Source: an uncultured Thermodesulfobacteriota bacterium (GTDB taxonomy: Bacteria > Desulfobacterota > B13-G15 > RBG-16-54-18). Taken from it: DNA of 64,000 nt. Under the pieces are notes generated by a model. The model saw nothing but the letters and a program-made list of their open reading frames with translations, did no database searches and was not told where the DNA came from. This document shows, piece by piece, positions 1-64,000 of the stretch. Location: contig CAYWLI010000001.1 in the NCBI GenBank assembly GCA_964459135.1, positions 2,506 through 66,505 of the forward strand, given 5' to 3'. The translations under genes were made by a program, and so were the position numbers. Within the stretch, counting starts at the first letter, position 1; the number at the start of each line of letters is the position of its first letter.

Positions 1-819
1 GCTGCGGTCCAAGATCTTGACCAGGAGGCTCTTCTCCTCAAAGGCCTTAAAGAGTTCTTTCATTCGCTCCACATCCGCGAATGCCGGTTCATCGAGGATG
101 TTCGTTTGTCCCTCAATGTACAGGTCTCGTTCCTCCCCCCCCTCCAGGGCTTCCTCCCCGAGCTGCAAGGCCTTCTGCAACAATTCGTCGTAGGTCATCT
201 TCTCCTGCCGCATCTCCTCCACAATGCGCTCCCGCACCTCCCGGAGGGAAAGGTCAGTCAACACCTCGTTGAGATAGCGGGTGATCTTTTCCAACTCATC
301 CTGGCTGAGATCCTCCTCCATCTCCACTACCCGATTCTGGACGAGACCCGAGGAAGCCACAAAAATGACAAGAACTTGGTTGCTTTTAATCCTGATAAAC
401 TCGATACGCTTAAAGACGGTCTCTTGCAGGGGAGGAGCCATCACAATACCCGTATAGTGGGAAAAAGAGGAGAGGATGCGGCACGCTCCCCGCATGAGGT
501 GCGACATGTCCGCACCACAGGCTTCATATATATTTTTGATCTCCTCCTGTTCCATGAGGGAGAGAGATTGCCGATCGAGGAGTGTATCGATGAAGATGCG
601 AAGCCCCTTCTCCGTGGGGACCCGTCCTGCCGAGGTATGGGGTTGATAGAGCAGGCCCATCTCTTCCAGATCGGCCATTACGTTTCGGATGGTGGCGGGG
701 CTCAAGTTGAGATCGGACTCCTTGGCCACCGTGCGCGAACCCACGGGCTCACCGGTATTGATATAATCCTTGACGATAATCTTAAGGATGCTCTTATCCC
801 TTTGGGTGATAGGAAGCAT
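1..819 (-). CDS. hrcA: Heat-inducible transcription repressor HrcA (C-terminus truncated by the window start)
   Basis: Reverse-complement translation from ~819 gives MLPITQRDKSILKIIVKDYINTGEPVGSRTVAKESDLNLSPATIRNVMADLEEMGLL..., the HrcA N-terminal winged-helix signature. The frame stays open to position 1. It is absent from the ORF track because no stop lies in the window. Confidence 0.8.
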   Translation of the reverse strand, partial: MLPITQRDKSILKIIVKDYINTGEPVGSRTVAKESDLNLSPATIRNVMADLEEMGLLYQPHTSAGRVPTEKGLRIFIDTLLDRQSLSLMEQEEIKNIYEACGADMSHLMRGACRILSSFSHYTGIVMAPPLQETVFKRIEFIRIKSNQVLVIFVASSGLVQNRVVEMEEDLSQDELEKITRYLNEVLTDLSLREVRERIVEEMRQEKMTYDELLQKALQLGEEALEGGEERDLYIEGQTNILDEPAFADVERMKELFKAFEEKSLLVKILDRS

Positions 820-873
820 TTTAGTAGACATTAAATGTATATATTGTTACAAAAATTGCTTTACAGCTTTTTT

Positions 874-902
874 AAAATAGTAATCTCCCCCCCCTTTGTC
901 AA
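874..902 (-). promoter_or_regulatory. Candidate sigma70-type promoter for hrcA (TTGACA-17 nt-TATTTT on the minus strand)
   Basis: Minus strand reads cTTGACAaa-GGGGGGGG-agattac-TATTTTaaaaaag about 45 nt upstream of the hrcA ATG. No CIRCE inverted repeat is visible here. Confidence 0.25.
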
Positions 903-1020
903 GACAAGTACATTGAAAGCGTGAGGTTACAATGTGATTCGTCTGCGTTGCTTGGAATAAGAAGGAGGGTGTGTGCCCCAGATTGTTCCCTCGAACGTAA
1001 TTGTGAGGTCACTACTCTCG

Positions 1021-2157
1021 TTACTTATCCCCTTTTACGAGAACCACCAGGAGCGTTGCGATAAGCATAGCTCCTGCTCCCAACGAAAAGGCCGTAAAAT
1101 AATTACCAAAGGCATCAAAGGTGAACCCCCCAATAGCTGGACCGCTGGCTGCTCCGAGGGACCACCCTGCTGACATTACTCCCATGATTGCCCCGATGCT
1201 CCGCATGCCAAAAACATCACCAATAAGTACGGTTACTATTGTACTGAGACCTCCCCATGAGGTACCAAAAACAATGGCAAAGACATAGAACATCCATAAC
1301 TCCCGTGACCAGATAAGCCAGAGGAGCATCCCAACCTGAAGTAAGGCACACACCACCGCCGGTGCCTTTCTGCCGGTCGCATCTGAAAGTTTCCCTATAC
1401 CTATCCGCCCCGCTATGGTAGCGCCGCCGATCAGACTCACGATAATGGCTGCGTCCATCGCTGAAATGCCTATATCAACAGCGCACGGAACGAGATGAAC
1501 CATAATTAAGTGTACATTGAGAGATAGGAGCAGCCAAACCAAACACAAAAACCAAAAGTTGCTCGTTCTCAATGCCCGGGACAGTGAAAGGCCCGTGGGT
1601 CGAGTACTGTGATTTTTCTGGTGCAGCCTTTTATAGGCTGCTTCTGATTTTATTCCGTTTGGTAACAAACCCTTCTCACCGGGATCCTTCCTTAAGAGCA
1701 AAGCCATGGAAGCCATAATAAACCATGCGATGAGCCCTATTATGACAAATGCCGCGCGCCACTCAAACTGAACAATAAGGTAGGTTGCAAAGGGCGCCAT
1801 CACTATTGCTCCCAACCCTCCTCCCGAGGTAGTAACGCCAAGGATAAAACCTCGTTTTTGCTCAAACCATCGAGAGGTTGTTGAGTTGACAACGGTAAAT
1901 GTTGCCCCTGTTCCTAGCGGCAGAATCAAACCATAACTGATGAATAATTGCCAAGCGGCAGTGGTCTGACTGACGAGTATAAGGCTGACCCCAGTGAACA
2001 AACCCATAAGGAAGACAAGGAGCCTCGGACCATATCTATCTAATACCCAGCCGCCTAAAATAGCAAAAACACAACACAGCAGCATAGACACTGAAAAAAT
2101 ACCAGAGGTTGCTCCCCGCGTCAGGGCGAACTCATTTTCAATGGATGTAACAAACAC
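1021..2157 (-). CDS. MFS transporter (GTG start; the true start may lie further upstream)
   Basis: 378 aa and highly hydrophobic, with many TM helices and an MFS-like GxxxDRxGPR-type motif (LDRYGPRLL). Confidence 0.7.
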   Translation of the reverse strand: MFVTSIENEFALTRGATSGIFSVSMLLCCVFAILGGWVLDRYGPRLLVFLMGLFTGVSLILVSQTTAAWQLFISYGLILPLGTGATFTVVNSTTSRWFEQKRGFILGVTTSGGGLGAIVMAPFATYLIVQFEWRAAFVIIGLIAWFIMASMALLLRKDPGEKGLLPNGIKSEAAYKRLHQKNHSTRPTGLSLSRALRTSNFWFLCLVWLLLSLNVHLIMVHLVPCAVDIGISAMDAAIIVSLIGGATIAGRIGIGKLSDATGRKAPAVVCALLQVGMLLWLIWSRELWMFYVFAIVFGTSWGGLSTIVTVLIGDVFGMRSIGAIMGVMSAGWSLGAASGPAIGGFTFDAFGNYFTAFSLGAGAMLIATLLVVLVKGDK

Positions 2158-2438
2158 TCCAAAGGAATAGCGTATGCCGAGGGCTACGACGGATATGATG
2201 AGGCCAGCAGCTGCTATCCACCATCCATAGAATATCTTCTCTCTAAAAAGTGAGTAAATTGTTTTTTCCCTCCAGCTGCGCCAGCACTGGTATGACTCTC
2301 AATGAATCACTTCTCACACAGAGAGCATATAGTACCACAGCACTTATTCCCGGACAATAAGAGGGATCAAATCCTTTTCTTCGTGGGGAAAAAAAGAGTT
2401 TAGATAATAGGTGATAATATCCTTGTTAATAAAAAGGG

Positions 2439-3941
2439 CTACTTGGCTTTACTCAGCATCTGTGTTCTCAATTCTCTCTTCAGGATCTTGCCGGCAGGGG
2501 ATTTTGGCAGCTCACTCACCGCGTGGAACTCCTTGGGGACCTTAAAAGGTGCGAGGCGCGTTTTCAGGAATGCCTTCAGTTCGTCCTTATCAATGGTCTC
2601 ACCCGGCTGGGGGATAATGTAGGCTGTTACCCGTTCCCCCCACTCCGGATCCGGGAGACCGATCACCGCACATTCTTGCACTTCAGGCCTGGTGTAAAGG
2701 ACCTCTTCCACCTCCCGAGGGTAGACGTTTTCACCGCCGGTGATGATCATGTCTTTGACCCGGTCGACGATGTACAGGTAGCCGTTTTCGTCAAAGACGC
2801 CGATGTCGCCGGAGCGGAACCAGTCGTTTTCCCAGAAGGCTTCTTTGGTTCCCTCGGGATTATTCAGGTATCCCTTCATGATGTTCCTGCCACGAATACA
2901 GATCTCCCCCTCTTTGCCTTGCGCAAGAAGCTGGCCTTGCTCATCCCTAATCTGCACCTCCACACCGGGCACCGTGGTTCCTATGGACCCGATGACATGG
3001 CGATAATAGTGATTATACGTCACCGCAGAGGCGGATTCCGTCAGGCCGTAGCCTTCATAAATGGTAAGCCCAGTCCGATCTTTCCACTGTCGAACAACCG
3101 CTGCGGCCATACTGGCCGCAGCGGAGAAGGAATAACGAACAGCCCCCATCTTCTCCTTGAGCCCCTCAACCCCCAGAAGGCGGACATACACCGTGGGAAC
3201 CGCAAAGAGCTTGGTTACTCGGCCGGCTGCAAGGATAGAGAGGACTCGATCCAGGTCAAAGGCAGGCAATATCTCCAGGCAACCGCCGCTCAGGATGGTC
3301 GCATTCATGATGTGCATCTGGCCAAATACATGGTTAAAGGGGAGAAAGCACAGAGCCCGGTCGGCCTCGGTCGAGCGTTCACTGAAGGCCACATTGTGAG
3401 CTGAGGTGTTGATGTTCTCATGGGTGAGCATTACCCCCTTGGGTATACCCGTGGTGCCTCCGGTGTAGAGGATGGCCGCCGTGTCGGACCGACCCCTTTC
3501 AACAGCCTTAAACGAAGGTGAGCCCTTATCCATGAGCTGCTGGAGGTCCAGGTCACCGCTCGGACTGATTATTTTCTCCAAGCCGCCCGATCCTTTGAAA
3601 CGTGCCAGGTCGTCTAACCTCTCATCCTCAGTAAAAATAATCCTCGGTTGTGAGTGATTTACCAGGAGGACCAGTTCGTCCCTGCTGAGCATGCTCGACA
3701 GGGCAACAACTACTGCACCAACCTTGAGAACGCCGAAGTAGAAGATCAGCCAATCGCCTGAATTGGGGGCGCACAGCGCTACGTGGTCACCAGGCTTTAC
3801 ACCCAGCCCCATGAGGGCCGTGGCCACCCTATTGGCCTTTTCATTGAGCTGCGCATAACTCGTCTCAGAGGACCCTTCGCTCGCCGCTGGCCGCTGGGGG
3901 AAGAAAAAAGCAGACCACTCTAAATTTGTCGCCAGGTTCAT
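2439..3941 (-). CDS. AMP-dependent synthetase/ligase (acyl-CoA synthetase, medium/long chain)
   Basis: 500 aa with the AMP-binding signature YTGGTTGIPKGVMLTHEN and C-terminal GLPDPEWGERV...LPKSPAGKILKRELR motifs. Confidence 0.85.
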   Translation of the reverse strand: MNLATNLEWSAFFFPQRPAASEGSSETSYAQLNEKANRVATALMGLGVKPGDHVALCAPNSGDWLIFYFGVLKVGAVVVALSSMLSRDELVLLVNHSQPRIIFTEDERLDDLARFKGSGGLEKIISPSGDLDLQQLMDKGSPSFKAVERGRSDTAAILYTGGTTGIPKGVMLTHENINTSAHNVAFSERSTEADRALCFLPFNHVFGQMHIMNATILSGGCLEILPAFDLDRVLSILAAGRVTKLFAVPTVYVRLLGVEGLKEKMGAVRYSFSAAASMAAAVVRQWKDRTGLTIYEGYGLTESASAVTYNHYYRHVIGSIGTTVPGVEVQIRDEQGQLLAQGKEGEICIRGRNIMKGYLNNPEGTKEAFWENDWFRSGDIGVFDENGYLYIVDRVKDMIITGGENVYPREVEEVLYTRPEVQECAVIGLPDPEWGERVTAYIIPQPGETIDKDELKAFLKTRLAPFKVPKEFHAVSELPKSPAGKILKRELRTQMLSKAK

Positions 3942-3974
3942 ACGTCAGCTCCTTGATATCGGCACGGCCTTGCT

Positions 3975-4727
3975 TTACTGTGGCGGGGCAATGCCCAACT
4001 TAATAAGGAGCTGCTTGACAAATTCCATTCCGTCCTCTTTGTACGCAGGAAGGACCCATGGCATGTCCTGCAGGGTTTGTAGCAGGTCAGGCAACAGATC
4101 AAAGGGGATAGCTACAAATTGTCGACCTTCGGGAAAGAGTTTCCTTCGCTTCATACCATGGCCAAGACCGGTGACGGCATAATTCAGTTCCCCGGTGAGA
4201 TAGGGATACGTTAAAATCCATGCGCATCCTATCGCGGGTGAGTACTTGCTCACCCACATCTTCCCCGTCCTATAGCTCATAGCCCTCAGCAAAATTTCCG
4301 TCTGGCTGGTCTCGGCAAGGATGATCAAGACATCCGGATCGAAGGTGAGCTTGTCCAACGGGGAAAAGGCAATATAGTTAACTACGTCTTTCCCTATCTT
4401 TGGGATATAGTGGTACAATCTACCGGCGGAACGCGGCTCCGCGAAGATCTTGAGCCCGGCCCCAAATGCGCCACTGATAAAAGGCCCTGGGGCATCTGCC
4501 TGCCCTAATACATACAGGCCAGCCTCACAGGTATGGTTTTTTGCGTCGGCAAAAAAGGCATTCCCTTCCTGCGCCCTCTTGAGCATTTCGCAGAGGGCCA
4601 ACTTTTCATCAAGCCGCTCAACCATATCCGGCCGTTGGGCCACGAATTTCACGCCTATCGGCGGTACGTCAAATGCAAACTTGTCTAAAATAGCTAATGC
4701 TTCTTGAGTGAGAATCATCTGATACAA
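3975..4727 (-). CDS. Conserved hypothetical protein, possibly DUF169 family
   Basis: 250 aa soluble protein. The family assignment comes from memory of the sequence pattern only. Co-oriented between the ACS and the liv SBP gene. Confidence 0.35.
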   Translation of the reverse strand: MYQMILTQEALAILDKFAFDVPPIGVKFVAQRPDMVERLDEKLALCEMLKRAQEGNAFFADAKNHTCEAGLYVLGQADAPGPFISGAFGAGLKIFAEPRSAGRLYHYIPKIGKDVVNYIAFSPLDKLTFDPDVLIILAETSQTEILLRAMSYRTGKMWVSKYSPAIGCAWILTYPYLTGELNYAVTGLGHGMKRRKLFPEGRQFVAIPFDLLPDLLQTLQDMPWVLPAYKEDGMEFVKQLLIKLGIAPPQ

Positions 4728-4808
4728 ATCCTTTCCAGTTTATCCAACTGTTAGAGAGTTTAAAAATTATAATATGATAAAACTTTCTTTTTGTTTTTAT
4801 GAGGGCAT

Positions 4809-4840
4809 CCAGGGGCTCTATTGAATAATAGAGCCCCTGG
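4809..4840 (-). other. Perfect 14-bp stem / 4-nt loop hairpin immediately downstream of the SBP gene (intercistronic stabiliser/attenuator)
   Basis: ccaggggctctatt-gaat-aatagagcccctgg. No U-run follows on either strand, so it is not a canonical intrinsic terminator. Confidence 0.5.
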
Positions 4841-4858
4841 AATAACACTGGGTCGTGC

Positions 4859-6115
4859 CTACTTTTTTGTATAGATGTGGCGCAATGGGTAGAGACCCAC
4901 TTGGACTACCTTACCCTTCTGCACCTGGTCGACACGCACCTCATCAACACCCTCTACATCGCCCGGAGCATAGGTTATCGGTGTGCTGCTGACCTCACCG
5001 GTTTCCATGTCTTTGATCTTGAAAAAGCCCTGTTCCAGCACGTCTTTCCGCGTGAGCTTTTCAAAAGGCACCTTTTTCATGGCCAGCCGTAACGCCTCAA
5101 CCTGGATCATGCCCTCCAGGAAACCACCTTCATACATGATATTGCCATTATATTTGCCGGGGTGAGCCATCTCCTGTATGTCGTGGCAAAATTTTACCCC
5201 CTTGACGGAGAGGTCATCCATGGGAGGGAAGCTACCGGCGCAGACATACCCGTCACCCATCTCACCCAAGGCCGGAGCAAGTAAAGCAGCGTGACCTGGC
5301 GAGGCGGTGCCGAAGACCATCTTATAGTCCAGATGGGGGCCCATCCCCAGCCTGACCATCTCCTTTACCGTGGGTTGTGCGCCGGCGTTGATCATGACGC
5401 CCAGGGCAAGATCAACGCCCTTTTGCTTGAGCCAGGTAAGCTGGGTGGTCGGCGGCGAGGTACACACCAGAGGCACATACTGGGTACCCACAAACTCATA
5501 GCCGATCTTCTCGAGATACGCCTTCATCTCAGGGATCTCGATCGACCTGCCCATGGCGTTGTCGGCGGTCAGGTAGGCAACTCGTGGTTTCCTCTTTTCC
5601 TTCCAGTTCTCTTTGAACCAGTCGGCGATGGCCGCACAGGCATCAGTATAAATAGGGTAATAGGTAAAGCAGCTTTGAGGCGGCGACAAGTAGTACGCGC
5701 CGGTGGCCATGCTCGTGCCCCCCATGTGATCCTCCCACATCCTATCCTTGAGTGCCAGCGCTATGGGCGACCCCGATATCCTGGCGACCAGCATTCCCTT
5801 GGCCTTGAGCTCCTCATAGATGGGCATCGCCTTGGACGGTTTGAGCTCATCATCCCGCCACATCACCTCCAGAGTTACATCGGCGGGCCATTTTTCTTTT
5901 CGCCACGGCGCCATTTTTTTGGTCTCATTGACATAGTTGGCATAGTCCTGAATGGCCATCAGCACTGCCGCTGAATCCTCGGCAAAGGGCCCGGTGAGCG
6001 ATTGGGTGCCACCGATATAGAGTACTTTTTCGGCATGGGCGCTCACAGGTAATAACGATGCTGCTGCTATTACCATAATCGCGCCAACTGCCAACATCCA
6101 TCTCATTTTAGCCAT
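4859..6115 (-). CDS. ABC transporter periplasmic substrate-binding protein (Liv/PBP1 family) with signal peptide
   Basis: 418 aa. N-terminal signal MAKMRWMLAVGAIMVIAAASLLPVSAHA. Its position is directly downstream of the livHM permeases. Confidence 0.75.
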   Translation of the reverse strand: MAKMRWMLAVGAIMVIAAASLLPVSAHAEKVLYIGGTQSLTGPFAEDSAAVLMAIQDYANYVNETKKMAPWRKEKWPADVTLEVMWRDDELKPSKAMPIYEELKAKGMLVARISGSPIALALKDRMWEDHMGGTSMATGAYYLSPPQSCFTYYPIYTDACAAIADWFKENWKEKRKPRVAYLTADNAMGRSIEIPEMKAYLEKIGYEFVGTQYVPLVCTSPPTTQLTWLKQKGVDLALGVMINAGAQPTVKEMVRLGMGPHLDYKMVFGTASPGHAALLAPALGEMGDGYVCAGSFPPMDDLSVKGVKFCHDIQEMAHPGKYNGNIMYEGGFLEGMIQVEALRLAMKKVPFEKLTRKDVLEQGFFKIKDMETGEVSSTPITYAPGDVEGVDEVRVDQVQKGKVVQVGLYPLRHIYTKK

Positions 6116-6279
6116 GTTCTTCCTCCTTTTTAATTTAAATACACGAATTAGTTTACACCCTCAACAAACCCCGTTTAAACTGTCGTACGTTGCACCTCCT
6201 TTCCCTGTTTTTTTTGGTTTTAAACAACTAACTATATACTACCTATGGGGTGTTCAATAAAAGTGTTTCTCACCCCCGT

Positions 6280-7335
6280 TCACTCTGATCCTTGATGAGA
6301 AAAGGGCCAAAGCCTGAAGTAGGCCTTGATCATCTCCCAGCGGTGATACAGCCCCCGGGGCTCGAAGATGAGAAATATGATGATTACCAAACCGTGTGAC
6401 ATGAGGGCCAGCGAGGCGGCTGCCTGGGGAGCGACGGCCGCGGATAGAACGGGTCCCGCCATCGTAACCAGCTCATCCAGCAGCCTGAGGGCAACGGCGC
6501 CAAAGATAGCCCCTGTCGTACTGCCCATACCCCCCACGATTAACATCCCCAGATACCAGACTGAATCCATAAAGGGGAACTGATCCGTACTGGCGAAACT
6601 AAAGTAGTGAATGAGCAATGCCCCGGCCACACCGGCATAGACGCAACCGATAAAGAATGCCTGCAGCTTGTAACTCCACAGACTGATCCCCATGACCTCA
6701 GCCGCCAGGTCATTGTCCCGGATGGCGATGAAGGCCCTGCCTGCCCTGGTCCGCACGATGTTTTTAGCCAGGAGCGTGGCCACACAGACAATTATCATCA
6801 CCAGGTAGAAATAGTTGGTCTTGGTGCCCAGCATGAGACCCCCTATCGCAGGGCTGGGCACGCTTAGGCCATCAACCCCCCCGGTGACGCTGCGGAGTTG
6901 GATGATGGTCCAGATGATGATAAAATGTGCCGCAATGGTCGCCATAATGAGGTAGAAGCCCTTGATCTTTAAGGACGGGAGTCCGAAGATCAAGCCTGCT
7001 ATCCCCGCAGCCAGGGCGCCGCATGGAAGGGTCACCCAGAACGGCAGGCCAAGCTTGGCGCACAAAATAGCCGAGGTATAGCCGCCGACTGCCATAAAGC
7101 CCGCATGCCCGATGGAGATCTGATCGCAGTACCCGGTGAGAATATTGAGGCCGTGGGCGCTGATAACGGCAATGCCCATCATGGTCAGTAAGGTCAGTAT
7201 TCGGTCGCTGGCAAAGAGGGGGCAGACGAAGAGAAGGATGAGGAAGGCCGCTAAAACTCCCCAATGCAGCTTGGTAGGGAAGATAGCCATATCCTGCGCA
7301 TAATTTTCGTGGAAGGTTCCGGAGCCAAGACCCAT
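6280..7335 (-). CDS. livM: Branched-chain-amino-acid-type ABC permease LivM
   Basis: 351 aa polytopic membrane protein of the LivM-like permease family, adjacent to livH. Confidence 0.75.
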   Translation of the reverse strand: MGLGSGTFHENYAQDMAIFPTKLHWGVLAAFLILLFVCPLFASDRILTLLTMMGIAVISAHGLNILTGYCDQISIGHAGFMAVGGYTSAILCAKLGLPFWVTLPCGALAAGIAGLIFGLPSLKIKGFYLIMATIAAHFIIIWTIIQLRSVTGGVDGLSVPSPAIGGLMLGTKTNYFYLVMIIVCVATLLAKNIVRTRAGRAFIAIRDNDLAAEVMGISLWSYKLQAFFIGCVYAGVAGALLIHYFSFASTDQFPFMDSVWYLGMLIVGGMGSTTGAIFGAVALRLLDELVTMAGPVLSAAVAPQAAASLALMSHGLVIIIFLIFEPRGLYHRWEMIKAYFRLWPFSHQGSE

Positions 7336-7338
7336 GGG

Positions 7339-8226
7339 TTAAATCCTCTCTATCCTGACCAGGCCAAAGAGCCCGTACGGTCTGAAGATGAGCACGATGA
7401 TCATAACAATAAAGGGAAATACCTGGGCCAGACCGCCCCCGGGGAGGAGTGGGTCCAGGTAACCGGCAGCCACATTCTCCAGCATACCCAGTATTATGCC
7501 GGCCAGAATGGCGCCGCCGATGGAGTTCAGCCCACCCAGCAGCACGACGGCGAATGCCTTGAGGCCGATATCGGCGAGCGCAATATGCGCGCCGGATACG
7601 CCCCCCAACAGGATGCCGCCGATGACCCCTACGATACAGGCAATGACCCATGAGACGGCGTAGACCGTAGTTGCCTTGATACCGAGGCTCTGCACCACCT
7701 GTAGATCCTCGGCAGTGGCCCTCATCGCCAGCCCGATCTTGGTATAACGGAAGAGGAGCATGAGCAGCACCATACAGATAACAGACACGATGAGTCCAAT
7801 CAATGACTCGGAGGGTACGGATATCGCGCCTATCTTCAGGGTTATAGTCGGCAGTAATCCATGATACGGCTTGTATTCGCCCCCCCAGAGCAGGGTTGCC
7901 AACCCACCCAATAGTGAGGCAAGGGCTATGGTCACCATAACCACAGCGAGTACCGGCTCACCCAGCAGGGGGCGGAGGGTAAGGCGTTCTATTGCCAGGC
8001 CCATGAAGGTTGCCGTAACTATTGCCAGACCGAGGGCGGCCCATATCGGCAGGCCGAACGGCACCAAGAAGGTATAACCGAGATAACCGCCGATCAAGAC
8101 AAAGTGCCCCTGCGCAATGTTAAACACCTCGGAGCATTTCAGGATGATCACAAAGCCAATAGCGATGAGTGCATAGATCATGCCTTGGGCAAGGCCGGTT
8201 ACGACTAATTGAAGGAAGAAATTCAT
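7339..8226 (-). CDS. livH: Branched-chain-amino-acid-type ABC permease LivH
   Basis: 295 aa. N-terminus MNFFLQLVVTGLAQGMIYALIAIGFVIIL is LivH-like. Confidence 0.75.
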   Translation of the reverse strand: MNFFLQLVVTGLAQGMIYALIAIGFVIILKCSEVFNIAQGHFVLIGGYLGYTFLVPFGLPIWAALGLAIVTATFMGLAIERLTLRPLLGEPVLAVVMVTIALASLLGGLATLLWGGEYKPYHGLLPTITLKIGAISVPSESLIGLIVSVICMVLLMLLFRYTKIGLAMRATAEDLQVVQSLGIKATTVYAVSWVIACIVGVIGGILLGGVSGAHIALADIGLKAFAVVLLGGLNSIGGAILAGIILGMLENVAAGYLDPLLPGGGLAQVFPFIVMIIVLIFRPYGLFGLVRIERI

Positions 8227-10274
8227 GCGGTACCCTCTCTCGTAGATTTTTTAGCGGATTTTTGACCTTGCTTTTTAGTAGACTTTGTAACTGCCTTCTT
8301 TACAGATTTTTTAGCATGCTTCGACTGTTTAGAAGACTTAATAACTGACTTGATCCTCAGCATCGTCTTTACGGTGCCCATCCTGCCATCCTGGGATCCT
8401 ATCTGAGCTTCTATCGGCACCTCGGCCTTATCATCATAGATTGCTCGGATCAGCGTGCGATAACGTTCTGCTAAAAAGTGCCTTCTCAATTTCCTGGTTC
8501 TGGTTAATTCACCCTCGTCAGGATCGAATTCCTTGTGGAGAATAAGGTATTTTCCCACCCTGGAGCCGGGAGGAACGCTCCTGTTTACCTCGTCGATATC
8601 GTGCTTTATCAAGTCATAGACCTCGGGCCTCTGGGAAAGCTCGGCGAAGTTGCTGAATGCCACCCCCCGCTGCCCTGCCCATCTGCTGACCGTATGAGAG
8701 TCGATTACTATGATAGCCGATGGATAGGCCTTTTGAGGCCCGGCCAGAACCCAAGCGTCTTTTATATACGGGCTGAACTTTAGGCGGCTCTCTATCACTT
8801 GGGGGGCCAGGCTGTCTCCGCCGGCCAGCTCAACCAGATCCTGTACCCTATCGACAAAAACAAGGTGTCCGTCTTGCCTTATGAAACAACTGTCTCCACT
8901 GCAGAACCATCCCTTTCTCAGCTCCTTGGCGGTCTGTTTCGGCTCCTTATAATAGCCGATGAAGGTACCAGGATGCCGATACATGAGTTCACCATCAGCG
9001 GATATTCTTACCTCTATTCCCTTGTGCACAGGGCCGACAGTATCTAACCGGATGTCATCATTCGTGGCGCCAGTCAGAATGCCACCCTCGGTTGTCCCAT
9101 ACAGGCTTTTGAGAGGAATATTAAGGGCATGATAGAACCTGAAGGCATCGGGACTCAAAACAGCCCCGAGGGTATAACAGATTCTGGCATTGGACAGACC
9201 CATGTGCTTTCTGATGGGCCTTAAGAGGACGAGATAAGCCAAGCCATACACTATGGTGAGGAATACATTTGGTTTCTTCCCCTGCAACTTCACATCGGCC
9301 ATCCTATAGCCGATGGGCATGAACAGACGGAAGGCAAACCGCTTGATGGCGTCAGCGGTGAGAATCTGTGCGTGAACCGTGGCTGCCTGGCTCCCCCAGA
9401 GGCGGGCCCCTTGGAATACAATGCTGGGTTCTATCTCTTGGGCATCCCGTTGCTGGGTTTCCGGCGCTTCTGCGAAGTTCAACGTGCTTGCTGACAGCAG
9501 GTGGCACCCGATCGCGAACCATTGCTCAGTTATCCAGGCTGGCGGCAGGGTAGGGACAACTTCATCACTCTCGTACCAGGGGTCGAGCTGCAGGAGAGAC
9601 TCAGCACTAGCCCTCATCGTCCTATAGGTGTGGACAGCCCCCTTGGGGGCGTCCCCGGTGGTTCCCGAGGTGTACACGATGGCGCAGACATCATCAGCCG
9701 TGCCGCTTTTCACGTGGTCCTCAAAAACGCCGGGGGTTGTCTTTTCGTAGTGTTCACCAAGACCCCGCACCTCCCGATATCCCATTAACAGGGGGTCATC
9801 AGCGTGGGCGAGTCCTTTATAGTTCCAGTAAATAATCTTTTTGAGCAGGGGAAGTTCCCCCTTGACTTCGAGCAGCTTATCAACCTGCTCTTGATCTTCA
9901 ACAATAGCAAATCCCGCCTCTGAGTTTTCGGCAATATATTGTATCTCCTGCGGCGTTAAATCCGAATATACCCCCACTGACACCCCATGGATAGCCTGAG
10001 CGGCAAGCTCGGCAAAATACCACTGGGGGGCATTATCCCCGATAATAAGTACCTTATCTTCTGGTTTGAATCCGAGGGCGAGTAAACCGAGCGCCAGATA
10101 TTTGACATTGAGATAGTAGTCCTCCCACGTATAAGGCTGCCAGATACCATAGTGCTTATGGCGCATGGCTCGATGCCGAGAGCCATATTGTTCATAGTTA
10201 TAGGTGAGGATTTGGGGCCAGGTATCACCCTCTGTGCCGTTGAATTGGTCTAATTGGTCTGTTCCGGCCGTCAT
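8223..10274 (-). CDS. Long-chain-fatty-acid--CoA ligase (AMP-forming) with an unusual Lys/Ser-rich C-terminal tail
   Basis: 683 aa with the AMP-binding core (VYTSGTTGDAPKGAVHTYRT). The C-terminus is KSSKQSKHAKKSVKKAVTKSTKKQGQKSAKKSTREGTA. It overlaps the livH start by 4 nt. Confidence 0.8.
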   Translation of the reverse strand: MTAGTDQLDQFNGTEGDTWPQILTYNYEQYGSRHRAMRHKHYGIWQPYTWEDYYLNVKYLALGLLALGFKPEDKVLIIGDNAPQWYFAELAAQAIHGVSVGVYSDLTPQEIQYIAENSEAGFAIVEDQEQVDKLLEVKGELPLLKKIIYWNYKGLAHADDPLLMGYREVRGLGEHYEKTTPGVFEDHVKSGTADDVCAIVYTSGTTGDAPKGAVHTYRTMRASAESLLQLDPWYESDEVVPTLPPAWITEQWFAIGCHLLSASTLNFAEAPETQQRDAQEIEPSIVFQGARLWGSQAATVHAQILTADAIKRFAFRLFMPIGYRMADVKLQGKKPNVFLTIVYGLAYLVLLRPIRKHMGLSNARICYTLGAVLSPDAFRFYHALNIPLKSLYGTTEGGILTGATNDDIRLDTVGPVHKGIEVRISADGELMYRHPGTFIGYYKEPKQTAKELRKGWFCSGDSCFIRQDGHLVFVDRVQDLVELAGGDSLAPQVIESRLKFSPYIKDAWVLAGPQKAYPSAIIVIDSHTVSRWAGQRGVAFSNFAELSQRPEVYDLIKHDIDEVNRSVPPGSRVGKYLILHKEFDPDEGELTRTRKLRRHFLAERYRTLIRAIYDDKAEVPIEAQIGSQDGRMGTVKTMLRIKSVIKSSKQSKHAKKSVKKAVTKSTKKQGQKSAKKSTREGTA

Positions 10275-10300
10275 AACCTCATGCCCTTCTCTTTACTAAA

Positions 10301-11095
10301 TTACGCAAGCCATCTCTTCTTGCGCCGATAGTGCTTAACGTCACGATAGCTCTTTTGGGAACCAAGGGCTGACAGCCCCAAATAGAATTCCTGGACATCC
10401 GCATTATCTCTGAGCTGATCTGCCGGTCCATTCAGCACGACCCTGCCATTTTCTATGATATAGCCATAATGAGCGAGACCGAGGGCAGCCCGGGCATTTT
10501 GCTCTACGAGGAGTATTGATACCTTTTCTTCGGCATTAATTCCCCGAATAATCTCATAGATCTCTTGCACCAGCAAAGGGGCCAGGCCGAGGGAAGGCTC
10601 ATCCAGCAGCATCACCTTGGGGCGTGCCATGAGCGCACGCCCTATCACCAACATCTGCTGTTCACCGCCTGACAGATAACCGCTCATCTGCCGGCGGAGA
10701 TCTTTTATCTTGGGAAACCAGTCAAAGACCATTTCTATGTCCCGCTTGATTTGAGCCCGGTCTTTGCGGGTGTAGGCGCCCACCAGCAGGTTTTCCTCCA
10801 CACTGAGGTGCTCAAGGACCCTTCGTCCTTCCATGGCCTGGCTTATACCCAGGGCAGCGATATACTCAGGGCCGTACCGGTCTATCCGCTTACCGTTAAA
10901 TTCGATGCTGCCGTCGGTGACCTCTCCCTCTTCCGTCTTGAGCATCCCTGATATCGCCTTGAGGGTAGTGGTCTTGCCCGCACCATTGGCCCCAAGAAGG
11001 GCGACGATCTTGCCGTCACCGACCTCGAGGGATACGCCCCGGAGCACCTGAATCACACTCATGTAGGCTACTTCAATATTTTTTAGTTCGAGCAT
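10301..11095 (-). CDS. livF: ABC transporter ATP-binding protein LivF
   Basis: 264 aa with Walker A GANGAGKTT, the LSGGEQQ signature and Walker B LLDEPS. LivF-like N-terminus. Confidence 0.85.
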   Translation of the reverse strand: MLELKNIEVAYMSVIQVLRGVSLEVGDGKIVALLGANGAGKTTTLKAISGMLKTEEGEVTDGSIEFNGKRIDRYGPEYIAALGISQAMEGRRVLEHLSVEENLLVGAYTRKDRAQIKRDIEMVFDWFPKIKDLRRQMSGYLSGGEQQMLVIGRALMARPKVMLLDEPSLGLAPLLVQEIYEIIRGINAEEKVSILLVEQNARAALGLAHYGYIIENGRVVLNGPADQLRDNADVQEFYLGLSALGSQKSYRDVKHYRRKKRWLA

Positions 11096-11129
11096 TTTGT
11101 CGCATCTACCTTAGCGTTATAGTTTCTGC

Positions 11130-11948
11130 TTATTGTTCCTGCCCCAGGTAAGCGCTGATGACCTTGGGGTTAGCCTTGATCTCGGCAGGGGTACCCTCGG
11201 CAATCTTGCGCCCAAAGTCCAGGACGACAATTCTATCGGCGATGTCCATAACCACTCCCATATCATGTTCGACCAGGATGATACAACTAACCCCATCCCT
11301 CAGAACGGGGGTGTCAAGATAGGTGGTTCCCTGCCCTTCAAATATATCAATGATGAATCGGGCGATATCCTCCTTTTCCTCCAGGTTCATCCCCGCCATC
11401 GGCTCGTCAAGCAGCAGTATTGTCGGTTCCAGGGCTAATGCCCTTCCCAGTTCAATCCTTTTTCGCATCCCGTATGGCAGGACACCAACGACTGTTTTTC
11501 TAATCGGTGCTATCTCGAGGAAGTCGATAATCTCCTCTGCTGTCCGGCGCTGCTCGATTTCCTCCTTCAATGCCCAGCCAAGGTAGAGCGCCCCCGTGAT
11601 AAAGTTTTGCCGCATAAGCACGTGCCGGGCAGCCATGATATTATCTTCGGTGCTGAGCCCGGCGTACAGCTCGATATTCTGAAAGGTCCTCGCAATCCCG
11701 CGTTTAGCCAGTTTATCCGGTCGCTTTCGGGTGATTCTCTTCCCGTCGTAGTATATCTCACCTTCTTGCGGTTTGTAGAAGCCATTGATACAGTTGAGGA
11801 GGGCGGTCTTGCCGGCGCCATTCGGTCCGATAATGGCCAGTATCTCTTTATCCCTAACATCAATGCTCACGTCAATAAGGGCCTGGACGCCGCCAAAGCT
11901 CAGCGAGAGGTGGTCAATCCGCAATTTTACTTGCTTATTATCTTTCAC
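11130..11948 (-). CDS. livG: ABC transporter ATP-binding protein LivG
   Basis: 272 aa with GPNGAGKT and the LivG-like NCINGFYKPQEG motif. Confidence 0.85.
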   Translation of the reverse strand: MKDNKQVKLRIDHLSLSFGGVQALIDVSIDVRDKEILAIIGPNGAGKTALLNCINGFYKPQEGEIYYDGKRITRKRPDKLAKRGIARTFQNIELYAGLSTEDNIMAARHVLMRQNFITGALYLGWALKEEIEQRRTAEEIIDFLEIAPIRKTVVGVLPYGMRKRIELGRALALEPTILLLDEPMAGMNLEEKEDIARFIIDIFEGQGTTYLDTPVLRDGVSCIILVEHDMGVVMDIADRIVVLDFGRKIAEGTPAEIKANPKVISAYLGQEQ

Positions 11949-12202
11949 CGTTACAGTCTCTTAGACAATGCAATCTATGGAATATTCATTCTTTGAAGGA
12001 TGCAATGCTTCACCTATATCATTTTTTTAAAAAAGTCAAGCCTTTTGTTCATAATTTGAAAAACCAGCCCGAACAAATGAGACCTTTATTCCCCTTTCGA
12101 AAAGGGCCGCTTAAGAATTTTCATAGAATCTCATAAAGCACTCTTCCTCATATCTCAAAAAACGCAGATTCAAAATTAACTACCATATTTTGAACAAATA
12201 AA

Positions 12203-12231
12203 TTGACTTTTTAAAAATTTTGATATACATA
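12203..12231 (+). promoter_or_regulatory. Candidate promoter of the XRE-cupin regulator (TTGACT-17-TACATA). The predicted transcript is (near-)leaderless.
   Basis: ttgact-ttttaaaaattttgata-tacata ends ~8 nt before the ATG at 12240. No Shine-Dalgarno sequence is present. The -10 region overlaps a TGATATACA motif that is also found upstream of the corrinoid operon. Confidence 0.35.
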
Positions 12232-12239
12232 TACACATT

Positions 12240-12764
12240 ATGGACGTCGGCAATAGAATTCGCGAGTTACGAAAGCGCTCAGGATTTTCGATGAAGCAGC
12301 TCGCTGAAAAAGTGGGGGTGAGCTACTTAACCATCTATAGAATTGAAACCGGTAAAGTAAGCCCATCAGTAACGCTCTTGAATGATATAGCTTCTCATCT
12401 TAATTATCCGATCTTTTCCTTTTTCGATCAAAAGGCAAAAGAGATTGTCCATATCAAAGCTAATAAACAACCTGTTATTGCAAGCGAAAAGCTTCAATTA
12501 AAGCTCCTTGCTCCACGGGGTTTCATAGACGATAATATCGCCATTAGCTTTGGAAAGGCTGAAAAGGGAGAATTTATCAGCAAGCATACAAACAGAGGAG
12601 CTGAGCTTGCCTACGTAACCAAGGGCAAAGGTATAGTAAAGTATGGCGATACTGAATATGAACTCAAAGAGGGTGATCTGATCTATTTCCAAGGGGAAAC
12701 CCCTCATACGGTGGTTGCCTTGGAGCCTCATGAGTTCATTATAATACATTTTATCGATAAGTGA
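12240..12764 (+). CDS. XRE-family HTH transcriptional regulator with a C-terminal cupin domain
   Basis: N-terminal RIRELRKRSGFSMKQLAEKVGVSYLTIYRIETGK (HTH_3). C-terminal cupin-like GDTEYELKEGDLIYFQGETPH. Confidence 0.8.
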   Translation: MDVGNRIRELRKRSGFSMKQLAEKVGVSYLTIYRIETGKVSPSVTLLNDIASHLNYPIFSFFDQKAKEIVHIKANKQPVIASEKLQLKLLAPRGFIDDNIAISFGKAEKGEFISKHTNRGAELAYVTKGKGIVKYGDTEYELKEGDLIYFQGETPHTVVALEPHEFIIIHFIDK

Positions 12765-12858
12765 TTGCCCTGCCTGTTTGTAATGCCTCCTTGTTGCTTC
12801 CCTGAAGAATGTTCGCATACGTGTTCTCATGTTTAAAAAATCCTAGCCCCTCAAATGG

Positions 12859-13713
12859 TTATCCAGTGGTAGTACCTTGGCGTTGTCTGTAATCCTTAAT
12901 GTAGCGCTGGGCAAACCGGTCGCGGCCGAGGATAAGATCGGTGGCCAAGATCGTTGATCGCACCTGTGCTGCATCCACAGTGGGACAGGTTACTCCCGCT
13001 TCGATAGCCAGGGATAAAAAGGCCTTGTTGACCAGCGGCCTATCCGGCAACCCGAAGGATATATTGCTTGCGCCCAATGTCTGATTCACACCGAGCTGCT
13101 CCTTGACCGTGCGGATGGCTTGAAGCGTAACGAACCCGGCCCGATCGTCCGAACCCACCGCCAGGGCGAGACAATCGATGATGATGTCCTCTCGGGGAAT
13201 CCCCAGAGACGCTGCTCGCTCGATGATTTTATTCGCGACCTCCAGCCGCTTTGCAGGCTCCTTCGGGATCCCGCTATCATCGAGGGCCAGCCCGATAACG
13301 GCGGTCCCATACTCCTTTACCAGCGGCAACACCTCATTGAGGGATCGCTCTTCGCCGGAGACTGAATTCACGACGGGTTTCCCCTCGTATACCGTGAGGG
13401 CCTCTTTAAGGGCCGCGGGATTGTTGATGTCGATACACAGGGGTACATCCACCGCAGCCATGATCGTTTCAATGGCTTGAGGAAGAACGGAGATTTCATC
13501 CACATCAGGGACCACGACATTGACATCCAGGATGTCCGCTCCGGCTTCGACCTGGGCTATCGCCTCCTGACGCACCACATCAAAATCACCTGCCTTTAAT
13601 GCCGCTGCCAGCTTCTTCTTGCCGGTCGGGTTGATGCGCTCGCCGATCAGGATGGTCGGTCCGCTGTCACTGATGACGACCTCTCTTTGTGCGCTTGATA
13701 CCTTGGTTTCCAT
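12859..13713 (-). CDS. Pterin-binding methyltransferase (methylcorrinoid:tetrahydrofolate methyltransferase, MT II, MtvA/AcsE-like)
   Basis: 284 aa TIM-barrel pterin-binding (DHPS-like) pattern: ILIGERINPTGKKK...ADILDVN...NSVSGEE. Confidence 0.7.
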   Translation of the reverse strand: METKVSSAQREVVISDSGPTILIGERINPTGKKKLAAALKAGDFDVVRQEAIAQVEAGADILDVNVVVPDVDEISVLPQAIETIMAAVDVPLCIDINNPAALKEALTVYEGKPVVNSVSGEERSLNEVLPLVKEYGTAVIGLALDDSGIPKEPAKRLEVANKIIERAASLGIPREDIIIDCLALAVGSDDRAGFVTLQAIRTVKEQLGVNQTLGASNISFGLPDRPLVNKAFLSLAIEAGVTCPTVDAAQVRSTILATDLILGRDRFAQRYIKDYRQRQGTTTG

Positions 13714-13775
13714 AAGAAGGGTTACTCTCCTTTAAATTTGTTAGGCTTTCGGTATTCGATCTCCACGCTTGCTGC

Positions 13776-15119
13776 TCAACGGTACACACCATATTCCTTT
13801 GAGAAGTCGATCATGGCCTTGACATTTTCCGCCCTGGACCCCTGTATGCCCGCACCGGATGAAAGGATAAATCCGCCATCCTTTCCCGCCGTGTCGATGA
13901 GCTTTTTACAATAGTCTTTCACATCGTCGGGCGTACCGGTGCAGAGCAGATCCAAAGGCACATTTCCTGCGATACAGGATACCGTGCCGACAGTCTCCTT
14001 TGCCCGGGCCATGTCCGTCGTGTCGAACCACCAGACGGTCTTACCTTTCGGAATATCACAAATGGCTTCAAGACGCTGGTTATAGCCTCCTTCCGCAAAT
14101 AGCTGTGGGACTATCCCCGCATCGATGAGACCGATGATGAGCTTTCGCAGAGACGGCCAATAAAAGGTCTTAAACTGTTCATCAGACATAAATCCATCGG
14201 CCCCCTTGTGAAGTGGGATGAAGGGGATGATATGACCGGCGGCTTTGCATGATGCCACACCGCATTTAATCATAAAAGGGGTTATCCTCTCACAGGCCTC
14301 GAGAAGCTCATCCGGGTGTCGAAACATATCCATCAATACGCCTCGAGTGCCCCTGAGGCTGTCCCCGATAACATCAAAAGGCGCCTTGGTAAGTCCAGCT
14401 GCAGAGGAGGGGTATCCCTTCCCCATGATCGATGCGCTGACCTGGCCCACAGCAGAGAGCCATGCGGTGACTTCATCGCCCCCATCACTCAGCTTCTTGA
14501 AGGCCGCTTTCACATCCTCCATGCCAAAAGGCATCAGTGCCGGCGGCACCATGGGAATCTCGTGTACGGGTGGTAATAAGGGCATTTTTGCTAAGGGAGT
14601 TAAGGCACCAAAGATCCGTGGGAAATAGACAGTGAGAAAAAATCCGGTGGGGTCATCGATCAATGCCTGGTACTCCTCTGCCTTCATATACTCACCCTCG
14701 ACAAACTGGTACTCCTGATGCTCTCGCAGGCCATGGCCTGCCCATTGGTATAGGTTGAAATCCAGCATGTCGAGCGCTTTGCCAGGAACAATAGTCCGAG
14801 GGGTACTAAAGGTATCAGGGGCAAAATCGACATGAAACTTTTCCCAGGCATAGGCCAGTTTGTCATAGTCATACATGGCGTCATGCCAGCTAATGCCGGC
14901 GTATTCGATGGGGAAATGACCTGCTGAGGGGGATATCGGAATGCGCGCGGGGGTCTTCTTCAGTTGAATCGCATCTTTTATGAGGGTCACCCGGTCCTTA
15001 TAAGCCGCTTCAGCCTCCGAGTTCTCGAAGGTGATATTTTTGCCTGAAAGCCAGACGTGAAACTGTTGTTCCTGCCTTTCCTCAGCATCAGGAGATGCGT
15101 CCATCCATCTCTCCCTCAT
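13776..15119 (-). CDS. Uroporphyrinogen-decarboxylase (URO-D)-family methyltransferase (substrate:corrinoid MT I, MtvB/MtaA-like) with an N-terminal extension
   Basis: 447 aa with UroD/MtaA-like C-terminal features. Its operon position lies between the corrinoid protein and the pterin methyltransferase. Confidence 0.65.
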   Translation of the reverse strand: MRERWMDASPDAEERQEQQFHVWLSGKNITFENSEAEAAYKDRVTLIKDAIQLKKTPARIPISPSAGHFPIEYAGISWHDAMYDYDKLAYAWEKFHVDFAPDTFSTPRTIVPGKALDMLDFNLYQWAGHGLREHQEYQFVEGEYMKAEEYQALIDDPTGFFLTVYFPRIFGALTPLAKMPLLPPVHEIPMVPPALMPFGMEDVKAAFKKLSDGGDEVTAWLSAVGQVSASIMGKGYPSSAAGLTKAPFDVIGDSLRGTRGVLMDMFRHPDELLEACERITPFMIKCGVASCKAAGHIIPFIPLHKGADGFMSDEQFKTFYWPSLRKLIIGLIDAGIVPQLFAEGGYNQRLEAICDIPKGKTVWWFDTTDMARAKETVGTVSCIAGNVPLDLLCTGTPDDVKDYCKKLIDTAGKDGGFILSSGAGIQGSRAENVKAMIDFSKEYGVYR

Positions 15120-15123
15120 ATCA

Positions 15124-15786
15124 TTACGCTCCTATCCACTTCTTCGCCAGGGCAATGCCCTCCATGGCATCCTTGCCAAAGGCATCGGCACCGGCATGCT
15201 CCCGCACCTTTTCGCTCATCTGAGCACCCCCGATCATGATCTTGACCGTGTCACGCAATCCGGCTTCCTCGATGGCCTGAACCGTACGCTTCATGGAATC
15301 ATAGGCAAGGGTGAGAAGACCACTCATGCCCACGACCTGGGGCTGGAACGCCTTGATCTCGTCCACGAATGTGCCCGGGGGAACGTCAATCCCGATATCG
15401 CGCACCTCAAAGCCGTTCACCTCGAGGAGAAAGGTGACGATATCCTTGCCGATGTCATGAATGTCCCCTTCCACGGTCCCCATGAGTACTTTCCCCCGTT
15501 TCCCCGAAGTCGCTTCACCGTGCAGCTTTGGTTTGACCATCTCAGAGATCTGCTTCAACATATCACCGGCCAGCATCAGCTCGGGAAGAAAATAGGTCTC
15601 CTCCTCAAAACGCTTCCCCACTATTTCCATGGCCTTGGAGCAATCATCCAGGATCTTCAGAGGGTCTTCATCACCATCGAGCAAGACCCTGGCTATTGCG
15701 AGGGCCTCTTGCTCCCTCATGGTACTCATGGCATCGACCAAGCTATCAGACATGCTCTGTATCTCCTTCCGCCCCCTTTCCCCCAC
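15124..15786 (-). CDS. Corrinoid (cobalamin-binding) protein, MtvC/MtaC-like
   Basis: 220 aa with the B12-binding DxHxxG motif (GDIHDIGKDIV) preceded by a B12-binding_2 cap helix region. Confidence 0.85.
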   Translation of the reverse strand: MGERGRKEIQSMSDSLVDAMSTMREQEALAIARVLLDGDEDPLKILDDCSKAMEIVGKRFEEETYFLPELMLAGDMLKQISEMVKPKLHGEATSGKRGKVLMGTVEGDIHDIGKDIVTFLLEVNGFEVRDIGIDVPPGTFVDEIKAFQPQVVGMSGLLTLAYDSMKRTVQAIEEAGLRDTVKIMIGGAQMSEKVREHAGADAFGKDAMEGIALAKKWIGA

Positions 15787-15967
15787 TCATCTAAGGGCAT
15801 AATACTAACATATGACAATAGTGGTAGATATAAAGTTATATATATAATTTTGTCAAGGGGAAAAATGCTCTTTTCGAAAAAAAGTCATGCTGTGAATAGT
15901 GCCTTTCTGCTTTACATGTTTTTTGTACATCATGTCTATTTTTAATTGATTTTTGGTCCGCCTGCTA

Positions 15968-15990
15968 TGATATACAAAGTGATATACAAA
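15968..15990. promoter_or_regulatory. Tandem direct repeat (TGATATACAAA x2, 12-bp period) upstream of the corrinoid operon; candidate operator
   Basis: tatGATATACAAAgtGATATACAAAaaaag. The same TGATATACA core occurs at 12221-12229 in the XRE-cupin promoter. Confidence 0.4.
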
Positions 15991-16023
15991 AAAAGAGGTG
16001 GTACCAGGCACTCGGTACCACCT
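15988..16023 (-). terminator. Rho-independent terminator of the CoA-ligase gene
   Basis: Perfect 10-bp stem aggtggtacc / ggtaccacct with an 8-nt loop, followed on the minus strand by a run of 7 U. Confidence 0.7.
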
Positions 16024-16065
16024 CCAGTTTGTATGTAGAGAATATCTACCCTTATTCGTGATGCC

Positions 16066-17724
16066 TTATCCAGTTGCCTGGAGCTTCTTCTCTATGTCTT
16101 GGCGGAGGGACCGTTTATCCACTTTTTCCGCACCGGTATGGGGCATAGTCTCGATAAATTCGATCCGCTCCGGAAGCTGAAGCACAGAGGCCTTCTCCCC
16201 TTTCAAGAAAGAGATGATTTCCTCAAAGGATAGCTTGGCCCCGGCTTTGGGCTGGACATAGGCACAGACCCGTTCGCCCATAAGCGGATCGGGCATCGGG
16301 ATGACGGCCACTGCCGCGACATCTGGGTGACGGGTGATGAGGCTCTCGATTTGCGTGGCGCTGATACTCTCACCACCCCGGTTGATCATCTCCTTGATGC
16401 GGCCGGTGAGTGTGATGAATCCCTTTTCATTGATCTTGGCCACGTCTCCGGTCCTGAAGAACCCGTCCTGAGTAAATACCGCCTTGTTTTCCTCTGGGTT
16501 GTTGTAATAGCCCGTAAATACACCGGGGCCCTTCAGTACCAATTCCCCCTCTTTATGGGTGGGGAGTTCATTACCCTCTGGATCGATGACCTTATACGTG
16601 TCATACGGGCAGGTGGGTCTCCCCACGGTTGTACAGATGGTCTCTAAACTATCAATGGTGCGCGTGATGGTCGTCATTCCTTCTGTTGCGCCATATCCGT
16701 TGTAAAACTTCATGTGCAGTTTTTCCGTGACCTCCTTGACCAGATCGGGGTGGCTTGCCCCCCCTGCGCTGTGCATCTTTTTCAAGGTGCTCAAATCATG
16801 CTTATTAATATCCTTATATTGGAGCATCTTTTGCGCCAGTGTGGGGACCCAGATGATCGAGGTAATTTTCTCCTTTTCAATGGTCTCACATATCTCCTTG
16901 TCGTCTGTAGAATCCAGGAATACGACCTTTCCACAGGTAAAAATACTCCCGAGGAAACCCTTGGAGAATGTCAAATCATGCCCTATCGGTCCCGCAAGGA
17001 GGGTAATATCCTCGCTGGTCTGGTCCCACGACTTGGAGCAATATTCGGTGCCGGTAATGAGACTATTGTGTGTGCGGGGGACAATCTTGGGTGCTCCGGT
17101 CGTCCCTCCGGTCGGTCCCATATGGGCCACCTGCATGGGATCCGGCCGCCTGCCGGCGAGCCGAGCCAGGTTGTCCTCGGTCAATGCAGACTCTTCGATC
17201 AGTCTTTCGAGGCTGGCAAAGGGCCGCTGATCCCCTTCCCCCCGGACAGTAATGACATGCGTAACGTCAGGATGCTCCTTCAGGACATCTGTAATAATGG
17301 GGATGTAGTCTGTTTTTTTGTATCGGGAGGCGACAATCCAGGATGTGGCCCCGGTAAGGCTAATGAGGTGGTTTATTTCAAACTGCCGGTATCGGTCGAT
17401 CAACAATACGGGGATGGCCCCGATCTTTTGAACGGCAAAATAGGCAAAAACGAATTCGTTCCAGTTCGGAAGCTGAACCAGGACCCGGTCCAAGGGCTGG
17501 ATGCCCAAATCCATCAGGCCGATGGCCAGCTTATTCGTCTTTTCCCGAGTCTCCCCATAGGTCAGGCGCGTCTGACGATCCACAAAGGCCTCTTTGTCAG
17601 GGTGGATATCCGCAGCCCTGTCGAGGATATCTCCGAATGTTAGTCCAGACCACCATCGAAGTGCGTTATACTTTTCTGCATCTTCTTTTTTATAGGGGAT
17701 AACTCCTTCCAGAAGCCTTACCAT
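16066..17724 (-). CDS. AMP-dependent aryl/acyl-CoA ligase (benzoate-/dihydroxybenzoate-AMP ligase-like)
   Basis: 552 aa with an AMP-binding core (GPTGGTTGAPKIVPRTHNS) and a C-terminal adenylation subdomain. Confidence 0.8.
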   Translation of the reverse strand: MVRLLEGVIPYKKEDAEKYNALRWWSGLTFGDILDRAADIHPDKEAFVDRQTRLTYGETREKTNKLAIGLMDLGIQPLDRVLVQLPNWNEFVFAYFAVQKIGAIPVLLIDRYRQFEINHLISLTGATSWIVASRYKKTDYIPIITDVLKEHPDVTHVITVRGEGDQRPFASLERLIEESALTEDNLARLAGRRPDPMQVAHMGPTGGTTGAPKIVPRTHNSLITGTEYCSKSWDQTSEDITLLAGPIGHDLTFSKGFLGSIFTCGKVVFLDSTDDKEICETIEKEKITSIIWVPTLAQKMLQYKDINKHDLSTLKKMHSAGGASHPDLVKEVTEKLHMKFYNGYGATEGMTTITRTIDSLETICTTVGRPTCPYDTYKVIDPEGNELPTHKEGELVLKGPGVFTGYYNNPEENKAVFTQDGFFRTGDVAKINEKGFITLTGRIKEMINRGGESISATQIESLITRHPDVAAVAVIPMPDPLMGERVCAYVQPKAGAKLSFEEIISFLKGEKASVLQLPERIEFIETMPHTGAEKVDKRSLRQDIEKKLQATG

Positions 17725-17812
17725 ACCTCACCCTCCATCCTTATAATTGATTAATATGAGAACCGGTTACATGCTTCGCCTGCGTGCCAGGGATACCACA
17801 AGCTCCCCTCTG

Positions 17813-19117
17813 CTAATAGCTGATAAAACTCGGTAAAAAGGTAGCAATCTGCGGGAAAATCAACATGATAACCGTAACAATAATCAATGCCACAAGAAAG
17901 GGAAAAATCCCCTTAAAGATATGTTCAAGGGGTACATCTGGAGCAATCCCCTTAATGACAAACACGTTGACCCCTACCGGCGGGGTGAGCACCCCCATCT
18001 CCCCTACGAGCACGATGATGACCCCAAACCAGATCGGGTCAAAGCCGAGCTCCTGAACGAGTGGGAAAAAGATGGGGACGGTAAGCACGATGAGGGCCAT
18101 GGAATCCATAAAGAAGCCGCCTATAAAATAGATGAAGACAATGACTATCATGACAGCCATCGGGGGTATGGGTAGCCCCCCGAGCCACTCAGCCAGGACA
18201 AAGGGTATCCTCGATACCGCCATGAAGTGACCAAAGATAGTAGCCCCGGCCATAATGAAAAGCACCATACACGCGGTTCGCACACCTTCCTTGCCGGCAT
18301 CAACAAATGTCCGCCACGTCACCTGTCGCCGGGCCAAGCCGATGAACAAGGCGCCGCCGGCACCGATTGCTCCGGCCTGCGTGGGGCTGAACCAGCCGAG
18401 AAAGAGCCCTCCTATGGCCAGAAGAAAGAGAATGAGGGCTTCGATTATGCCTGCCGTAGATCGCAGCTTCTCTTTGAAGCTGACGGGGACTCCGGGGGGA
18501 CCGATGGCGGGGTTGCGCCAGCACAGCAAGGCCACGGTTGCGGCAAAAAAGATGCTCAGGATGATCCCCGGCAAGACGCCGGCGATGAAGAGCTTACCGA
18601 TGGATTCCTCAGTCAAATACCCGTAGACGATGAGGACAGTGCTCGGCGGGATAAGGATACCCAGGGTGCCCGCAGCAGCAACGGTACCGGTAGCGAGGGT
18701 GTCATCGTACTTATACTTCTTCATTTCAGGAAGCGCTATCTGGCCCATGGTCGCTGCCGTTGCCGTGCTCGAGCCGCAAATAGCGCCAAAGCCGGCACAG
18801 GCAAAGACAGTAGCCATGGTCAGGCCCCCCCGGAACTGCCCGATCCAGGCATAGGTCGTCTTATAAAGCCTTTTGCTGATCCCCGAAGCAAAGGCAAATG
18901 TCCCCATGAGGATAAACAGGGGGATAACGCTCAAGGGATAATTGATAAAATCTTCGAAGATATCGCGGCCGATAAGACCGAGTGCCGCTCCTGGGGTAAC
19001 CAAATAACCAAACCCAACAACTCCGACCAAGGCCATGGCAAAGGCAACCGGCAATCTGAGCAAAAAGAGTAAGATGAGAAGGGCAATGCCGATGATGCCT
19101 ACAGTAACTGAGTCCAT
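17813..19117 (-). CDS. dctM: TRAP transporter large permease DctM
   Basis: 434 aa polytopic protein of the DctM family, co-operonic with the DctQ and DctP homologues. Confidence 0.85.
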   Translation of the reverse strand: MDSVTVGIIGIALLILLFLLRLPVAFAMALVGVVGFGYLVTPGAALGLIGRDIFEDFINYPLSVIPLFILMGTFAFASGISKRLYKTTYAWIGQFRGGLTMATVFACAGFGAICGSSTATAATMGQIALPEMKKYKYDDTLATGTVAAAGTLGILIPPSTVLIVYGYLTEESIGKLFIAGVLPGIILSIFFAATVALLCWRNPAIGPPGVPVSFKEKLRSTAGIIEALILFLLAIGGLFLGWFSPTQAGAIGAGGALFIGLARRQVTWRTFVDAGKEGVRTACMVLFIMAGATIFGHFMAVSRIPFVLAEWLGGLPIPPMAVMIVIVFIYFIGGFFMDSMALIVLTVPIFFPLVQELGFDPIWFGVIIVLVGEMGVLTPPVGVNVFVIKGIAPDVPLEHIFKGIFPFLVALIIVTVIMLIFPQIATFLPSFISY

Positions 19118-19119
19118 CT

Positions 19120-19608
19120 CTATACCTTCCTCTTTTTGAGTGATTTAAGAAATTCCAAGAAAAATACCATACAGACGGGAATACAGCCAAGGGCAATCCC
19201 ATAGGCGAAAGGATAATAGGGTATGTGGATAGTGGCGCTATAGTCCCCTGAGGTTTGCATTAAATAACCAAGCGCAATGAGGCGCCACACAATCACCATG
19301 AAGAGCCCTAAGCCGAGAAGCAGAATAACGCTATTGATAACTGATCCGAGACGCCGTGGCAGCAGCTTGACAAAGAATTCTACTTTGATATGCCGACCTA
19401 GAATCAGCGTCATGCTGCAACCAAAGGCAATTGCCACGGTCTGGGCAAGCATCACGATGTCAAGGGATCCCGGGAGAGGCCACCGAAAGAGCTTAGCCCC
19501 CACAACATCGACGCAGGTCACAACCATCATCACCAGCAACCCAAGAAACGCGAGCCTCTCAAACCAGTCACTTAACCGGCGATTATACCTTTCTAATGTA
19601 TCTAACAC
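19120..19608 (-). CDS. dctQ: TRAP transporter small permease DctQ
   Basis: 162 aa 4-TM protein immediately upstream of dctM. Confidence 0.75.
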   Translation of the reverse strand: MLDTLERYNRRLSDWFERLAFLGLLVMMVVTCVDVVGAKLFRWPLPGSLDIVMLAQTVAIAFGCSMTLILGRHIKVEFFVKLLPRRLGSVINSVILLLGLGLFMVIVWRLIALGYLMQTSGDYSATIHIPYYPFAYGIALGCIPVCMVFFLEFLKSLKKRKV

Positions 19609-19625
19609 TGGGCCTCCCTTACCAT

Positions 19626-19664
19626 CTTCGCTGGGAGCGGGGCAAAGCCCCGCCCCCAGCGAAG
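19626..19664 (-). other. Long GC-rich hairpin between the TRAP SBP and dctQ (intercistronic stem-loop)
   Basis: cttcgctggg-agcggggc-aaa-gccccgc-c-cccagcgaag is a near-perfect ~18-bp stem. No U-run follows. Confidence 0.5.
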
Positions 19665-19765
19665 GTCTGTACTATTGATTGATAAACAATCCGAGGCGAT
19701 CATGCCTACGTCCCCCCACTTATATGCCCAAAGGTAAGGAGACTTTCCTCAGAGGGTCATCCTGT

Positions 19766-20905
19766 CTATTTCATTATCAGAGCCTGGGGTTTCACCTCCG
19801 GAGGCCCGACTGCTGACGGGATGCGCAATTCTATCTGTTTCCCCTTCCAGAATTCAGCTCGATCGCGCAGGAATTTGATCCACCCTTGCACCTCTGCCTC
19901 GGAAAACCCTTTACCCACCATAGTTTTCACATAATCACCGAATACCGGTTCAACAGCTGCCTGCCACCTTTTAATCTCACGCGGGGAGAGTTCAATAAAT
20001 TCCACCCCCTTCGCCTTCCCAGCTTTTTCACCGACGAAATCTATGGCATTCCACATCAAGATATATCGCTCCTTGTACTCTCCAACAAGCTTGTTAAAGA
20101 TAGGCTTAATGTCTGCCGGTAACTTCTCATAGCTCTTCTTGTTCATGGCGAGATAAAAGGGATAGGGATGGTTAATCGGCCAGATTGACGTCTCATATTT
20201 TACCACTTCAGCAAACTTGAACGCAAACAGTGTCTCATAGTTTGAGGCCTCTCCATCAATAACACCTTTGGCGATCGCATCATACACCTCCGGCATCGGC
20301 GTGGGGGCCGGGGTTCCACCCAGTGCCTTCATAACCTCGCCAGCCATCCCCGGTGCCCTGATGGTGAGCCCCTTGAGGTCTTCCAGCTTGCGTACCGCCT
20401 TCTTGGAAGTGGCTATGCCACTCGGGGGGGATGCATTCATCCAGAGCACTTTCACCGCATCAAATTCCTTGGGCTGAAATTCCATGTAGAAATCATTCAT
20501 GACCTGACTCGCTACCCAGCCACTGGCATAGCCGATCGGCAAGCCGTTGGATTCGGTAACCAGCATACGCCCAGGGGTGTAATACACATGGGAATACCCG
20601 ATGTCGGCGATTCCGTCAACCACCCCATCAAACATCGCCGTCGGTTTCAGCAACGAGCCGCCACCAAAGTAATCGACCTTCACCTGGCCATTGGTGCGCT
20701 TTTCCAAGTCGCGACAAAACTCTTCTAACACTTTAGATTGGAAAGACGGGGGAGGAAAGAAATTAGCTACTTTGAGCGTTACCTTCGCTGCACGGGCCTT
20801 CCCGGTTTCAGCCTTCTCACCTTTGCATGAGGGTAAGACAGTTATTATAAGCCCTACGAAAAGAACCGCTACCAGGACTACCATTAACATTCTATTCTGT
20901 CTCAT
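19766..20905 (-). CDS. dctP: TRAP transporter solute-binding protein DctP (probable lipoprotein). Start reassigned to the internal ATG with a strong SD.
   Basis: DctP-family sequence. The ATG at 20905 is preceded by AAGGAGG at 6-nt spacing. The track ORF extends a further 20 codons upstream. Signal peptide with LPSC near a lipobox. Confidence 0.75.
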   Translation of the reverse strand: MRQNRMLMVVLVAVLFVGLIITVLPSCKGEKAETGKARAAKVTLKVANFFPPPSFQSKVLEEFCRDLEKRTNGQVKVDYFGGGSLLKPTAMFDGVVDGIADIGYSHVYYTPGRMLVTESNGLPIGYASGWVASQVMNDFYMEFQPKEFDAVKVLWMNASPPSGIATSKKAVRKLEDLKGLTIRAPGMAGEVMKALGGTPAPTPMPEVYDAIAKGVIDGEASNYETLFAFKFAEVVKYETSIWPINHPYPFYLAMNKKSYEKLPADIKPIFNKLVGEYKERYILMWNAIDFVGEKAGKAKGVEFIELSPREIKRWQAAVEPVFGDYVKTMVGKGFSEAEVQGWIKFLRDRAEFWKGKQIELRIPSAVGPPEVKPQALIMK

Positions 20906-21131
20906 CGGTAGAACCTCCTTTTGTTTTAATAGAAACATCTGCCTTTTCCTTAAATAACCGTGCAATAACCTTGTTCACTCCTCCTTCACTCCTCACGTAT
21001 ATTTATATCCGTATGCCACCCCCTTTCAAAAAAGTTTTTCCATTCTGTTTCGTGACGAGTACCATGAAACGTCCACTCTGTCACCCTTCACACAAGCAAT
21101 GAATAATTAAACAATGCGTGCCTGTGATCCT

Positions 21132-21965
21132 TCATCCTTCGTCAGTTGTCCTCTCATAAATCTTTTCAATATCAGCTCCGAAGGCGTAAGAAACACTCTT
21201 GGCACACTCTACCACTTTGTAACCATAGTGCTCAACCAAACTTTCATCAAAGACTCCAACGACAACTAGACATGCAACCACTTTCCCATTGTGGCCAAAT
21301 ACCGGGGCTGCAACGGAATTATATCGAGGATTTATTTCGCCCATATCCTGTGCAAACCCCACCTGGCGACACCTGTCAAGCTCTTCCCTCAATCGTTCCA
21401 TATTCACTGGTGAGTTAACACCATCACCGTAAAACCAGAGCTTTTCTGACGCGAGAATCTGTTCCAGTTCATCGTGTGGGAGAAACGCCAAGATGGCCTT
21501 GCCGTGAGATCTATAGGTCAGGGGAAATCTATACCCCAGTCGTATCGTTATGTTTACACCGCTGTAGGCTTCATGTTTGGCCATCACAAAGAGGTGGCTA
21601 TCGACGATCAACCCAAAGAATGCGGTGCTTTGTGTTTCTTTGGCAAGAGACTCAAGGAAAGGAGCTACCTTCTCCTGATTATAGATATTATCCAAAACTC
21701 TCCCTGACAGAAACACAAGAGCCGGTCCCAAAGAGTACGTTTTTGTCTGAGGGTCTTTTTCGACAAAACCAAAATTCTTTAACGTATTCAAGATTGAATA
21801 TCCCTTGCTTTTATGAATACCTACCTGGAGGCAGATATCCGTCAGCCTCATTTTGAACGTGGGGCTTTTCGCTAAACAAATGAGGATCTGTGCCCCTTGC
21901 TGTACCGCTGGAACCAGAGGGGTGTATCCTGTGTTGACCTCCTTGTTTTGCTTTATATCTAGCAT
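21132..21965 (-). CDS. IclR-family transcriptional regulator
   Basis: 277 aa with an N-terminal HTH (RLTDICLQVGIHKSKGYSILNTLKNFGFV) and a C-terminal IclR effector domain. Confidence 0.8.
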   Translation of the reverse strand: MLDIKQNKEVNTGYTPLVPAVQQGAQILICLAKSPTFKMRLTDICLQVGIHKSKGYSILNTLKNFGFVEKDPQTKTYSLGPALVFLSGRVLDNIYNQEKVAPFLESLAKETQSTAFFGLIVDSHLFVMAKHEAYSGVNITIRLGYRFPLTYRSHGKAILAFLPHDELEQILASEKLWFYGDGVNSPVNMERLREELDRCRQVGFAQDMGEINPRYNSVAAPVFGHNGKVVACLVVVGVFDESLVEHYGYKVVECAKSVSYAFGADIEKIYERTTDEG

Positions 21966-22078
21966 GATGTTAGATGGCTGTCTATCCCCTTAGGTTATGA
22001 GGTTTAAACCTCCACCCTCGACCGATCTTCACCCCTCCCGCTTTACTCATGTCCCAACGCTTCGTCAAAGGAGAGGCC

Positions 22079-22843
22079 CTAAAATACAAACAGGTCAATA
22101 CCGCCCGTCATATTCATCACCGCACCAGTCATGTACCGGGCTTCGTCCGATACCACATAGGCAACGGCATCGGCGATTTCCTGGGGGTCAGCAGGCCTGC
22201 CAATGGCTGTCCTCTTTTCAATCCTTTTCTGGTACTCTTCCGGGATCGGCTCAAAATAGGCCTCCGTATAGGCTATGCCGACCAGAACACAATTTGCAGT
22301 GATATTGTATCGAGCCCCCTCCAATGCCGTTGACTTTGCCAGACCGATCAGTCCTGCTTTGGCAGCACCGTAGCTTGTCTGTCCATAACCACCCAGAACA
22401 CCTGCGGCAGAGGTCATGTTGACAATACGGCCCCACTTATTGGCACGCATATCTTCCCATGCCTCCTTGATACAATAAAAGGCAGAATTCAGGCAGAGTT
22501 TGACCTCTTCATCCCATTCTTCTATGGTGGTCTTGGCAATGGTCACCATATGGCGCATTTGGGCAGCATTGTTCACGAGGATATTCACCGGCCCAAGCTC
22601 GCCTTTTATGGCTGCATAGGCCTTCTGTACATCTGCATAATCCCTCCCATTCATTTTGACCGCCATCGATTTGCGGCCCAGTGCCTGTATCTCTTCGGCA
22701 ACCGCTTTGACTCCATCCATGTGGCTAAAGCCGGTCACCACGACATCCGCCCCGTGTCGTGCCAACGTAAGGGCAATGGCCTTTCCAATACCCTTCGGCA
22801 TTGAAGCTCCTGTCACCAATGCGATCTTACCTTCTAACGACAT
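22079..22843 (-). CDS. SDR-family oxidoreductase (3-oxoacyl/3-hydroxyacyl reductase-like)
   Basis: 254 aa with the Rossmann motif TGASMPKGIGKA and a YxxxK catalytic region (YGAAKAG). Confidence 0.85.
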   Translation of the reverse strand: MSLEGKIALVTGASMPKGIGKAIALTLARHGADVVVTGFSHMDGVKAVAEEIQALGRKSMAVKMNGRDYADVQKAYAAIKGELGPVNILVNNAAQMRHMVTIAKTTIEEWDEEVKLCLNSAFYCIKEAWEDMRANKWGRIVNMTSAAGVLGGYGQTSYGAAKAGLIGLAKSTALEGARYNITANCVLVGIAYTEAYFEPIPEEYQKRIEKRTAIGRPADPQEIADAVAYVVSDEARYMTGAVMNMTGGIDLFVF

Positions 22844-22898
22844 ACAGTATCCTCCTCATGTGCTGATTGCTGTATAGATCCCACCGCTTACCTGCCCC

Positions 22899-24098
22899 TT
22901 ACCCCACCTTTACCACAAGGGAGGCGCCTGTATCTCCCGCTGCGCAGCCGGCCCACAAACCATAGCCGCCGCCAAGGAGTACCAACTCCTCCACCAACTC
23001 TGCGATGAGCCTGCCCGCTGTGGGACTCTGGGGATGCCCAAAGATCATGGAGCTTCCATAGTTGTTCATCCACATCACGTCAACGCCCATCTGTTTGGAC
23101 ATGTAAATATCATTTACCGCGAAGGGGTTGTGGGTCTTGACCGCCTTCATGTCTTTAATCGTGAGACCGGCGTTTTTCAGCGCCATCTGCGCAGCCGGCA
23201 CCGGGGCCTGAGCCATATAGGACTTTTTTGCCCTGGCAAAACCATATGACATGATCTGAATCTCGGTCTTGGGATCAGTGCTCAATTCCTTGGCCTTCTC
23301 CCGAGTAGTGACGATAAAACCACAGTTCCCGTCCGCAGGATGGGTCTGTGCACCGAAGGTCAAGACGCCGTTCGGTTCTACCGGCTTGAGTTTTGCCAAT
23401 CCTTCCGCCGTAGAGGGGGTGATGCCCTCATCCTCTTCGACCATGATGGTCTGCTTTCTCGATACCCGTACCTCGACTGGGAACATATACCGCTTCTGAA
23501 AGGCCCGGTCATCCGCCAGGGAATCCACATATTGCTCATACCGTCGCAGGGCGACCGCATCGCATTCTTCTCTGGTAATGTCGGCCTCCGCAGCCACATT
23601 TTCCGCCGTCCGTGTCATGCTCATGCCCCCCCAGGGGTCTTCGAAATTGTCCATCATCCAGTTTTCCGATTCCACCTCTCCCCCCGGACCCAACGGCTGA
23701 GCCCATACGGTGTGCGGACCGTTGGAGCAGCGGTCCGACATGAGTGCAAATGCCGTTTCATACGTGCCGACATCAATATTCACCGCCGCAAGGTGGATAC
23801 ATGTCGCTGAAGTGGTGCAGGCCTGATTTACCATCAGCCCGGGCAGATTCTTCTTGCCGTCCACCAGCATGCCAGCGGCCCAGTTGTGGCTGTGGAACAT
23901 GTAGTGTTGGGACACCGTGATCCCATAGTATAGGTATTCAACCACCGTGGGATCTAAATCGCGGCTCGAAAACCAGCGTCTCGCCGTGTTCGCACCCAAT
24001 TCAATGGCATTCTCATTGGCCAAGCTCCCCTGCCAGCGGCTAAAGGGACTTGAATAATAACCTCCATAGGGTATATAAGCCTTCGTCAACATATCCAT
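22899..24098 (-). CDS. Thiolase-family acyl-CoA acetyl/acyltransferase
   Basis: 399 aa with nucleophile-Cys region NQACTTSA, GHP motif FGHPQSPTAG and C-terminal CAAGDTG. Confidence 0.75.
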   Translation of the reverse strand: MDMLTKAYIPYGGYYSSPFSRWQGSLANENAIELGANTARRWFSSRDLDPTVVEYLYYGITVSQHYMFHSHNWAAGMLVDGKKNLPGLMVNQACTTSATCIHLAAVNIDVGTYETAFALMSDRCSNGPHTVWAQPLGPGGEVESENWMMDNFEDPWGGMSMTRTAENVAAEADITREECDAVALRRYEQYVDSLADDRAFQKRYMFPVEVRVSRKQTIMVEEDEGITPSTAEGLAKLKPVEPNGVLTFGAQTHPADGNCGFIVTTREKAKELSTDPKTEIQIMSYGFARAKKSYMAQAPVPAAQMALKNAGLTIKDMKAVKTHNPFAVNDIYMSKQMGVDVMWMNNYGSSMIFGHPQSPTAGRLIAELVEELVLLGGGYGLWAGCAAGDTGASLVVKVG

Positions 24099-24274
24099 CT
24101 TCCTCCATGTATGATTTTAATTATCAGTAAAGGGTAGCGCGGATCCCCTGCGTCAAGCATCAATGTGTATTTCCCACCCTTTTGTTGTTCTATATACAGA
24201 AAAATATTCTATGTATAGAATTGCTATTTCGTAACATCTTTCAAAACACGTGTCAAGAGAAAAATGGTGCACGA

Positions 24275-24296
24275 GGGGAGAATACAGTTTCTCCCC
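24275..24296. promoter_or_regulatory. Perfect 8-bp inverted repeat (GGGGAGAA-tacagt-TTCTCCCC) in the thiolase/ramA divergent region
   Basis: acgaGGGGAGAAtacagtTTCTCCCCctattttt. A T-run follows on the plus strand. It could be an operator or an orphan terminator-like hairpin. Confidence 0.4.
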
Positions 24297-24576
24297 CTAT
24301 TTTTCTCTTCGAGTCTGGGGTTAAAAAGATAACAATCCCTGAATCATCGAGCGGATTTCTGCTTGCCTATGATTTTCCCTTTTTCGGAGCGCGCGGGGAT
24401 CCTCAACACACCGTCCTCATCCCTCAAATAATGTAATTCTTCGGACATGCAGCGCTATTTTTTTATGGCTCGACATGGTAGACTGGCCTAATATCTTGTT
24501 TAAAAGCATTACGGTCCGAGCAGAACATCTCGTGATGCATGAGGCCCGCAAACTCTAAAAGCAGGAAAAGAACACG

Positions 24577-26406
24577 GTGATTATGGGTAAGACACAATCA
24601 TTCCAGATCGAGTTTCAACCCGTGGGCCGGAGAGATCGATTCCCGGCGGAACTGTCCATCCTCGAGTGCGCACGCCGATCAGGCATTGACCTGGTCAGTC
24701 TCTGCGGAGGTGCAGGTACTTGCGGCAAATGCAAGGTACAGATAGTCTCCGGGGAGGTATCCGAACCCTGCCAGAAAGAGAAGGAAGCACTTTCAGCTGA
24801 GGAGATCTCGCAAGGATACCGTCTCGCCTGCCAAACATATGCGCAAACGGATCTCGTGTTAACCGTACCGGCAGAATCTTTGAGCGCCCCGCAACGACTC
24901 CAGGTGGAAGGTCTCGAGACACCTGTCACCCCTGACCCTACCATTCAGACCTATGATGTATCACTGCCGGCCCCTTCCTTGTCCGACCTCAGGGGGGATG
25001 ATGAACGACTTCTTGAGGCGCTGGAGCAGCAACACGGTGCTGTATGTGAAAGCATCGATGAAGAGGTGTTGCGAACCTTTTCGCCCGCGTTGAGATCCCT
25101 CACGTGGGAGGCATCTGTCTCGGTCCGCGACGCTGAGGTAATTGCTGTGGGTCCTGTGGGCGGTCACAGCCTCGGCATGGCCGTTGACCTGGGGACAACC
25201 AAGATCGCCGGTTATCTCGTCGATCTGGAAACCGCTCGTACGCTCTCCGCCAAGGGGATTATGAACCCCCAGATTTCATACGGAGAGGATGTCATCGCGA
25301 GGATGGCCCGCGCCCAGAGGTCTCCTGAAGACGCGGCAACCCTTCAAGAAAAGGTTGTGGAAGCCCTTGCCACGCTTTCCGAGGAACTGTGCCACGAGGC
25401 AACTGATGCCCGACCCGAAGAGATCAAAGAGCTCGTCGTGGTGGGCAACACGGCAATGCACCACCTCCTGCTCAGGCTTCCGGTGGAGCAGTTGGCCAGG
25501 GCGCCGCATGTCCCGGCAATCAGTCGAGCCCTGGATATCAAGGCACGCGATCTGGGTTTTTCAGTCGCCCCAGGTGCCTCTGTACACTTACTGCCCAATA
25601 TTGCCGGTTTTGTTGGGGGCGATCACGTGGCCATGCTATTGGCAGTTAATGCCTGGGAGGCTGAGGGCCCGATGCTCGCTATAGACATCGGGACCAATAC
25701 GGAGATATCCCTGGTGATGCATGGAGAGATCAGCAGCGTGTCGTGCGCGTCAGGACCTGCCTTTGAGGGCGCCCATATCTCCTGTGGCATGCGCGCCGCG
25801 CCGGGTGCTATCGAGCATATGCTGATTACAGGTCAAGAGATTCAATACCATACAATCCATGGCACAGAGCCGGTGGGTATCTGCGGATCAGGCATCTTTG
25901 ACACCCTTGCGCAACTCTTTCTCAATGGCATAATCGACAAAGGCGGGAGGATCAGGGCGGATCATCCTCGCGTTCGGGAAAATCAAAAGGGCAGAGAGTT
26001 TGTGATCGTCAGTGAAGAAGAAAGGAACGGCGGTTCGGCGATCACGATCACGCAAGCGGATGTACGTGAGCTGCAACTGGCACAGGCGGCCATTCGGAGC
26101 GGTATTCAGATACTCTTACGAGACAAGGGGCTTGCGGATGAAGACCTTGACGAGATCATCATCGCGGGAGCCTTTGGAAGCTATCTGAATATTTCAAGCG
26201 CTATCGCCATCGGGATGTTTCCAGCTATTCCCGTAAGTCGCTTTCGCCAGGTTGGAAATGCAGCGGGGATGGGGGCAAAGATCGCCCTCGTCTCCAGAGA
26301 AAAGCGGGAAGCAGTTCAGAAAGGTGTCCGAGCAATTCGCTATATCGAACTTGCGGTGGCCCCCGATTTCAATAAGACCTTTACGCAGGCCCTTTCCCTC
26401 GGATAA
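24577..26406 (+). CDS. RamA-type reductive activase of corrinoid proteins (N-terminal 2Fe-2S ferredoxin + ASKHA ATPase domain)
   Basis: 609 aa with the N-terminal plant-type ferredoxin motif LCGGAGTCGKCKV and a long ASKHA/COG3894-like body. Confidence 0.75.
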   Translation: MIMGKTQSFQIEFQPVGRRDRFPAELSILECARRSGIDLVSLCGGAGTCGKCKVQIVSGEVSEPCQKEKEALSAEEISQGYRLACQTYAQTDLVLTVPAESLSAPQRLQVEGLETPVTPDPTIQTYDVSLPAPSLSDLRGDDERLLEALEQQHGAVCESIDEEVLRTFSPALRSLTWEASVSVRDAEVIAVGPVGGHSLGMAVDLGTTKIAGYLVDLETARTLSAKGIMNPQISYGEDVIARMARAQRSPEDAATLQEKVVEALATLSEELCHEATDARPEEIKELVVVGNTAMHHLLLRLPVEQLARAPHVPAISRALDIKARDLGFSVAPGASVHLLPNIAGFVGGDHVAMLLAVNAWEAEGPMLAIDIGTNTEISLVMHGEISSVSCASGPAFEGAHISCGMRAAPGAIEHMLITGQEIQYHTIHGTEPVGICGSGIFDTLAQLFLNGIIDKGGRIRADHPRVRENQKGREFVIVSEEERNGGSAITITQADVRELQLAQAAIRSGIQILLRDKGLADEDLDEIIIAGAFGSYLNISSAIAIGMFPAIPVSRFRQVGNAAGMGAKIALVSREKREAVQKGVRAIRYIELAVAPDFNKTFTQALSLG

Positions 26407-26472
26407 GAGACAGGGTCTTGCGTTCCGTTAAGTTCACCTTTGCATCATATAATTTAAACGTCACGGGAAGAT

Positions 26473-27375
26473 ATGGATAATTCCATCGATACCGTCACCA
26501 AGGCCTTTGAACATCAGTCTCCGCGCCGTCCGCCGAGGGGGGAACTGTGGTTGGGCACAGAGCTGCTGAAGAAGGCGAACCTTGAAGACACCCTGGAAGG
26601 CCATCTCGCGCTGATAAAGCGTTTAGGCCAAGACATCATGTGTCTTCCCCTATCCAGTGAGAGTAAGATGAACGAGGCCCTTGGCTACCGATACTTCGAT
26701 TTACAAGGGCTTGCGGAGGCCTCAAGGATTAATGATCTCTTTGTCATGGCGCTCATCGATGGCCCCTTTCAGAGGCTTGCTGAAAAAAGGGGGTTGACGA
26801 ACGTCCTCACCGGATGGAGACGGGAACGGTATGAATTTAAAAAGGCGTATGAGCAAGAGCGGGCAGCGGTAGATGTTCTGATAAGGAGGAGTCTTGAGCT
26901 GTTAGTTGGTGCTGTTGTGGTAGCGGATGATGTAGCTGGAGAACGCGCTCCGTTTATTGGCCCTAACGATCTTCAAGAGCTTTGTTCCCTCTTTTATACC
27001 CAGGCGGTCTCCGAAATTCATAGCGGGCATGCGTACGCCCTGCTTCATTCCTGCGGCAATATCACGAGGTTAATCCCTCATCTTGTTTCATATGGCTTCG
27101 ACGGCCTGGCAGCCATTCAGCATCGGATCAATGACCTTATTGCTTTAAAAAAACTCTACGGATCCACTCTTACTTTTATGGCCGGGATCGAGGCAGAGGT
27201 GTTAGAGGCAGAGGAACTCTCTTCGTCCGACAGGAAGGAATATAAAAAGATTATCCGGGCCCTTGCCCCGGATGGTGGTTTTGTCATCTGCTCATCCAGC
27301 GGTCTGTATGCCGATGATTTTCTTGAAAGGGTACAAGAGCTTTATCGAATCGCCGACACACTATACACCGGATAA
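26473..27375 (+). CDS. URO-D-family (MtaA-like) methyltransferase, short form
   Basis: 300 aa with a UroD/MtaA-like C-terminal half including an LLHSCGN zinc-site-like motif. Confidence 0.55.
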   Translation: MDNSIDTVTKAFEHQSPRRPPRGELWLGTELLKKANLEDTLEGHLALIKRLGQDIMCLPLSSESKMNEALGYRYFDLQGLAEASRINDLFVMALIDGPFQRLAEKRGLTNVLTGWRRERYEFKKAYEQERAAVDVLIRRSLELLVGAVVVADDVAGERAPFIGPNDLQELCSLFYTQAVSEIHSGHAYALLHSCGNITRLIPHLVSYGFDGLAAIQHRINDLIALKKLYGSTLTFMAGIEAEVLEAEELSSSDRKEYKKIIRALAPDGGFVICSSSGLYADDFLERVQELYRIADTLYTG

Positions 27376-27409
27376 AACATGCCAAAGGATCAAGGGTGTC
27401 CTCAAACAA

Positions 27410-28063
27410 TTAAACGCTCCCCTCCATGATCTGTTGACAAAGACGCACTCCTTTCATGGCATCGTTCGTCCAGTAATCCGCGTCTAACTCCTTACACAAA
27501 AACTCAGTAACCTGACCGCCGATAAGATATGCACGAGGTGCGAACTCCTCGGGAATATTGTCTTTTAAGAGCGCAATGGTCTCTTGCATGGACTTGTAAG
27601 CTGCAGAGATGAGACAGGAGAGCCCGACGATGTCGGGCTTGAACTCATGAATTGCCGCAAGGAATTTACTCGGCGGCACATCGACCCCGATATCATGAAC
27701 CGCGAACCCGTGCACACGAACAAGCTCTTTAAAGATATCCTTGCCGATGAAGTGGATATCCCCCTCAACCGTGCCGAGGATAATGCTGCCAATATTCCCG
27801 TTCGTGATCTTGCTTTCAAGAAGGGGAAAGATCTGTTGTCCGACCTGGCGCATAATCTCACCGGCCATGATGAGACCGGCTATAAAGTAGCGCCCTTGTT
27901 CGTAGTACTCCCCAACTTGGATCATGCCCTTATGGCACAGGTCGATGATAGTCAGAGGGTCAACACCATCGGCTATGTGCTGCTGAACCAAGTTCAATAC
28001 CGCCTCCTCTTGCAGTTCAGCCATCAAGGTGCTGAGTTCCGCTTGGTTGTCTGTTACAGGCAT
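27410..28063 (-). CDS. Corrinoid (cobalamin-binding) protein, second copy
   Basis: 217 aa with the DxHxxG motif GDIHFIGKDIF and an N-terminal cap region. It lies downstream of, and co-oriented with, the GntR gene. Confidence 0.85.
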   Translation of the reverse strand: MPVTDNQAELSTLMAELQEEAVLNLVQQHIADGVDPLTIIDLCHKGMIQVGEYYEQGRYFIAGLIMAGEIMRQVGQQIFPLLESKITNGNIGSIILGTVEGDIHFIGKDIFKELVRVHGFAVHDIGVDVPPSKFLAAIHEFKPDIVGLSCLISAAYKSMQETIALLKDNIPEEFAPRAYLIGGQVTEFLCKELDADYWTNDAMKGVRLCQQIMEGSV

Positions 28064-28090
28064 ATAACCATCACCTTTTGAATGTCTGCA

Positions 28091-28915
28091 CTAGGTCTTG
28101 CTACTGATACCCACCGTGGTAGTAAATCTCAGACGATCCCCCCGGCATATGAACCGTCCCCAACTGACGGGTCTGTCCTCAAAATCGTAAAAGATATGTT
28201 CAAGGCGGAATGCGGGCTGCATTTCAATGGTGTTGAGTATATCCGCTTCTTCCTTCGCGAGCACCGCCGCCTCGATGACCAGTTCCCCCCGTTTGAGCGT
28301 TGTTTCCCCATCTCCGACAAACAGGCCTTGCAGGGAGGTAATTCCCAGTTCAGCCTCAACAATCGGGCGGAGGGGATCGTATATCAGTTGTTCCTTGTGA
28401 TACAGAATGGGATCACCATCCCGAAACAAGACTCGCCTGATGAGGATAGTCCGCTCACCCACACCTATGGCCAATTTATTTGCCGTCCTCTCATCGGCCT
28501 TAACGATGAGTGTTTCCAGAATTTTTACCTTCGTTCGCTCCTTGTCCTTGAATATGTTGTGAAATTCTTCCAGACTAAAGGTTACCTTTCCCAAATCAGG
28601 GGCTTTAACATAGGTCCCACTTCCCTGAATGGTGTTGACAATCCCTTGATCCAATAAAATATTGATGGAGCGGCGGACCGTCATGGGGCTGACCTGATAC
28701 CGCTTGCACAGCTCTGATTCAGACGGCAGACGACTGCCGGGGAGGTAGATGCCCTGTGCGATCTGATCCTTGAGAATATTGACGAGCTGAACATATGCCG
28801 GTTCAAATGTTTGGCGATCTATAGTTGTTTGATCGGTCATTATCGTTTTGGGATTGTATATTCGCTTATTTAATAATAATTGGTATATATAACTTAGGAA
28901 CTTACTAGATGTCAA
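28091..28915 (-). CDS. GntR-family (HutC/UTRA subfamily) transcriptional regulator
   Basis: 274 aa with an N-terminal wHTH (LPSESELCKRYQVSPMTVRRSINILLDQGIV) and a C-terminal UTRA-like domain. Confidence 0.8.
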   Translation of the reverse strand: MTSSKFLSYIYQLLLNKRIYNPKTIMTDQTTIDRQTFEPAYVQLVNILKDQIAQGIYLPGSRLPSESELCKRYQVSPMTVRRSINILLDQGIVNTIQGSGTYVKAPDLGKVTFSLEEFHNIFKDKERTKVKILETLIVKADERTANKLAIGVGERTILIRRVLFRDGDPILYHKEQLIYDPLRPIVEAELGITSLQGLFVGDGETTLKRGELVIEAAVLAKEEADILNTIEMQPAFRLEHIFYDFEDRPVSWGRFICRGDRLRFTTTVGISSKT

Positions 28916-29170
28916 GACGCCACGGAAGCGAGATCACGTTCAACTGAGAACAAGCAACACGAAGCATACGTCTGAAAACGTGGTCGATGCCATGAGCACC
29001 ATGAGGGGGCAAGAGGACACTCGACAGAGCCAAGCACGAAAACGTAAAGCCGATGGTGGAGTTTACGAAAGAATACGGGGTATATACATAACAGGTAGCT
29101 GGTAAAGTGACCATCTATAGAAAAGCTGACTGTATCAAGACGACATATCTGTTCGAGCTACACGGTTACC

Positions 29171-30310
29171 TTACCCGAATCCTTTTAATCGCCTTATCAA
29201 CACCCACGACGACATGATCAATGCTCCCGCGACAAGAATCCCGATCTGAAAGTTCCATATATCAGCCACCGCGCCCAAGCCGACCGGAACAAGCCCAATG
29301 CCGATTATCCCGCCGACGGCTAATGTCAATCCCACAAAGGTGCTTCTTTCGTCAAGGGGAGTAATCATGGAGATAGCCATTACAGCAGCCGGGAAGAATG
29401 CCACACTCACTGTCGCTTGTACAATAAGCGCTCCAACCAGCAACCAAAACACCTGAGCGAGGGCCATCCCCACGGTTGAGAGCCCGGTAATGAACAGGAT
29501 AATGAAGAGAAGTTTCTTAACAGCAAACCGGTCAATGAGAAAGCCGACCAGAATGGTGGCAAACACCCCCCCTCCCCGTGAAATACCGAAGAGAGTGTTG
29601 GCCACTTCCAACTGCATTCCTTTCTCCTTTACCAGAAAGAGGGGAATAATACTGTAGATACCGGCAGTGGCCATCGCGGCCATAATCCAGAGGATAGCCA
29701 TTATCCAAAAATCTGTGCGACGCAGTACCGTAGCATACCTGCTCCTTTTCTCCTCCTGCGGACGCGGGTCCGGGGCAAACACCCAGAAAAAGATAATGAA
29801 CAGTGCGCACGCCCCGCTGAGTATGACAAAAAATGCCCTCCAATGATAAAAGCGGAGGGCAAAGGCTATCAGGATGGGCATGGCGAGAAAGCTGAAGGAA
29901 GGGGCCGTATCATGGAAAGCGAGGGCCTTGCCCCAGTTTCTCCGGCTAATTATCGACGTTATCAGAGGAACCGAGCATGGTAGATAGATTCCCGATGTGA
30001 AGCCAAGTAACAAGGAAAAAGCAGCAAAATAATAGTATGTCTGAGCATATCTGAAGCATATAAATACGAAGACCAGTGCTATGAAACTATATATGATAGA
30101 CCGTTTATAGCCAATGTGTTTGGATATCCATCCTGACATGAATACAGCAATAGTAAGACCAGCGGACAAATAGAAAAATAGACTGCCTGCAAGGGCATGG
30201 GTGATGGCCAACTCATCTTCTATAATGGGAAGAAGGGGAGACAAGACGTTCCTGGTGGAGGAATTGAGGAACCACAGGCTCCAGAAGATCAAGAGCAGGA
30301 AGATTTTCAT
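29171..30310 (-). CDS. MFS transporter
   Basis: 379 aa with ~12 predicted TM segments. Confidence 0.7.
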   Translation of the reverse strand: MKIFLLLIFWSLWFLNSSTRNVLSPLLPIIEDELAITHALAGSLFFYLSAGLTIAVFMSGWISKHIGYKRSIIYSFIALVFVFICFRYAQTYYYFAAFSLLLGFTSGIYLPCSVPLITSIISRRNWGKALAFHDTAPSFSFLAMPILIAFALRFYHWRAFFVILSGACALFIIFFWVFAPDPRPQEEKRSRYATVLRRTDFWIMAILWIMAAMATAGIYSIIPLFLVKEKGMQLEVANTLFGISRGGGVFATILVGFLIDRFAVKKLLFIILFITGLSTVGMALAQVFWLLVGALIVQATVSVAFFPAAVMAISMITPLDERSTFVGLTLAVGGIIGIGLVPVGLGAVADIWNFQIGILVAGALIMSSWVLIRRLKGFG

Positions 30311-30394
30311 CGTTGCTGGTTATACACAATTCCGGATGAATGTTCAAGTGCCCAACAGCGATGCGATGCAGGTTCCAAATTACACATTTTTTCT

Positions 30395-30856
30395 TTAGAC
30401 AGTGATGGGGAGGAAGAGAAAAAGGATGCGGAGAGCAATGTGTGCATAGAGGGCGGCCAGCACATCGTCGAGGACCACCCCGTAACCTCCTGGCACCGTT
30501 CGCTCTAAGAAGCGTATGGGTGGGGGTTTGATAACGTCAAAGGCGCGAAAGAGTATAAAACCGGCAAGGAGAGTGGGCCAGGTGGGAGGCAGGGCGATCA
30601 TGACCGCCAAAAACCCCACCACTTCATCGATGACAACGGCCCCAGGATCATTTTGTCCTAATATGGTCTCCGCCCGATCGGCGGCCCAGCAGGCAAGCAG
30701 GGCGAGGCCTACCAGGCAACACAGGTAGAGCCAGAGGGGAAGCAGGGATAGGATGAGAAAGAGGGGGATGGCCGCCAGGGTCCCCGCAGTGCCCGGGGCG
30801 AAGGGGGAAAATCCCACCCCCCACCATGTCGCCAGCAGAATAATGAGCCGCCTCAT
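30395..30856 (-). CDS. pgpA: Phosphatidylglycerophosphatase A
   Basis: 153 aa membrane protein with the PgpA motifs GTAGTLAAIP and FDVIKPPPIRFLE. Confidence 0.8.
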   Translation of the reverse strand: MRRLIILLATWWGVGFSPFAPGTAGTLAAIPLFLILSLLPLWLYLCCLVGLALLACWAADRAETILGQNDPGAVVIDEVVGFLAVMIALPPTWPTLLAGFILFRAFDVIKPPPIRFLERTVPGGYGVVLDDVLAALYAHIALRILFLFLPITV

Positions 30857-31612
30857 CTAGGGTCTGACCCTCACCCCTCTGCCCCGGAGCCATGCCTTCA
30901 CCTCGTTGACGGCATACTCCCGGTAGTGAAAGATTGAGGCTGCGAGCACGGCGCTTGCCCCCCCGATGGTGAGTCCTTCGTAGAGGTGCTCCAAGGTACC
31001 CACCCCTCCGGAGGCGATCACCGGCACCCGCACCTCTGCAACTACGGCGCGGGTGAGTTCCAGGTCATATCCCAGGCGGGTGCCGTCCCGATCCATGCTG
31101 GTCAGGAGGATCTCCCCGGCCCCGTATCCCTCCATGCGTTTGGCCCACTCAAGGGCATCGATCCCTGAGGGGGTCCTCCCCCCGTGGGTGTAGACCTCCC
31201 AGCCACCGTTCCTGCTCTTGGCATCGATGGCCACCACGATGCACTGGCTCCCGAATCGCTCCGCGGCCCGCTGGACGAATTCAGGCTCTGCTACCGCCGC
31301 GGTGTTGATGCTCACCTTGTCCGCCCCCGCCTTCAAGAGGTCGCGGATATCCTTCAAGGTCCGCACCCCCCCTCCGACGGTCAGGGGCATGAAGACCTCT
31401 TCGGCGGTGCGACGCACCACCTCGAGGATGATCGGTCGCCGCTCATGCGAAGCGGTGATGTCAAGGAAGGTCAGTTCATCGGCCCCTTGCTGGTCGTAGG
31501 CCTTGGCGTTTTCTACGGGATCCCCTGCATCGCGCAGGTTCACAAAATTGGTCCCCTTGACCACCCTGCCGTCCTTGACATCGAGACACGGTATGATCCG
31601 TTTGGCCAGCAT
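30857..31612 (-). CDS. hisF: Imidazole glycerol phosphate synthase cyclase subunit HisF
   Basis: 251 aa with [16 protein letters not shown]...SGGVG, canonical HisF. Confidence 0.92.
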
Positions 31613-31621
31613 AGCTTTGCT

Positions 31622-32353
31622 TTAGTTCCCTTTCGCGACCCTGATGGCCTCGGCCAGATCCACGGTCCCCTCATAGAGGGCCCGCCCGGTGATGACCCCC
31701 TCAACCCCAAAGGGGGCCAGTTCCTTCACCGCTTTAATATCCTCCAGTGTCCCCACCCCGCCGGAGACGATGAGGGGGGTCTGTACTGCTTGGGCCACCT
31801 CATGTGCCTGGACCAGATTGATCCCCCCCCCCACTCCATCCCTGCTGATATCGGTGAAGATGATAACCGAGACACCGTATCCTTCCATCTCCTTGGCGAG
31901 ATCAGCCGCCCTGCGCGAGGTCCCTGTGAGCCATCCCCGTATCATGACCTCTCCTTCCCGGGCATCGATCCCCACCGCAATCCGACCGGGGTATTGTTGA
32001 CACGCCTCTTTGATCACGGAGGGGTCTTCCGTTGCAGCGGTACCCAGGATCACCCGCTCGATCCCCACGGCGAGCCATTCTTCGATGCCCCCCAGGTCCC
32101 TGATCCCCCCTCCCAGTTGAAGGGGGATGTCCACCGCCGCTCGAATCTCCTTGACCGCTTCAACGTTCATCGGGAACCCGGCCACGGCCCCATCGAGGTC
32201 GACCACGTGGATCCACTCAGCACCCGCATCCTTCCACCGCGCCGCCACCTCCCCCGGTTCAGGGGAATAGACTGTTTCCTCCTCCATTCTCCCCTGGCGC
32301 AGACGCACACAGCGACCCCCCTTGAGGTCTATAGCCGGGATCACGAGCATCAA
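31622..32353 (-). CDS. hisA: ProFAR isomerase HisA
   Basis: 243 aa with VIPAIDLKGGRCVRL...GGGIRD, canonical HisA. It contains a G10 homopolymer (Gly-Gly-Gly). Confidence 0.92.
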   Translation of the reverse strand: MMLVIPAIDLKGGRCVRLRQGRMEEETVYSPEPGEVAARWKDAGAEWIHVVDLDGAVAGFPMNVEAVKEIRAAVDIPLQLGGGIRDLGGIEEWLAVGIERVILGTAATEDPSVIKEACQQYPGRIAVGIDAREGEVMIRGWLTGTSRRAADLAKEMEGYGVSVIIFTDISRDGVGGGINLVQAHEVAQAVQTPLIVSGGVGTLEDIKAVKELAPFGVEGVITGRALYEGTVDLAEAIRVAKGN

Positions 32354-32359
32354 AGAGAG

Positions 32360-33046
32360 CTACCGAGGGAGGGTAGGGAAGGTGCGCAGGATCGATTCAA
32401 CGCCGATGGTGGCCCACCGCTCTACCGTCACCCACTGAGCGCCCCCTTTGAGAAAGGAGGAGATCTTCAGGGCGTTCTCGCTCAGGGAGTGTTGCGTCTC
32501 ATCAAACCTGCCGCTCCAGGACACCTTCTTGTCCGCGACCGTAACCAGATGGGCATCAAAGGCCGCTGAGGCGGGATTCTCCACCCCAACGGCGCTTCCC
32601 TGGCGCTGCTCAAACCGATAAACCCCTCCGATCACCACCGCATAGACGCCGAGCTCCCGCCCGATCTGCGCGGCGACCCCGATCGGATCCTGACTGAAGA
32701 TGTCGGGATCCATACTCTCGACAACGGCCTGCCCCTGAGCAAGGGGGATCACCTCACACCTGCCCAGACGATCGAGCTGCCGGTGGAAGATGGTCGTCAT
32801 CTCAGGTCCCGACCGTGCCGGAAGCTCCCCGGCCCGGAAGAAGAAATCCTCCCAGAGCCCCTTGACTACCCGCTGCCCCCGCACCTCAGGCTCGAGGAGC
32901 AGAAAGGGGAGGACCGCCACCTTCTGGCGCGGCACGATCCGCTCCCCCCCCTCTTGGGAATGACACAAAGCGGGAAGAAGGAAGATGAGGAGCCCGAGGA
33001 TGGCCCCCACGACTACGATCCTATTCTTTTTCATCTGACGTTTCAT
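32360..33046 (-). CDS. Secreted hypothetical protein (signal peptide) occupying the position usually held by hisH. Start reassigned to the internal ATG with a GGGGGAG SD.
   Basis: MKRQMKKNRIVVVGAILGLLIFLLPALC... with a KVAVLPF motif and no GATase catalytic GxCxG. The track ORF start at 33223 would overlap hisB. Confidence 0.55.
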   Translation of the reverse strand: MKRQMKKNRIVVVGAILGLLIFLLPALCHSQEGGERIVPRQKVAVLPFLLLEPEVRGQRVVKGLWEDFFFRAGELPARSGPEMTTIFHRQLDRLGRCEVIPLAQGQAVVESMDPDIFSQDPIGVAAQIGRELGVYAVVIGGVYRFEQRQGSAVGVENPASAAFDAHLVTVADKKVSWSGRFDETQHSLSENALKISSFLKGGAQWVTVERWATIGVESILRTFPTLPR

Positions 33047-33068
33047 AGGCACTCCCCCATTAATGAAG

Positions 33069-33653
33069 TTATAGTTTTCCCTTGGTCGAGGGAACCCCGG
33101 ATCTCCTCTCATCCAGGCAGGAGGCCGCATCCAGGGCCCTGCCGAACCCTTTGAAGATCGCCTCCACGATGTGGTGGAGGTTTGTCCCGTACAGCAGGTC
33201 AATGTGCAGGGTGATGCCGGCATGGTCCGCCATGGCCTTAAAGAAGGATTCTACCAACTCCGTGCTAAAGTCCTTGATCCTCCCCCTTGCCTTGACCCGA
33301 TAGCCGAGATAGGGGCGACCGGAGATGTCCAGGGCCACCCTCCCCAGGGCCTCGTCCATAGGAACGAGGGCCTCCCCGAACCGCCTGATCCCTGCCCCAT
33401 CCCCCAGGGCCTGCTTGATCCCCGATCCCAAAGTGATCCCCACATCCTCCACCGTGTGGTGAAAATCGACCTCCAGATCCCCCTTCGCCCGCACGGTTAG
33501 ATCGAAGAGACCGTGCATGGCCATGAGGGAAAGCATGTGATCGAAGAAAGGGATCCCCGTGGAGATCTCCGCATTCCCCGTGCCGTCCAGGTCGACGGAG
33601 AGGAAGATATCAGTCTCTTTGGTCTTGCGCTCTATCTGCGCGCTGCGTCCCAT
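33069..33653 (-). CDS. hisB: Imidazoleglycerol-phosphate dehydratase HisB
   Basis: 194 aa with RKTKETDI...DxHHxxE motifs ([20 protein letters not shown]). Confidence 0.92.
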
Positions 33654-33657
33654 TGTG

Positions 33658-34947
33658 TTACTCCTCCTTTCCCCTCATCTCGACGGACCGGGCATGGGCC
33701 TCCAGCCCCTCCAGACGGGCCAATCGGGCCACGTCCTCCCGTAACCCCTCCAGGGCATCCTGAGAACAGGAGAGGATATTGGTCCGCTTCAGGAAGTGCT
33801 CAACCCCGAGGGGGGAGGAGAATCGGGCCGTCCCTGCCGTGGGCAATACGTGGTTAGGCCCCCCCAAATAATCCCCCACTGCCTCGGGGGTATAGGGGCC
33901 GAGGAAAACGGTTCCGGCGTTCTGTACCTCCCCCAACCACCGCAGGGGGTCCTGGAGGGCCAGCTCCAGGTGTTCGGGAGCGATCCGATTGGCGATCCCC
34001 ATTCCCTCAGCCAGGTCCCGTACGAGGATGATGATCCCATGGCGCTCAAGGCAAGCCGTGATAATCTCCTGCCGGGGGAGGGTCTTCGTCACCTGTGCCA
34101 CCTCCTGCTCTACCTGCTGGGCGAACTGCGGGGAGGAGGTGATGAGTATTGGCCAGGCAATCTCATCGTGCTCTGCCTGCGAGAGGAGGTCGGCGGCGGC
34201 AAAACCCGGCGGCGTTGATCCATCGGCGAGCACCAGGATCTCACTCGGACCCGCCACCAGATCAACCATGACGACCCCATACAGCAGCCGCTTGGCCGTG
34301 GTCACGTAGGCGTTACCCGGCCCCACGATAATATCGACCTGAGGCACGGTCTCCGTCCCATAGGCTAGGGCGGCAATGGCCTGGGCCCCGCCGGCTCGCA
34401 GGACCCGATCGGCACCTGCTACCTGGGCCGCCGCCAAGATATAAGGGTTGGCACCCGTTTGTGATGGCGGGGTCATGACCACAACCTCTTCCACCCCCGC
34501 TACCTTGGCAGGGATGACGTTCATAAGCAGCGAGGAGGGGTAAGCAGCCTTCCCCCCCGGAACATAGACCCCTGACCTGGCCAGGGGACGCACCATCTGT
34601 CCCCGCACAATACCCTGTTCAGTATCAAACCAGGAGTGAACGAGCTGGTGCCGATGGAAGGTCTCGATGCGCCCTGCAGCCCGTTTGAGGGAGGCGAGTG
34701 CTTCCTGCTCCATATCCTTTGCAGCCTCCCCCCATTCCTTTTGAGGGACCTCCATTTTCTTCGGCGATATCTCAACTCCATCGAACTGGCGAGAATACCG
34801 AATCAGGGCCTCATCACCGTTGGTCCGCACCCCCTCGATGATCTCCCGCACCGCTTCTTCAACCCCCGTCATCTCCTCCCGCCTCTGGGAGAGGATGGCA
34901 TCCAGTTCCCGCTTAAACCCCTTATTCCTGCTCTCCAGTATCCTCAT
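33658..34947 (-). CDS. hisD: Histidinol dehydrogenase HisD
   Basis: 429 aa, canonical HisD (SQAEHDE...GPNHVLPT). Confidence 0.92.
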
Positions 34948-36205
34948 CTAGATCAACCTCCTTCACGAGAGCCCCCAGTGCAACGAGCTTCTCAACCAGA
35001 TCTTCATATCCACGCGCCAGGTGATAAGCCCGAGAGATTACCGTCTCCCCCTCGGCAGCCAGGCCAGCCAACACCAGCGAGGCGCTGGCCCGCAGATCGG
35101 TGGCCATCACCGGCGCCCCGCTCAACTGGGGCACCCCAGTGACAATAGCGGTGGAGCCCTGCACCCGAATATCGGCGCCCATCCTTTTCAGCTCGCTGAC
35201 ATGCATAAATCTATTCTCAAAGATGGTCTCAGTGATGGCACTGAGTCCATTGGACACCGTCATCAACGCCATAAACTGTGCCTGCATGTCGGTGGGGAAC
35301 CCCGGATAGGGGTGGGTCTTGACATCAACGCTCCTGACCCTGCGGTCACCCACAACCCGCACCTCCCCTTCATCTAGGGGTGTAATCTCCACTCCTACCT
35401 GCCGCAGCTTCCCCACCACGGCCTCCATGTGTGCCAACCGGCACCCCCTGATCAGGACATTCCCCCTCGTGATCCCCGCCGCCACCATCAGGGTACCCGC
35501 CTCAATCCGATCGGGCATGATGGCGTACTGAACCTGCTGTAATTGCTTTACGCCCCGAATGGTTATCACCGCAGTCCCCGCACCCTCGATCTCGGCCCCC
35601 ATGGCGGTCAGGATATGGGCCAGTTCTTCAACTTCGGGCTCACAGGCAGCATTCTCAATGACCGTGGCCCCCTCGGCGAGAGCAGCTGCCATCATGAGAT
35701 TCTCCGTCCCGGTGACCGTGGGGATATCCAGGTAGATCCGCCCCCCCCTGAGTCTCCGGGCCCGGGCCTTGATGTAGCCGTGCTCCAACTCGATCTGGGC
35801 CCCGAGCTGCTCCAGGCCCTTAAGGTGGAGATTAACCGGCCTCGCCCCGATGGCGCAACCGCCGGGGAGCGAGACCACGGCCTCCCCCATCCTGGCCAGC
35901 AACGGACCCAGGACGAGTACGGAGGCCCGCATGGTCTTCACCAGGTCATACGGGGCGGTGACCCCCTTGACACCTGAGGTGTCAACCCGCAGTTCAGCTT
36001 TCCCTTCCCACCTGAGCTGTGCGCCGAGGTTCTCCAAGAGGGCCTGAAACGTATCGACATCGCGCAGGCGGGGGCAGTTGGTGAAGGTGCAGGCCCCCTC
36101 AACCAGGAGGGCAGCAGCAAGGGCGGGGAGGGCCGCATTCTTGGCCCCGCCGGCCTGGACCTCCCCCACCAGTCGCTCACCCCCTTCGATAACGATCCCC
36201 TTCAT
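34922..36205 (-). CDS. murA: UDP-N-acetylglucosamine 1-carboxyvinyltransferase MurA
   Basis: 427 aa with canonical MurA motifs (KNAALP, LRGC region). It overlaps the hisD 3' end by 26 nt. Confidence 0.92.
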
Positions 36206-36245
36206 CGCCGTCCTTTTATATTCTCAGGCATAATCCCCAGCATAA

Positions 36246-37112
36246 TCAATGGCTGAGCCATTGGGCCTTGATCACCCGCTTAACTCCAGCGTAGTCCGGG
36301 ATGAGATCAATATGCGTGAAACCCCGCTCCTGCAGCATTTCCGCCACCTGCGGATCCTGTCCCTTCCCCATCTCTAAGAGGAGCCACCCCCCCTCAGTCA
36401 GAAAATCGGGGGCGCCCTCGGCGATCTCCCGCAAAAAGCGCAACCCTTCCTCCCCGCCGTCCAGGGCGGTGAGGGGCTCATAATCCCGCACCTCCGGAGC
36501 CAGCTGGAGGATCTCCCCGGTGGGGATATAAGGGGGATTGGAGCAGATGAGGTCAAAGGGACCCTCCCCAGAGGGAAAGAGATCCTCAAGGATCAACTGA
36601 ATTCGCCCCATCATCCCGTGCGCCTCGACGTTCTCCTGGGCCAGGGAGCGGGCATCAGGTGAGATATCCGTGGCCACGATCTGCGCCTCCTCCAGTTCCG
36701 AGGCCAGGGCGATGGCCACTGCCCCGCAGCCATGGCCGATCTCCAAGACCTGCAGAGGGGGCTGCAGCCCTTTGCCGATCCGCACGGCCTCCTCTACCAG
36801 GTGCTCGGTCTCCGGCCGCGGGATGAGACATTCGGGGCTCACCGAAAATTTCATGGACCAAAACTCCTTATGCCCTATAATATAGGCGACAGGCTCCCCA
36901 GCGGTGCGCCGTTGGATCATCTCCCGATAGACCGCTCGCTCCCCCTCCTTGAGCGGGGTATCGTAATTGAGATAGAGCCCCATCCGATCGATACCCAGGA
37001 GGTGGGCGAGGAGCACCTCTGCCTCCAGGCGAGGATTATCCATCCCCTTTTTCTGAAAGTGCTCGGTCGTCCATGTGATGACCTTCAGCACAGTCCAGCG
37101 CTCCTGGGCCAT
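36246..37112 (-). CDS. prmC: Release factor glutamine N5-methyltransferase PrmC
   Basis: 288 aa with the NPPY motif (CSNPPYIPTGE) and a SAM-binding fold. Confidence 0.9.
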   Translation of the reverse strand: MAQERWTVLKVITWTTEHFQKKGMDNPRLEAEVLLAHLLGIDRMGLYLNYDTPLKEGERAVYREMIQRRTAGEPVAYIIGHKEFWSMKFSVSPECLIPRPETEHLVEEAVRIGKGLQPPLQVLEIGHGCGAVAIALASELEEAQIVATDISPDARSLAQENVEAHGMMGRIQLILEDLFPSGEGPFDLICSNPPYIPTGEILQLAPEVRDYEPLTALDGGEEGLRFLREIAEGAPDFLTEGGWLLLEMGKGQDPQVAEMLQERGFTHIDLIPDYAGVKRVIKAQWLSH

Positions 37113-38203
37113 TAACGACTCGCTGTCCCCTCCCCGTGCTGCAAGGCCTCAGCCTGATAATGGGAGGTGAGGGCACCGATGATCTCTTCCAGGTTCCCCT
37201 CTAAGACCCACTCCAGCTTATAGAGGGTAAGACCAATACGGTGCTCGGTAACCCTCCCCTGAGGGAAATTATACGTCCTGATCCGCTCACTGCGATCCCC
37301 CGTGCCCACTTGGCTGCGTCGCTGTTGTGCCATCGCCTCATGCTGCCGCTGTTGCTGTATATCGAGCAACCGCGCCCGGAGGACCTTTAAGGCCTTGGCC
37401 CTATTCTTGTGCTGAGACTTTTCGTCCTGACAGGTCGTTACGATGCCCGTAGGGATATGGGTGATCCTGACCGCCGAGTCGGTGGTGTTGACATGCTGCC
37501 CTCCAGGGCCAGATGACCGGTAGACATCGATCTTGAGGTCCTTGGGATCAATTTCCACCTCTACCTCCTCGGCCTCGGGCAGAACCGCCACGGTGACTGT
37601 CGAGGTATGGATCCTCCCCTGAGACTCGGTGACAGGGACTCGTTGTACGCGATGTACTCCGCTCTCATACTTTAATCTACTATAGACCCCCTTCCCCTCG
37701 ATGAGGGCGATGATTTCCTTGAATCCTCCTACCCCGGTGGGGTGCTGGCTGAGGATCTCCGCCCGCCAGTTATTCATTTCAGCGTACTTGGTGTACACCC
37801 GAAAGAGGTCAGCGGCAAAGAGGGCTGCTTCCTCTCCGCCGGTCCCTGCCCTGATCTCCAGGACGATGTTCTTCTCGTCGTTGGGGTCTTTGGGCAGAAG
37901 GGAGATGAGTAGCTCACCCTCCACCCGCTCCTTCTCCTCGTTCAGTGAGGCCACCTCTTCTCGGGCCATCCGCTTGAGTTCCTCATCTGTTTCCTGGAGG
38001 AGGGCCGTGTCTTCCTCGATGCGCTTGATGAGGTCCTGATATCGCCGGAAACGCTCCACGACGCGCCTTAACTCTGCATGTTCCTTGGCACATCGCTGGT
38101 ACTCCTCTCTGCGGGCAACCACCTGGGGGTCACCCATGAGGCGTTCCAGCTCCTCATGCCGAGCCTCAGCTTCTTTCAGCCTCCCCACGATTTCTTTGTT
38201 CAA
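37112..38203 (-). CDS. prfA: Peptide chain release factor 1
   Basis: 363 aa with the GGQ motif ([18 protein letters not shown]) and the PxT-type RF1 recognition region. Confidence 0.93.
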
Positions 38204-38418
38204 GATCTCTTGCCTCCTATAAAAGACGCCACAGCGCCTTCCCTCAGGACCAGCGGGTTAATGAGTGATTTACTATACTATGGGAGTGGATAGCTCCAAA
38301 GGGTAGCTGCAGACGCCCTCTTCAACACTTCCCCCCCCCTCTCGTGCTGGGCACACTATATTATATCATCGGTTATGCGCAGAATTTCTCTGCCTCGGCC
38401 GGGGAGGAGTCCGCCAAC

Positions 38419-38640
38419 CTATCCCTTCTTTTGCTCCTCCTGGAGGTGTTTGTACTTGCGGGTAAATTTCTCGATCCTGCCCGCTGTGTCCATCAACTTC
38501 GCTTTGCCCGTAAAGAAGGGGTGACAGCGGGAACAAATGTCCACCGAATAGTCCGTGCGTGTGGACTTGGTCTGAAAGGTGGCCCCACAGGCGCAGGTGA
38601 TGGTGGTGTCATGCATCTCAGGGTGAATTCCTTTTTTCAT
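38419..38640 (-). CDS. rpmE: 50S ribosomal protein L31 (Zn-ribbon type)
   Basis: 73 aa: [19 protein letters not shown]...[11 protein letters not shown]. Confidence 0.9.
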
Positions 38641-38703
38641 CCCTCAACTCCCTTAAGTGTTCTGAGATAATACTAGCATGTTCTGTCCAGATTTTCAACC
38701 CCG

Positions 38704-39962
38704 TCACTGGTTCATAGTATCCAAGAATTCCCGGTTGGAAGCGGTCTTGCGCAATTTATCCATGAGGAACTCCATGCTGTCAACGGTGTTCATGGGGGTC
38801 AGCACCCTACGCAAGAGCCAGATGCGCTCCAGGTCATTGGGCTCCAGCAAGAGTTCTTCTTTCCTCGTACCAGATCGGTTGACATCGATGGCCGGGAAGA
38901 CCCGACGGTCCACCAGGCGTCGATCCAACATGAGCTCCATGTTACCCGTCCCCTTGAACTCCTCAAAGATCACCTCGTCCATCCTGCTCCCCGTGTCGAT
39001 GAGGGCGGTAGCAATAATGGTGAGACTTCCGCCCTCTTCGATGTTTCGGGCGGCGCCGAAGAAGCGCTTGGGCCGCTGGAGGGCGTTGGCGTCTATCCCC
39101 CCCGAGAGTACCTTGCCGCTGGGGGGCACCACGGCGTTGTAGGCGCGGGCCAACCTGGTGATGCTATCCAAGAGAATGACCACGTCCCCTTGATGCTCCA
39201 CCAGCCGCTTGGCCTTCTCGCTGACCATCTCGGCCACCTGCACGTGTCGTTGCGGTGGTTCATCAAAGGTGGAGCTGATCACCTCTCCCTCCACTGAGCG
39301 CTCCATATCGGTCACCTCTTCAGGCCGTTCATCGATGAGGAGGACAATGAGCGTCATCTCCTTATGATTAGCCATGATGCTGTGGGCGATGGACTGCAGG
39401 AGCATGGTCTTACCGGTTCGGGGAGGGGCGACGATGAGACCCCGCTGTCCCTTCCCGATGGGGGTGAGCAGATCCATCACGCGGGTGGAATAATCGTCGG
39501 GGCCGTACTCCAGGTTGACCTTTTCCCGCGGGTAGAAGGGGGTGAGATTGTCAAAAAGAATTTTGTCCTTCGCCGTCTCGGGGTCTTCGAAGTTGAACGT
39601 CTCCACCTTGAGGAGGGCAAAGTAGCGCTCTGACTCCTTAGGGGGCCTGATCTGCCCGGCGATGGTATCCCCTGTACGCAGGTTGAATCTCCTGATCTGC
39701 GAGGGTGAGACATAGATGTCATCGGGGCCTGGCAGGTAATTGTAGTCCGGGGAGCGGAGGAAACCGAACCCGTCCGGCAGGATCTCCAACACCCCTTCTC
39801 CATAGATGAACCCGTTCTTCTCCGCCTGGGCCTGGAGAATACCAAAGATCAACTCCTGCCTGCGCATATTGGCTGCCCCCTCTACGTTCAGCTCCTTGGC
39901 CAGGGATGCCAGGTCCGCAATCTTTTTCTGTTTTAAATCCCTCAAGTTGATCATTTCCGTAT

Positions 39963-39966
<4 letters not shown>
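38704..39966 (-). CDS. rho: Transcription termination factor Rho
   Basis: 420 aa with an N-terminal RNA-binding domain and RecA-like Walker [13 protein letters not shown]. Confidence 0.95.
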
Positions 39967-44183
<4,217 letters not shown>

Positions 44184-44316
44184 AATATTGCTCCTTAAAT
44201 AATTAGTAGTAGTAATAAGTCCTGTGAAAAGGTTGATATCTCATATACTATATTGATATTACATAATTAGTTTATGTTTACTGTTTTTGCTTACCTGCGT
44301 TTATTACTGTGCACAA
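44184..44316. other. AT-rich (~70% AT) dnaA-dnaN intergenic region; candidate DNA-unwinding element / oriC segment
   Basis: A sharp AT-rich island in a 58% GC genome. It contains only weak DnaA-box-like 9-mers (ctatccagt, tgtgcacaa). Confidence 0.35.
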
Positions 44317-45651
44317 CTATCCAGTGATTACTTTTATGAGATCGGCTATAACATTTTTTGTATATTGATCATTGTTACATTTTTCTTCTATTTTCTTCAA
44401 GGAGTGGATAACGGTAGAGTGGTCTTTTCCGCCAAACTTTTCACCTATCTCAATAAGGGAGGAGTTGGTGAGTTTTCTGGAAAGGTACATACCTATCTGC
44501 CGAGGTACCACAAATTGTTTGAGACGCCTTTTTGATCTGAGATCTTTCTGTTTCAGGTTGAAATAAGAGGAAACTTTTTTCTGTATACTATCGATCGTGA
44601 TGACCGTTTCCTTGTCTTGAATAAAATTTTTCAAGGCCTCCTTCGCCAAGTCCAAGTTAATCTCTTGTCTGGTGAGGGAAGCAAAGGCCCCGAGTCGAAT
44701 GAGACAGCCTTCTAAGATGCGGACATTCGAGTTGATATGGGAGGCTAAGTAGAAGGCTACTTCATTAGGGATATAGATATTTTCTAGCGCCGCCTTTTTC
44801 TTGAGAATGGCCACCTTAGTTTCTACATCGGGAGGCTGAATATCAGCGATAAGACCCCACTCAAATCTCGATTTCAACCGCTCTTCAAAATCAGGGATCT
44901 CGCGAGGCAGCTTATCACTCGTGATGACAATTTGCATTTTGTTCTCATATAAGGAGTTGAAAGTATGGAAGAATTCTATCTGTGTCCGTTCCTTGCCGGA
45001 TATAAACTGGATGTCATCTATAAGGAGCACCTCTATATGCCTAAATTTCTTTCTAAAGCCATCCATTCGCTCAAATCGAATGGAATTGACCAGTTCATTC
45101 GTGAATTCCTCAGAGGAGATGTAGCATACCTTGGTCGGGTTATTGACCGTCCTGCTCTTTATTATTCTATGTCCGATGGCATTTAACAGATGGGTCTTCC
45201 CCAAACCAACCCCCCCATAGACAAAGAGAGGATTATATCTTCTCCCCGGGGTATCGGCTACCGCTTGGGATGCTGCATGGGCAAATTGGTTTCCCGCGCC
45301 AATTACAAAGTTATCAAACGTATAACGGGGGTTGAACATACGGCTGGCCAAATCCTCATCGCCCCCCCCATCATCTGTCGTAGCTGAAGATTCCGTCACG
45401 TGAGGGGGCTTTACCTTTTTTACCTGAAGAGATACCGAGTAATTCTCCCCCGTAAGTTTATAGAGGGCCCCCTTGATGGTATGTAAATAGTGCTCAGCGA
45501 CCCAGTCACGGAAGAAGTTATTGGGGACCCCAAGAATAAGCTTCTTCTCATCGAGGGACTGAAAGATGATGGGTTTAATCCATGTCTCGAAACTGTTGAC
45601 ATTTATCTGTCCCTTGATGGTCTCTAAGACCTGTTGCCAGAAGTTATCCAT
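44317..45651 (-). CDS. dnaA: Chromosomal replication initiator DnaA
   Basis: 444 aa with AAA+ Walker A GGVGLGKTHL and a C-terminal DNA-binding domain. Confidence 0.96.
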   Translation of the reverse strand: MDNFWQQVLETIKGQINVNSFETWIKPIIFQSLDEKKLILGVPNNFFRDWVAEHYLHTIKGALYKLTGENYSVSLQVKKVKPPHVTESSATTDDGGGDEDLASRMFNPRYTFDNFVIGAGNQFAHAASQAVADTPGRRYNPLFVYGGVGLGKTHLLNAIGHRIIKSRTVNNPTKVCYISSEEFTNELVNSIRFERMDGFRKKFRHIEVLLIDDIQFISGKERTQIEFFHTFNSLYENKMQIVITSDKLPREIPDFEERLKSRFEWGLIADIQPPDVETKVAILKKKAALENIYIPNEVAFYLASHINSNVRILEGCLIRLGAFASLTRQEINLDLAKEALKNFIQDKETVITIDSIQKKVSSYFNLKQKDLRSKRRLKQFVVPRQIGMYLSRKLTNSSLIEIGEKFGGKDHSTVIHSLKKIEEKCNNDQYTKNVIADLIKVITG

Positions 45652-45713
45652 AATGTGTATATACGTGAGTCTTTTAGCAGCCTTGCGTTCTCTTGTTAAA
45701 GGAATTTCAACAT

Positions 45714-45736
45714 TTATTCCACAATTTGTGGATATC
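45714..45736. promoter_or_regulatory. Palindromic pair of DnaA-box-like 9-mers upstream of dnaA (autoregulatory site and/or oriC element)
   Basis: ttatTCCACAAtTTGTGGAtat is a perfect 7-bp inverted repeat. Its right half reads ATATCCACA on the minus strand (8/9 match to TTATCCACA). Confidence 0.5.
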
Positions 45737-45860
45737 TGGTTGTGATAGGATTTGGGAAGAGTTTTGAAAAAGCCTCTTTATATAACCGTTTCTAAATTTT
45801 TCCGCCGAAGACTTGTAGTGCTGTAACAGGGTACACACCATCTGTAGCAAAAAATGAGAT

Positions 45861-48332
45861 TTAGGTCAAGTCCTTTTTCTCCTTTTCCACGAGTCGAGCC
45901 ACGCCCACCACCTTTTCCCCTTCGTCCAAACCGATGAGCCTCACCCCCATGGTATTTCTCCCCCGCAGGGGGATGTCCCCTACTGAGAATCGCAATATCG
46001 TACCCTTGTCCGTGATCAAGATCACTTCATCCTCTTCCACCACCTGGAGAACTCCCACCACCGGCCCATTCTTATCGGAGACGAGGGTGTTAATAACCCC
46101 CTTGCCGCCTCGATTTTGACATCGGTACTCAGACAAAAGGGTCCTCTTGCCGTACCCCTTTTCAGTCACGCTGAACAGCGCGGCCCCTTCCTGGAGTATC
46201 TCCAAATCCACCAGTCGGTCTTGCGGCTCAAGGGTGATCCCCCGCACGCCACTGGCTGCCCTCCCCATCTCCCGAAGTTGCCCCTCTTTGAACCGAGTCG
46301 CCTTCCCCAAGCGCGTCCCCACAAATATCTCTCTTTTTTCTTCTGTAAGCTTGGCATCCACCAGGGCATCCCCCTCCTTCAGGCGCAGCGCGATGATACC
46401 ATCTGCGCGCGGGTTGCTGAAGGCCTGCAGGGCGGTCTTTTTTATCATCCCCTTCTTGGTGGCCATGATGATGAACGTTCCCGGCGCGAACTCCCTGACC
46501 GGGAGGATGGCCGTGATTCGCTCCTGAGAAGAAATGTTGATAAGGTTGACCAAGGCCTTCCCCTTGGCAGAAGGGGCTGCCTGCGGTACCTGGTGCACCT
46601 TGAGCCAATAGATCTTCCCCCCATCGGTAAAGAAGAGGATATAGTGGTGTGTTGAGGCGACGAAGATGAGCTCCACGAAATCCTCGTCTTTGACAGTAAT
46701 TCCGACCCTCCCCTTCCCCCCCCGGCGTTGGCTGCGATACAAACCCGCAGGTGTCCGTTTGGCGTAGCCGGTGTGAGTTATGGTGACCACCATGTCTTCT
46801 TCAAGGATGAGGTCTTCAAGACGCACATCGCCTCCATCCTCGACAATCTGAGTCTGACGGTGGTCACCGAATTCCTCTTGGATATCCCGCAGCTCCTTGA
46901 CGATCACCTCCATCAGAAGCCGCTCATCGCCGAGGATCTGTCTGAGCCGGGCAATCTCCTTGCTCAGCTTTTCAAACTCATCGGAGATCTTTTCCCGCTC
47001 CAAGCCGGTGAGGCGCTGCAGCCGCATCTCCAAGATGGCCTGAGCCTGGGCATCGGTGAAATCGAAATGCTTCACCAATCCTTCCTTGGCATCGGCCGGT
47101 GTCTTTGACTTCTTGATCAATGCAATGATGGCGTCGATGTGCTCTAATGCCTTGAGCAACCCCTGGAGGATGTGGGCGCGGGCCTCGGCCTCGCGCAGTT
47201 CGTGTCGGGAGCGACGGGTAACCACCACCTTGCGATGTTCGATGAAATGTTCAATGAGCGCCTTTATATTCAAGACAATGGGTCTATTCTCCACCAAGGA
47301 CAGAAGGATGATGCCGAAGGATACCTGCATCTGCGTGAGCTTATAGAGTTGGTTGAGGATCACCTCAGCCATCTCGTCTTTTCTGAGCTCCAATACCATC
47401 CGCATCCCCTCGCGGTCGGATTCATCCCGCACCTCTGTGATCCCTTCGAGGCGCTTTTCGTGCATCAACTGGGCGATCTTCTCCACGAGGCGGGCCTTGT
47501 TTACCTGATAGGGGAGTTCCGTGATGATGATGCGATCCCGCCCCCCCTTTTGTTTTTCCACCAGGGCCCGTGCCCGGAGCTGGATGACCCCCCGGCCCGT
47601 CTGATAGGCCGACCTGATCCCCTCCTTCCCACAGATGAGGGCGCCGGTAGGGAAATCAGGACCGGGCACGTATTCCATTAACTCCTCGATGGTTATCGCC
47701 GGATTCTCTATCTGGGCGCAGATGGCGTCCAGCACCTCGGTAAGGTTGTGAGGGGGAATGTTGGTGGCCATTCCCACGGCGATCCCTGCGGAGCCGTTGA
47801 TCAGCAGGTTCGGGACACGAGTTGGGAGCACCGATGGTTCGACAGTAGTTTCATCGAAGTTCGGGACGAAGTCCACGGTGTCCTTATCGATGTCGGCGAG
47901 CAGTGCCTCGGCAAGCTTGGTGAGACGTGCCTCGGTGTATCGGTAGGCGGCTGCGGAATCGCCATCGATGGATCCGAAATTCCCCTGGCCGTCCACAAGC
48001 GGATACCGCATGTTAAAGTCCTGGGCCAGGCGCACCATGGTGTCGTAGACTGCGCTGTCGCCGTGGGGATGATATCTTTTCAGCACCTCGCCGACTACAC
48101 CGGCGCTCTTCGAATACTTCTTGTTGTGAAGGAGGCCTTCCCGGAACATGGCATAGAGGATGCGCCGGTGTACGGGCTTGAGGCCATCCCGAACGTCCGG
48201 GAGTGCCCGCCCGATGATGACGCTCATGGCATAATCCATATAGGATTTGCGCATCTCGTCTTCGATATTTACCGGCACCATTCCGCTTGTGGGAGATGTC
48301 ACGATATCCTCCGGAAACCAAATTGGCTCCAT
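45861..48332 (-). CDS. gyrA: DNA gyrase subunit A (start reassigned to the internal Met; the track ORF starts at 48437)
   Basis: Canonical GyrA (VPVNIEDEM...YAMSVI..., active-site region AAMRYTEARL). The 48437 start would leave only 13 bp to the divergent dgt gene. Confidence 0.93.
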
Positions 48333-48450
48333 TATATCAGAAGGGAGGGGTGTTATCAAGGAAGAGGTTTGCCGTATCGTTTCTCCATCAGCCTGTACTC
48401 CTTGACAAGGGGTAAGGTGAGGCTGTAAGATGCCCACGAGGTGAGGGAGA

Positions 48451-49590
48451 GTGGTGGACTATGAACGCCCCGATCTCGCTCCGTATGCCTCCCGTAGCGC
48501 TCAATCCAAGGGGAGAAGGTATTCGGAGGAATTCAAGGACGATCGGCCTGCCTTTGAGCGGGATCGGGACCGTATAATCCACTGCGCTGCCTTCCGGAGG
48601 CTGGAGTATAAGACCCAGGTCTTTGTCAACCACGAGGGTGACTATTATCGGACCCGCCTTACGCACTCCCTGGAGGTGGCCCAGATCGCCCGGGGGATCG
48701 CCCGCAAGCTGAGCCTTAACGAGGAGCTCACCGAGGCCATCGCCCTGGCACACGACCTAGGGCATACCCCATTCGGCCATGCGGGAGAGGACGCCCTCGA
48801 TGCCCTGATGGCGGATTACGGGGGCTTTGAGCACAACCTGCAGAGCCTGCGGGTCGTGGAGCTTTTGGAGGAGCGATACCCCCATTTCTCCGGCTTGAAC
48901 CTGACCTTTGAGACAAGGGAGGGGTTGGCCAAGCACTCCTCCTATCATGACTCCCCTACTGTAGACCTCTCAGAATATGAGATGGGCCTCGCCCCGGCAC
49001 TGGAGGCTCAGATCATCAACCTGGCGGACGAGATCGCCTACAACAACCACGATATCGATGATGGCGTGGAGTCGAATTTTATCCAGCGGGAGGAACTCTT
49101 AGACGTCCCCCTCTGGAAAGAGGTCTTCGGGAGGGTGGAAAAGAAATACCCCCATGCTACCTTACAGGCGAAGACGTACACGGCCATCAGCTCACTCATC
49201 GGTCTGCTGATCCAGGATGTCATCGCCCAGACCGAACGGAATATAGAAGAACACGGCATAAAAACAGTGGAGGATGTACGGAGGTTTGGGAAAGAACTGG
49301 TCAGCTACAGCCCTTCCATTCAACAAGAGAGCGACCTTCTGAAGGAATTCCTGCACAAAAGGCTGTATCGCCACTGGCGGGTGGAGCGAATGCGGATCAA
49401 GGCCGAACGGTTCATCACCGAGCTCTTCACGGCCTACGTGGAGACCCCCACCTTGGTTCCCGAGGGGTATCGGCGGCGCGTGGATGAGGAGCCCGTACCG
49501 AGGATGGTCTGCGATTACATCGCCGGTATGACCGACCGCTTTGCCCTTGATGAATACAAAAAGCTCTTCGACCCCTACGAGAAAGTATAA
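48451..49590 (+). CDS. dgt: dGTP triphosphohydrolase-like HD-domain protein (Dgt family)
   Basis: 379 aa with an HD motif ([26 protein letters not shown]), Dgt-like. Confidence 0.8.
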
Positions 49591-49656
49591 GAATGATCGA
49601 AGATCCCTATGAAAAGATATAGTAATGGTCGAAGACCCCTACGAGTATGAGAAAGT

Positions 49657-50679
49657 ATGATCATGGCGGAATTCCCCCCCCTGATACAGGCGATGCTTGA
49701 TCCTGCCTTCTATCCCCATAACCCGAAGGAGGTGGAGCTCATCCAAACCCATATTTCATACCTCTTCCTCACCGGAGAGGTGGTCTATAAGGTCAAAAAG
49801 CCGGTGAACTTTGGATTCCTGGATTTCACCACCTTGGAGAAAAGACGCCATTTTTGCCAGGAGGAGATCAGGCTGAACAAACGATTCTCTCCGGAAGTTT
49901 ATTTAAAAGCAGTTCCCATCTCCCGTGTTGGTAATGCCTTCCGCGTGGGAGATGATACAAGAGTGGTGGAATATGCTGTCACGATGAGGCGTATCAATGA
50001 GGATCACATGCTCTACCGGCTCCTGGAGGCAGGAAAGGTGGGTTCTGAAACAATGCAGCGCATCGGGAGGCACCTTGCCAAAGCCTATGCAGCCATACCC
50101 AGTGATGAGAAAGCCCAGGCCTTCGGCAGCTTGGATGTCATCTCCATCAATATAGTGGAAAACTTCGAGCAGACCAAGAAATATATCAGTGGTCCCATTA
50201 CACATGAACAGTTTGATGCTATCGAGTCATGGAGTCTCTCTTTTATGAAGAAGAAGAGAGCTTTATTCGAGCAACGGGTGGCTCAGGGTTTTATCAAAGA
50301 CTGCCATGGCGATTTGCACCTACAGCACATCTGCGTGGAAGGGGAGAAGATATACATCTTCGACTGCATCGAGTTCAATGAACGGTTTCGCTTTGGCGAT
50401 GTGGCCTCAGACGTGGCGTTTCTCGCCATGGACTTGGATTTTAACGACCATCCTGACCTCGCGAAGACCTTTGTTCATGCCTACACCGAGGCATCAGGCG
50501 ATACCACCCTGGCGAAGGTCCTACCGTTCTACAAAGTATACCGGGCCTATGTAAGGGCCAAGGTGACCTCATTTATGCTCGATGACGCCGGGCTTGATGA
50601 GCGAACAAAAGAGGAAGGTTTTCAGCGAGCAAAACAATACTATGACCTGGCACTTGCATATGTGAAGGGGAATATCTAG
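49657..50679 (+). CDS. Protein-kinase-like / aminoglycoside phosphotransferase (APH)-fold protein
   Basis: 340 aa with a Brenner-type motif CHGDLHLQHI (His replaces the usual Asn) and a downstream IFDCIEF Mg-binding region. Confidence 0.55.
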   Translation: MIMAEFPPLIQAMLDPAFYPHNPKEVELIQTHISYLFLTGEVVYKVKKPVNFGFLDFTTLEKRRHFCQEEIRLNKRFSPEVYLKAVPISRVGNAFRVGDDTRVVEYAVTMRRINEDHMLYRLLEAGKVGSETMQRIGRHLAKAYAAIPSDEKAQAFGSLDVISINIVENFEQTKKYISGPITHEQFDAIESWSLSFMKKKRALFEQRVAQGFIKDCHGDLHLQHICVEGEKIYIFDCIEFNERFRFGDVASDVAFLAMDLDFNDHPDLAKTFVHAYTEASGDTTLAKVLPFYKVYRAYVRAKVTSFMLDDAGLDERTKEEGFQRAKQYYDLALAYVKGNI

Positions 50680-50750
50680 AGATGATACACCTTGACGGGA
50701 ATAAACTGGGTTTATATGCTTTAAGAGACCAAAGAGTAATACATTAGGCA

Positions 50751-51665
50751 ATGAAGATAGACCTTCACATACACTCAAAAGACGGTTCAGACGGGCGTTG
50801 GTCCCTGGAGGCTATCTTTGCTGAGGCGCACAAACGGGGGATCGATCTGATCTCGATTACTGACCACGACTCCATCCATGCGCAAGAACAGGCACGTGAG
50901 CTGGCCCGATCCTACGGTATCGCGTATCTTACCGGCGTGGAAATGAACGTGACCTTCTCTCACCCGGATTACAAGGGGGGAAGGCCCGTCTCCCTCGATG
51001 TGCTCGGATATCAGTACGATATCCACTATCCGCCTCTCGTTGAGAAACTCGAAACCCTCAGGAATTACCGGAAGCAACGGGCGGAGCAGATCCTGGAGAA
51101 TCTCAATCGCGAATTCGTCAAAGAAGGGCTGGAGGAATTTACCTCTGCGGACCTTGAAGCGATCGAGGCGACGGTTGATGGGGCCCTTGGCAGGCCCCAC
51201 ATCGCCGATTACCTGATCAAAAGGGACATTGTGGCCACCAAGCAGGAGGCCTTTGACCGCTATCTGGTCCAGTGCGATGTGCCCAAGATGCCGGTGAGTC
51301 TCAAGGAGGCATCCGAGCTCATCCGTGGAGCCGGAGGAAAGGTTGTGCTTGCCCACCCCGACGACCCAAACGGTACTTCTTTGATACATCTGACCCCCTC
51401 ATTGCAGGAGCAATTTCAGATTATCCAAGACACCATGATGGCATATATCGACGGGGTGGAGTGCTGGCACTCACGCCATGACAAGGAGACCACGGAGGCA
51501 TACCAGGCCTTTGCTCAAAAGATGGGGCTCATGGTCTCCGGGGGTTCGGACTGCCATCAGGACCCCGTGCTCATGGGGGAAGTGGATATCCCCGATTATG
51601 TGGGGGAGCAATTTGTGAGCGATACAAAAATGCTCAATTCACATCTGCAAGGAGCTACACGATGA
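50751..51665 (+). CDS. PHP-family metal-dependent phosphoesterase (TrpH/YciV-like)
   Basis: 304 aa: MKIDLHIHSKDGSDG...ISITDHD (HxH...DHD PHP motifs). Confidence 0.75.
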   Translation: MKIDLHIHSKDGSDGRWSLEAIFAEAHKRGIDLISITDHDSIHAQEQARELARSYGIAYLTGVEMNVTFSHPDYKGGRPVSLDVLGYQYDIHYPPLVEKLETLRNYRKQRAEQILENLNREFVKEGLEEFTSADLEAIEATVDGALGRPHIADYLIKRDIVATKQEAFDRYLVQCDVPKMPVSLKEASELIRGAGGKVVLAHPDDPNGTSLIHLTPSLQEQFQIIQDTMMAYIDGVECWHSRHDKETTEAYQAFAQKMGLMVSGGSDCHQDPVLMGEVDIPDYVGEQFVSDTKMLNSHLQGATR

Positions 51666-52264
51666 GGATACCGTTTAAGGAGTTTGTTGCAAAGGAGATG
51701 GATGATGATGCAATCCTGATCGCGTGCGGGCTTCCCGCCACCAATAAGACCGAGACCATGGAGGTTGTTGCGCGGCTCAAGGGGTATGAGATGCTGCGTA
51801 CGGATATCATTCGTCAAGAGGTGCTCAAGGGGGAGGATATCTTCGATGAAAAGGTGGCCGCGAATATGGACAAGCGAAAGATGGTCTATGACCGGATGTT
51901 CTCAAGGGCAAATGATCTCGCCTCCGAAGGGAAAGGGGTCATTATGGATGCCACCTTTATCAATCAGAAACTCAGGATGCGGGCTGCGGAGGTAGCTGCA
52001 CGAAACAATAAGACCTTTATAATCCAGCAGACCCAGTGCCCCGAGGAATATTCTCTGAACAAGATCTCCAAAAGGACAAAGGATAATTATGAATCCAATG
52101 CCTTGACCCCACAGGCATATTTTAATAATAAGGAGAGATTCGAACCCGTTGCCCTCGAAGAGGTCAAGGCCAGGTTCCCTAACCTCTCCATAGTCCACCT
52201 CGTGGTGGACACGGCATCGGATTCAGCGGATGAGTGGTATGTGATAGAGAAGATTACGAAGTAA
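51662..52264 (+). CDS. P-loop kinase-like protein (AAA_33/zeta-toxin-like fold) with an atypical Walker A
   Basis: 200 aa with Walker A-like CGLPATNKTE (Asn in place of the second Gly). It overlaps the PHP gene by 4 nt, which suggests translational coupling. Confidence 0.5.
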   Translation: MRIPFKEFVAKEMDDDAILIACGLPATNKTETMEVVARLKGYEMLRTDIIRQEVLKGEDIFDEKVAANMDKRKMVYDRMFSRANDLASEGKGVIMDATFINQKLRMRAAEVAARNNKTFIIQQTQCPEEYSLNKISKRTKDNYESNALTPQAYFNNKERFEPVALEEVKARFPNLSIVHLVVDTASDSADEWYVIEKITK

Positions 52265-52311
52265 TTCCCATGACGGCACCGCCATTACGAACGATGAAAA
52301 TGCCATCTACT

Positions 52312-52335
52312 CCCTCTCCCGCTGGCGGGAGAGGG
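52312..52335. other. GA/CT-rich hairpin (stem ccctctcccgc / gcgggagaggg)
   Basis: Perfect ~11-bp inverted repeat, 48 nt downstream of the kinase stop. No U-run follows. Confidence 0.4.
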
Positions 52336-52482
52336 GTGGTCCCGCTCCGCTTTGCACAAATCAGAGAATGCGGGATGCCGCTCCCGCTCTTCAATATAGA
52401 GATAAGGATTACGGGATCCCGAAGCGGGAAAGGCGGCAGGTGAGGGTGGATATGCTATCAAATGATTCCCCCTCACTGTAAT

Positions 52483-52520
52483 CCTCTCCCCCCTGGGGAG
52501 AGGAAATAAATTTATATTCT
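52483..52520 (+). terminator. Hairpin cctctcccc-cct-ggggagagg followed by an A/T-rich tract (terminator-like)
   Basis: 9-bp perfect stem followed by aaataaatttatattctt. Its arm sequence is similar to the 52312 hairpin and the 24275 palindrome. Confidence 0.35.
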
Positions 52521-52615
52521 TCGTAACTTAGAGGGATTCGAAGACGGGTAAAAAGAAAGAGGTGAAATCCGAAGTTCAGGCTTCAATGGGCGATAGTTAT
52601 TTTAGGATGTTAACC

Positions 52616-52792
52616 ATGTCCAGAGTTACCAAATGCATTGTCGTCTTGTTGCTCATAGTCTTAATCGGTGCTCTCGTTCTCTCCTGTGCCCCCCGCGCGC
52701 GGCATGGGCGCTGTCCACCAGGTCAGCACTGGGTCTCGGGCCATCATAGACCCAATGGAGTCTGGGTCCCAGGGCACTGCGCACCGAATTAG
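52616..52792 (+). CDS. Small Cys/His-rich putative lipopeptide (58 aa from the ATG with an AGGA SD; alternative starts at 52562/52586/52607)
   Basis: MSRVTKCIVVLLLIVLIGALVLSC|APRARHGRCPPGQHWVSGHHRPNGVWVPGHCAPN: a signal peptide, a lipobox-like LVLSC, and a tandem WV(S/P)GH repeat at both DNA and protein level. Confidence 0.4.
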   Translation: MSRVTKCIVVLLLIVLIGALVLSCAPRARHGRCPPGQHWVSGHHRPNGVWVPGHCAPN

Positions 52793-52885
52793 ATTGCTCG
52801 AGAGAGAACCTTAAAGGGTTTAAACGAGTTGTTCGCGGGGCCTTGAAGAGATGTATGAGTTGAGGGGTGATGAGCGTCAATCAGC

Positions 52886-53986
52886 TCACGCCGTAAGCTC
52901 AATGACCTTCGCCTTGTTCAGGTCCATGGTTCCCACCCCCAGACGCGCGGCCACGCGCAGGTAGGGGACGATCATGTCGGTGAAGTAGGTCTCGTCGTGT
53001 TCCTCCATGATGTGCGAGCAATAGGTGTCTAAGGCCACCATGTCTCCGCTCAGGATAAATCGGTTGATCCCCTGTTTGACTTCTCCCTTTCCCTTGGTGG
53101 GACCCCCCTTGGTGAGGATGGCCCTGGCATCCACGATGGAGAGCTCAGGGCGCACCGCATCGGCGAACTCGGCCAGAGCGGTCATGAAGTGGGTCTCATC
53201 GCGGAAAGCGGCCTTAGTACGCTCGTCAGCCCCCTTTATCCCCTTTTGTATGCCTTCTCCCCGGATGTGGGAGTCCCAGCGCTGGGCCCCATAGATTGCT
53301 CCAAACTGGTTTTTCAGGGCACAGGTGAGAAAGGAGGTATGATGCCTCTTCAAACAGGGCATGTTGATGATGATTGGGGCTTGATGGATCTTCTTATGCA
53401 CGATGATCTCAGGGTAGGCTCGCCAGCCATCTTTCCTGGTCTTGACGTATTCCCGCCGCCGACCCGCGTCACCGATGGTGACAGCGATCCCCTGCTCCTT
53501 CCCCCTGCGGGTGATGTCATTGAAGTTGAAAGTCTCCCGCTCAGTACCCAAGAGATAGGTCCCCGGGGCGTCGAAGACCTCCACCCCTGAAGCCCCTTCC
53601 TCCCGCAGGAGGCGGGCCATCAGAAATATCATCTCCGGATCGGTGGTGATGGGGTAGGGTTGGCGGAAGATAAAATTGGGTTTGATGAGGGCCTCTGCCC
53701 CACCCCCCACCAGGGGGTTGAGGCCACCCAGGGCCTCCAGGGCGGCTCGGAGCATGCGCTCCGGGTCCTTCCCCTGGACAGAGACTACCAAGGGTTTGCC
53801 CTCCACTACATAGGGGTTGGGGATACCTGATCGAGCCCCTTGCGCCCCCCTGAAACACCCCGTGCCCCAGGTCGACAGGATTGCTGCGCCACCGACGGCA
53901 TATTTGATAAAATCACGGCGGGATATCTCCCCGTTATCTCTTTTTTTCACGAGCATTGACTCCTTTTTCGCGCATTTTTCCCTCAT
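52886..53986 (-). CDS. Tat-signal exported protein, DUF362-like
   Basis: Twin-arginine motif SRRDFIKYAVGGAAIL. The body shares an ALKNxxG-type motif with the DUF362-ferredoxin protein at 60369. Confidence 0.5.
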   Translation of the reverse strand: MREKCAKKESMLVKKRDNGEISRRDFIKYAVGGAAILSTWGTGCFRGAQGARSGIPNPYVVEGKPLVVSVQGKDPERMLRAALEALGGLNPLVGGGAEALIKPNFIFRQPYPITTDPEMIFLMARLLREEGASGVEVFDAPGTYLLGTERETFNFNDITRRGKEQGIAVTIGDAGRRREYVKTRKDGWRAYPEIIVHKKIHQAPIIINMPCLKRHHTSFLTCALKNQFGAIYGAQRWDSHIRGEGIQKGIKGADERTKAAFRDETHFMTALAEFADAVRPELSIVDARAILTKGGPTKGKGEVKQGINRFILSGDMVALDTYCSHIMEEHDETYFTDMIVPYLRVAARLGVGTMDLNKAKVIELTA

Positions 53987-54476
53987 TTCCCCTTACCCAG
54001 GCCATCGTCCCTCCGACAAAGACACCGGTCACCAGCAAACCGAGTACGTCTATATCATAGTCAAAAGTGGTGGGGAGCCCAAGTAACGGCAAGAGGATGA
54101 GGGTGATCAGAGGGAGTATCCCCATCCCTAAGGTACTGGCCAGGAGTCCGATAGCGCCCCCAGTGATCCGTCTCCCTAACCCGCTGCGGGCACAGATAAC
54201 GCCAAAGGCCCCCCCTAGAAGAGGCCAGGCGATCCAGATGGGATAATATAGTATCAATTTGCTCAAGGCCCAATTGACCACGATGATGCCTCCCCCTAAC
54301 ACCCCAAACCAGAGCCACCTCCTTGCGGCGGCAGGGCGGGGGAGCTGAGAGGCAATACCGAGGAGGACCGCGGTGGTCAGCCACCCCCAGATCTGTTGAT
54401 CTGTGAGTTCAAAAACTATGATACCGATCACACCAGCTGCTGCACCCAGCACGATACCAATGACCACACGCTTCAT
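53934..54476 (-). CDS. Small polytopic membrane protein (unknown function)
   Basis: 180 aa with ~5 TM helices and a basic C-terminus. Confidence 0.5.
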   Translation of the reverse strand: MKRVVIGIVLGAAAGVIGIIVFELTDQQIWGWLTTAVLLGIASQLPRPAAARRWLWFGVLGGGIIVVNWALSKLILYYPIWIAWPLLGGAFGVICARSGLGRRITGGAIGLLASTLGMGILPLITLILLPLLGLPTTFDYDIDVLGLLVTGVFVGGTMAWVRGNEGKMREKGVNAREKKR

Positions 54477-55390
54477 CCTTCACCCCCTGTCGCCGGCAGT
54501 GACCTCAGGGCCCTCGTTACGCTCTGGAGCGTTGCTCCATCGAGGACCAAGATTAGGAGGTCACCCGCCACGGTTGCCCCGCCATATCCCTTCCTGCTCT
54601 TACCCAGAAAGAGCCCTTCTTTGAAAGTGCCCTCTTTGATGACCCCGGATGCCTGGAGGGATTGAAAGGCTGCCTCAGCCTGGGGACGGTCCGGATAGCG
54701 CACCATGATGACCCTGAAGGGTTGAGTCTCCGGTGCATATTGCAAGGTGATTCCTTCGCACCCTTCGCCCAGGGAGAGGACGTTCTCGTGGGAGAGGAAG
54801 TAGCTGTTGTTCAGGGCGATCATCCCCCGGAAGTAGAGGAGAGAATCCCTTACCACCCAAAATGAGGGGACGGAGGCCACGATATCGGGCCGCTCCCCCT
54901 CCTCGGTGATCTTCTGGGCGATGGCCCCCCCGAGGACCAGGATGGTCTCCTTGAGCTCCTCGTTCTCGGAGAAGACCCGCACGAAGTAACTCCCCTTCCA
55001 AAAGCCCAGCAGCCCCTGTTCATAGGTCGCATCCTGTCCTATGGAAGGGTGCTCCCCCTTGGTGTCAAAGGTGTAGATCCCGTAGGCATTGGCCGGCAGA
55101 TCCATCTGATAGATCTCGACGGTGACCTCTCCGGGGGGGGTCTGATAGCGCTGCACGCACACCTGCACAAAGCCGTATTCGTAATAGAGCTCCGCCCCTC
55201 CGTTCATGTAATCGAAGAGCTTCGTATCCGTATAAATACGAGGTCTCCCCCCCTTCGTGATCCCCGGCACATCTGCGGAGGAAGGGAGGAGCCCCTTGAG
55301 CTCGCCACCGCCTCCTGAACACCCCCATATCAGGAGAGGAAAGAGAAAGACCAAAAAAATATTCCGTTTCAATGTTTTTACCCTCCTCAC
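54473..55390 (-). CDS. Putative lipoprotein (unknown function)
   Basis: Signal plus lipobox LIWGC. 305 aa. Contains a C8 homopolymer (codons Pro-Pro). Confidence 0.55.
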   Translation of the reverse strand: MRRVKTLKRNIFLVFLFPLLIWGCSGGGGELKGLLPSSADVPGITKGGRPRIYTDTKLFDYMNGGAELYYEYGFVQVCVQRYQTPPGEVTVEIYQMDLPANAYGIYTFDTKGEHPSIGQDATYEQGLLGFWKGSYFVRVFSENEELKETILVLGGAIAQKITEEGERPDIVASVPSFWVVRDSLLYFRGMIALNNSYFLSHENVLSLGEGCEGITLQYAPETQPFRVIMVRYPDRPQAEAAFQSLQASGVIKEGTFKEGLFLGKSRKGYGGATVAGDLLILVLDGATLQSVTRALRSLPATGGEG

Positions 55391-55486
55391 ATACAGTCTT
55401 CCATTGCTAACACACCCCCCTCTGGGAAGTCAAGCATCATCAGAATACAGAGTCATTGGACTTCACGTTGTGCTTGATTTGACGAG

Positions 55487-56665
55487 CTATACTTTTACTT
55501 TGTGTCCGGCGCGAAGTTCATCAATGGGGTACCACGTCCCCCGCCAGGTGATCCCCCCCCGCAGCATACACATAATCCCCGAGCGCAGGAGCATGAGGGA
55601 GATCAATATGTGTCCGACTTGCACCAAAAGCAAGGGGAGCAGCTTCTGCTTGAACATGACCTTCACCCCAACAGCACCGGCGATTAAAAAGAGGTAAGCG
55701 ATCAGCCCCATGATGAGCAGAAAGGGGATCTTCAGGGAATAGAGGATGGCGACGAGGGGTGCGAGGGCGTACGCCCACGCCAGCACGACGATACCAATCA
55801 TCCTCGGGATGCTATAGAAGGCTAACACACCAAAGAAATTCTTTTCCAGACCCTTAAACATAGCTCGCAGTGTCGGGTACCAGGTAAATGAGACGTCCTG
55901 CAGGGTGATGGCAAAACTGCTCACGGCCCCTGAGCGCTGCAGCAGCAAACCCAAGCCCACATCATCGACGACCTCCATGCGAAGCCAGGCGAATCCTTCG
56001 GTTCGATCGAGGGCTGCTTTTCTGACGAGGTTGAAGGCCCCGGCACCGACAAAGGCCTTTGTACCGGGTTTGCCGATGTGCGCGGCCCTGGTGGCCAGTA
56101 CAAAGACACCCCCAACGGCCTGCAAGACCACCCCCAACCAAAAGGATGGGGCGTGGGGCACCGGCATGAGGGCGAGGTGGTCGCTGTGGTCTGCACGGAC
56201 GAAGGCGATGGCCTTACGCAAGGCACCTTGTTTGAAATAGACATCGGCGTCGGTGTAGAGGATCCACTCGCCGCTTGTCTTCTGTGTGCCGACGTGCAGG
56301 GCGTGCACCTTGCCGAGCCATCCAGTGGGGAGGTGTTTGATATGCGCCGTTCGGACACGGGAGTCCTTGCGGGCAATCTTTTCAATCAGAGCCCCGGTCC
56401 CATCGGTTGATCGGTCATTGACCACAACGATCTCGAGATCGGGATAATCCTGGTGGAGGAGGGTATCAACGGCTTCTTCAATGGTGTCGGCATCGTTGCA
56501 CGTGGCGATGACGACGCTGAGCCGAGGCCATTCCCCCGGGAGGGGAGGATCCGCCTTTTCAAATATGCGAATCCTGCGGAAGAGAAGTACTATGAGAAAG
56601 GAGGCACACCATGCCAAACAAAAGAGGATGCAATAAATGGTGACTATCCAATCGCTAATGCCCAC
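55487..56665 (-). CDS. Family 2 glycosyltransferase (HpnI/ceramide-glucosyltransferase-like, membrane-anchored)
   Basis: 392 aa with GT-A motifs: LSVVIATCNDADTIEEAV, DLEIVVVNDRSTDGT, YTDADV (DxD). Flanked by TM helices. Confidence 0.75.
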   Translation of the reverse strand: MGISDWIVTIYCILFCLAWCASFLIVLLFRRIRIFEKADPPLPGEWPRLSVVIATCNDADTIEEAVDTLLHQDYPDLEIVVVNDRSTDGTGALIEKIARKDSRVRTAHIKHLPTGWLGKVHALHVGTQKTSGEWILYTDADVYFKQGALRKAIAFVRADHSDHLALMPVPHAPSFWLGVVLQAVGGVFVLATRAAHIGKPGTKAFVGAGAFNLVRKAALDRTEGFAWLRMEVVDDVGLGLLLQRSGAVSSFAITLQDVSFTWYPTLRAMFKGLEKNFFGVLAFYSIPRMIGIVVLAWAYALAPLVAILYSLKIPFLLIMGLIAYLFLIAGAVGVKVMFKQKLLPLLLVQVGHILISLMLLRSGIMCMLRGGITWRGTWYPIDELRAGHKVKV

Positions 56666-56671
56666 GTGATG

Positions 56672-57187
56672 TTATTCTGGCCCTCCAACCTTTTCATGCG
56701 GCCATCGTGATATACCTCCCCAATTCATGAGCCGCGTGTACCCTTCTTTTTCCAATTTCTTAATAACCCCTTGGGCGCGACCACCTGTCTCACAATATAC
56801 AATGAGATATATCTCCTTCGGTATCTCATTCAGACGGGAGAGTATCCCAGAGGAAGGGAATGACCGGGCAGTTGGGATATGACCCTTCTGATATGCAGAA
56901 GCGGGGCGGACATCTATGATCCAAATGGAATCATCTGGGTTTGCAACTAACGCTTGTAATTTTTCAGGCGGCAGATATTGTTTGAGTACCTCCCCTTCTG
57001 AACCGACATACCCCTCAAAGCAACCGGTTAAAACGAATACCGCGAGAACAACAAAGCTTACGAGAATTAATCTCACATATGATTTTTTCTGTATCATTGG
57101 GTTCCTCCTTGTTTGTATCCTAATTTGGGGAATTGAGAAAATCTTCGCTTTTAGTGTGATTTTTGCCCTGCTATCCTGACGTGTCAA
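56672..57187 (-). CDS. Rhodanese-domain sulfurtransferase with an N-terminal membrane anchor/signal
   Basis: 171 aa with the active-site loop VYCETGGRAQ (CxxGxR). Confidence 0.7.
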   Translation of the reverse strand: MTRQDSRAKITLKAKIFSIPQIRIQTRRNPMIQKKSYVRLILVSFVVLAVFVLTGCFEGYVGSEGEVLKQYLPPEKLQALVANPDDSIWIIDVRPASAYQKGHIPTARSFPSSGILSRLNEIPKEIYLIVYCETGGRAQGVIKKLEKEGYTRLMNWGGISRWPHEKVGGPE

Positions 57188-57196
57188 AATGGTTGA

Positions 57197-58546
57197 TTAT
57201 TGAAACCTCCTACGCTTCCATGGAAGCTTGGTCCACCCAAGCTTTTCACCCCCGAGGATCTTTTTATGGACGAAGCGGCGTTGAAAGAAATTGAAGGGAA
57301 AGTAGATGGCCTTATTGACGAGGGTGGGGCGAAACTCCCACTGAAATCTCTGGAGTATGGAGGTGTAGGAGTAAAACTCCCGCCAGGTCCATTCCCATCC
57401 CTCCCTGAGCTCCTCACGGGTCATCCCGCGAGGGTGGAAGTGAGGGGCGCGGTCCCCCTGATTCTCTAAGAGCCACCATCGCTCCTCGGTCAACCTCCCC
57501 TCCTCCTTGAGTCGTTCGTAGAGGGCGGTGCCGGGGTAGGGGGTGAGGATGGGAAAGTTCACCGAGAAGAACTTGGCCTCGATAGCGAAACGCACCGTCT
57601 GTTCAAAGATCCCCTTGTCATCGTGGTCAAAACCAAACATAAAGGAGGCCCAGATCGCGATCCCGTGACGATGCAGGTTGCGGATTATCGACAAGTAATC
57701 AGCTGGCCGATTCTGATGCTTCCGCGACGCTCGGATATTGTCCTCGGACATAGATTCGAAGCCGATGAGCACCCCCTTGCAGCCGCTTTTCGCCAAGAGC
57801 TTGATCTGCGCCTCATCCTCCAGGCCGGCCAGGGAGGCCTGCCCGATCCACCACTTGCGCAGAGGGATGAGGGCCTCGAGTAGCTGCTGAGAGTAGCGGG
57901 GGTGACCAACGATATTGTCATCGGCGAACATAATCACTTTATGTCGCAGGGAGCGGGCCTCGACTATGACGTTCTCGATGGGACGGTAGCGATAGGTCCC
58001 GCCGAAGAATCTCCTCACCGAGCAGAAGTCGCATAAATAGGGGCAACCCCTGGTGGCCTGCAAGGAATCTATGGGGAAATAGTCTTTGGCACGGTAGATC
58101 TCGCGACGGGCCAAAGGAATTTCTTCTGGGGGGGTAAAATCCCTCTGCTGATATATTCTCTCTAGGTTTCCTCTGCGGAAGTCACCGATCAGGCGGGGCC
58201 AGCTTTCCTCTGCCTCCCCTACCACCACGGCATCGCAGTGTTCCAGGGCCTCATCTGGGAGGGCTGTGGGGTGGATACCACCCATGACTACAGGGATCCC
58301 TCGCTCACGATAGGCTTGGGCGATCTGGTAGGATCGAAGGGCGGTTTTGGTGGAACAGGAAATCCCTACCAGATCCACTTCCTTCAGGTCGCCATTCAGG
58401 TCTATGGGGTTGATGAGGTCGTCGCTGAAGGAGACCTCCACCTCGGGCGGGGTGAGGGCGGCCACCGTCGCGAGGGAGAGATTGGGGATGGGGGCGTTAT
58501 CCTCTGCCGCCGGGGTGATGAGCTCTAATCGTATTCGTGTCGTCAT
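57197..58546 (-). CDS. B12-binding-domain radical SAM enzyme (HpnJ-like class B rSAM)
   Basis: 449 aa with an N-terminal cobalamin-binding Rossmann region and a CxxxCxxC cluster (RGCPYLCDFCS). Confidence 0.75.
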   Translation of the reverse strand: MTTRIRLELITPAAEDNAPIPNLSLATVAALTPPEVEVSFSDDLINPIDLNGDLKEVDLVGISCSTKTALRSYQIAQAYRERGIPVVMGGIHPTALPDEALEHCDAVVVGEAEESWPRLIGDFRRGNLERIYQQRDFTPPEEIPLARREIYRAKDYFPIDSLQATRGCPYLCDFCSVRRFFGGTYRYRPIENVIVEARSLRHKVIMFADDNIVGHPRYSQQLLEALIPLRKWWIGQASLAGLEDEAQIKLLAKSGCKGVLIGFESMSEDNIRASRKHQNRPADYLSIIRNLHRHGIAIWASFMFGFDHDDKGIFEQTVRFAIEAKFFSVNFPILTPYPGTALYERLKEEGRLTEERWWLLENQGDRAPHFHPRGMTREELREGWEWTWREFYSYTSILQRFQWEFRPTLVNKAIYFPFNFFQRRFVHKKILGGEKLGWTKLPWKRRRFQ

Positions 58547-58652
58547 TGTTACACCTAAGCTCCTCTCAGGATATTATCAGAAGCGGGATTAAAAGGCGAG
58601 GAGAGAGTGAAGGAACTGTATTTTTCACAATTCTTGTAAATAGCTTGACAAT

Positions 58653-59282
58653 ATGATGAGAGGCCTCTATGTATCTATGAGGAGTGGAGGTGTGTCGGGA
58701 ATGAAATGTTCTCATGAACTACCGGACACAAAGGGTGAAATTACCCCAGAGCAGACTGCGGAACTTCTACAGGAATTCCGTGTCCCCCACCATATAATCG
58801 CTCACAGCAAGAAGGTTGCTGAGGTGGCCTGCTTTCTTGCCAGTGAACTCAATAAGGTCGGTTACGCCCTGGAGCTTTCCTTGGTCGAGGTCGGGGCCCT
58901 CCTGCACGATATTGCGAGGATCCACAGCATCGAGACGGGTGACGATCACACCAGCGTGGGGGGAACGTGGCTCAAAGAGAAGGGGTTTGATAGGGTGGCT
59001 GATATCGTTCGCCATCACGTCCATTTTCCCGATGAGGAGATGAGGATTTCCGAGGTAGCGGTGGTCAATTATGCGGATAAACGGGTGATGGAGACAACGA
59101 TCGTGGACCTCAATGAGCGGTTTGAAGATTTTATTCAGAGACACGGGGTGACAGGAAAGGAATTGGAGCGCTTAGATGAATTTAGAGAAAGGATTAAAAA
59201 ACTAGAACACATCCTCTTTTTTCCTCTCCCCTTTGGTCCTGAAGAATTGGTGAGGAGGATCGAAGGTGAGCGGCCAGTATAG
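58653..59282 (+). CDS. HD-domain phosphohydrolase
   Basis: 209 aa with H...HD...D motifs (HSKKVAEVA, LLHDIARI). Confidence 0.65.
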   Translation: MMRGLYVSMRSGGVSGMKCSHELPDTKGEITPEQTAELLQEFRVPHHIIAHSKKVAEVACFLASELNKVGYALELSLVEVGALLHDIARIHSIETGDDHTSVGGTWLKEKGFDRVADIVRHHVHFPDEEMRISEVAVVNYADKRVMETTIVDLNERFEDFIQRHGVTGKELERLDEFRERIKKLEHILFFPLPFGPEELVRRIEGERPV

Positions 59283-59415
59283 GAGTCGAAGAGACTATCC
59301 GCCGTCCGCTCATTGGATCAAAAGACGTTCCCTTTCTTGTTTCTCTTTGACAAAAAGGGAATCTTGTGATTTTTTAGAAAATTGAGATTATACTACTAGT
59401 TAAGCGGAGTAAGAG

Positions 59416-60366
59416 ATGACAGTTCTTTTCGCCAATTCTGTGAAACGGATCAGAATCGGCACGAGAGGGAGCAAGCTCGCCCTTCGGCAAACCGTATGGG
59501 TGCGGGAGCGGATCGCCGAGCACCATCCGGGCATCCAGATAGAGGTGGTCAGGATCAAGACTAACGGTGACAAGATTACCGATGTCCCCCTGGCCACGGT
59601 GGGGGGGAAGGGGCTTTTTGTCAAGGAGATCGAGGAGGCCCTCCTGCGCAAGGAGATAGACCTGGCGGTGCACAGCATGAAGGATGTGCCCACCGAGCTT
59701 CCAGCAGGCCTGCACCTGGGGGCCATTACTGAGCGGGAGGACCCCCGTGATGTCCTGGTCTCAAGGGATGGACTGAGGCTGCAGGCATTTCCCCCCGGGG
59801 CCCGGATGGGGACCTCTTCACTCAGGAGGGGGGCCCAGCTTCTGGGGGTCAACCCGCAGTGGAAGATTATCCCTCTGCGGGGCAACTTGGATACCAGGAT
59901 TAGGAAGTTGAAGACCGGGGACCTCGACGCAGTAATACTGGCTGCTGCGGGGGTTCGCAGGATGGGGTTGGAGGATCGGGTCACTGAATACCTCCCTCCC
60001 GATGTGATGCTTCCGGCTGTCGGCCAAGGTGCCCTGGGGATTGAGTGTCTTCAAGAGGGGGCGGTCAACGAGTTGATCGCCTTTCTGAACCACCCCGACA
60101 GCGCCATGGCAGTGGAAGGGGAGCGGGCCTTTTTGCGCCGGCTGGAGGGTGGGTGCCAGGTTCCCATTGCTGCCTATGGTGAAATACGCGCAGGGGAGCT
60201 TCTCTTACGCGGGATGGTGGCTCATCTTGACGGATCGCGCTTCTTCCGCGCCGAGGCCCAGGGGGATGACCCCGAGACAGTGGGGGAGCGCTTGGCCGAA
60301 GACCTACTGGCCCAGGGGGCTGATAAGGTCCTGCAGGAGATTTATTCACATTTGAGCGAGGCATAA
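59416..60366 (+). CDS. hemC: Hydroxymethylbilane synthase (porphobilinogen deaminase)
   Basis: 316 aa: RIGTRGSKLALRQT...KTNGDKI..., canonical HemC. Confidence 0.92.
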   Translation: MTVLFANSVKRIRIGTRGSKLALRQTVWVRERIAEHHPGIQIEVVRIKTNGDKITDVPLATVGGKGLFVKEIEEALLRKEIDLAVHSMKDVPTELPAGLHLGAITEREDPRDVLVSRDGLRLQAFPPGARMGTSSLRRGAQLLGVNPQWKIIPLRGNLDTRIRKLKTGDLDAVILAAAGVRRMGLEDRVTEYLPPDVMLPAVGQGALGIECLQEGAVNELIAFLNHPDSAMAVEGERAFLRRLEGGCQVPIAAYGEIRAGELLLRGMVAHLDGSRFFRAEAQGDDPETVGERLAEDLLAQGADKVLQEIYSHLSEA

Positions 60367-60368
60367 AC

Positions 60369-61475
60369 ATGGTAAGTAAGGTCTATTTCGCTGACCTGCG
60401 GACCACGCACACCAGAAACCTGTTGGACAAAGTAGGGGAGTTATTGGACAAGGTGGAGCTCTCCAAGCGGATTAAGGCGAAGGGGACTGTGGCCATCAAA
60501 CTCCATTTCGGCGAGCGCGGGAACACCGCCTATGTCAGGCCCGTCTTCCTGCGCAGCATCGTCGACCGGGTGAAAGAGCTGGGGGGCAGGCCCTTCCTCA
60601 CCGATACCTGCACCCTCTACGGTGGTACCAGGTCCAATGCCGTGTCGCACCTCACCACGGCGGAAGAGCACGGTTTTGCCTTCTCCGTAGTCGGTGCCCC
60701 CATTATTATCGCCGATGGCCTTTTGGGGAACGCCTTTGTGCGGGTGCCGATCGAGGGGAAGGCCTTTCAGGAGGTAAGCATTGCCCATGCGATCTATTAT
60801 GCTGATTCATTCATCGGGGTGACACACTTTAAGGGGCACGAACTTACTGGCTTCGGCGGGGCCCTAAAGAACGTCGGGATGGGGTGCGCGAGCCGGGAGG
60901 GGAAGCTGAATCAGCACTCCACACTCGGTCCTAAGGTGAAGAGAAAAGCGTGCGTGGGGTGTGGGGCCTGTATCGAATGGTGCACCTATGGGGCCCCCGA
61001 GATGCGGGATGGAAAGGCCTTTATCAACCCCGACAAGTGCGTGGAATGCGGGGAGTGCATTGCGATCTGCCCGGAGGGGGCAATCCAGATTCGCTGGAAT
61101 GAAGCCTCCCCGGCGTTCCAGCGAAAGATGGTGGAGTACGCAGTAGGGGCGTTGAAAAACAAGGGGGAACGGGTCGCCTTTGTGAGCTTCATCACCCAGG
61201 TGAGCCCCTATTGCGATTGCTACGGGTACAGCGATGCCCCTATCGTAGGGGATGTGGGTATCCTCTCATCGGATGATCCGGTGGCTATTGATCAGGCATC
61301 CGTCGATCTGGTGAATGCCCAGCCCGGCAGCGTGATTTCTCCCTATACACAGGATCTGCCCCCGGGGGCGGACAAATTCCGGGCCGTGCACCGGGAGGTG
61401 GACTGGGAGGTCCAGTTGGCACATGCTGAGGAGATGGGTTTAGGAAGAAGGGAGTATGAGCTTGTGAGCATATGA
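60369..61475 (+). CDS. DUF362-domain protein fused to a 2x[4Fe-4S] ferredoxin domain
   Basis: 368 aa with two CxxCxxCxxxCP motifs (CVGCGACIEWCTYGAP, CVECGECIAICPEGA). Its start lies 2 nt after the hemC stop. Confidence 0.65.
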   Translation: MVSKVYFADLRTTHTRNLLDKVGELLDKVELSKRIKAKGTVAIKLHFGERGNTAYVRPVFLRSIVDRVKELGGRPFLTDTCTLYGGTRSNAVSHLTTAEEHGFAFSVVGAPIIIADGLLGNAFVRVPIEGKAFQEVSIAHAIYYADSFIGVTHFKGHELTGFGGALKNVGMGCASREGKLNQHSTLGPKVKRKACVGCGACIEWCTYGAPEMRDGKAFINPDKCVECGECIAICPEGAIQIRWNEASPAFQRKMVEYAVGALKNKGERVAFVSFITQVSPYCDCYGYSDAPIVGDVGILSSDDPVAIDQASVDLVNAQPGSVISPYTQDLPPGADKFRAVHREVDWEVQLAHAEEMGLGRREYELVSI

Positions 61476-61669
61476 CGAGGTCGCTTTGCTCATTTCTTTC
61501 TTGTTGTATACGATGAGTTTATATACTTATGTTTTAGAGAAACGGGTGCTCATCGAATTATGCAATTCTATTTTAAGAACGTCAGCATTCCCGATATGAA
61601 TAGTGTGGTCGATGCCCTCTCAGGGTGTTGACCCTCACATATTCTCTCATCAGTAAGGGAGGAGATCCC

Positions 61670-63127
61670 ATGATTGTTACTATCTTGATTGTATTGGCAG
61701 CCCTCGTTTTGGTAGTGCAGGCATGTATTGGGTTGGGTTTCTTTATTTCGTGTATGTGGGAAAAAGAAAAACGGGCCACCCTTTTCGCTGGATTGCAATG
61801 CTTCGGCATGCTGTGTGTGCTGATCGCCTTTCTGTATCTCGTGCGTATCGATTTTTTTGAGACAGACACGGGCCTTGCGATTCTTATCATAGGATTTTTT
61901 CTTGGTGCTGTTGTTGCTTTTCTTTTCTTGAGGCGTACTGCGCCGAACAAAAAGGCACTTGAAGGGACGAAGGGATTGATTGTCGGAGACGTAAGGCGAT
62001 TCGATGAAAGAGACCAGGTCTTTGCGAGGAATCGAACCCTGCGACCCGGTTCAGAACAGTATAGGGCGTATTACCAGGAACATCCCGAACACGAGGCATT
62101 CGATGCAAAGAGAAGGAAAAAGGGAGGGCCCATTGGGGACCTCGGCATCATCGATAGGCCCCATAGCGCGGCAAATGCTTCCGCTACCCTGGCATCCCTC
62201 TCCATGTCCTTGTATCTTTCAACTCCTGAGAAGGTGAGCCCTCAGGCCCATGTTCAATTGCAGGGCACACAGGTCAACCTCAGCCCGGAGGAGGCGACAG
62301 AGAGAGTGAAGGGTTATGCTCGATACCTGGGGGCCGATCTGGTGGGGATAACAGAGATCAACCCTCTCTGGCTCTATTCTCACCGGGGAGAGATATTCCA
62401 CGAGAATTGGGAGGACTGGGGGAAGGAGATTAGGCTCAGTCATACCTATGCGGTTGTCTGTGCCGAGGAGATGTCCTTTGAAATGGTCGGCTCTGCACCC
62501 CACACCCCTACCACTATTGAAAGTATGAAGAACTATGCAAAGGGGGCCGTTATCGCAGATCAGCTCGCGGCCTTCATCGCCAACCTCGGGTATTCAGCTA
62601 CAGCAAATTTCCTCCGTCATTATGATGCCATGCTTGTGCCATTGGCAGTGGATGCGGGTTTAGGGGAATGCGGTCGACTTGGATATGTGATGACAAAAGA
62701 ATTTGGCCCACGGGGAAGGCTCAGCGCGGTGACCACGGACTTGCCCCTCGTAGTTGATAAGCCGATAGATATTGGCGTTGAGGATTTCTGCACGATCTGT
62801 AAGAAGTGCGCTGTCTGCTGCCCCTCCAGATCTATTCCGTTGGATGATCAGCAAGAGATCAATGGAACACTACGCTGGAAGTTGCATGATGAGACATGCT
62901 TTGATTATTGGGGGAATATTGGGACAGATTGCAACATTTGTATGCGGGTGTGCCCATGGAGTCATGCGAGGGCATTACCCCACAAGCTTATCATGGAGAT
63001 TATTACGAGAAATAAACTCGCGCGACGTCTCTTTAATGTGATGGATGATATATTTTATGGAAAGAAGCCACAACCGAAACCAACAGCTCCCCTCTGGGCT
63101 TCTTTTCATTCCTGGGAGAAAAGATAG
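61670..63127 (+). CDS. Reductive-dehalogenase-family (RdhA/QueG-like) Fe-S protein with an N-terminal 3-TM membrane anchor
   Basis: Start placed at the ATG preceded by AAGGGAGGAG. It has three N-terminal TM helices, then FCTICKKCAVCCP (CxxCxxCxxxCP) and CFDYWGNIGTDCNICMRVCP (Cx10CxxCxxxCP). No Tat motif is present. Confidence 0.6.
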   Translation: MIVTILIVLAALVLVVQACIGLGFFISCMWEKEKRATLFAGLQCFGMLCVLIAFLYLVRIDFFETDTGLAILIIGFFLGAVVAFLFLRRTAPNKKALEGTKGLIVGDVRRFDERDQVFARNRTLRPGSEQYRAYYQEHPEHEAFDAKRRKKGGPIGDLGIIDRPHSAANASATLASLSMSLYLSTPEKVSPQAHVQLQGTQVNLSPEEATERVKGYARYLGADLVGITEINPLWLYSHRGEIFHENWEDWGKEIRLSHTYAVVCAEEMSFEMVGSAPHTPTTIESMKNYAKGAVIADQLAAFIANLGYSATANFLRHYDAMLVPLAVDAGLGECGRLGYVMTKEFGPRGRLSAVTTDLPLVVDKPIDIGVEDFCTICKKCAVCCPSRSIPLDDQQEINGTLRWKLHDETCFDYWGNIGTDCNICMRVCPWSHARALPHKLIMEIITRNKLARRLFNVMDDIFYGKKPQPKPTAPLWASFHSWEKR

Positions 63128-63181
63128 TTGTGTAGCATAGCAATCAGATGAGAGTAGCTGTTTATTGAAAAGAGACAGTTC

Positions 63182-64000
63182 TTAGGAGAGCCGCTTGAAG
63201 AGGATGGAGATATTGGCCCCACCGTTGGCAAAACCGTTGAGGAGGGCAGACTCAATTTTTTTACTGAGCGCCCCTGTGGTCGTATAGTCCAGGTCGCACG
63301 CGGGGTCTGGTTCGCGGTAGTTGATAGTGGGAGGGACGATCCCCTCTTGGATGCTCAGGACCGCTGCACACGCCTTGATTCCCCCTGAGGCGTCGAATTC
63401 ACCAATCATCGACTTGACGGCGTTGATGGCTATCGCGTCTGCCCTCTTCCCAAAGGCCTCTCTGATAGCCCTTGTCTCGACCAGGTCCAAGGCTTGGGTG
63501 GAGTTGGCAGCGGCGCAGATATAATCCACCTGCGGGAGTCCTCCTGTTGCCTGCGACATCGCCCTGGCCATAGAGGAGCCGTCTCTGTCGTAGCTCCAGA
63601 CGCCATCGTTACACCCCACCATGCCATACCCCACCATTTCTGCATAGAGGGGTGCCTCGCGGCTGCGTGCATGGTCGAAGGCCTCCATGACCAAAACACC
63701 GCTTCCTTCCCCGAGGACGATCCCGTTTCTCGTACGGTCAAAGGGGCGCATCCCCTCCGAATAGGGAGGCCTCTGAGGGGAGAGGCTCCCCAAGGTGGCG
63801 TATACGTTATACAGGGGTTCGCTGATTTCATCACCCCCGCCGGCAAAGATGACCTCGGCCTTGCCGAGGCGCAGGGCCTCGAAGGCGTGGACAATAGCGC
63901 TTTCCGCTGAGGCCTCTTTGTGGGAGAAGGTGGTATTGATACCGGTTATCCCAAACTCAATGGAGGCATGGCTGCAGATAGCGTTCGGGACCGAGGTCTG
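63182..64000 (-). CDS. Beta-ketoacyl-ACP synthase (FabF/FabB family), 5'-truncated by the window end
   Basis: C-terminal KAS motifs (GIVLGEGSG, active-site His region, GHxxGAAG-like). The frame stays open to position 64000. Confidence 0.8.
   Translation of the reverse strand, partial: QTSVPNAICSHASIEFGITGINTTFSHKEASAESAIVHAFEALRLGKAEVIFAGGGDEISEPLYNVYATLGSLSPQRPPYSEGMRPFDRTRNGIVLGEGSGVLVMEAFDHARSREAPLYAEMVGYGMVGCNDGVWSYDRDGSSMARAMSQATGGLPQVDYICAAANSTQALDLVETRAIREAFGKRADAIAINAVKSMIGEFDASGGIKACAAVLSIQEGIVPPTINYREPDPACDLDYTTTGALSKKIESALLNGFANGGANISILFKRLS

Follow-up and report, generated by a model that had tools for sequence, protein, structure and literature searches.

The 9-nt word TGATATACA, which occurs at the promoter of an XRE-cupin regulator gene and again upstream of a corrinoid-dependent methyltransferase operon, is real, yet its sharing between the two places falls inside chance expectation. 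In the stretch of DNA analysed here (the window, 64,000 nt from an uncultured Thermodesulfobacteriota bacterium), the two occurrences are likely, although well short of certain, to belong to unrelated features that have nine bases in common: a self-regulated XRE-cupin promoter with an inverted twin, and a chance duplication. As judged from the comparison of lineages, the true partner of the XRE promoter is the putative promoter of a divergent ABC-transporter operon at 12010-12041, and this ABC transporter/CoA-ligase operon is most likely the local target of the regulator. The elements on the regulator side are the following.

12240 to 12764, plus strand: XRE-cupin regulator gene, 174 amino acids, HTH_3 and Cupin_2 (Pfam domains).
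12201 to 12232, plus strand: P_xre, conserved promoter/operator block and candidate operator (conservation in nine lineages; block model).
12221 to 12229, plus strand: TGATATACA, the extended −10 element of P_xre, TG-n-TATACA.
12010 to 12041, minus strand: P_abc, the inverted twin of the P_xre block, GCTTGACTTTTTTAAAAAAATGATATAGGTGA, putative promoter of the divergent operon (block model; inverted repeat I1).
2439 to 11948, minus strand: divergent Liv-type ABC transporter/CoA-ligase operon, comprising two ABC ATPases, an AMP-ligase, two permeases, a Peripla_BP_6 binding protein, DUF169 and a second AMP-ligase.

The regulator combines an N-terminal Cro/C1-type helix-turn-helix domain (HTH_3, PF01381, E = 5.5e-14, residues 7-58) with a C-terminal cupin sensor domain (Cupin_2, PF07883, E = 1.5e-11, residues 108-165), in which H116, E122 and H156 are invariant in 31 homologs. 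The exact protein was found only in salt-marsh metagenome contigs of one population, and these contigs (L001-L008) are uninformative because their upstream regions are identical to that of the window. Comparisons were drawn from protein homologs at 47-93% identity, which led to 120 loci, nearly all from uncultured Thermodesulfobacteriota (for example, MAGs of Desulfatiglandales and Desulfobacteraceae); further look-ups added close regulator lineages and orthologous corrinoid operons.

Within the window's own clade, nine lineages whose proteins are 76-100% identical have in common a block of 26-32 bp before the regulator gene, with the layout TTGACT-TTTTAAAAA-N3-TGATATAC(AT). In the window, this block consists of a −35 hexamer, TTGACT (12203-12208), a 15-nt A/T spacer, TTTTAAAAATTTTGA, and an extended −10 element with TG at 12221-12222, A, and TATACA at 12224-12229; with TTGACT close to the −35 consensus and TGnTATA in agreement with that of the extended −10, the layout is that of an extended −10 promoter of the sigma-70 type. 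The original prediction had placed the word at the −10 region of the XRE-cupin gene, and its coordinates are exact: TGATATACA occupies 12221-12229 and is followed by TATACAC at 12230-12236 and by the ATG at 12240. A generic promoter scan that allows spacers of 16-18 nt did not list P_xre, whose spacer has 15 nt. Seven of the nine lineages retain the word; the second half of the 17-nt string originally put forward (tatacac) is not conserved, and other lineages have GTTAAC, GGTATC or ACGCAT in its place.

The 26-bp block is 88% identical in pairs of lineages whose 4-fold synonymous sites are 52% identical, and the DNA further upstream diverges, with weak alignment between the more distant lineages. 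The A/T spacer, which is only weakly read by RNA polymerase, is as strongly conserved as the hexamers, and the non-consensus hexamer TATACA is itself conserved. This pattern points to strong purifying selection on the whole of P_xre, spacer included, which fits autoregulation. The autoregulation that had been predicted is plausible on these grounds, the binding of the protein to its promoter being a step that we infer.

When a 32-bp block model trained without the window's sequences was scanned over the 64 kb, P_xre ranked highest (36.4 bits), the inverted twin scored 32.3 bits, and the next best site in the 64 kb reached 4.8 bits; the two copies of the word upstream of the corrinoid operon scored 2.1 and −15.2 bits. 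The twin, one arm of a 44-nt inverted repeat, I1, lies 224-461 bp upstream of the XRE ATG in eight of the nine lineages; a pattern search found none in the remaining lineage, L135. It is kept nearly unchanged as the ABC promoter in L148 and L149, where the adjacent XRE gene is absent. A divergent Liv-type ABC component beside the XRE gene is conserved in six lineages (the window, L138, L049, L051, L129 and L130), and in L129, L130 and L051 the divergent gene encodes a Liv-type periplasmic binding protein. I1 was also considered as a pair of MITE-like terminal inverted repeats and rejected: the spacing of its arms (224-461 bp) varies by lineage and each arm keeps its promoter geometry. A 6-4-6 palindrome in the twin block, ACTTTT-N4-AAAAGT, was likewise set aside, since L129 and L130 have it in perfect form and the other lineages do not conserve it. 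In some lineages long gaps separate the twin promoter from the divergent gene; a search of the window and four related loci against Rfam gave no riboswitch or small RNA, and thus no explanation for these gaps.

The likely nature of the protein's binding site emerges from more distant homologs. In a de novo count of 5-mer dyads over 78 non-redundant upstream regions of homologs, TATCA-N4-TGATA was by far the strongest palindrome (10 regions, 0.02 expected), and only one further dyad passed the threshold, ATATC-N6-GATAT, which is this palindrome shifted one base outward. The full 16-bp form, ATATCA-N4-TGATAT, stands at the fixed positions −26 and −57 from the ATG in about 25 distant homolog lineages (47-54% identity); the palindrome at −26 covers the −10 element and that at −57 lies just upstream of the −35 element. 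The palindrome-bearing homologs differ little or not at all in the recognition-helix region (residues 26-44), and one of them, L094, matches the window's protein at all of these residues and has the palindrome in its own promoter. TGATAT within TGATATACA corresponds to the right half-site of this family palindrome, and, because the recognition helix is shared, it is plausibly a true half-site of the window's XRE-cupin protein. No palindromic left half-site is recognisable in the window's own promoter block: in this clade the TGATAT half and a conserved A/T spacer are kept, and the left half is replaced by TTAAAA. The family palindrome model gave 13.05 bits at the XRE promoter, 12.84 bits at the core promoter of the corrinoid operon and 11.35 bits at the tandem pair described below, compared with 17.5-29.8 bits for the training sites. 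Its best match in the window (17.5 bits) is at 57068-57087, within the first part of a rhodanese gene, and probably arose by chance.

These features suggest a most likely mechanism. The inverted twin at 12010-12041 would drive the divergent ABC/CoA-ligase operon, and an XRE-cupin dimer would bind within the P_xre and P_abc blocks via the TGATAT half-site. Binding of the dimer would occlude both promoters and so repress the regulator's own gene together with the transporter/ligase operon, and a ligand in the cupin domain would then release the repressor.

The transcript of the regulator gene had been predicted to be leaderless, and several features make this plausible. The ATG is fixed at 10 nt after the −10 hexamer in the lineages compared (12229 is the last base of the −10 in the window, and the ATG begins at 12240), and these 10 nt are A/T-rich, of the ATATACACATT type, with no GGAG; a Shine-Dalgarno sequence before the ATG was found in none of the nine lineages. 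The start codon is ATG in eight of the nine and TTG in L049. An in-frame TGA (12204-12206) lies inside the −35 hexamer, no start codon intervenes between it and the ATG at 12240, and the N-terminal residues G4, R8, R11 and K12 are invariant across homologs, which together indicate translation from ATG 12240. Several database gene calls begin instead at the internal Met18 and give 157-aa versions of the protein, as typically happens when a start codon has no Shine-Dalgarno sequence; leaderless expression would explain this truncation. The mRNA is thus probably leaderless or carries a leader of 2-4 nt; as judged from the promoter geometry, transcription would start 0-4 nt before the ATG. The lambda cI gene, when transcribed from P_RM, is a leaderless autoregulated repressor gene, and the window's gene resembles it in being an XRE-type repressor gene with a −10 element immediately upstream of the AUG, no Shine-Dalgarno sequence and a candidate operator overlapping the promoter. 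Unlike in lambda cI, the −10 element ends 10 nt before the ATG, so that a leader of 2-4 nt is as likely as a start at the AUG itself, and the window's regulator shows no sign of a phage context.

The second site of the word lies beyond a convergently oriented operon, among the following elements.

12859 to 15744, minus strand: corrinoid-dependent methyltransferase operon, with a corrinoid protein and URO-D-family and pterin-binding methyltransferases (Pfam).
15827 to 15856, minus strand: putative core promoter of the corrinoid operon, −35 TTGACA (15856-15851), 18-nt spacer, −10 TATATC (15832-15827).
15968 to 15990, plus strand: tandem pair TGATATACAAA-G-TGATATACAAA, reading TTTGTATATCAC-TTTGTATATCA on the operon strand, directly after the terminator U-tract.
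15994 to 16025, minus strand: intrinsic terminator hairpin of the AMP-ligase gene (16066-17724), 13 pairs, 7 of them G-C, with the U-tract tail TTTTTTTGTAT.

Three-component corrinoid O-demethylase/methyltransferase systems of anaerobes consist of MT-I, a corrinoid protein, MT-II and a RACo-type activator. The window resembles them in its B12-binding corrinoid protein, its URO-D-family and pterin-binding methyltransferases (domains PF02310 and PF02607; PF01208; PF00809) and a RACo activator gene at 24577-26406; the system is known here from its genes, and a link of the XRE-cupin regulator to the window's operon is not supported. The XRE gene is convergent with the operon, whose corrinoid protein probably starts at ATG 15744, behind the ribosome-binding site GGAGAT; upstream of the operon lie the AMP-ligase gene (16066-17724), TRAP transporter genes and then an IclR regulator. 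L153, L138 and L149 match the core promoter at 29 of 30 positions and L152 at 28 of 30, and the promoter is conserved even in the absence of an adjacent XRE gene (L149). The ligase hairpin has the characteristics of an intrinsic terminator (−29 kcal/mol, z = −5.0) and is kept in all six lineages aligned over the ligase-to-corrinoid region, with a differing stem sequence.

The tandem pair was found exactly where it had been predicted, at 15968-15990 with a 12-bp period, and it does abut the minus-strand ligase terminator. Its position is 112-135 bp upstream of the −35 element and about 160 bp upstream of the putative start site of the operon, right after the terminator and not at the promoter core. 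Only the window (WIN), L153 and L138, which are sister lineages, have two copies; L152, L144 and L149 have a single copy that reads TGAGATACA or CGAGATACA. On the operon strand, the hairpin is followed by these sequences.

WIN: TTTTTTT-GTATATCAC-TTT-GTATATCAT-AGCAG.
L153 and L138: TTTTTTT-GTATATCAT-TTT-GTATATTAT-AGCAG.
L152: TTTTT-GTTT-GTATCTCA-AAGCA.
L144: TTTT-GTATCT-GTATCTCAC-GGCAG.
L149: TTTTT-GTTT-GTATCTCGAT-GCAG.

The single copy TGAGATACA, which matches the shared word at 8 of 9 positions, is presumably ancestral. In L138 and L153 the promoter-proximal copy lacks the invariant TG and reads TAATATACA, and a search of 1.05 Mb of related loci found the tandem arrangement at this orthologous position alone. 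The ligase-to-methyltransferase gap of L051 (87% XRE identity) and L129 (82%), where the regulator is convergent with a pterin methyltransferase and a ligase and the corrinoid and URO-D genes are absent, contains no TGATATA word, and none is present near the methyltransferase gene in the short contig of L130 (83% XRE identity), which ends before any ligase gene. The tandem pair is most likely a young duplication in the terminator tail, in which the word after the ligase U-tract would recently have been doubled by 12-bp slippage, and the pair probably matches the XRE promoter by coincidence and is most likely not an operator of the XRE-cupin regulator. Three further roles for the repeat were tried and rejected. 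As a plus-strand promoter, its best −35, TTGATT, has a 19-nt spacer and the transcript would run into the terminator hairpin; as the enhancer site of a sigma-54 promoter, it would accompany a GGCAC...AGC element whose spacing is wrong and which is not conserved; and as an IHF site it does not fit WATCAANNNNTTR.

The word has no exact copies in the 64-kb window other than those at 12221-12229, 15968-15976 and 15980-15988. Three copies compare with 0.29 expected from whole-window shuffles, an expectation that overstates the rarity, since two of the three result from a single duplication event and all three lie in intergenic DNA of 31-37% GC in a window of 53% GC. Distinct 9-mers common to different intergenic regions of the window number 108 (31 regions, 5.4 kb). 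When the operon-upstream region was shuffled with its dinucleotides preserved and its duplication collapsed to one copy, at least one 9-mer in common with the 45-bp XRE promoter core appeared in 23% of trials (P = 0.23), and no shared word of 10 nt or more exists between this core and the operon-upstream region. A wider likeness of the two intergenic regions (6 common 9-mers, 1.5 expected, P = 0.03, including AAAAAAGTCA and CTTTTCGAAAA) was set aside; the words concerned are A/T runs and a local palindrome that are not conserved in orthologs.

XRE-cupin factors form a known family of regulators; E. coli PuuR is one comparable local repressor. In Pseudomonas, such factors are local repressors that bind as dimers to palindromes in the intergenic region beside their own gene, presumably occluding promoters, and autoregulation has been suggested for several characterised members (Trouillon et al., 2021; PMC7901475). 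Like ErfA, PsdR, PauR and PA0535 of Pseudomonas (Trouillon et al., 2021; PMC7901475), the window's regulator has an N-terminal HTH_3 and a C-terminal Cupin_2 domain, its gene neighbours transporter and enzyme genes that belong to a small-molecule pathway, the adjoining intergenic region holds a candidate operator that overlaps the promoter cores, and its distant homologs carry a palindromic operator. It differs from them in that its host is an uncultured Thermodesulfobacteriota bacterium and the protein is known here from sequence alone, in that its block is without a recognisable palindromic left half-site and its mRNA appears leaderless, and in that it would act on genes for a Liv-type ABC transporter and CoA ligases rather than on polyamine or dipeptide genes. 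The best match to a solved structure is 1Y9Q, an HTH_3-family protein of Vibrio cholerae, which covers both domains (query residues 3-161, E = 3.4e-7) and was also the template on which ErfA was modelled (PMC7901475); the two sequences show low similarity, and neither a function nor an operator has been described for 1Y9Q.

The original prediction takes TGATATACA for a shared operator to which the XRE-cupin protein binds in both places, its own promoter and the tandem pair, which would place the corrinoid operon in its regulon. We consider this unlikely, whether the distal site is taken to act by looping to promoter-proximal DNA, as a roadblock after the ligase terminator, or as an operator newly created by the duplication. 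In its favour, the 64 kb contain three exact copies of the 9-mer and no others, the word holds the conserved TGATAT half-site of the family operator, and the exact word is confined to lineages that keep the XRE gene beside the operon. Furthermore, the tandem pair read as ATATAC-AAAG-TGATAT fits the 6-4-6 palindrome at 10 of 12 positions (11.35 bits, compared with 13.05 at the XRE site and at least 17.5 in training), and the repeat is 21/23 identical between the window and L138, with flanks at 58/74 and 80/114 (70-78%); the binomial estimate for this difference, P of about 0.03, comes from a single comparison of self-similar sequence. XRE-cupin factors also regulate neighbouring genes (PMC7901475). 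The tandem copies have, however, just 9 nt in common with a conserved block of 26-32 bp, as their low block-model scores and the lack of any shared 10-mer reflect, and a common 9-mer arises by chance in almost a quarter of the shuffles. The three pair-bearing lineages are sisters and so represent a single evolutionary event, two of them have lost the TG from the promoter-proximal copy, and related loci with an XRE gene and a pterin methyltransferase lack the site. The pair abuts a terminator about 160 bp upstream of the start, whereas characterised repressors are thought to occlude promoters, and dimeric XRE proteins bind palindromes, direct repeats not being their usual target. A related proposal, which we regard as quite unlikely, is that the duplication after the terminator has newly made a low-affinity XRE-cupin site, ATATAC-N4-TGATAT, from two direct copies of TGATATAC, and that the corrinoid operon is now being captured into the regulon; such a site, if real, could block read-through from the ligase operon or act by looping. 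Several observations run counter to the preferred reading of two unrelated features: besides the palindrome fit of the tandem pair and the conservation of the repeat, the 9-mer is rare in absolute terms (three copies where 0.29 are expected), the window's own promoter block shows no evident palindromic left half-site, and the regulator could still control the methyltransferase genes through another site, as is conceivable from the convergent order of the XRE and pterin-methyltransferase genes, conserved in six lineages.

The repeat might also have a function that does not involve the XRE-cupin protein, serving another factor whose direct repeats are spaced by about one helical turn, such as an OmpR/PhoB-type response regulator as upstream activator of the corrinoid operon, or extending the U-rich tail of the terminator and thereby strengthening termination; we hold this to be very unlikely. 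Sites of winged-helix response regulators typically have direct repeats with a 12-bp period, which would suit the first possibility, but no response-regulator gene occurs among the neighbours examined, the nearby regulators being of the IclR, GntR and XRE types. The second possibility is suggested by the start of the repeat within the U-tract and by the predicted fold, in which TTTGTAT pairs with an ATACAAA located 5′ of the hairpin, but this ATACAAA partner is specific to the window. At least one copy of the word follows the terminator in each of the six lineages, and its copy number and sequence vary among close lineages, which argues against strong constraint. To a last alternative, that TGATATACA at the XRE gene is only the extended −10 element read by RNA polymerase and that one strong, constitutive type of promoter is simply present twice, as the block and its twin, without repressor binding or autoregulation, we likewise give very little credence. 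The near-consensus promoter elements and the persistence of the twin in L148 and L149 without an adjacent XRE gene would agree with it. The constraint on the A/T spacer, which equals that on the hexamers, and the conservation of the non-consensus TATACA speak against it, as do the clear palindrome that distant homologs have over the same −10 position and the autoregulation suggested for several characterised XRE-cupin factors (PMC7901475). A self-regulated XRE promoter with its inverted twin, and a chance duplication at the ligase terminator, therefore remains the preferred reading.

The regulation of corrinoid-dependent demethylase systems is, to our knowledge, poorly understood, and the original prediction, if true, would have named a regulator for such an operon in uncultured relatives of sulfate reducers. 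The regulator appears to point instead to its own gene and to the divergent ABC/CoA-ligase operon, as is standard for XRE-cupin local repressors; it would be an ordinary local regulator and a typical member of its family, which leaves general understanding unchanged. The comparison yields an operator/promoter model for the clade, consisting of the 26-32 bp block and its inverted twin, a family palindrome, ATATCA-N4-TGATAT, at −26 and −57, and comparative support for leaderless expression of the regulator.

Upstream of the corrinoid methyltransferase operon, the minus strand carries a direct repeat of the form ATGTA-N7/8-ATGTA (ATGTACAAAAAACATGTA) at window 15915-15932, roughly 100 bp ahead of the inferred start site. 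Of the six orthologous operons, four retain this repeat. Its conservation exceeds that of the tandem pair at 15968-15990 from the original prediction, and the repeat could be a real upstream regulatory site. A copy of the originally proposed 9-mer with one mismatch, TGATGTACA, is found at the same position. The promoter of the methyltransferase operon itself occurs in two forms (window 15827-15856 versus loci L144, L129 and L051): a short form, TTGACAAAATTATATATATAACTTTATAT, and a longer form composed of TTGACA, an 18-nt spacer, TATAA(A/C) and then the near-palindrome TATAAC-AA-GTTATA. The genes for the corrinoid protein and the URO-D-family methyltransferase follow this promoter on its 3′ side in some lineages and are absent from that place in others.

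In the closest orthologous operon (L138-L143, 7896-11000), an insertion separates the corrinoid-protein gene from the gene for the URO-D methyltransferase; it encodes a second TRAP transporter (DctP, DctQ, DctM). The window harbors a second small corrinoid module at 26473-28915, which adjoins the RACo activator gene (24577-26406). This module comprises a URO-D-like gene together with genes for a GntR/UTRA regulator and for a corrinoid protein that shares 37% identity with the first one.

A further word, CTTTTCGAAAA, is also common to the two intergenic regions (window 12088-12107 and 15865-15880). At 12091-12107 it is located within a local palindrome, CCCTTTCGAAAAGGG, between the two divergent promoters of the XRE-cupin gene and the ABC transporter operon; at the corrinoid operon site, it is not conserved in orthologs. 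Two related loci (L148, 3281-3631; L149, 5042-5392) have no XRE-cupin gene between the pterin methyltransferase gene and the ABC operon. Both keep the ABC promoter block, but its spacer is now ATATC-T-GATAT, a perfect 5-1-5 palindrome.

An XRE-cupin ortholog with 91% identity is encoded at L049 (5983-7597; also L009 and L050). Its -10 element has lost 3 bp (TGATAAATA), its start codon is TTG, and it is followed by an IS1595-family transposase gene in the place held by the methyltransferase operon in the window. This regulator locus may be a decaying copy; the source MAG, CAZFIR01, also carries L010, a paralog-like locus at 87%.

Within the cupin domain of the XRE-cupin regulator, H116, E122 and H156 (window 12585-12707) do not vary among 31 homologs, which suggests that this sensor domain has a site coordinating a metal or a ligand.

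Upstream of the XRE-cupin ATG, the 16-bp palindrome ATATCA-N4-TGATAT is present twice in distant homologs that show 47-54% identity (L118, L025, L021, L024, L033, L034, L043, L094 and about 15 other loci). Within the window, the top match to this family palindrome (TAATCTCACATATGATTTTT, 17.5 bits, 57068-57087) falls inside the opening codons of a gene for a rhodanese, the true start of which is likely the ATG near 57100, and is probably due to chance. In the distant homologs, the copies are fixed at -26 and -57 from the ATG, with a spacing of 31-32 bp, such that one covers the -10 element and the other lies immediately 5′ of the -35 element. Because only 5-10 nt separate the -10 element from the ATG in these homologs, leaderless autoregulated expression may be general across this XRE-cupin family.

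Follow-up and report, generated by a model that had tools for sequence, protein, structure and literature searches.

The 16-kb stretch at 12859-28915 raises two questions: which methyl donor its corrinoid-dependent methyltransferases act on, and whether the transporter, ligase and accessory genes lying among them serve the same pathway. The window (the whole stretch of DNA analysed, 64 kb) was covered with ORF calls, Pfam and NCBIfam, and the gene content found at 12859-28915 matches the initial annotation, with coordinates exact or off by a few codons. Many independent contigs, from metagenomes and MAGs, have the same gene sets; the arrangement is thus not due to chance. The word "island" chosen earlier does not suit the cluster: its GC content is ordinary, dnaA is about 15 kb away, and synteny holds in a relative with 88% identity. 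We favour, with moderate confidence, the joint reading that the region encodes a complete four-component corrinoid (vitamin-B12)-dependent methyl-transfer system of the Mtv/Mto type and that its substrate is a methoxylated aromatic carboxylate. The host is an uncultured sulfate-reducer-like deltaproteobacterium, presumably capable of sulfate reduction; no dsr genes were found within the 64-kb window.

Components of the methyl-transfer core

12859..13713, minus strand: MT II, methyl-corrinoid:tetrahydrofolate methyltransferase of the pterin-binding MeTr/MtvA type (Pterin_bind, E 4.6e-28)
13776..15119, minus strand: MT I, substrate:corrinoid methyltransferase, a long UroD-superfamily protein of the MtvB/MtoB/CdmB clade (447 aa)
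15124..15786, minus strand: CP1, corrinoid protein of the MT operon (Pfam B12-binding_2 and B12-binding)
24577..26406, plus strand: RACo/AE-type ATP-dependent reductive activase of corrinoid proteins (609 aa; N-terminal 2Fe-2S domain and ASKHA domain)

The operon of corrinoid protein, MT I and pterin-binding MT II described earlier is present at 15786-12859 (ORFs, Pfam, NCBIfam), and the 2Fe-2S/ASKHA activase, placed about 9 kb off, lies 8.8 kb from it. CP1 carries the motif GDIHDIGK (D108-x-H110-x-x-G113) and probably has its start at ATG 15753 and a length of 209 aa, as indicated by a ribosome-binding site and a separate gene call. MT II is 34% identical to MtvA, 36% to the bacterial MT II MtaA and 36% to CdmA. 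The activase has the four diagnostic Pfam domains (Fer2, RACo_linker, Raco_middle and RACo_C_ter), is 30% identical to the activating enzyme (AE) of A. dehalogenans and scores 439 bits on the AcsV model, but just 128 bits on the archaeal RamA model, for which the cut-off is 500 (NCBIfam). With MtvB as the best characterised match of MT I, a pterin protein that matches MtvA and bacterial MT IIs best, and an activase of the RACo/AE type, the core agrees with the Mtv-type corrinoid methyltransferase system proposed in the initial annotation.

Two identities that had been named as fatal to that proposal were rejected. MT I is not HemE, scoring 21 bits against the 303-bit cut-off of the hemE model (NCBIfam), and the gene at 12859 is not FolP: it scores 21 bits against 163 on the dihydropteroate synthase model and 280 against 259 on the methyl-tetrahydrofolate:corrinoid methyltransferase model PRK07535 (NCBIfam).

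Phylogenetic position of MT I

Among characterised enzymes, MT I is closest to the vanillate enzyme MtvB (33% over 420 aa, E 1.5e-69), followed by MtoB (28-29%) and CdmB (26%). Among solved structures, CdmB (9rui, E 5e-36) is nearest to it in sequence, and its AF2 model (pLDDT 88.7) has a UroD/MtaA-like barrel. The N-terminal extension of about 100 residues reported earlier is correct relative to URO-D, because the Pfam match is limited to residues 200-443 and begins at profile position 102 (ending at 346). The protein is nevertheless not atypical, as had been claimed: full-length family members measure 410-455 aa, CdmB having a comparable 429 aa and MtoB a size of 47-48 kDa (PMC8630106), and the N-terminal half of MT I is collinear with MtvB and CdmB in the alignment.

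The comparison with characterised enzymes suggested at the outset places MT I with the long-MT I clade of MtvB, MtoB and CdmB (98-99% NJ bootstrap). Within it, MT I belongs to a large, exclusively environmental clade of its own (98% bootstrap), which has no characterised member and stands beside MtvB, MtoB and CdmB. The phylogeny and the sequence therefore leave the substrate class unfixed, and the sister group of the MT I clade includes CdmB, which is chloromethane-specific and has no activity on methoxy-aromatics (PMC13222342).

The closest known systems differ from the locus in instructive ways. MtvABC, the vanillate O-demethylase of Moorella thermoacetica, is likewise organised as three genes for an MT I, a corrinoid protein and a pterin MT II, and MtvB shares with MT I the absence of the HxC zinc motif. 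MT I, in contrast, stands in its separate environmental clade and is longer at the N-terminus by about 35 residues, the host is not an acetogen but an uncultured deltaproteobacterium, and the cluster adds TRAP uptake, CoA ligation, an extra short methyltransferase and a GntR-linked second corrinoid protein. MtoABCD, which supports methoxydotrophy in Methermicoccus shengliensis and Archaeoglobus fulgidus, also pairs a 22-kDa corrinoid protein with a long MT I of 47-48 kDa, and has a RACo-like activase and adjoining transporter and regulator genes (PMC8630106). MtoA, however, is MtrH-type and acts on H4MPT, whereas MT II here is of the pterin-binding MeTr/MtvA type, and the Mto locus has MFS/efflux transporters where the window has TRAP and a CoA ligase. 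In the chloromethane dehalogenase/methyltransferase CdmBCA of Acetobacterium dehalogenans, the MT I is of the same long UroD-superfamily clade and aligns collinearly, its N-terminal half included; CP1 shares 45% identity with CdmC, and MT II resembles CdmA as given above.

The same architecture might act on another methyl donor, either a TRAP-imported methylthio or sulfonium carboxylate (3-methylmercaptopropionate or DMSP) or a haloalkane as in CdmBCA. We regard this as unlikely; it would leave the corrinoid chemistry unchanged and give it a different ecological meaning. Tetrahydrofolate is the methyl acceptor when marine sulfate reducers demethylate DMSP, which speaks for such a donor; we know of no genes for this tetrahydrofolate-linked demethylation in them. 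The identity of MT I to characterised enzymes is just 26-33%, its clade is its own, and the UroD superfamily includes S-methyl, Cl-methyl and O-methyl MT I enzymes whose specificities are scattered over the tree (PMC13222342, PMC7374477). The best match of MT I is nevertheless the vanillate enzyme, and its 26% identity to CdmB is far under the minimum of 40% within the CdmB-like set of that paper (PMC13222342). Moreover, gaseous chloromethane has no need of TRAP uptake or of CoA ligation, and the context of carboxylate transporter and CoA ligase would make no sense for it.

Uptake and CoA-activation genes and their recurrence

12240..12764, plus strand: XRE-cupin regulator (HTH_3 and Cupin_2), convergent with MT II
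15994..16025, minus strand: intrinsic terminator 3' of the ligase gene (13-bp stem with 7 GC pairs, then a T run)
16066..17724, minus strand: AMP-forming acyl/aryl-CoA ligase, 552 aa (Pfam AMP-binding and AMP-binding_C)
17813-19117, minus strand: DctM (Pfam DctM)
19120-19608, minus strand: DctQ (Pfam DctQ)
19766-20965, minus strand: DctP (Pfam DctP; likely start 20905)
21132..21965, minus strand: IclR-family regulator (HTH_IclR and IclR_C)
22079..22843, minus strand: SDR oxidoreductase of the 3-oxoacyl/3-hydroxyacyl type (adh_short_C2, E 1.7e-50)
22899..24098, minus strand: thiolase (Thiolase_N/C)

DctP has a lipoprotein signal peptide with the lipobox LPSC, and its closest structures (4n6d, 4pgn, 4nap, 5i5p and 7nr2) are ones that we take to be binders of aromatic acids. 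The nearest solved structures of the ligase are the aryl-acid-adenylating salicylate-AMP and 2,3-DHB-AMP ligases (E 1e-93). At the position of DhbE Asn235, the residue that binds the ortho-hydroxyl, the ligase has an Asp (GH-D-L), which is kept in the L102 and L032 orthologues. With this Asp in place of the ortho-hydroxyl-binding Asn, the ligase may act on something other than a simple hydroxybenzoate; the missing Asn also counts for a methyl donor other than a methoxy-aromatic. The thiolase retains an intact Cys/His/Cys set (Cys94, GHPQS and Cys385).

Gene context was compared for relatives of MT I at 67% identity or more. The closest loci (L102/L103, MT I 88%) show full synteny, including TRAP, ligase, IclR, SDR and thiolase. 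L006 (79%) has TRAP genes within the CP-MT I operon itself, although these are more distant (29-45%). L009 (67%) carries an orthologous TRAP system (64-81%), IclR, a 4-hydroxybenzoyl-CoA-reductase-like alpha/beta/gamma trio and a DhbE-like ligase, followed by MT I and the corrinoid protein; the trio scores 744 bits on TIGR03194, its beta subunit being matched in a single stretch across the Cys-rich insertion, and the ligase carries His-Asn. TRAP, ligase and Mo-bisPGD enzymes are found in L032 and L104, and a ligase with a Liv-type ABC transporter in L105. An IclR gene also adjoins MT I or TRAP in L009, L032 and L102, and the position of the XRE-cupin gene is conserved in L002, L004 and L102. 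The local regulators are proposed to be these two together with the GntR protein that accompanies CP2.

It could be argued that the 16-kb catabolic unit is over-read, and that TRAP, ligase, IclR, SDR and thiolase serve an independent, beta-oxidation-type degradation of an unrelated carboxylic acid. The strong terminator splits the TRAP-ligase unit from the CP1-MT I-MT II unit, which has its own promoter-like region upstream of CP1; the synteny of SDR and thiolase is confined to close relatives (L001 and L102) and missing from more distant loci, and the ligases adjoining MT I vary among loci (27-36% identity). Still, a carboxylate transporter and/or an AMP-forming ligase directly adjoins MT I in the window and in L006, L009, L010, L032, L102, L104 and L105, and the L006 TRAP genes are inserted inside the operon. 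Considering that non-orthologous ligases and two transporter classes recur, functional coupling is favoured over inherited adjacency, and we hold independent neighbours to be improbable. The coupling to organic-acid uptake and CoA activation postulated earlier thus recurs in relatives. This recurring context and the 4-hydroxybenzoyl-CoA-reductase-like neighbour in one relative support a methoxylated aromatic acid, and the latter, with the DhbE-like aryl ligases, tells against other donors. The locus holds a new member of a known enzyme type, and the adjoining genes are for the import of an organic acid, probably an aromatic one, and its conversion to a CoA thioester.

Proposed pathway

The adjacent TRAP transporter would bring in the substrate, most probably a methoxylated aromatic carboxylate, and MT I would transfer the methyl group of this substrate to Co(I)-CP1. 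MT II would then pass the methyl group of CH3-Co(III)-CP1 to tetrahydrofolate; both this direction of flow and the subsequent oxidation of the methyl group via the C1-tetrahydrofolate pathway are postulated, and no C1-pathway genes were found within the 64-kb window. Corrinoid protein that has been oxidised to Co(II) would be reduced back to Co(I) by RACo, at the expense of ATP and with an electron of low potential. The demethylated phenolic acid could be converted by the 552-aa ligase to its CoA thioester for further anaerobic degradation. SDR and thiolase may take part in product breakdown; no enoyl-CoA hydratase was found within the 64-kb window.

A second module with a compact UroD-like protein

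26473..27375, plus strand: UroD300, compact MtaA-like methyltransferase co-transcribed with the activase (300 aa)
27410..28063, minus strand: CP2, second corrinoid protein (B12-binding_2 and B12-binding), convergent with the UroD300 gene
28091..28915, minus strand: GntR/HutC-type regulator with UTRA effector domain (Pfam GntR and UTRA), directly upstream of CP2; probable start at 28840
29171..30310, minus strand: MFS transporter (Pfam MFS_1), upstream of GntR-CP2

The GntR-linked corrinoid protein facing a 300-aa UroD-like gene was recovered as annotated, with the DxHxxG motif of CP2 present as GDIHFIGK. UroD300 is neither truncated nor atypical, as had been supposed: its family of about 364 homologues is conserved at 297-308 aa, has 100% tree support and is restricted to deltaproteobacterial MAGs. 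It scores 22.6 bits on URO-D, slightly below the 23.9-bit cut-off (Pfam). Across 64 loci its neighbours are MT I, RACo, MT II and CP2, and it is physically embedded in CP-MT I-(RACo)-MT II operons. The module holds most of the novelty of the locus, with UroD300 as a previously undescribed, putative helper methyltransferase.

The AF2 model of UroD300 (pLDDT 86.8) is best matched in fold by the methylcobamide:coenzyme M methyltransferase MtaA (4ay7/4ay8, TM 0.73, E 5e-12), and its LHSCGN, containing the HxCG (H192-S-C194-G) invariant in the family, aligns with LHICGN of this thiol methyltransferase. Unlike in MtaA/MtbA, the third Cys ligand is not conserved, and UroD300 scores 34 bits against the 400-bit cut-off of the NCBIfam MtaA model; to our knowledge, coenzyme M synthesis is not known in bacteria of the host's kind. 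Sequence similarity to OdmB (E 6e-8) and to an unnamed A. dehalogenans paralogue (E 1e-14) is significant, if weak. The phylogeny, run for this protein as well, gives it a family of its own that groups weakly (64%, NJ) with OdmB/VdmB, the short zinc-containing O-demethylase MT I enzymes of Acetobacterium dehalogenans and Desulfitobacterium. Like them, it is a short UroD-type barrel (300-336 aa), with HxCG as in VdmB; it is, however, about 30 residues shorter, 24-29% identical over partial lengths and typically paired with the activase or GntR-CP2.

This second pair might be non-catabolic, UroD300 being a methyl-corrinoid:thiol/sulfide methyltransferase or else the activase's partner in a de-alkylating repair, and CP2 a corrinoid co-sensor reporting methylation or redox state to GntR. 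We give this little weight, although the MtaA-like motif and fold point that way, as do L029, where RACo and the UroD300 that follows it have no further MT gene within 10 kb, and the GntR gene found directly upstream of, and co-transcribed with, CP2-type genes in 13 of 13 other loci. We know of no enzyme assigned to sulfide methylation coupled to O-demethylation. The coupled process is itself a known physiology (PMC7374477) and counts on the same side. On the other hand, VdmB, MecE and CmuA have HxCG as well although they are MT I enzymes, the third Cys ligand varies, small molecules are the usual UTRA ligands, and the grouping in the tree is with short MT I enzymes. In 12 loci the operon order is CP-MT I-UroD300-(RACo)-MT II, with UroD300 directly after an MT I of the long type, which recalls the pairing of MtoB1 with MtoB2 (PMC8630106). 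The most likely reading of UroD300 is that the locus has in it a second MT I, short and of the zinc-type VdmB/OdmB kind, with CP2 and/or CP1 as its presumed partner.

The mtpCAP-msrH locus of Methanosarcina, which serves methylmercaptopropionate, likewise combines a corrinoid protein and an MtaA-like protein with an MFS transporter and a regulator (PMC7374477), a resemblance that adds to the case for another methyl donor. The MFS transporter possibly belongs to the second module: its orthologues (71-80%) adjoin UroD300 or GntR in L034, L040 and L041, and in L006, L008, L022, L030, L049 and L056 a GntR gene is transcribed divergently from a CP-MT I operon.

Gene organization and transcription units

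ORF listing and profile searches recovered all the genes named in the initial annotation, arranged as follows.

12859-13713, minus strand: pterin-binding methyltransferase (MT II), identified by profile search
13776-15119, minus strand: 447-aa URO-D-superfamily methyltransferase (MT I), identified by profile search
15124-15786, minus strand: corrinoid protein CP1; the likeliest start is the ATG at 15753, with a GGAGG-type ribosome-binding site ahead of it
16066-17724, minus strand: AMP-forming ligase, 552 aa
17813-20965, minus strand: dctMQP (TRAP transporter); the DctP start is probably at 20905, with a lipoprotein signal peptide
21132-24098, minus strand: IclR regulator, SDR and thiolase
24577-26406, plus strand: RACo-type reductive activase, 609 aa
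26473-27375, plus strand: UroD-like protein of 300 aa (UroD300), 66 bases after the activase gene and converging on CP2
27410-28063, minus strand: second corrinoid protein (CP2), 27 bases downstream of the GntR/UTRA gene
28091-28915, minus strand: GntR/UTRA regulator

A terminator (13-bp stem and T run; 16025-15994, minus strand) follows the stop codon of the ligase gene, and the region upstream of CP1 is AT-rich and promoter-like; CP1, MT I and MT II thus form their own unit, apart from the TRAP-ligase unit. Searches of the intergenic regions yielded perfect or near-perfect palindromes that are candidate operator sites: ATTCTATGTATAGAAT between the thiolase and RACo genes (24206-24221), GAGGTTTAAACCTC upstream of IclR (21999-22012) and GTATATAC upstream of GntR (29080-29087). 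A single HutC-type GTNTANAC site was found upstream of GntR (29080) and another upstream of IclR (22002), with none in the regions searched ahead of CP1 or RACo, too few to tie GntR to the methyltransferase operon. An Rfam scan of the window detected no cobalamin riboswitch or other RNA family, and a tRNA scan found no tRNA. Two ORFs in the window, 106-834 (242 aa) and 32360-33223 (287 aa), had no match in Pfam.

Methyltransferase II, corrinoid proteins and activase

MT II scored 280 bits on the methyl-tetrahydrofolate:corrinoid methyltransferase model PRK07535, above the curated cut-off of 259 bits, and is 34% identical to MtvA; the methanol MT II proteins of bacteria and CdmA, from the chloromethane (Cdm) system of A. 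dehalogenans, each share 36% identity with it. The alternative raised in the initial annotation, that the gene at 12859 encodes FolP, was rejected, as the DHPS model TIGR01496 gave 21 bits against a cut-off of 162.6 bits. CP1 and CP2 both combine a cap domain with a Rossmann B12 domain (Pfam B12-binding_2 and B12-binding) and carry the DxHxxG histidine-ligand motif (GDIHDIGK and GDIHFIGK, respectively); their identities to CdmC are 45% and 34%. The activase has an N-terminal 2Fe-2S domain (Fer2), followed by RACo_linker, Raco_middle and RACo_C_ter, all above cut-offs, as expected of an ATP-dependent reductive activase (COG3894), and shares 30% identity with the activating enzyme (AE) of A. dehalogenans. 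It had been described as RamA-like; its match to the archaeal RamA model TIGR04270 is confined to the ASKHA part (128 bits versus 500), whereas RamA combines an ASKHA domain with C-terminal ferredoxin-type clusters. The protein is of the bacterial RACo/AcsV type, and 'RACo/AE-type' is the more exact name.

MT I belongs to the long UroD-superfamily methyltransferases

Reference sequences were taken from Supplementary Data 3 of PMC13222342. The best BLASTP match of MT I among them is MtvB, from the Moorella O-demethylase system (33% identity over 420 residues, E 1.5e-69), with residues 37-446 of MT I aligned to residues 4-389 of MtvB. MtoB, from the O-demethylase system of Methermicoccus and Archaeoglobus, follows with 28-29% identity (E 1e-47). 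Identity to CdmB is only 26% over 393 aa (BLASTP, E 2e-39; 27-31% in HMMER alignment blocks), and an orthologue of the Cdm enzyme is clearly excluded. In this reference-set comparison, similarity to the short enzymes OdmB and VdmB, or to UroD, was not significant. By sequence, the closest solved relative of MT I is CdmB (PDB 9rui, 429 aa, E 5e-36), and the alignment is collinear, N-terminal half included. CdmB is a chloromethane:corrinoid methyltransferase described in 2026; MtvB and MtoB, which are O-demethylases, belong to the same clade, and the CdmB barrel has its first three strands separated by insertions that form the dimer interface and the substrate channel (PMC13222342).

Neighbour-joining trees with simple distances, in which several references ended at residue 400 because the source supplement cut them there, grouped MtvB, MtoB, CdmB and the window MT I in a long UroD-superfamily MT I clade with 98-99% bootstrap. 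Within it, MT I and its environmental relatives formed a separate clade (98% in a reduced data set), and in this rough tree no characterised enzyme fell inside that clade, MtvB, MtoB and CdmB all lying outside. The family is large, with a score obtained for over 6,700 close homologues; of the clusters formed at 50% identity, 3,293 matched at E ≤ 1e-3 and 380 at the stricter E ≤ 1e-30. MT I stands for a very large uncharacterised environmental clade.

The N-terminal extension of about 100 aa that had been considered atypical is real when measured against the Pfam URO-D profile, yet proteins of this clade normally have it. Full-length family members have 410-455 aa, MtoB1 and MtoB2 are proteins of 48 and 47 kDa (PMC8630106), and no more than about 35 residues at the N terminus set the MT I subclade apart. 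The confident AlphaFold model of MT I (pLDDT 88.7, pTM 0.89) has a barrel like those of UroD and MtaA, to which further elements are added (TM about 0.56 over the query length). Foldseek retrieved only UroD and MtaA from a PDB copy that ran up to April 2026 and was without 9rui, so that the link to CdmB came from the sequence search. The initial annotation had also considered that the UroD-like proteins could be HemE. This proved not to be the case for either of them: MT I reached 21 bits on TIGR01464 against a cut-off of 303 bits, UroD300 gave no hemE hit, and in the trees Bacillus subtilis UroD is well removed from either protein.

These comparisons establish what the components of the methyltransferase system are. 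The window system has every architectural element of the Mtv and Mto systems, namely, a long MT I, a corrinoid protein, a pterin-binding MT II and an activase, and departs from them only in that its MT I is not nested among the characterised O-demethylases.

A conserved chromosomal cluster near the probable replication origin

The GyrB sequences closest to that of the window come from Deltaproteobacteria bacterium RBG_13_52_11 (88% identity) and a Desulfobacterales MAG (87%), after which identity drops to about 66%. None of the genomes scanned is identical to the window; the relatives were all MAGs, and the closest MT I (82% identity) came from an uncultured Desulfobacteraceae bin. The genes gyrB, dnaN, dnaA and gyrA lie together at 40565-48437 on the minus strand; between 42 and 46 kb the GC content is down to 0.42, and cumulative GC skew reaches its minimum at 46-48 kb. 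This region is the probable chromosomal replication origin. The methyltransferase cluster lies about 15 kb from it, adjoins histidine-biosynthesis genes and has an ordinary GC content.

Exact or near-exact copies of the locus were found in several JGI metagenomes. In the metagenome loci L102 and L103 (88% MT I identity), the order thiolase-SDR-IclR-DctPQM-ligase-CP-MT I-MT II-XRE-Liv ABC is wholly syntenic with the window, apart from an extra PaaK-like ligase, and the same 80-kb contig encodes a 93%-identical GyrB. Ordinary composition, synteny in relatives and a place near dnaA do not agree with the earlier description of the genes as an island; this is a conserved chromosomal cluster. The window holds a complete Mtv-type system of an uncultured deltaproteobacterial lineage, chromosomally fixed near the replication origin. 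Elsewhere in the window, a B12-binding radical SAM protein with a DUF4070 domain is encoded at 57197-58546, a position unrelated to the methyltransferase cluster.

Gene neighbourhoods and the predicted substrate

The methoxyl groups of lignin-derived aromatics are a large pool of methyl groups in anoxic sediments, and to our knowledge, the enzymes of O-demethylation have been characterised only in a few acetogens and archaea. Across related loci, the MT I clade repeatedly adjoins carboxylate transporters, aryl-CoA ligases and putative enzymes of reductive dehydroxylation. Two classes of transporter stand beside MT I, as do no fewer than three types of AMP-forming ligase (27-65% identical to one another). 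In L006 (79%; Deltaproteobacteria RBG_13_52_11), dctPQM lies between the corrinoid protein and MT I, preceded by RACo, CP2 and GntR, and followed by a second CP-MT I pair and MT II. L105 (69%) has MT I with a ligase and a Liv-type ABC transporter. It is chiefly this recurrence that argues for a carboxylic acid as the substrate, with its demethylated product then activated with CoA.

The nature of the product is suggested by L009 (67%), where an orthologous TRAP transporter (64-81% identity) and IclR are followed by three genes, a DhbE-like aryl-acid adenylating enzyme (with His-Asn), MT I and a corrinoid protein. These three genes (4311-8041), between IclR and the ligase and upstream of MT I, best match the beta, gamma and alpha subunits of 4-hydroxybenzoyl-CoA reductase (4-HBCR), although all three score below the curated cut-offs (alpha, 744 bits versus 995; beta, 233 versus 405). 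The beta subunit aligns to the 4-HBCR model in one stretch across a Cys-rich insertion (Cys116/121/137/145/154/159), an insertion that splits its matches to XdhB-type models. The relatives of the window ligase are salicylate- and DHB-AMP ligases (E 1e-93). Together, a 4-HBCR-like neighbour and aryl-acid-adenylating relatives of the ligase point to an aromatic, phenolic product. We consider the closest DctP structures to belong to an aromatic-acid-binding clade of substrate-binding proteins, an argument of little weight. Caveats to this reading are that the catalytically intact thiolase and the SDR are conserved among close relatives only, and that no hydratase gene was found in the window. Loci L032 and L104 (68%) combine MT I with TRAP genes, ligases and molybdopterin oxidoreductases. 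The latter are bis-PGD enzymes paired with 4Fe-4S ferredoxins (6977-9961 in L032 and 4434-6987 in L104) that adjoin the genes for MT I/CP and for TRAP/ligase; they might work on the phenolic product in the manner of a transhydroxylase or a dehydroxylase.

Considering this context, the substrate of MT I is predicted, with somewhat better than even confidence, to be a methoxylated aromatic acid. In such a route, RACo would spend ATP to reduce the Co(II) corrinoid protein to Co(I), MT I would transfer the methyl group of the substrate to Co(I)-CP1, and MT II would pass it on to tetrahydrofolate; the demethylated acid would be activated with CoA by the ligase and then enter anaerobic aromatic degradation. 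From gene context, and by analogy with the Mtv, Mto and Cdm systems, we infer that the TRAP transporter and the ligase would be coupled to demethylation of a substrate of this class, with oxidation of methyl-tetrahydrofolate and sulfate respiration. If the O-demethylase reading is true, the MT I clade marks anaerobic turnover of methoxy-aromatics by respiring bacteria, as opposed to acetogens and methanogens.

That the methyl donor belongs to another class seems unlikely, yet two observations bear on it. At residues 249-251, the window ligase has GH-D-L where DhbE-type enzymes have H-N-Y/F, an Asp thus replacing the hydroxyl-binding Asn235, and this Asp is kept in the orthologues of L102 (93%) and L032 (65%). 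Adenylation domains that activate amino acids typically carry Asp here, and its conservation is a hint that the substrate may bear a cationic or amino group. In addition, CdmB shows no conversion of methoxy-aromatics (PMC13222342), and given that this sister enzyme is a chloromethane dehalogenase, the O-demethylase assignment needs biochemical proof.

The neighbouring catabolic genes could instead be unrelated to the methyltransferase operon, which has its own transcription unit; set against the recurrence of these genes beside MT I in other loci, we give this only a small probability. A wider set at 2439-11948 may belong to the same catabolic neighbourhood: a Liv-type ABC operon, in which an AMP-binding gene of ACSL-like type (683 aa) separates the ATPase from the permease genes, followed by a DUF169 gene and a 500-aa acyl-CoA ligase. 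The Liv-ABC/ACSL/DUF169/ligase set recurs beside corrinoid methyltransferase systems or UroD300 in L031, L045, L046, L053, L090, L102 and L105. The L033 locus (77%) has neither transporter nor ligase, and at 8384-11344 its CP-MT I genes are preceded, in the place of MT II, by a PF02574 S-methyltransferase gene of homocysteine-binding type, which suggests that the methyl group goes to a thiol acceptor in that organism.

UroD300 and the GntR-CP2 pair

UroD300 had been regarded as truncated. Its approximately 364 homologues, all from deltaproteobacterial MAGs or metagenomes, are nearly all 297-308 aa long, and this conservation of length across the family, with a confident model (pLDDT 86.8), rules out a truncated pseudogene. 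H192-S-C194-G is invariant in the family, Q216-H217-R218 nearly so, and a distal Cys (273 or 275) is present in most members, though not all. Structurally, UroD300 comes closest to MtaA, a zinc enzyme (TM 0.73, E 5e-12), whose LHICGN aligns with LHSCGN of UroD300; on the NCBIfam MtaA model, UroD300 scored 34 bits versus 400. The HxCG motif is also carried by the MT I enzymes VdmB, MecE and CmuA. Among the reference sequences, UroD300 was most similar to unnamed paralogues from A. dehalogenans (E 1e-14) and to OdmB (E 6e-8, 24% identity). In the neighbour-joining trees, the family is monophyletic (100%), and its grouping with the short OdmB/VdmB enzymes is weak (64% bootstrap).

We compared 64 metagenome loci with a family member, counting neighbours where the flank was available. 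Immediately upstream of UroD300 lay a same-strand long MT I (12 loci), an activase (7) or MT II (2), and immediately downstream a convergent CP2 (9), MT II (5) or a CP1-type protein (3). Two strings are typical, CP-MT I-UroD300-(RACo)-MT II and RACo-UroD300 with a convergent CP2-GntR; L029 has RACo and UroD300 as a pair on their own. Most economically, UroD300 is read as a further MT I, short and of the zinc type, which would use the same corrinoid proteins as the long MT I, in the way of MtoB1 and MtoB2. A GntR gene directly precedes CP2-type corrinoid proteins in 13 of 13 loci, one of them actinobacterial, and in the loci examined it was never directly ahead of CP1-type proteins. A non-catabolic role of the second pair, UroD300 and CP2, has a low probability.

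A more speculative view, to which we assign a similarly low likelihood as a whole, is that the conserved quartet RACo, UroD300, CP2 and GntR constitutes an accessory module, not described before, that serves the corrinoid methyltransferase systems of uncultured Desulfobacterota. UroD300 could then move a methyl group from methyl-corrinoid to sulfide or a thiol or, alternatively, de-alkylate mis-alkylated corrinoid proteins alongside the activase, while CP2 could report its own methylation or redox state to the co-transcribed GntR. A UroD300 directed at thiols or sulfide would, if true, be the missing enzyme for methanethiol formation in anaerobic O-demethylation. As far as the literature found shows, the UroD300 family and the obligatory GntR-CP2 pairing are undescribed. 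The regulation of such corrinoid systems has been called largely unexplored (PMC13222342), and the family and this strict pairing offer testable leads on their regulation and maintenance. In L006, a DUF1638 gene (3200-3883; a domain of unknown function) occupies the position of UroD300 downstream of GntR-CP2.

What the first reader, a model, noticed from the sequence alone, without database searches (positions are those of the whole stretch)
61670..63127. Membrane-anchored reductive-dehalogenase-family protein lacking a Tat signal
Seen in sequence: a strong SD plus ATG at 61670, three N-terminal TM helices, then a ~380-aa soluble domain ending with the two Fe-S motifs diagnostic of the RdhA/QueG superfamily (CxxCxxCxxxCP and Cx10CxxCxxxCP). 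Established knowledge: respiratory RdhA proteins are Tat-exported and partnered with an RdhB anchor, while QueG is soluble and ~370 aa. A self-anchored, Tat-less 485-aa form belongs to a poorly characterised clade seen in sediment anaerobes. There is no rdhB-like or queuosine-pathway neighbour here (hemC/DUF362 upstream, KAS downstream). Inference: a cytoplasm-facing, membrane-tethered corrinoid/Fe-S reductase of unknown substrate.
Basis: partly seen in the sequence, partly recalled or inferred. Interest (0 to 1): 0.55.

Follow-up and report, generated by a model that had tools for sequence, protein, structure and literature searches.

The report
Self-anchored, cytoplasm-facing reductive dehalogenase homologue
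The gene is a real, intact member of an already published but never biochemically tested class of vitamin-B12/iron-sulfur "reductive dehalogenases" that carry their own three-helix membrane anchor instead of an export signal, so it is an ordinary example of a known puzzle, not a new kind of gene.

Summary
Window 61670-63127 (+) encodes a 485-aa protein with a strong ribosome-binding site. It has three N-terminal membrane helices, no Tat motif and both RdhA Fe-S motifs.

It passes the curated RDH model (TIGR02486, 178.9 bits against a cut-off of 160.35) and fails QueG (38.9 against 200). A confident AlphaFold model (pLDDT 95) matches PceA and NpRdhA structures. The catalytic Tyr and Arg are present and near-invariant in the family.

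The class was described in 2018-2019 as "hybrid" RdhA with N-terminal transmembrane helices (PMC6797604). About 2000 cold-seep sequences were later catalogued as "transmembrane respiratory RdhA" (PMC12219181). I found no biochemical study.

What I add:
- Charge bias in 70 of 70 relatives puts the catalytic domain in the cytoplasm.
- The first helix hairpin with its ExE loop is homologous to the menaquinone-site hairpin of the anchor protein PceB, but sits on the opposite face of the membrane.
- The His/Asp/Tyr residues of the PceA quinone pocket are retained.

Best reading: a cytoplasm-facing, probably menaquinol-fed, cobamide dehalogenase. Its substrate is unknown. The hemC, DUF362 and KAS neighbours are not conserved partners. 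Verdict: a new member of a known kind, of moderate interest.

The parts
61657..61662 (+). Shine-Dalgarno GGGAGG, 7 nt before the ATG at 61670
   Evidence: Read directly from the sequence. Homologues begin at this ATG, not at the upstream GTG 61625.
61670..63127 (+). Gene for the 485-aa TMH-type RdhA (stop codon 63125-63127)
   Evidence: ORF list. TIGR02486 scores 178.9 bits against cut-off 160.35. JGI metagenome contigs encode exactly this protein sequence. dN/dS is 0.16.
61673..61759 (+). TM helix 1 (residues 2-30). No charged N-terminal region, so it is not a Sec or Tat signal.
   Evidence: Kyte-Doolittle peak 3.05. AlphaFold helix with pLDDT about 97. The N-terminus has a mean of 0.03 K+R across the family.
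61760..61777 (+). Loop 1, E31-K-E33-K-R35-A36 (the ExE motif), predicted cytoplasmic
   Evidence: E31 is conserved in 67/70, E33 in 58/70, R35 in 53/70 and A36 in 64/70. Mean K+R is 2.41. It aligns with PceB S-E61-R-E63-Y-Q-A.
61778..61846 (+). TM helix 2 (residues 37-59). With TM1 it forms the hairpin homologous to PceB TMH2-TMH3.
   Evidence: hhalign matches hybrid residues 20-52 to PceB residues 50-82 (probability 81.8%, score 31.6), against a maximum of 15.2 in 200 column shuffles.
61865..61930 (+). TM helix 3 (residues 66-87). It returns the chain to the side of loop 1.
   Evidence: Loop 2 is only 2-10 residues long and has a mean of 0.29 K+R.
61991..62035 (+). Conserved juxtamembrane motif R-R-F-D112-E113-R114-x3-F118-x-R120 (residues 108-122)
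   Evidence: D112 is conserved in 69/70, E113 in 68/70, R114 in 67/70, F118 in 67/70 and R120 in 70/70. The motif is also kept in TM-less relatives. Its role is unknown.
62267..62965 (+). Cobamide-binding and Fe-S catalytic core (residues about 200-432)
   Evidence: phmmer alignments to NpRdhA, DhPceA and SmPceA. Foldseek TMq is 0.57-0.59 to 8q4h_A and 4ras.
62534..62536 (+). Tyr289, the equivalent of the catalytic Tyr (NpRdhA Y426, DhPceA Y337, SmPceA Y246)
   Evidence: Pairwise alignments. It is conserved in 70/70 of the family alignment, and in 72/72 TMH-type and 30/31 TM-less relatives.
62717..62719 (+). Arg350, the equivalent of NpRdhA K488, DhPceA R396 and SmPceA R305
   Evidence: Conserved in 69/70.
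62789..62824 (+). FeS1 motif CTICKKCAVCCP (C374, C377, C380, C384, P385)
62897..62956 (+). FeS2 motif C410-x10-C421-x2-C424-x3-C428-P429
62975..63058 (+). C-terminal helices 436-447 and 449-463, carrying H438, D459 and Y463. These align with the DhPceA menaquinone-pocket residues H495, D515 and Y520.
   Evidence: Alignment to 8q4h_A and pocket residues from PMC10624902. Conservation is 63/72, 63/72 and 68/72 in TMH-type relatives and 18/31, 18/31 and 17/31 in TM-less ones.

Best explanation
The gene encodes a functional member of the published N-terminal-TMH ('hybrid' or 'transmembrane') class of reductive dehalogenase homologues.

Shown here:
- An RdhA catalytic domain with eight Fe-S cysteines and the catalytic Tyr289 and Arg350.
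- A three-helix membrane domain fused in front of it.
- No Tat signal and no separate rdhB gene.

Inferred with good support (about 0.85): the topology is N-terminus out and C-terminus in, so the cofactor-bearing domain faces the cytoplasm.

Inferred with moderate support (about 0.45): the enzyme works as an 'inside-out' single-chain version of the PceA-PceB menaquinol:organohalide oxidoreductase. Menaquinol would bind at the cytoplasmic membrane face, between the TM1-ExE-TM2 hairpin (homologous to PceB TMH2-ExE-TMH3) and the C-terminal helices carrying H438, D459 and Y463. Electrons would pass through the two [4Fe-4S] clusters to a cobamide, which reductively removes a halogen from a substrate that has entered the cell. 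Tyr289 would donate the proton.

If so, the quinol protons are released on the cytoplasmic side. The step itself then adds nothing to the proton-motive force. The enzyme would be an electron sink or a catabolic or detoxifying dehalogenase, not the proton-releasing terminal reductase that PceAB is proposed to be.

The substrate is unknown. Gene contexts of relatives hint at imported halogenated aromatic or organic acids. Those contexts include a TRAP transporter, a GntR regulator, a PaaK-type CoA ligase and a TM-less RdhA paralogue.
For: Family membership:
- TIGR02486 is above its cut-off.
- PDB phmmer finds NpRdhA at 3e-46 and PceA at 1e-38 and 1e-35.
- The AlphaFold model has pLDDT 95.2 and pTM 0.93. 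Foldseek finds 8q4h_A at 1e-21 and 4ras at 4e-20.
- Y289 and R350 align with the catalytic Tyr and Arg/Lys of all three solved RdhAs. They are conserved in 70/70 and 69/70.

Class:
- The protein has three TMH, no TAT, no rdhB, an ExE motif and two Fe-S motifs, exactly as in PMC6797604.
- Relatives L026 and L046 come from MAGs listed in that paper's Table 1.

Topology:
- Mean K+R is 0.03 at the N-terminus, 2.41 in loop 1, 0.29 in loop 2 and 4.09 after TM3. The bias points the same way in 70/70 sequences.
- Fe-S and cobamide insertion happen in the cytoplasm, and export of such folded proteins needs Tat (established knowledge).

Fixed, functional membrane domain:
- pTM 0.93 for the whole chain, with linker pLDDT 90-98.
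- dN/dS in the TM region is 0.115.

RdhB homology:
- The best of 177,635 PDB sequences for the TM profile is PceB 8q4h_C (E = 0.028).
- Profile-profile comparison gives probability 81.8% and score 31.6. The null from 200 column shuffles has mean 8.7 (sd 1.6, maximum 15.2), and the reversed profile scores 13.0.
- In PceAB that hairpin and the PceA C-terminal helices enclose menaquinone, and E61/E63, H495, D515 and Y520 are the proposed proton path.
- H438, D459 and Y463 align with them. They are 88-94% conserved in TMH-type relatives, whereas soluble NpRdhA has G, D and Q at those positions.

Context hints:
- GntR > RDH > TRAP appears in about 10 loci. MoOx > Fer4_11 > lipoprotein > RDH > PaaK appears in at least 12 loci. 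TM-less RdhA paralogues sit in tandem.
Against: - No member of the class has been assayed. Dehalogenation, cobamide content, quinol dependence and topology are therefore all unproven.
- The RdhB match covers only 33 columns. It is seen only with profiles: a narrow PceB HMM does not hit this protein, and Pfam scans of the TM region return nothing relevant.
- H, D and Y are also present in about 55% of TM-less relatives. According to PMC10624902 they also occur in quinone-independent RdhAs, so they are not diagnostic of quinone use.
- Menaquinol is a thermodynamically poor donor for Co(II)/Co(I). This problem is shared with PceAB (my own knowledge).
- I could not inspect model coordinates, so the proposed pocket geometry is untested.
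- In this window none of the TRAP, PaaK or GntR partners is adjacent. The neighbours (hemC, DUF362, KAS) are conserved only among relatives of at least 84-91% identity.
- NpRdhA R552 is replaced here by Trp414, which is invariant in the family. Substrate binding therefore differs from that of the closest solved enzyme.
Confidence: 0.6

Rival explanations
1. The helices are only a tether. The cytoplasm-facing enzyme takes electrons from a soluble donor, such as a ferredoxin or flavodoxin, possibly the DUF362/2x[4Fe-4S] protein encoded immediately upstream. It acts as a catabolic dehalogenase, like the cytosolic RdhAs.
For: - The closest solved relative by sequence is the cytoplasmic catabolic NpRdhA (3e-46).
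- TM-less paralogues about 35% identical sit beside TMH-type genes in several MAGs.
- Relatives lie in TRAP/CoA-ligase/GntR contexts.
- A DUF362 Fe-S protein lies 194 bp upstream on the same strand here.
- The His/Asp/Tyr 'pocket' residues also occur in about 55% of TM-less relatives.
Against: - The TM domain is under purifying selection at least as strong as the catalytic domain (dN/dS 0.115 against 0.162).
- It carries near-invariant polar residues (E31, E33, R35, A36).
- It is homologous to the quinone-site hairpin of PceB.
- It is modelled as rigidly packed on the catalytic domain (pTM 0.93). None of this is expected of a passive tether.
- DUF362 adjacency is lost in every relative below about 84% identity.
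Confidence: 0.22
2. It is not a dehalogenase. The RdhA fold is used for another cobamide-dependent reduction of a common, non-xenobiotic substrate, as QueG does with epoxyqueuosine. The gene would then have a housekeeping-type role.
For: - Conservation is unusually high for an RdhA: 65-71% identity across Desulfobacterales and Desulfatiglandales, and 73% mean column identity.
- The gene sits in a core, origin-proximal neighbourhood, with dnaA 16 kb away and thyX, mnmE, yidC and rnpA downstream in the 91% relative.
- There is no regulator or rdh accessory gene nearby.
- The class occurs in fermenters not known to dehalogenate.
- NpRdhA's substrate-contacting R552 is replaced by an invariant Trp.
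Against: - The catalytic Tyr/Arg pair of the dehalogenases is invariant.
- The protein scores above the curated RDH cut-off and far below that of QueG.
- Several paralogues per genome, and tandem arrangements with regulators, transporters and CoA ligases, look like substrate-diversified catabolic genes.
Confidence: 0.12
3. It is a classical outward-facing respiratory RdhA that reaches the periplasmic side without Tat, as TMHMM predicted for about half of the class in the 2019 survey.
For: In PMC6797604 Table 1, many members are listed with an 'exoplasmic' C-terminus. The class is labelled 'transmembrane respiratory' in PMC12219181.
Against: - Charge bias points the same way (C-terminus in) in 70/70 homologues, so the split TMHMM calls are best read as prediction noise.
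- There is no Tat motif.
- A 390-residue domain holding two [4Fe-4S] clusters and a cobamide cannot be threaded unfolded through Sec or YidC and then loaded outside the cell (established knowledge).
Confidence: 0.04
4. It is a membrane-bound epoxyqueuosine reductase (QueG orthologue).
For: It belongs to the same superfamily and shares Fe-S motifs with QueG. There are weak hits: TIGR00276 at 5e-10 and PDB 5d6s at 3.5e-6.
Against: - The score of 38.9 bits is far below the QueG cut-off of 200.
- Foldseek TM-score to QueG is only 0.31-0.33, against 0.57-0.59 to RdhAs.
- There are no queuosine genes nearby.
Confidence: 0.01

Closest known systems
'Hybrid' putative RdhA with N-terminal transmembrane helices (Desulfatiglans SAG2, strain NaphS2, Dethiosulfatarculus, Marinilabiliales and others; Jochum 2018, Atashgahi 2019 PMC6797604), also called 'transmembrane respiratory RdhA' (PMC12219181)
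   Same: It has about 450-500 aa, three N-terminal TMH, an ExE motif in loop 1, no TAT, no rdhB and two Fe-S motifs. It comes from sediment Desulfobacterota. Relatives 63-66% identical come from MAGs listed in that paper.
   Different: Nothing essential differs: this is a member. Its local context (hemC, DUF362, KAS, origin-proximal) differs from the TRAP/PaaK/GntR or Mo-oxidoreductase contexts of many relatives. The literature leaves the orientation open and calls the class respiratory. My analysis favours a uniformly cytoplasmic catalytic domain.
PceA2B2 menaquinol:organohalide oxidoreductase of Desulfitobacterium hafniense TCE1 (PDB 8Q4H, PMC10624902)
   Same: It is the best structural match (Foldseek 1e-21). 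The catalytic Y337 and R396 correspond to Y289 and R350, and the pocket residues H495, D515 and Y520 correspond to H438, D459 and Y463. The PceB TMH2-E61xE63-TMH3 hairpin is homologous to TM1-E31xE33-TM2. In both, the ExE loop lies on the same side of the membrane as the catalytic domain.
   Different: PceA is Tat-exported and sits on the outer (P) face, with PceB as a separate 105-aa subunit. Here the module is one chain, lacks Tat and is predicted to sit on the inner (N) face. The ExE loop is between helices 1 and 2, not 2 and 3. PceB's TMH1 has no counterpart, and an extra third helix leads into the enzyme. The C-terminal extension is shorter: the protein ends about 25 residues after the aligned D459, whereas PceA continues to Q551. 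Sequence identity is only 22%.
NpRdhA / BhbA catabolic, self-sufficient reductive dehalogenases (PDB 4RAS, 6ZY1)
   Same: It is the closest solved relative by sequence (3e-46). Both are cytoplasmic and lack Tat. The Tyr426 and Lys488 equivalents are conserved, and Foldseek rmsd is 4.4-4.9 A.
   Different: NpRdhA is soluble and about 700 aa long. It has an N-terminal vestigial duplicate domain and a C-terminal NAD(P)H-dependent reductase module. Neither is present here. R552 is Trp here, and the His and Tyr of the quinone pocket are Gly and Gln in NpRdhA.
QueG epoxyqueuosine reductase
   Same: It shares the superfamily fold, a cobalamin cofactor plus two [4Fe-4S] clusters, and a cytoplasmic location.
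   Different: The protein fails the QueG model (38.9 against 200 bits). TM-score is 0.33. QueG has no membrane domain.

Membership tests
RdhA catalytic subunit (NCBIfam TIGR02486 'reductive dehalogenase') | Whole-protein score above the curated cut-off | tested here: met
   178.9 bits against a cut-off of 160.35, E = 2.1e-52.
RdhA catalytic subunit | Two [4Fe-4S] motifs: CxxCxxCxxxCP and Cx(n)CxxCxxxCP | tested here: met
   C374/377/380/384-P and C410/421/424/428-P. All are invariant in 70 sequences.
RdhA catalytic subunit | Active-site Tyr and Arg/Lys (SmPceA Y246/R305, DhPceA Y337/R396, NpRdhA Y426/K488) | tested here: met
   Y289 and R350 align with them. They are conserved in 70/70 and 69/70.
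RdhA catalytic subunit | RdhA three-dimensional fold | tested here: met
   AlphaFold pLDDT 95.2. Foldseek gives 8q4h_A at 1.1e-21 and 4ras at 3.7e-20, with TMq 0.57-0.59 although 90 residues are membrane helices.
RdhA catalytic subunit | Bound cobamide and reductive dehalogenase activity | not testable with these tools
   This needs expression, cofactor analysis and an assay. No sequence motif defines base-off cobamide binding in RdhAs.
Prototypical respiratory RdhAB | N-terminal twin-arginine (RRxFxK) signal peptide | tested here: not met
   No motif occurs in the first 120 residues. The N-terminus is Met followed directly by a 29-residue helix. 'RRFDER' at 108-113 lies after TM3 and is not followed by a hydrophobic region.
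Prototypical respiratory RdhAB | Adjacent rdhB gene and rdh accessory genes (rdhC/K/T and others) | tested here: not met
   Gene calls with Pfam for +/-10 kb show none. A PceB HMM finds nothing in the six-frame translation of the window.
N-terminal-TMH ('hybrid' / 'transmembrane') RdhA class (PMC6797604, PMC12219181) | One to three (typically three) N-terminal TM helices fused to RdhA | tested here: met
   Helices at 2-30, 34-59 and 66-87.
N-terminal-TMH RdhA class | [quoted passage not shown] | tested here: met
   E31-K-E33. E31 is conserved in 67/70 and E33 in 58/70.
N-terminal-TMH RdhA class | Absence of both TAT and rdhB | tested here: met
N-terminal-TMH RdhA class | Sequence relationship to described members | tested here: met
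   It is 66% identical to the RdhA in L026 (MAG HGW-Deltaproteobacteria-15) and 63% to that in L046 (Desulfobacterales S5133MH16). Both MAGs are listed in Table 1 of PMC6797604. I did not build a formal tree.
Menaquinol:organohalide oxidoreductase (works like PceAB) | RdhB-type helix hairpin with ExE loop next to the RdhA C-terminal helices | tested here: inconclusive
   Hairpin homology is supported: PDB top hit PceB at E = 0.028, and hhalign score 31.6 against a shuffle maximum of 15.2. H438, D459 and Y463 align with H495, D515 and Y520. The 3D pocket could not be inspected, and these residues are not specific to quinone users.
Menaquinol:organohalide oxidoreductase (works like PceAB) | Quinone binding and quinol-driven activity | not testable with these tools
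   Needs biochemistry or a structure.
Self-sufficient catabolic RdhA (NpRdhA/BhbA type) | Fused C-terminal NAD(P)H:flavin/[2Fe-2S] reductase module | tested here: not met
   The protein ends at residue 485. Pfam finds only 4Fe-4S dicluster domains. The alignment to 4RAS stops at chain residue 604 of 704.
QueG epoxyqueuosine reductase (TIGR00276) | Score above the equivalog cut-off | tested here: not met
   38.9 bits against a cut-off of 200. Foldseek TMq is 0.31-0.33.

The most novel reading that the evidence does not exclude
The whole TMH-RdhA class, this gene included, may not be an organohalide-respiratory enzyme at all. It would be a cytoplasm-facing, quinol-fed cobamide reductase built from an RdhA-RdhB module turned over to the inner face of the membrane. 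It would act on a widespread natural or endogenous substrate. That would explain its 65-70% conservation across orders, its place in a core origin-proximal neighbourhood without regulators, and its presence in fermenters. It would make the 'transmembrane respiratory' label in the literature wrong.
Probability: 0.15. Interest if true: 0.75.

Novelty: new member of a known kind. Interest (0 to 1): 0.38.

Why it matters
TMH-type rdhA genes are among the most abundant rdhA-like genes in marine sediments: 1963 of 3993 in the cold-seep catalogue, with the highest transcript level reported for an rdhA-like subgroup there (19.13 TPM). Yet no member has a known substrate, electron donor or orientation.

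If the catalytic domain is cytoplasmic and fed by menaquinol released on the inner face, these genes should not be counted as energy-conserving organohalide respiration in halogen-cycle budgets. The RdhA-RdhB module would also be an example of a redox module that has changed membrane face.

The present gene adds no new category. It is a clean, full-length, well-modelled representative (pLDDT 95) that could serve for expression and topology tests.

Tried and rejected
- A first AlphaFold run on 28 close homologues gave pLDDT 51.7 and was discarded. A 70-sequence alignment of 27-91% identity fixed it.
- hemC, DUF362-Fe-S, KAS, the B12-radical-SAM gene and the HD gene were considered as functional partners and rejected. 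The arrangement is kept only in relatives of at least 84-91% identity. It is absent from all 80 species-level relatives.
- Cobalamin riboswitch or other RNA element upstream: none found.
- Sigma-70 promoter or terminator consensus around the gene: nothing above the shuffle expectation and nothing in the 194-bp upstream gap on the + strand.
- A Pfam scan of the TM region of 30 family members gave only weak, scattered membrane-family hits. The RdhB family PF27193, which the big database attaches to PceB, did not appear. I do not know whether the local Pfam copy holds it.
- A narrow PceB HMM against all 837 stop-to-stop segments of the window found no rdhB. It did not hit the RdhA N-terminus either, so the hairpin homology is visible only with family profiles.
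- QueG orthology is rejected on scores.
- The upstream GTG start (61625) is rejected by homologue alignment and by the position of the ribosome-binding site.
- No formal phylogeny was built. I relied on HMM cut-offs, PDB E-values and the published trees.
Full report
**1. The observation**

Window 61670-63127 (+) is an intact ORF of 485 codons, preceded by GGGAGG 7 nt upstream. A longer reading from GTG 61625 is possible, but all aligned homologues begin at the ATG.

Hydropathy finds three segments above 1.6 on a 19-residue window, with peaks of 3.05, 2.23 and 2.98. AlphaFold models them as helices 2-30, 34-59 and 66-87. No twin-arginine motif is present.

They are C374xxC377xxC380xxxC384P and C410x10C421xxC424xxxC428P. 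All eight cysteines are invariant across 70 relatives of 27-91% identity.

The gene is under purifying selection. dN/dS is 0.16 against a 91% orthologue, and 0.115 in the membrane part.

**2. What family it is**

The protein exceeds the curated cut-off of NCBIfam TIGR02486 'reductive dehalogenase' (178.9 against 160.35 bits). It is far below the QueG equivalog (38.9 against 200). Pfam sees only the ferredoxin-type dicluster domain.

Against solved structures, the best sequence matches are:
- the catabolic NpRdhA (4RAS, 3e-46);
- Desulfitobacterium PceA (8Q4H, 2e-38);
- Sulfurospirillum PceA (4UQU, 1e-35);
- QueG, only at 3.5e-6.

A model from a shallow alignment was poor (pLDDT 51.7). A 70-sequence alignment gave pLDDT 95.2 and pTM 0.93. 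Foldseek returns RdhA structures at 1e-21 to 6e-19 with TMq 0.52-0.59, and QueG at 1e-6 with TMq 0.33.

Tyr289 aligns with NpRdhA Y426, DhPceA Y337 and SmPceA Y246. Arg350 aligns with K488, R396 and R305. In the family they are conserved in 70/70 and 69/70. NpRdhA R552 corresponds to Trp414, invariant in the family, so substrate contacts differ from NpRdhA.

**3. It is a known class**

Atashgahi 2019 (PMC6797604), following Jochum 2018, described 'hybrid' putative RdhAs. They have three N-terminal TMH, an ExE motif between helices 1 and 2, no TAT and no rdhB. They occur in Desulfatiglans-related cells, strain NaphS2, Marinilabiliales and many sediment MAGs. Function, orientation and substrate were listed as open questions.

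The 2025 cold-seep survey (PMC12219181) calls the class 'transmembrane respiratory RdhA' and counts 1963 sequences. Searches of the paper library found no biochemical characterisation.

The big protein database holds more than 2000 homologues. Those shown are 65-99% identical and 472-513 aa long. The closest are JGI sequences already named 'reductive dehalogenase'. The exact protein occurs on 15 metagenome contigs.

Species-level genomes give 80 loci, nearly all Desulfobacterota, at 55-71% identity. They include MAGs listed in the 2019 table: HGW-Deltaproteobacteria-15 (L026) and S5133MH16 (L046).

**4. Orientation**

With three helices, loop 1 and the catalytic domain are necessarily on the same side of the membrane. 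Which side that is follows from the positive-inside rule. Mean K+R counts across 70 relatives are:
- N-terminus: 0.03
- loop 1: 2.41
- loop 2: 0.29
- the 25 residues after TM3: 4.09

The direction is the same in 70/70 sequences. That gives N-out and C-in for the whole family. The roughly 50:50 'cytoplasmic/exoplasmic' TMHMM calls in the 2019 table are best read as predictor noise. This agrees with the lack of a Tat signal. Fe-S and cobamide enzymes are loaded in the cytoplasm and need Tat to leave it (established knowledge).

**5. The membrane domain is more than a tether**

It is strongly constrained. It has near-invariant E31, E33, R35 and A36. The model places it rigidly on the enzyme, with whole-chain pTM 0.93 and linker pLDDT 90-98.

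A profile of the first 100 residues of 30 relatives, searched against all 177,635 distinct PDB sequences, returns as its single best hit the membrane anchor PceB of the PceA2B2 complex (8q4h_C, E = 0.028). TM1-loop-TM2 aligns to PceB TMH2-S-E61-R-E63-Y-Q-A-TMH3.

I collected 13 PceB homologues and aligned them. Profile-profile comparison gives probability 81.8%, E = 1.1e-5 and score 31.6 over hybrid residues 20-52 and PceB residues 50-82. Two hundred column-shuffled controls gave mean 8.7, sd 1.6 and maximum 15.2. The reversed profile scored 13.0.

In the cryo-EM structure, that PceB hairpin and two C-terminal helices of PceA enclose menaquinone at the outer (P) face. E61/E63 together with PceA H495, D515 and Y520 are proposed to conduct the quinol protons outward. 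In the pairwise alignment, H495, D515 and Y520 correspond to H438, D459 and Y463 of the window protein.

These three residues are kept in 63/72, 63/72 and 68/72 TMH-type relatives. They are kept in 18/31, 18/31 and 17/31 TM-less relatives. NpRdhA has Gly, Asp and Gln there.

A plain PceB-PceA end-to-end fusion would put the enzyme on the opposite face from the ExE loop. Here, instead, the homologous hairpin comes first and a third helix brings the chain back. The ExE loop and the enzyme therefore stay together, now on the cytoplasmic face. PceB's own charge pattern is K/R-rich in the TMH1-2 loop and the C-terminus. The hybrid shows the opposite pattern for the shared hairpin.

**6. Mechanism proposed**

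- Shown: the RdhA fold, the Fe-S ligands, the catalytic Tyr/Arg, the fused three-helix domain, and the absence of Tat and rdhB.
- Inferred with good support: a cytoplasmic catalytic domain.
- Inferred with moderate support: menaquinol binds at the inner membrane face, between the RdhB-like hairpin and helices 436-463. Electrons then flow through two [4Fe-4S] clusters to a cobamide, which removes a halogen, with Tyr289 as proton donor.

A consequence follows. Quinol protons would be released inside the cell, so this step would not itself build proton-motive force. The 'respiratory' label is therefore doubtful. An electron-sink, detoxifying or catabolic role is at least as likely.

The main caveats are:
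- No member has been assayed.
- The hairpin match covers 33 columns and is visible only with profiles.
- The His/Asp/Tyr residues are not specific to quinone users.
- I could not inspect model coordinates.

**7. Surroundings**

In the window, the order of genes is as follows:
- B12-binding radical SAM (minus strand), 57197-58546
- HD-domain protein, 58653-59282
- HemC, 59416-60366
- DUF362 with a 2x[4Fe-4S] insert, 60369-61475
- the RdhA gene
- beta-ketoacyl synthase (minus strand), from 63182

Relatives of 91% identity keep HemC-DUF362-RdhA-KAS-ThyX. Relatives at 55-71% identity do not. These genes are therefore neighbours, not partners.

Among the 80 species-level loci, two co-directional arrangements recur. 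One is GntR > RdhA > TRAP DctPQM, in about 10 loci. The other is Mo-oxidoreductase > Fer4_11 subunit > small lipoprotein > RdhA > PaaK-type CoA ligase, in at least 12 loci. A TM-less RdhA paralogue of about 395 aa often lies upstream.

This hints at imported halogenated organic or aromatic acids as substrates. However, these loci are phylogenetically related, no background control was run, and none of these genes is adjacent in the window.

The gene lies about 16 kb from dnaA in a core region. No RNA family, riboswitch or convincing promoter or terminator was found.

**8. Verdict**

The feature is a typical new member of a known, widely catalogued, but biochemically untested class.

My additions are hypotheses to test, not discoveries of a new system. 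They are the uniform cytoplasmic orientation, the homology and flipped placement of the RdhB quinone-site hairpin, and the retained pocket residues. Interest is moderate (0.38).

Noticed in passing
window 40568-48437 (minus strand): Replication-origin gene set: gyrB (40568-42985), an unchecked ORF in the dnaN position (43071-44183), dnaA (44320-45651) and gyrA (45864-48437). The TMH-rdhA therefore sits about 16 kb from dnaA in a core region. In the 91% relative L010, thyX, FTHFS, mnmE, jag, yidC and rnpA follow downstream.
   Followed up: partly
window 24577-26403 (+) and 13779-15119 (-): A RACo-type reductive activator of corrinoid proteins (Fer2 plus RACo linker, middle and C-terminal domains) and a URO-D/MtaA-like methyltransferase. 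The organism evidently runs other cobamide-dependent systems. The ORFs between them were not annotated.
   Followed up: no
window 17816-20965 (-), 2442-3941, 8226-10274, 16069-17724, 22902-24098: A TRAP transporter (DctM, a DctQ-sized ORF, DctP), three AMP-binding CoA ligases and a thiolase. This is an organic-acid uptake and activation repertoire, similar to the genes that flank TMH-rdhA in other Desulfobacterota, but about 40 kb away here.
   Followed up: no
window 60369-61475 (+) and 52886-53986 (-): Two DUF362 genes lie within 9 kb. The one just upstream of the rdhA carries an inserted 2x[4Fe-4S] ferredoxin domain. The other lies beside DUF6599 and a glycosyltransferase. The function of DUF362 is unknown, and its adjacency to rdhA is lost in relatives below about 84% identity.
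   Followed up: partly
L032, L044, L050, L051, L058, L060, L065, L069, L076, L077, L079 and others (genes upstream of and at about 8001-9450 in full-flank loci): A conserved co-directional cluster in Desulfobacterales MAGs. It runs: 719-aa molybdopterin oxidoreductase without a twin-arginine N-terminus, Fer4_11 Fe-S subunit, a lipoprotein of about 135-150 aa with no Pfam match, TMH-RdhA, PaaK-type CoA ligase. An Asp/Glu racemase gene often lies upstream and a DUF1508 gene downstream. What this cluster degrades is unknown.
   Followed up: partly
L005/L026 4537-5730, L029 4170-5354, L032 5699-6889, L036 5814-7001, L039 98-1285, L051 5617-6804, L015 6459-7667: TM-less RdhA paralogues of about 395 aa (33-38% identical to the window protein) lie just upstream of GntR and the TMH-type gene. 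Cytosolic and membrane-anchored forms are therefore paired in one locus.
   Followed up: partly
window 61991-62008 (residues 108-113, RRFDER): A twin-arginine-like 'RRFDER' lies after the third helix, not at the N-terminus. D112, E113, R114, F118 and R120 are almost invariant in both TMH-type and TM-less relatives. It may be a structural motif of the domain N-terminus or a relic. Its role is unexplained.
   Followed up: partly
L016, L020, L028 (MAG Meg19_1012_Bin_230): One MAG carries at least three TMH-type rdhA loci at 66-67% identity to the window protein. The class therefore forms paralogue families within genomes, despite its high conservation.
   Followed up: no
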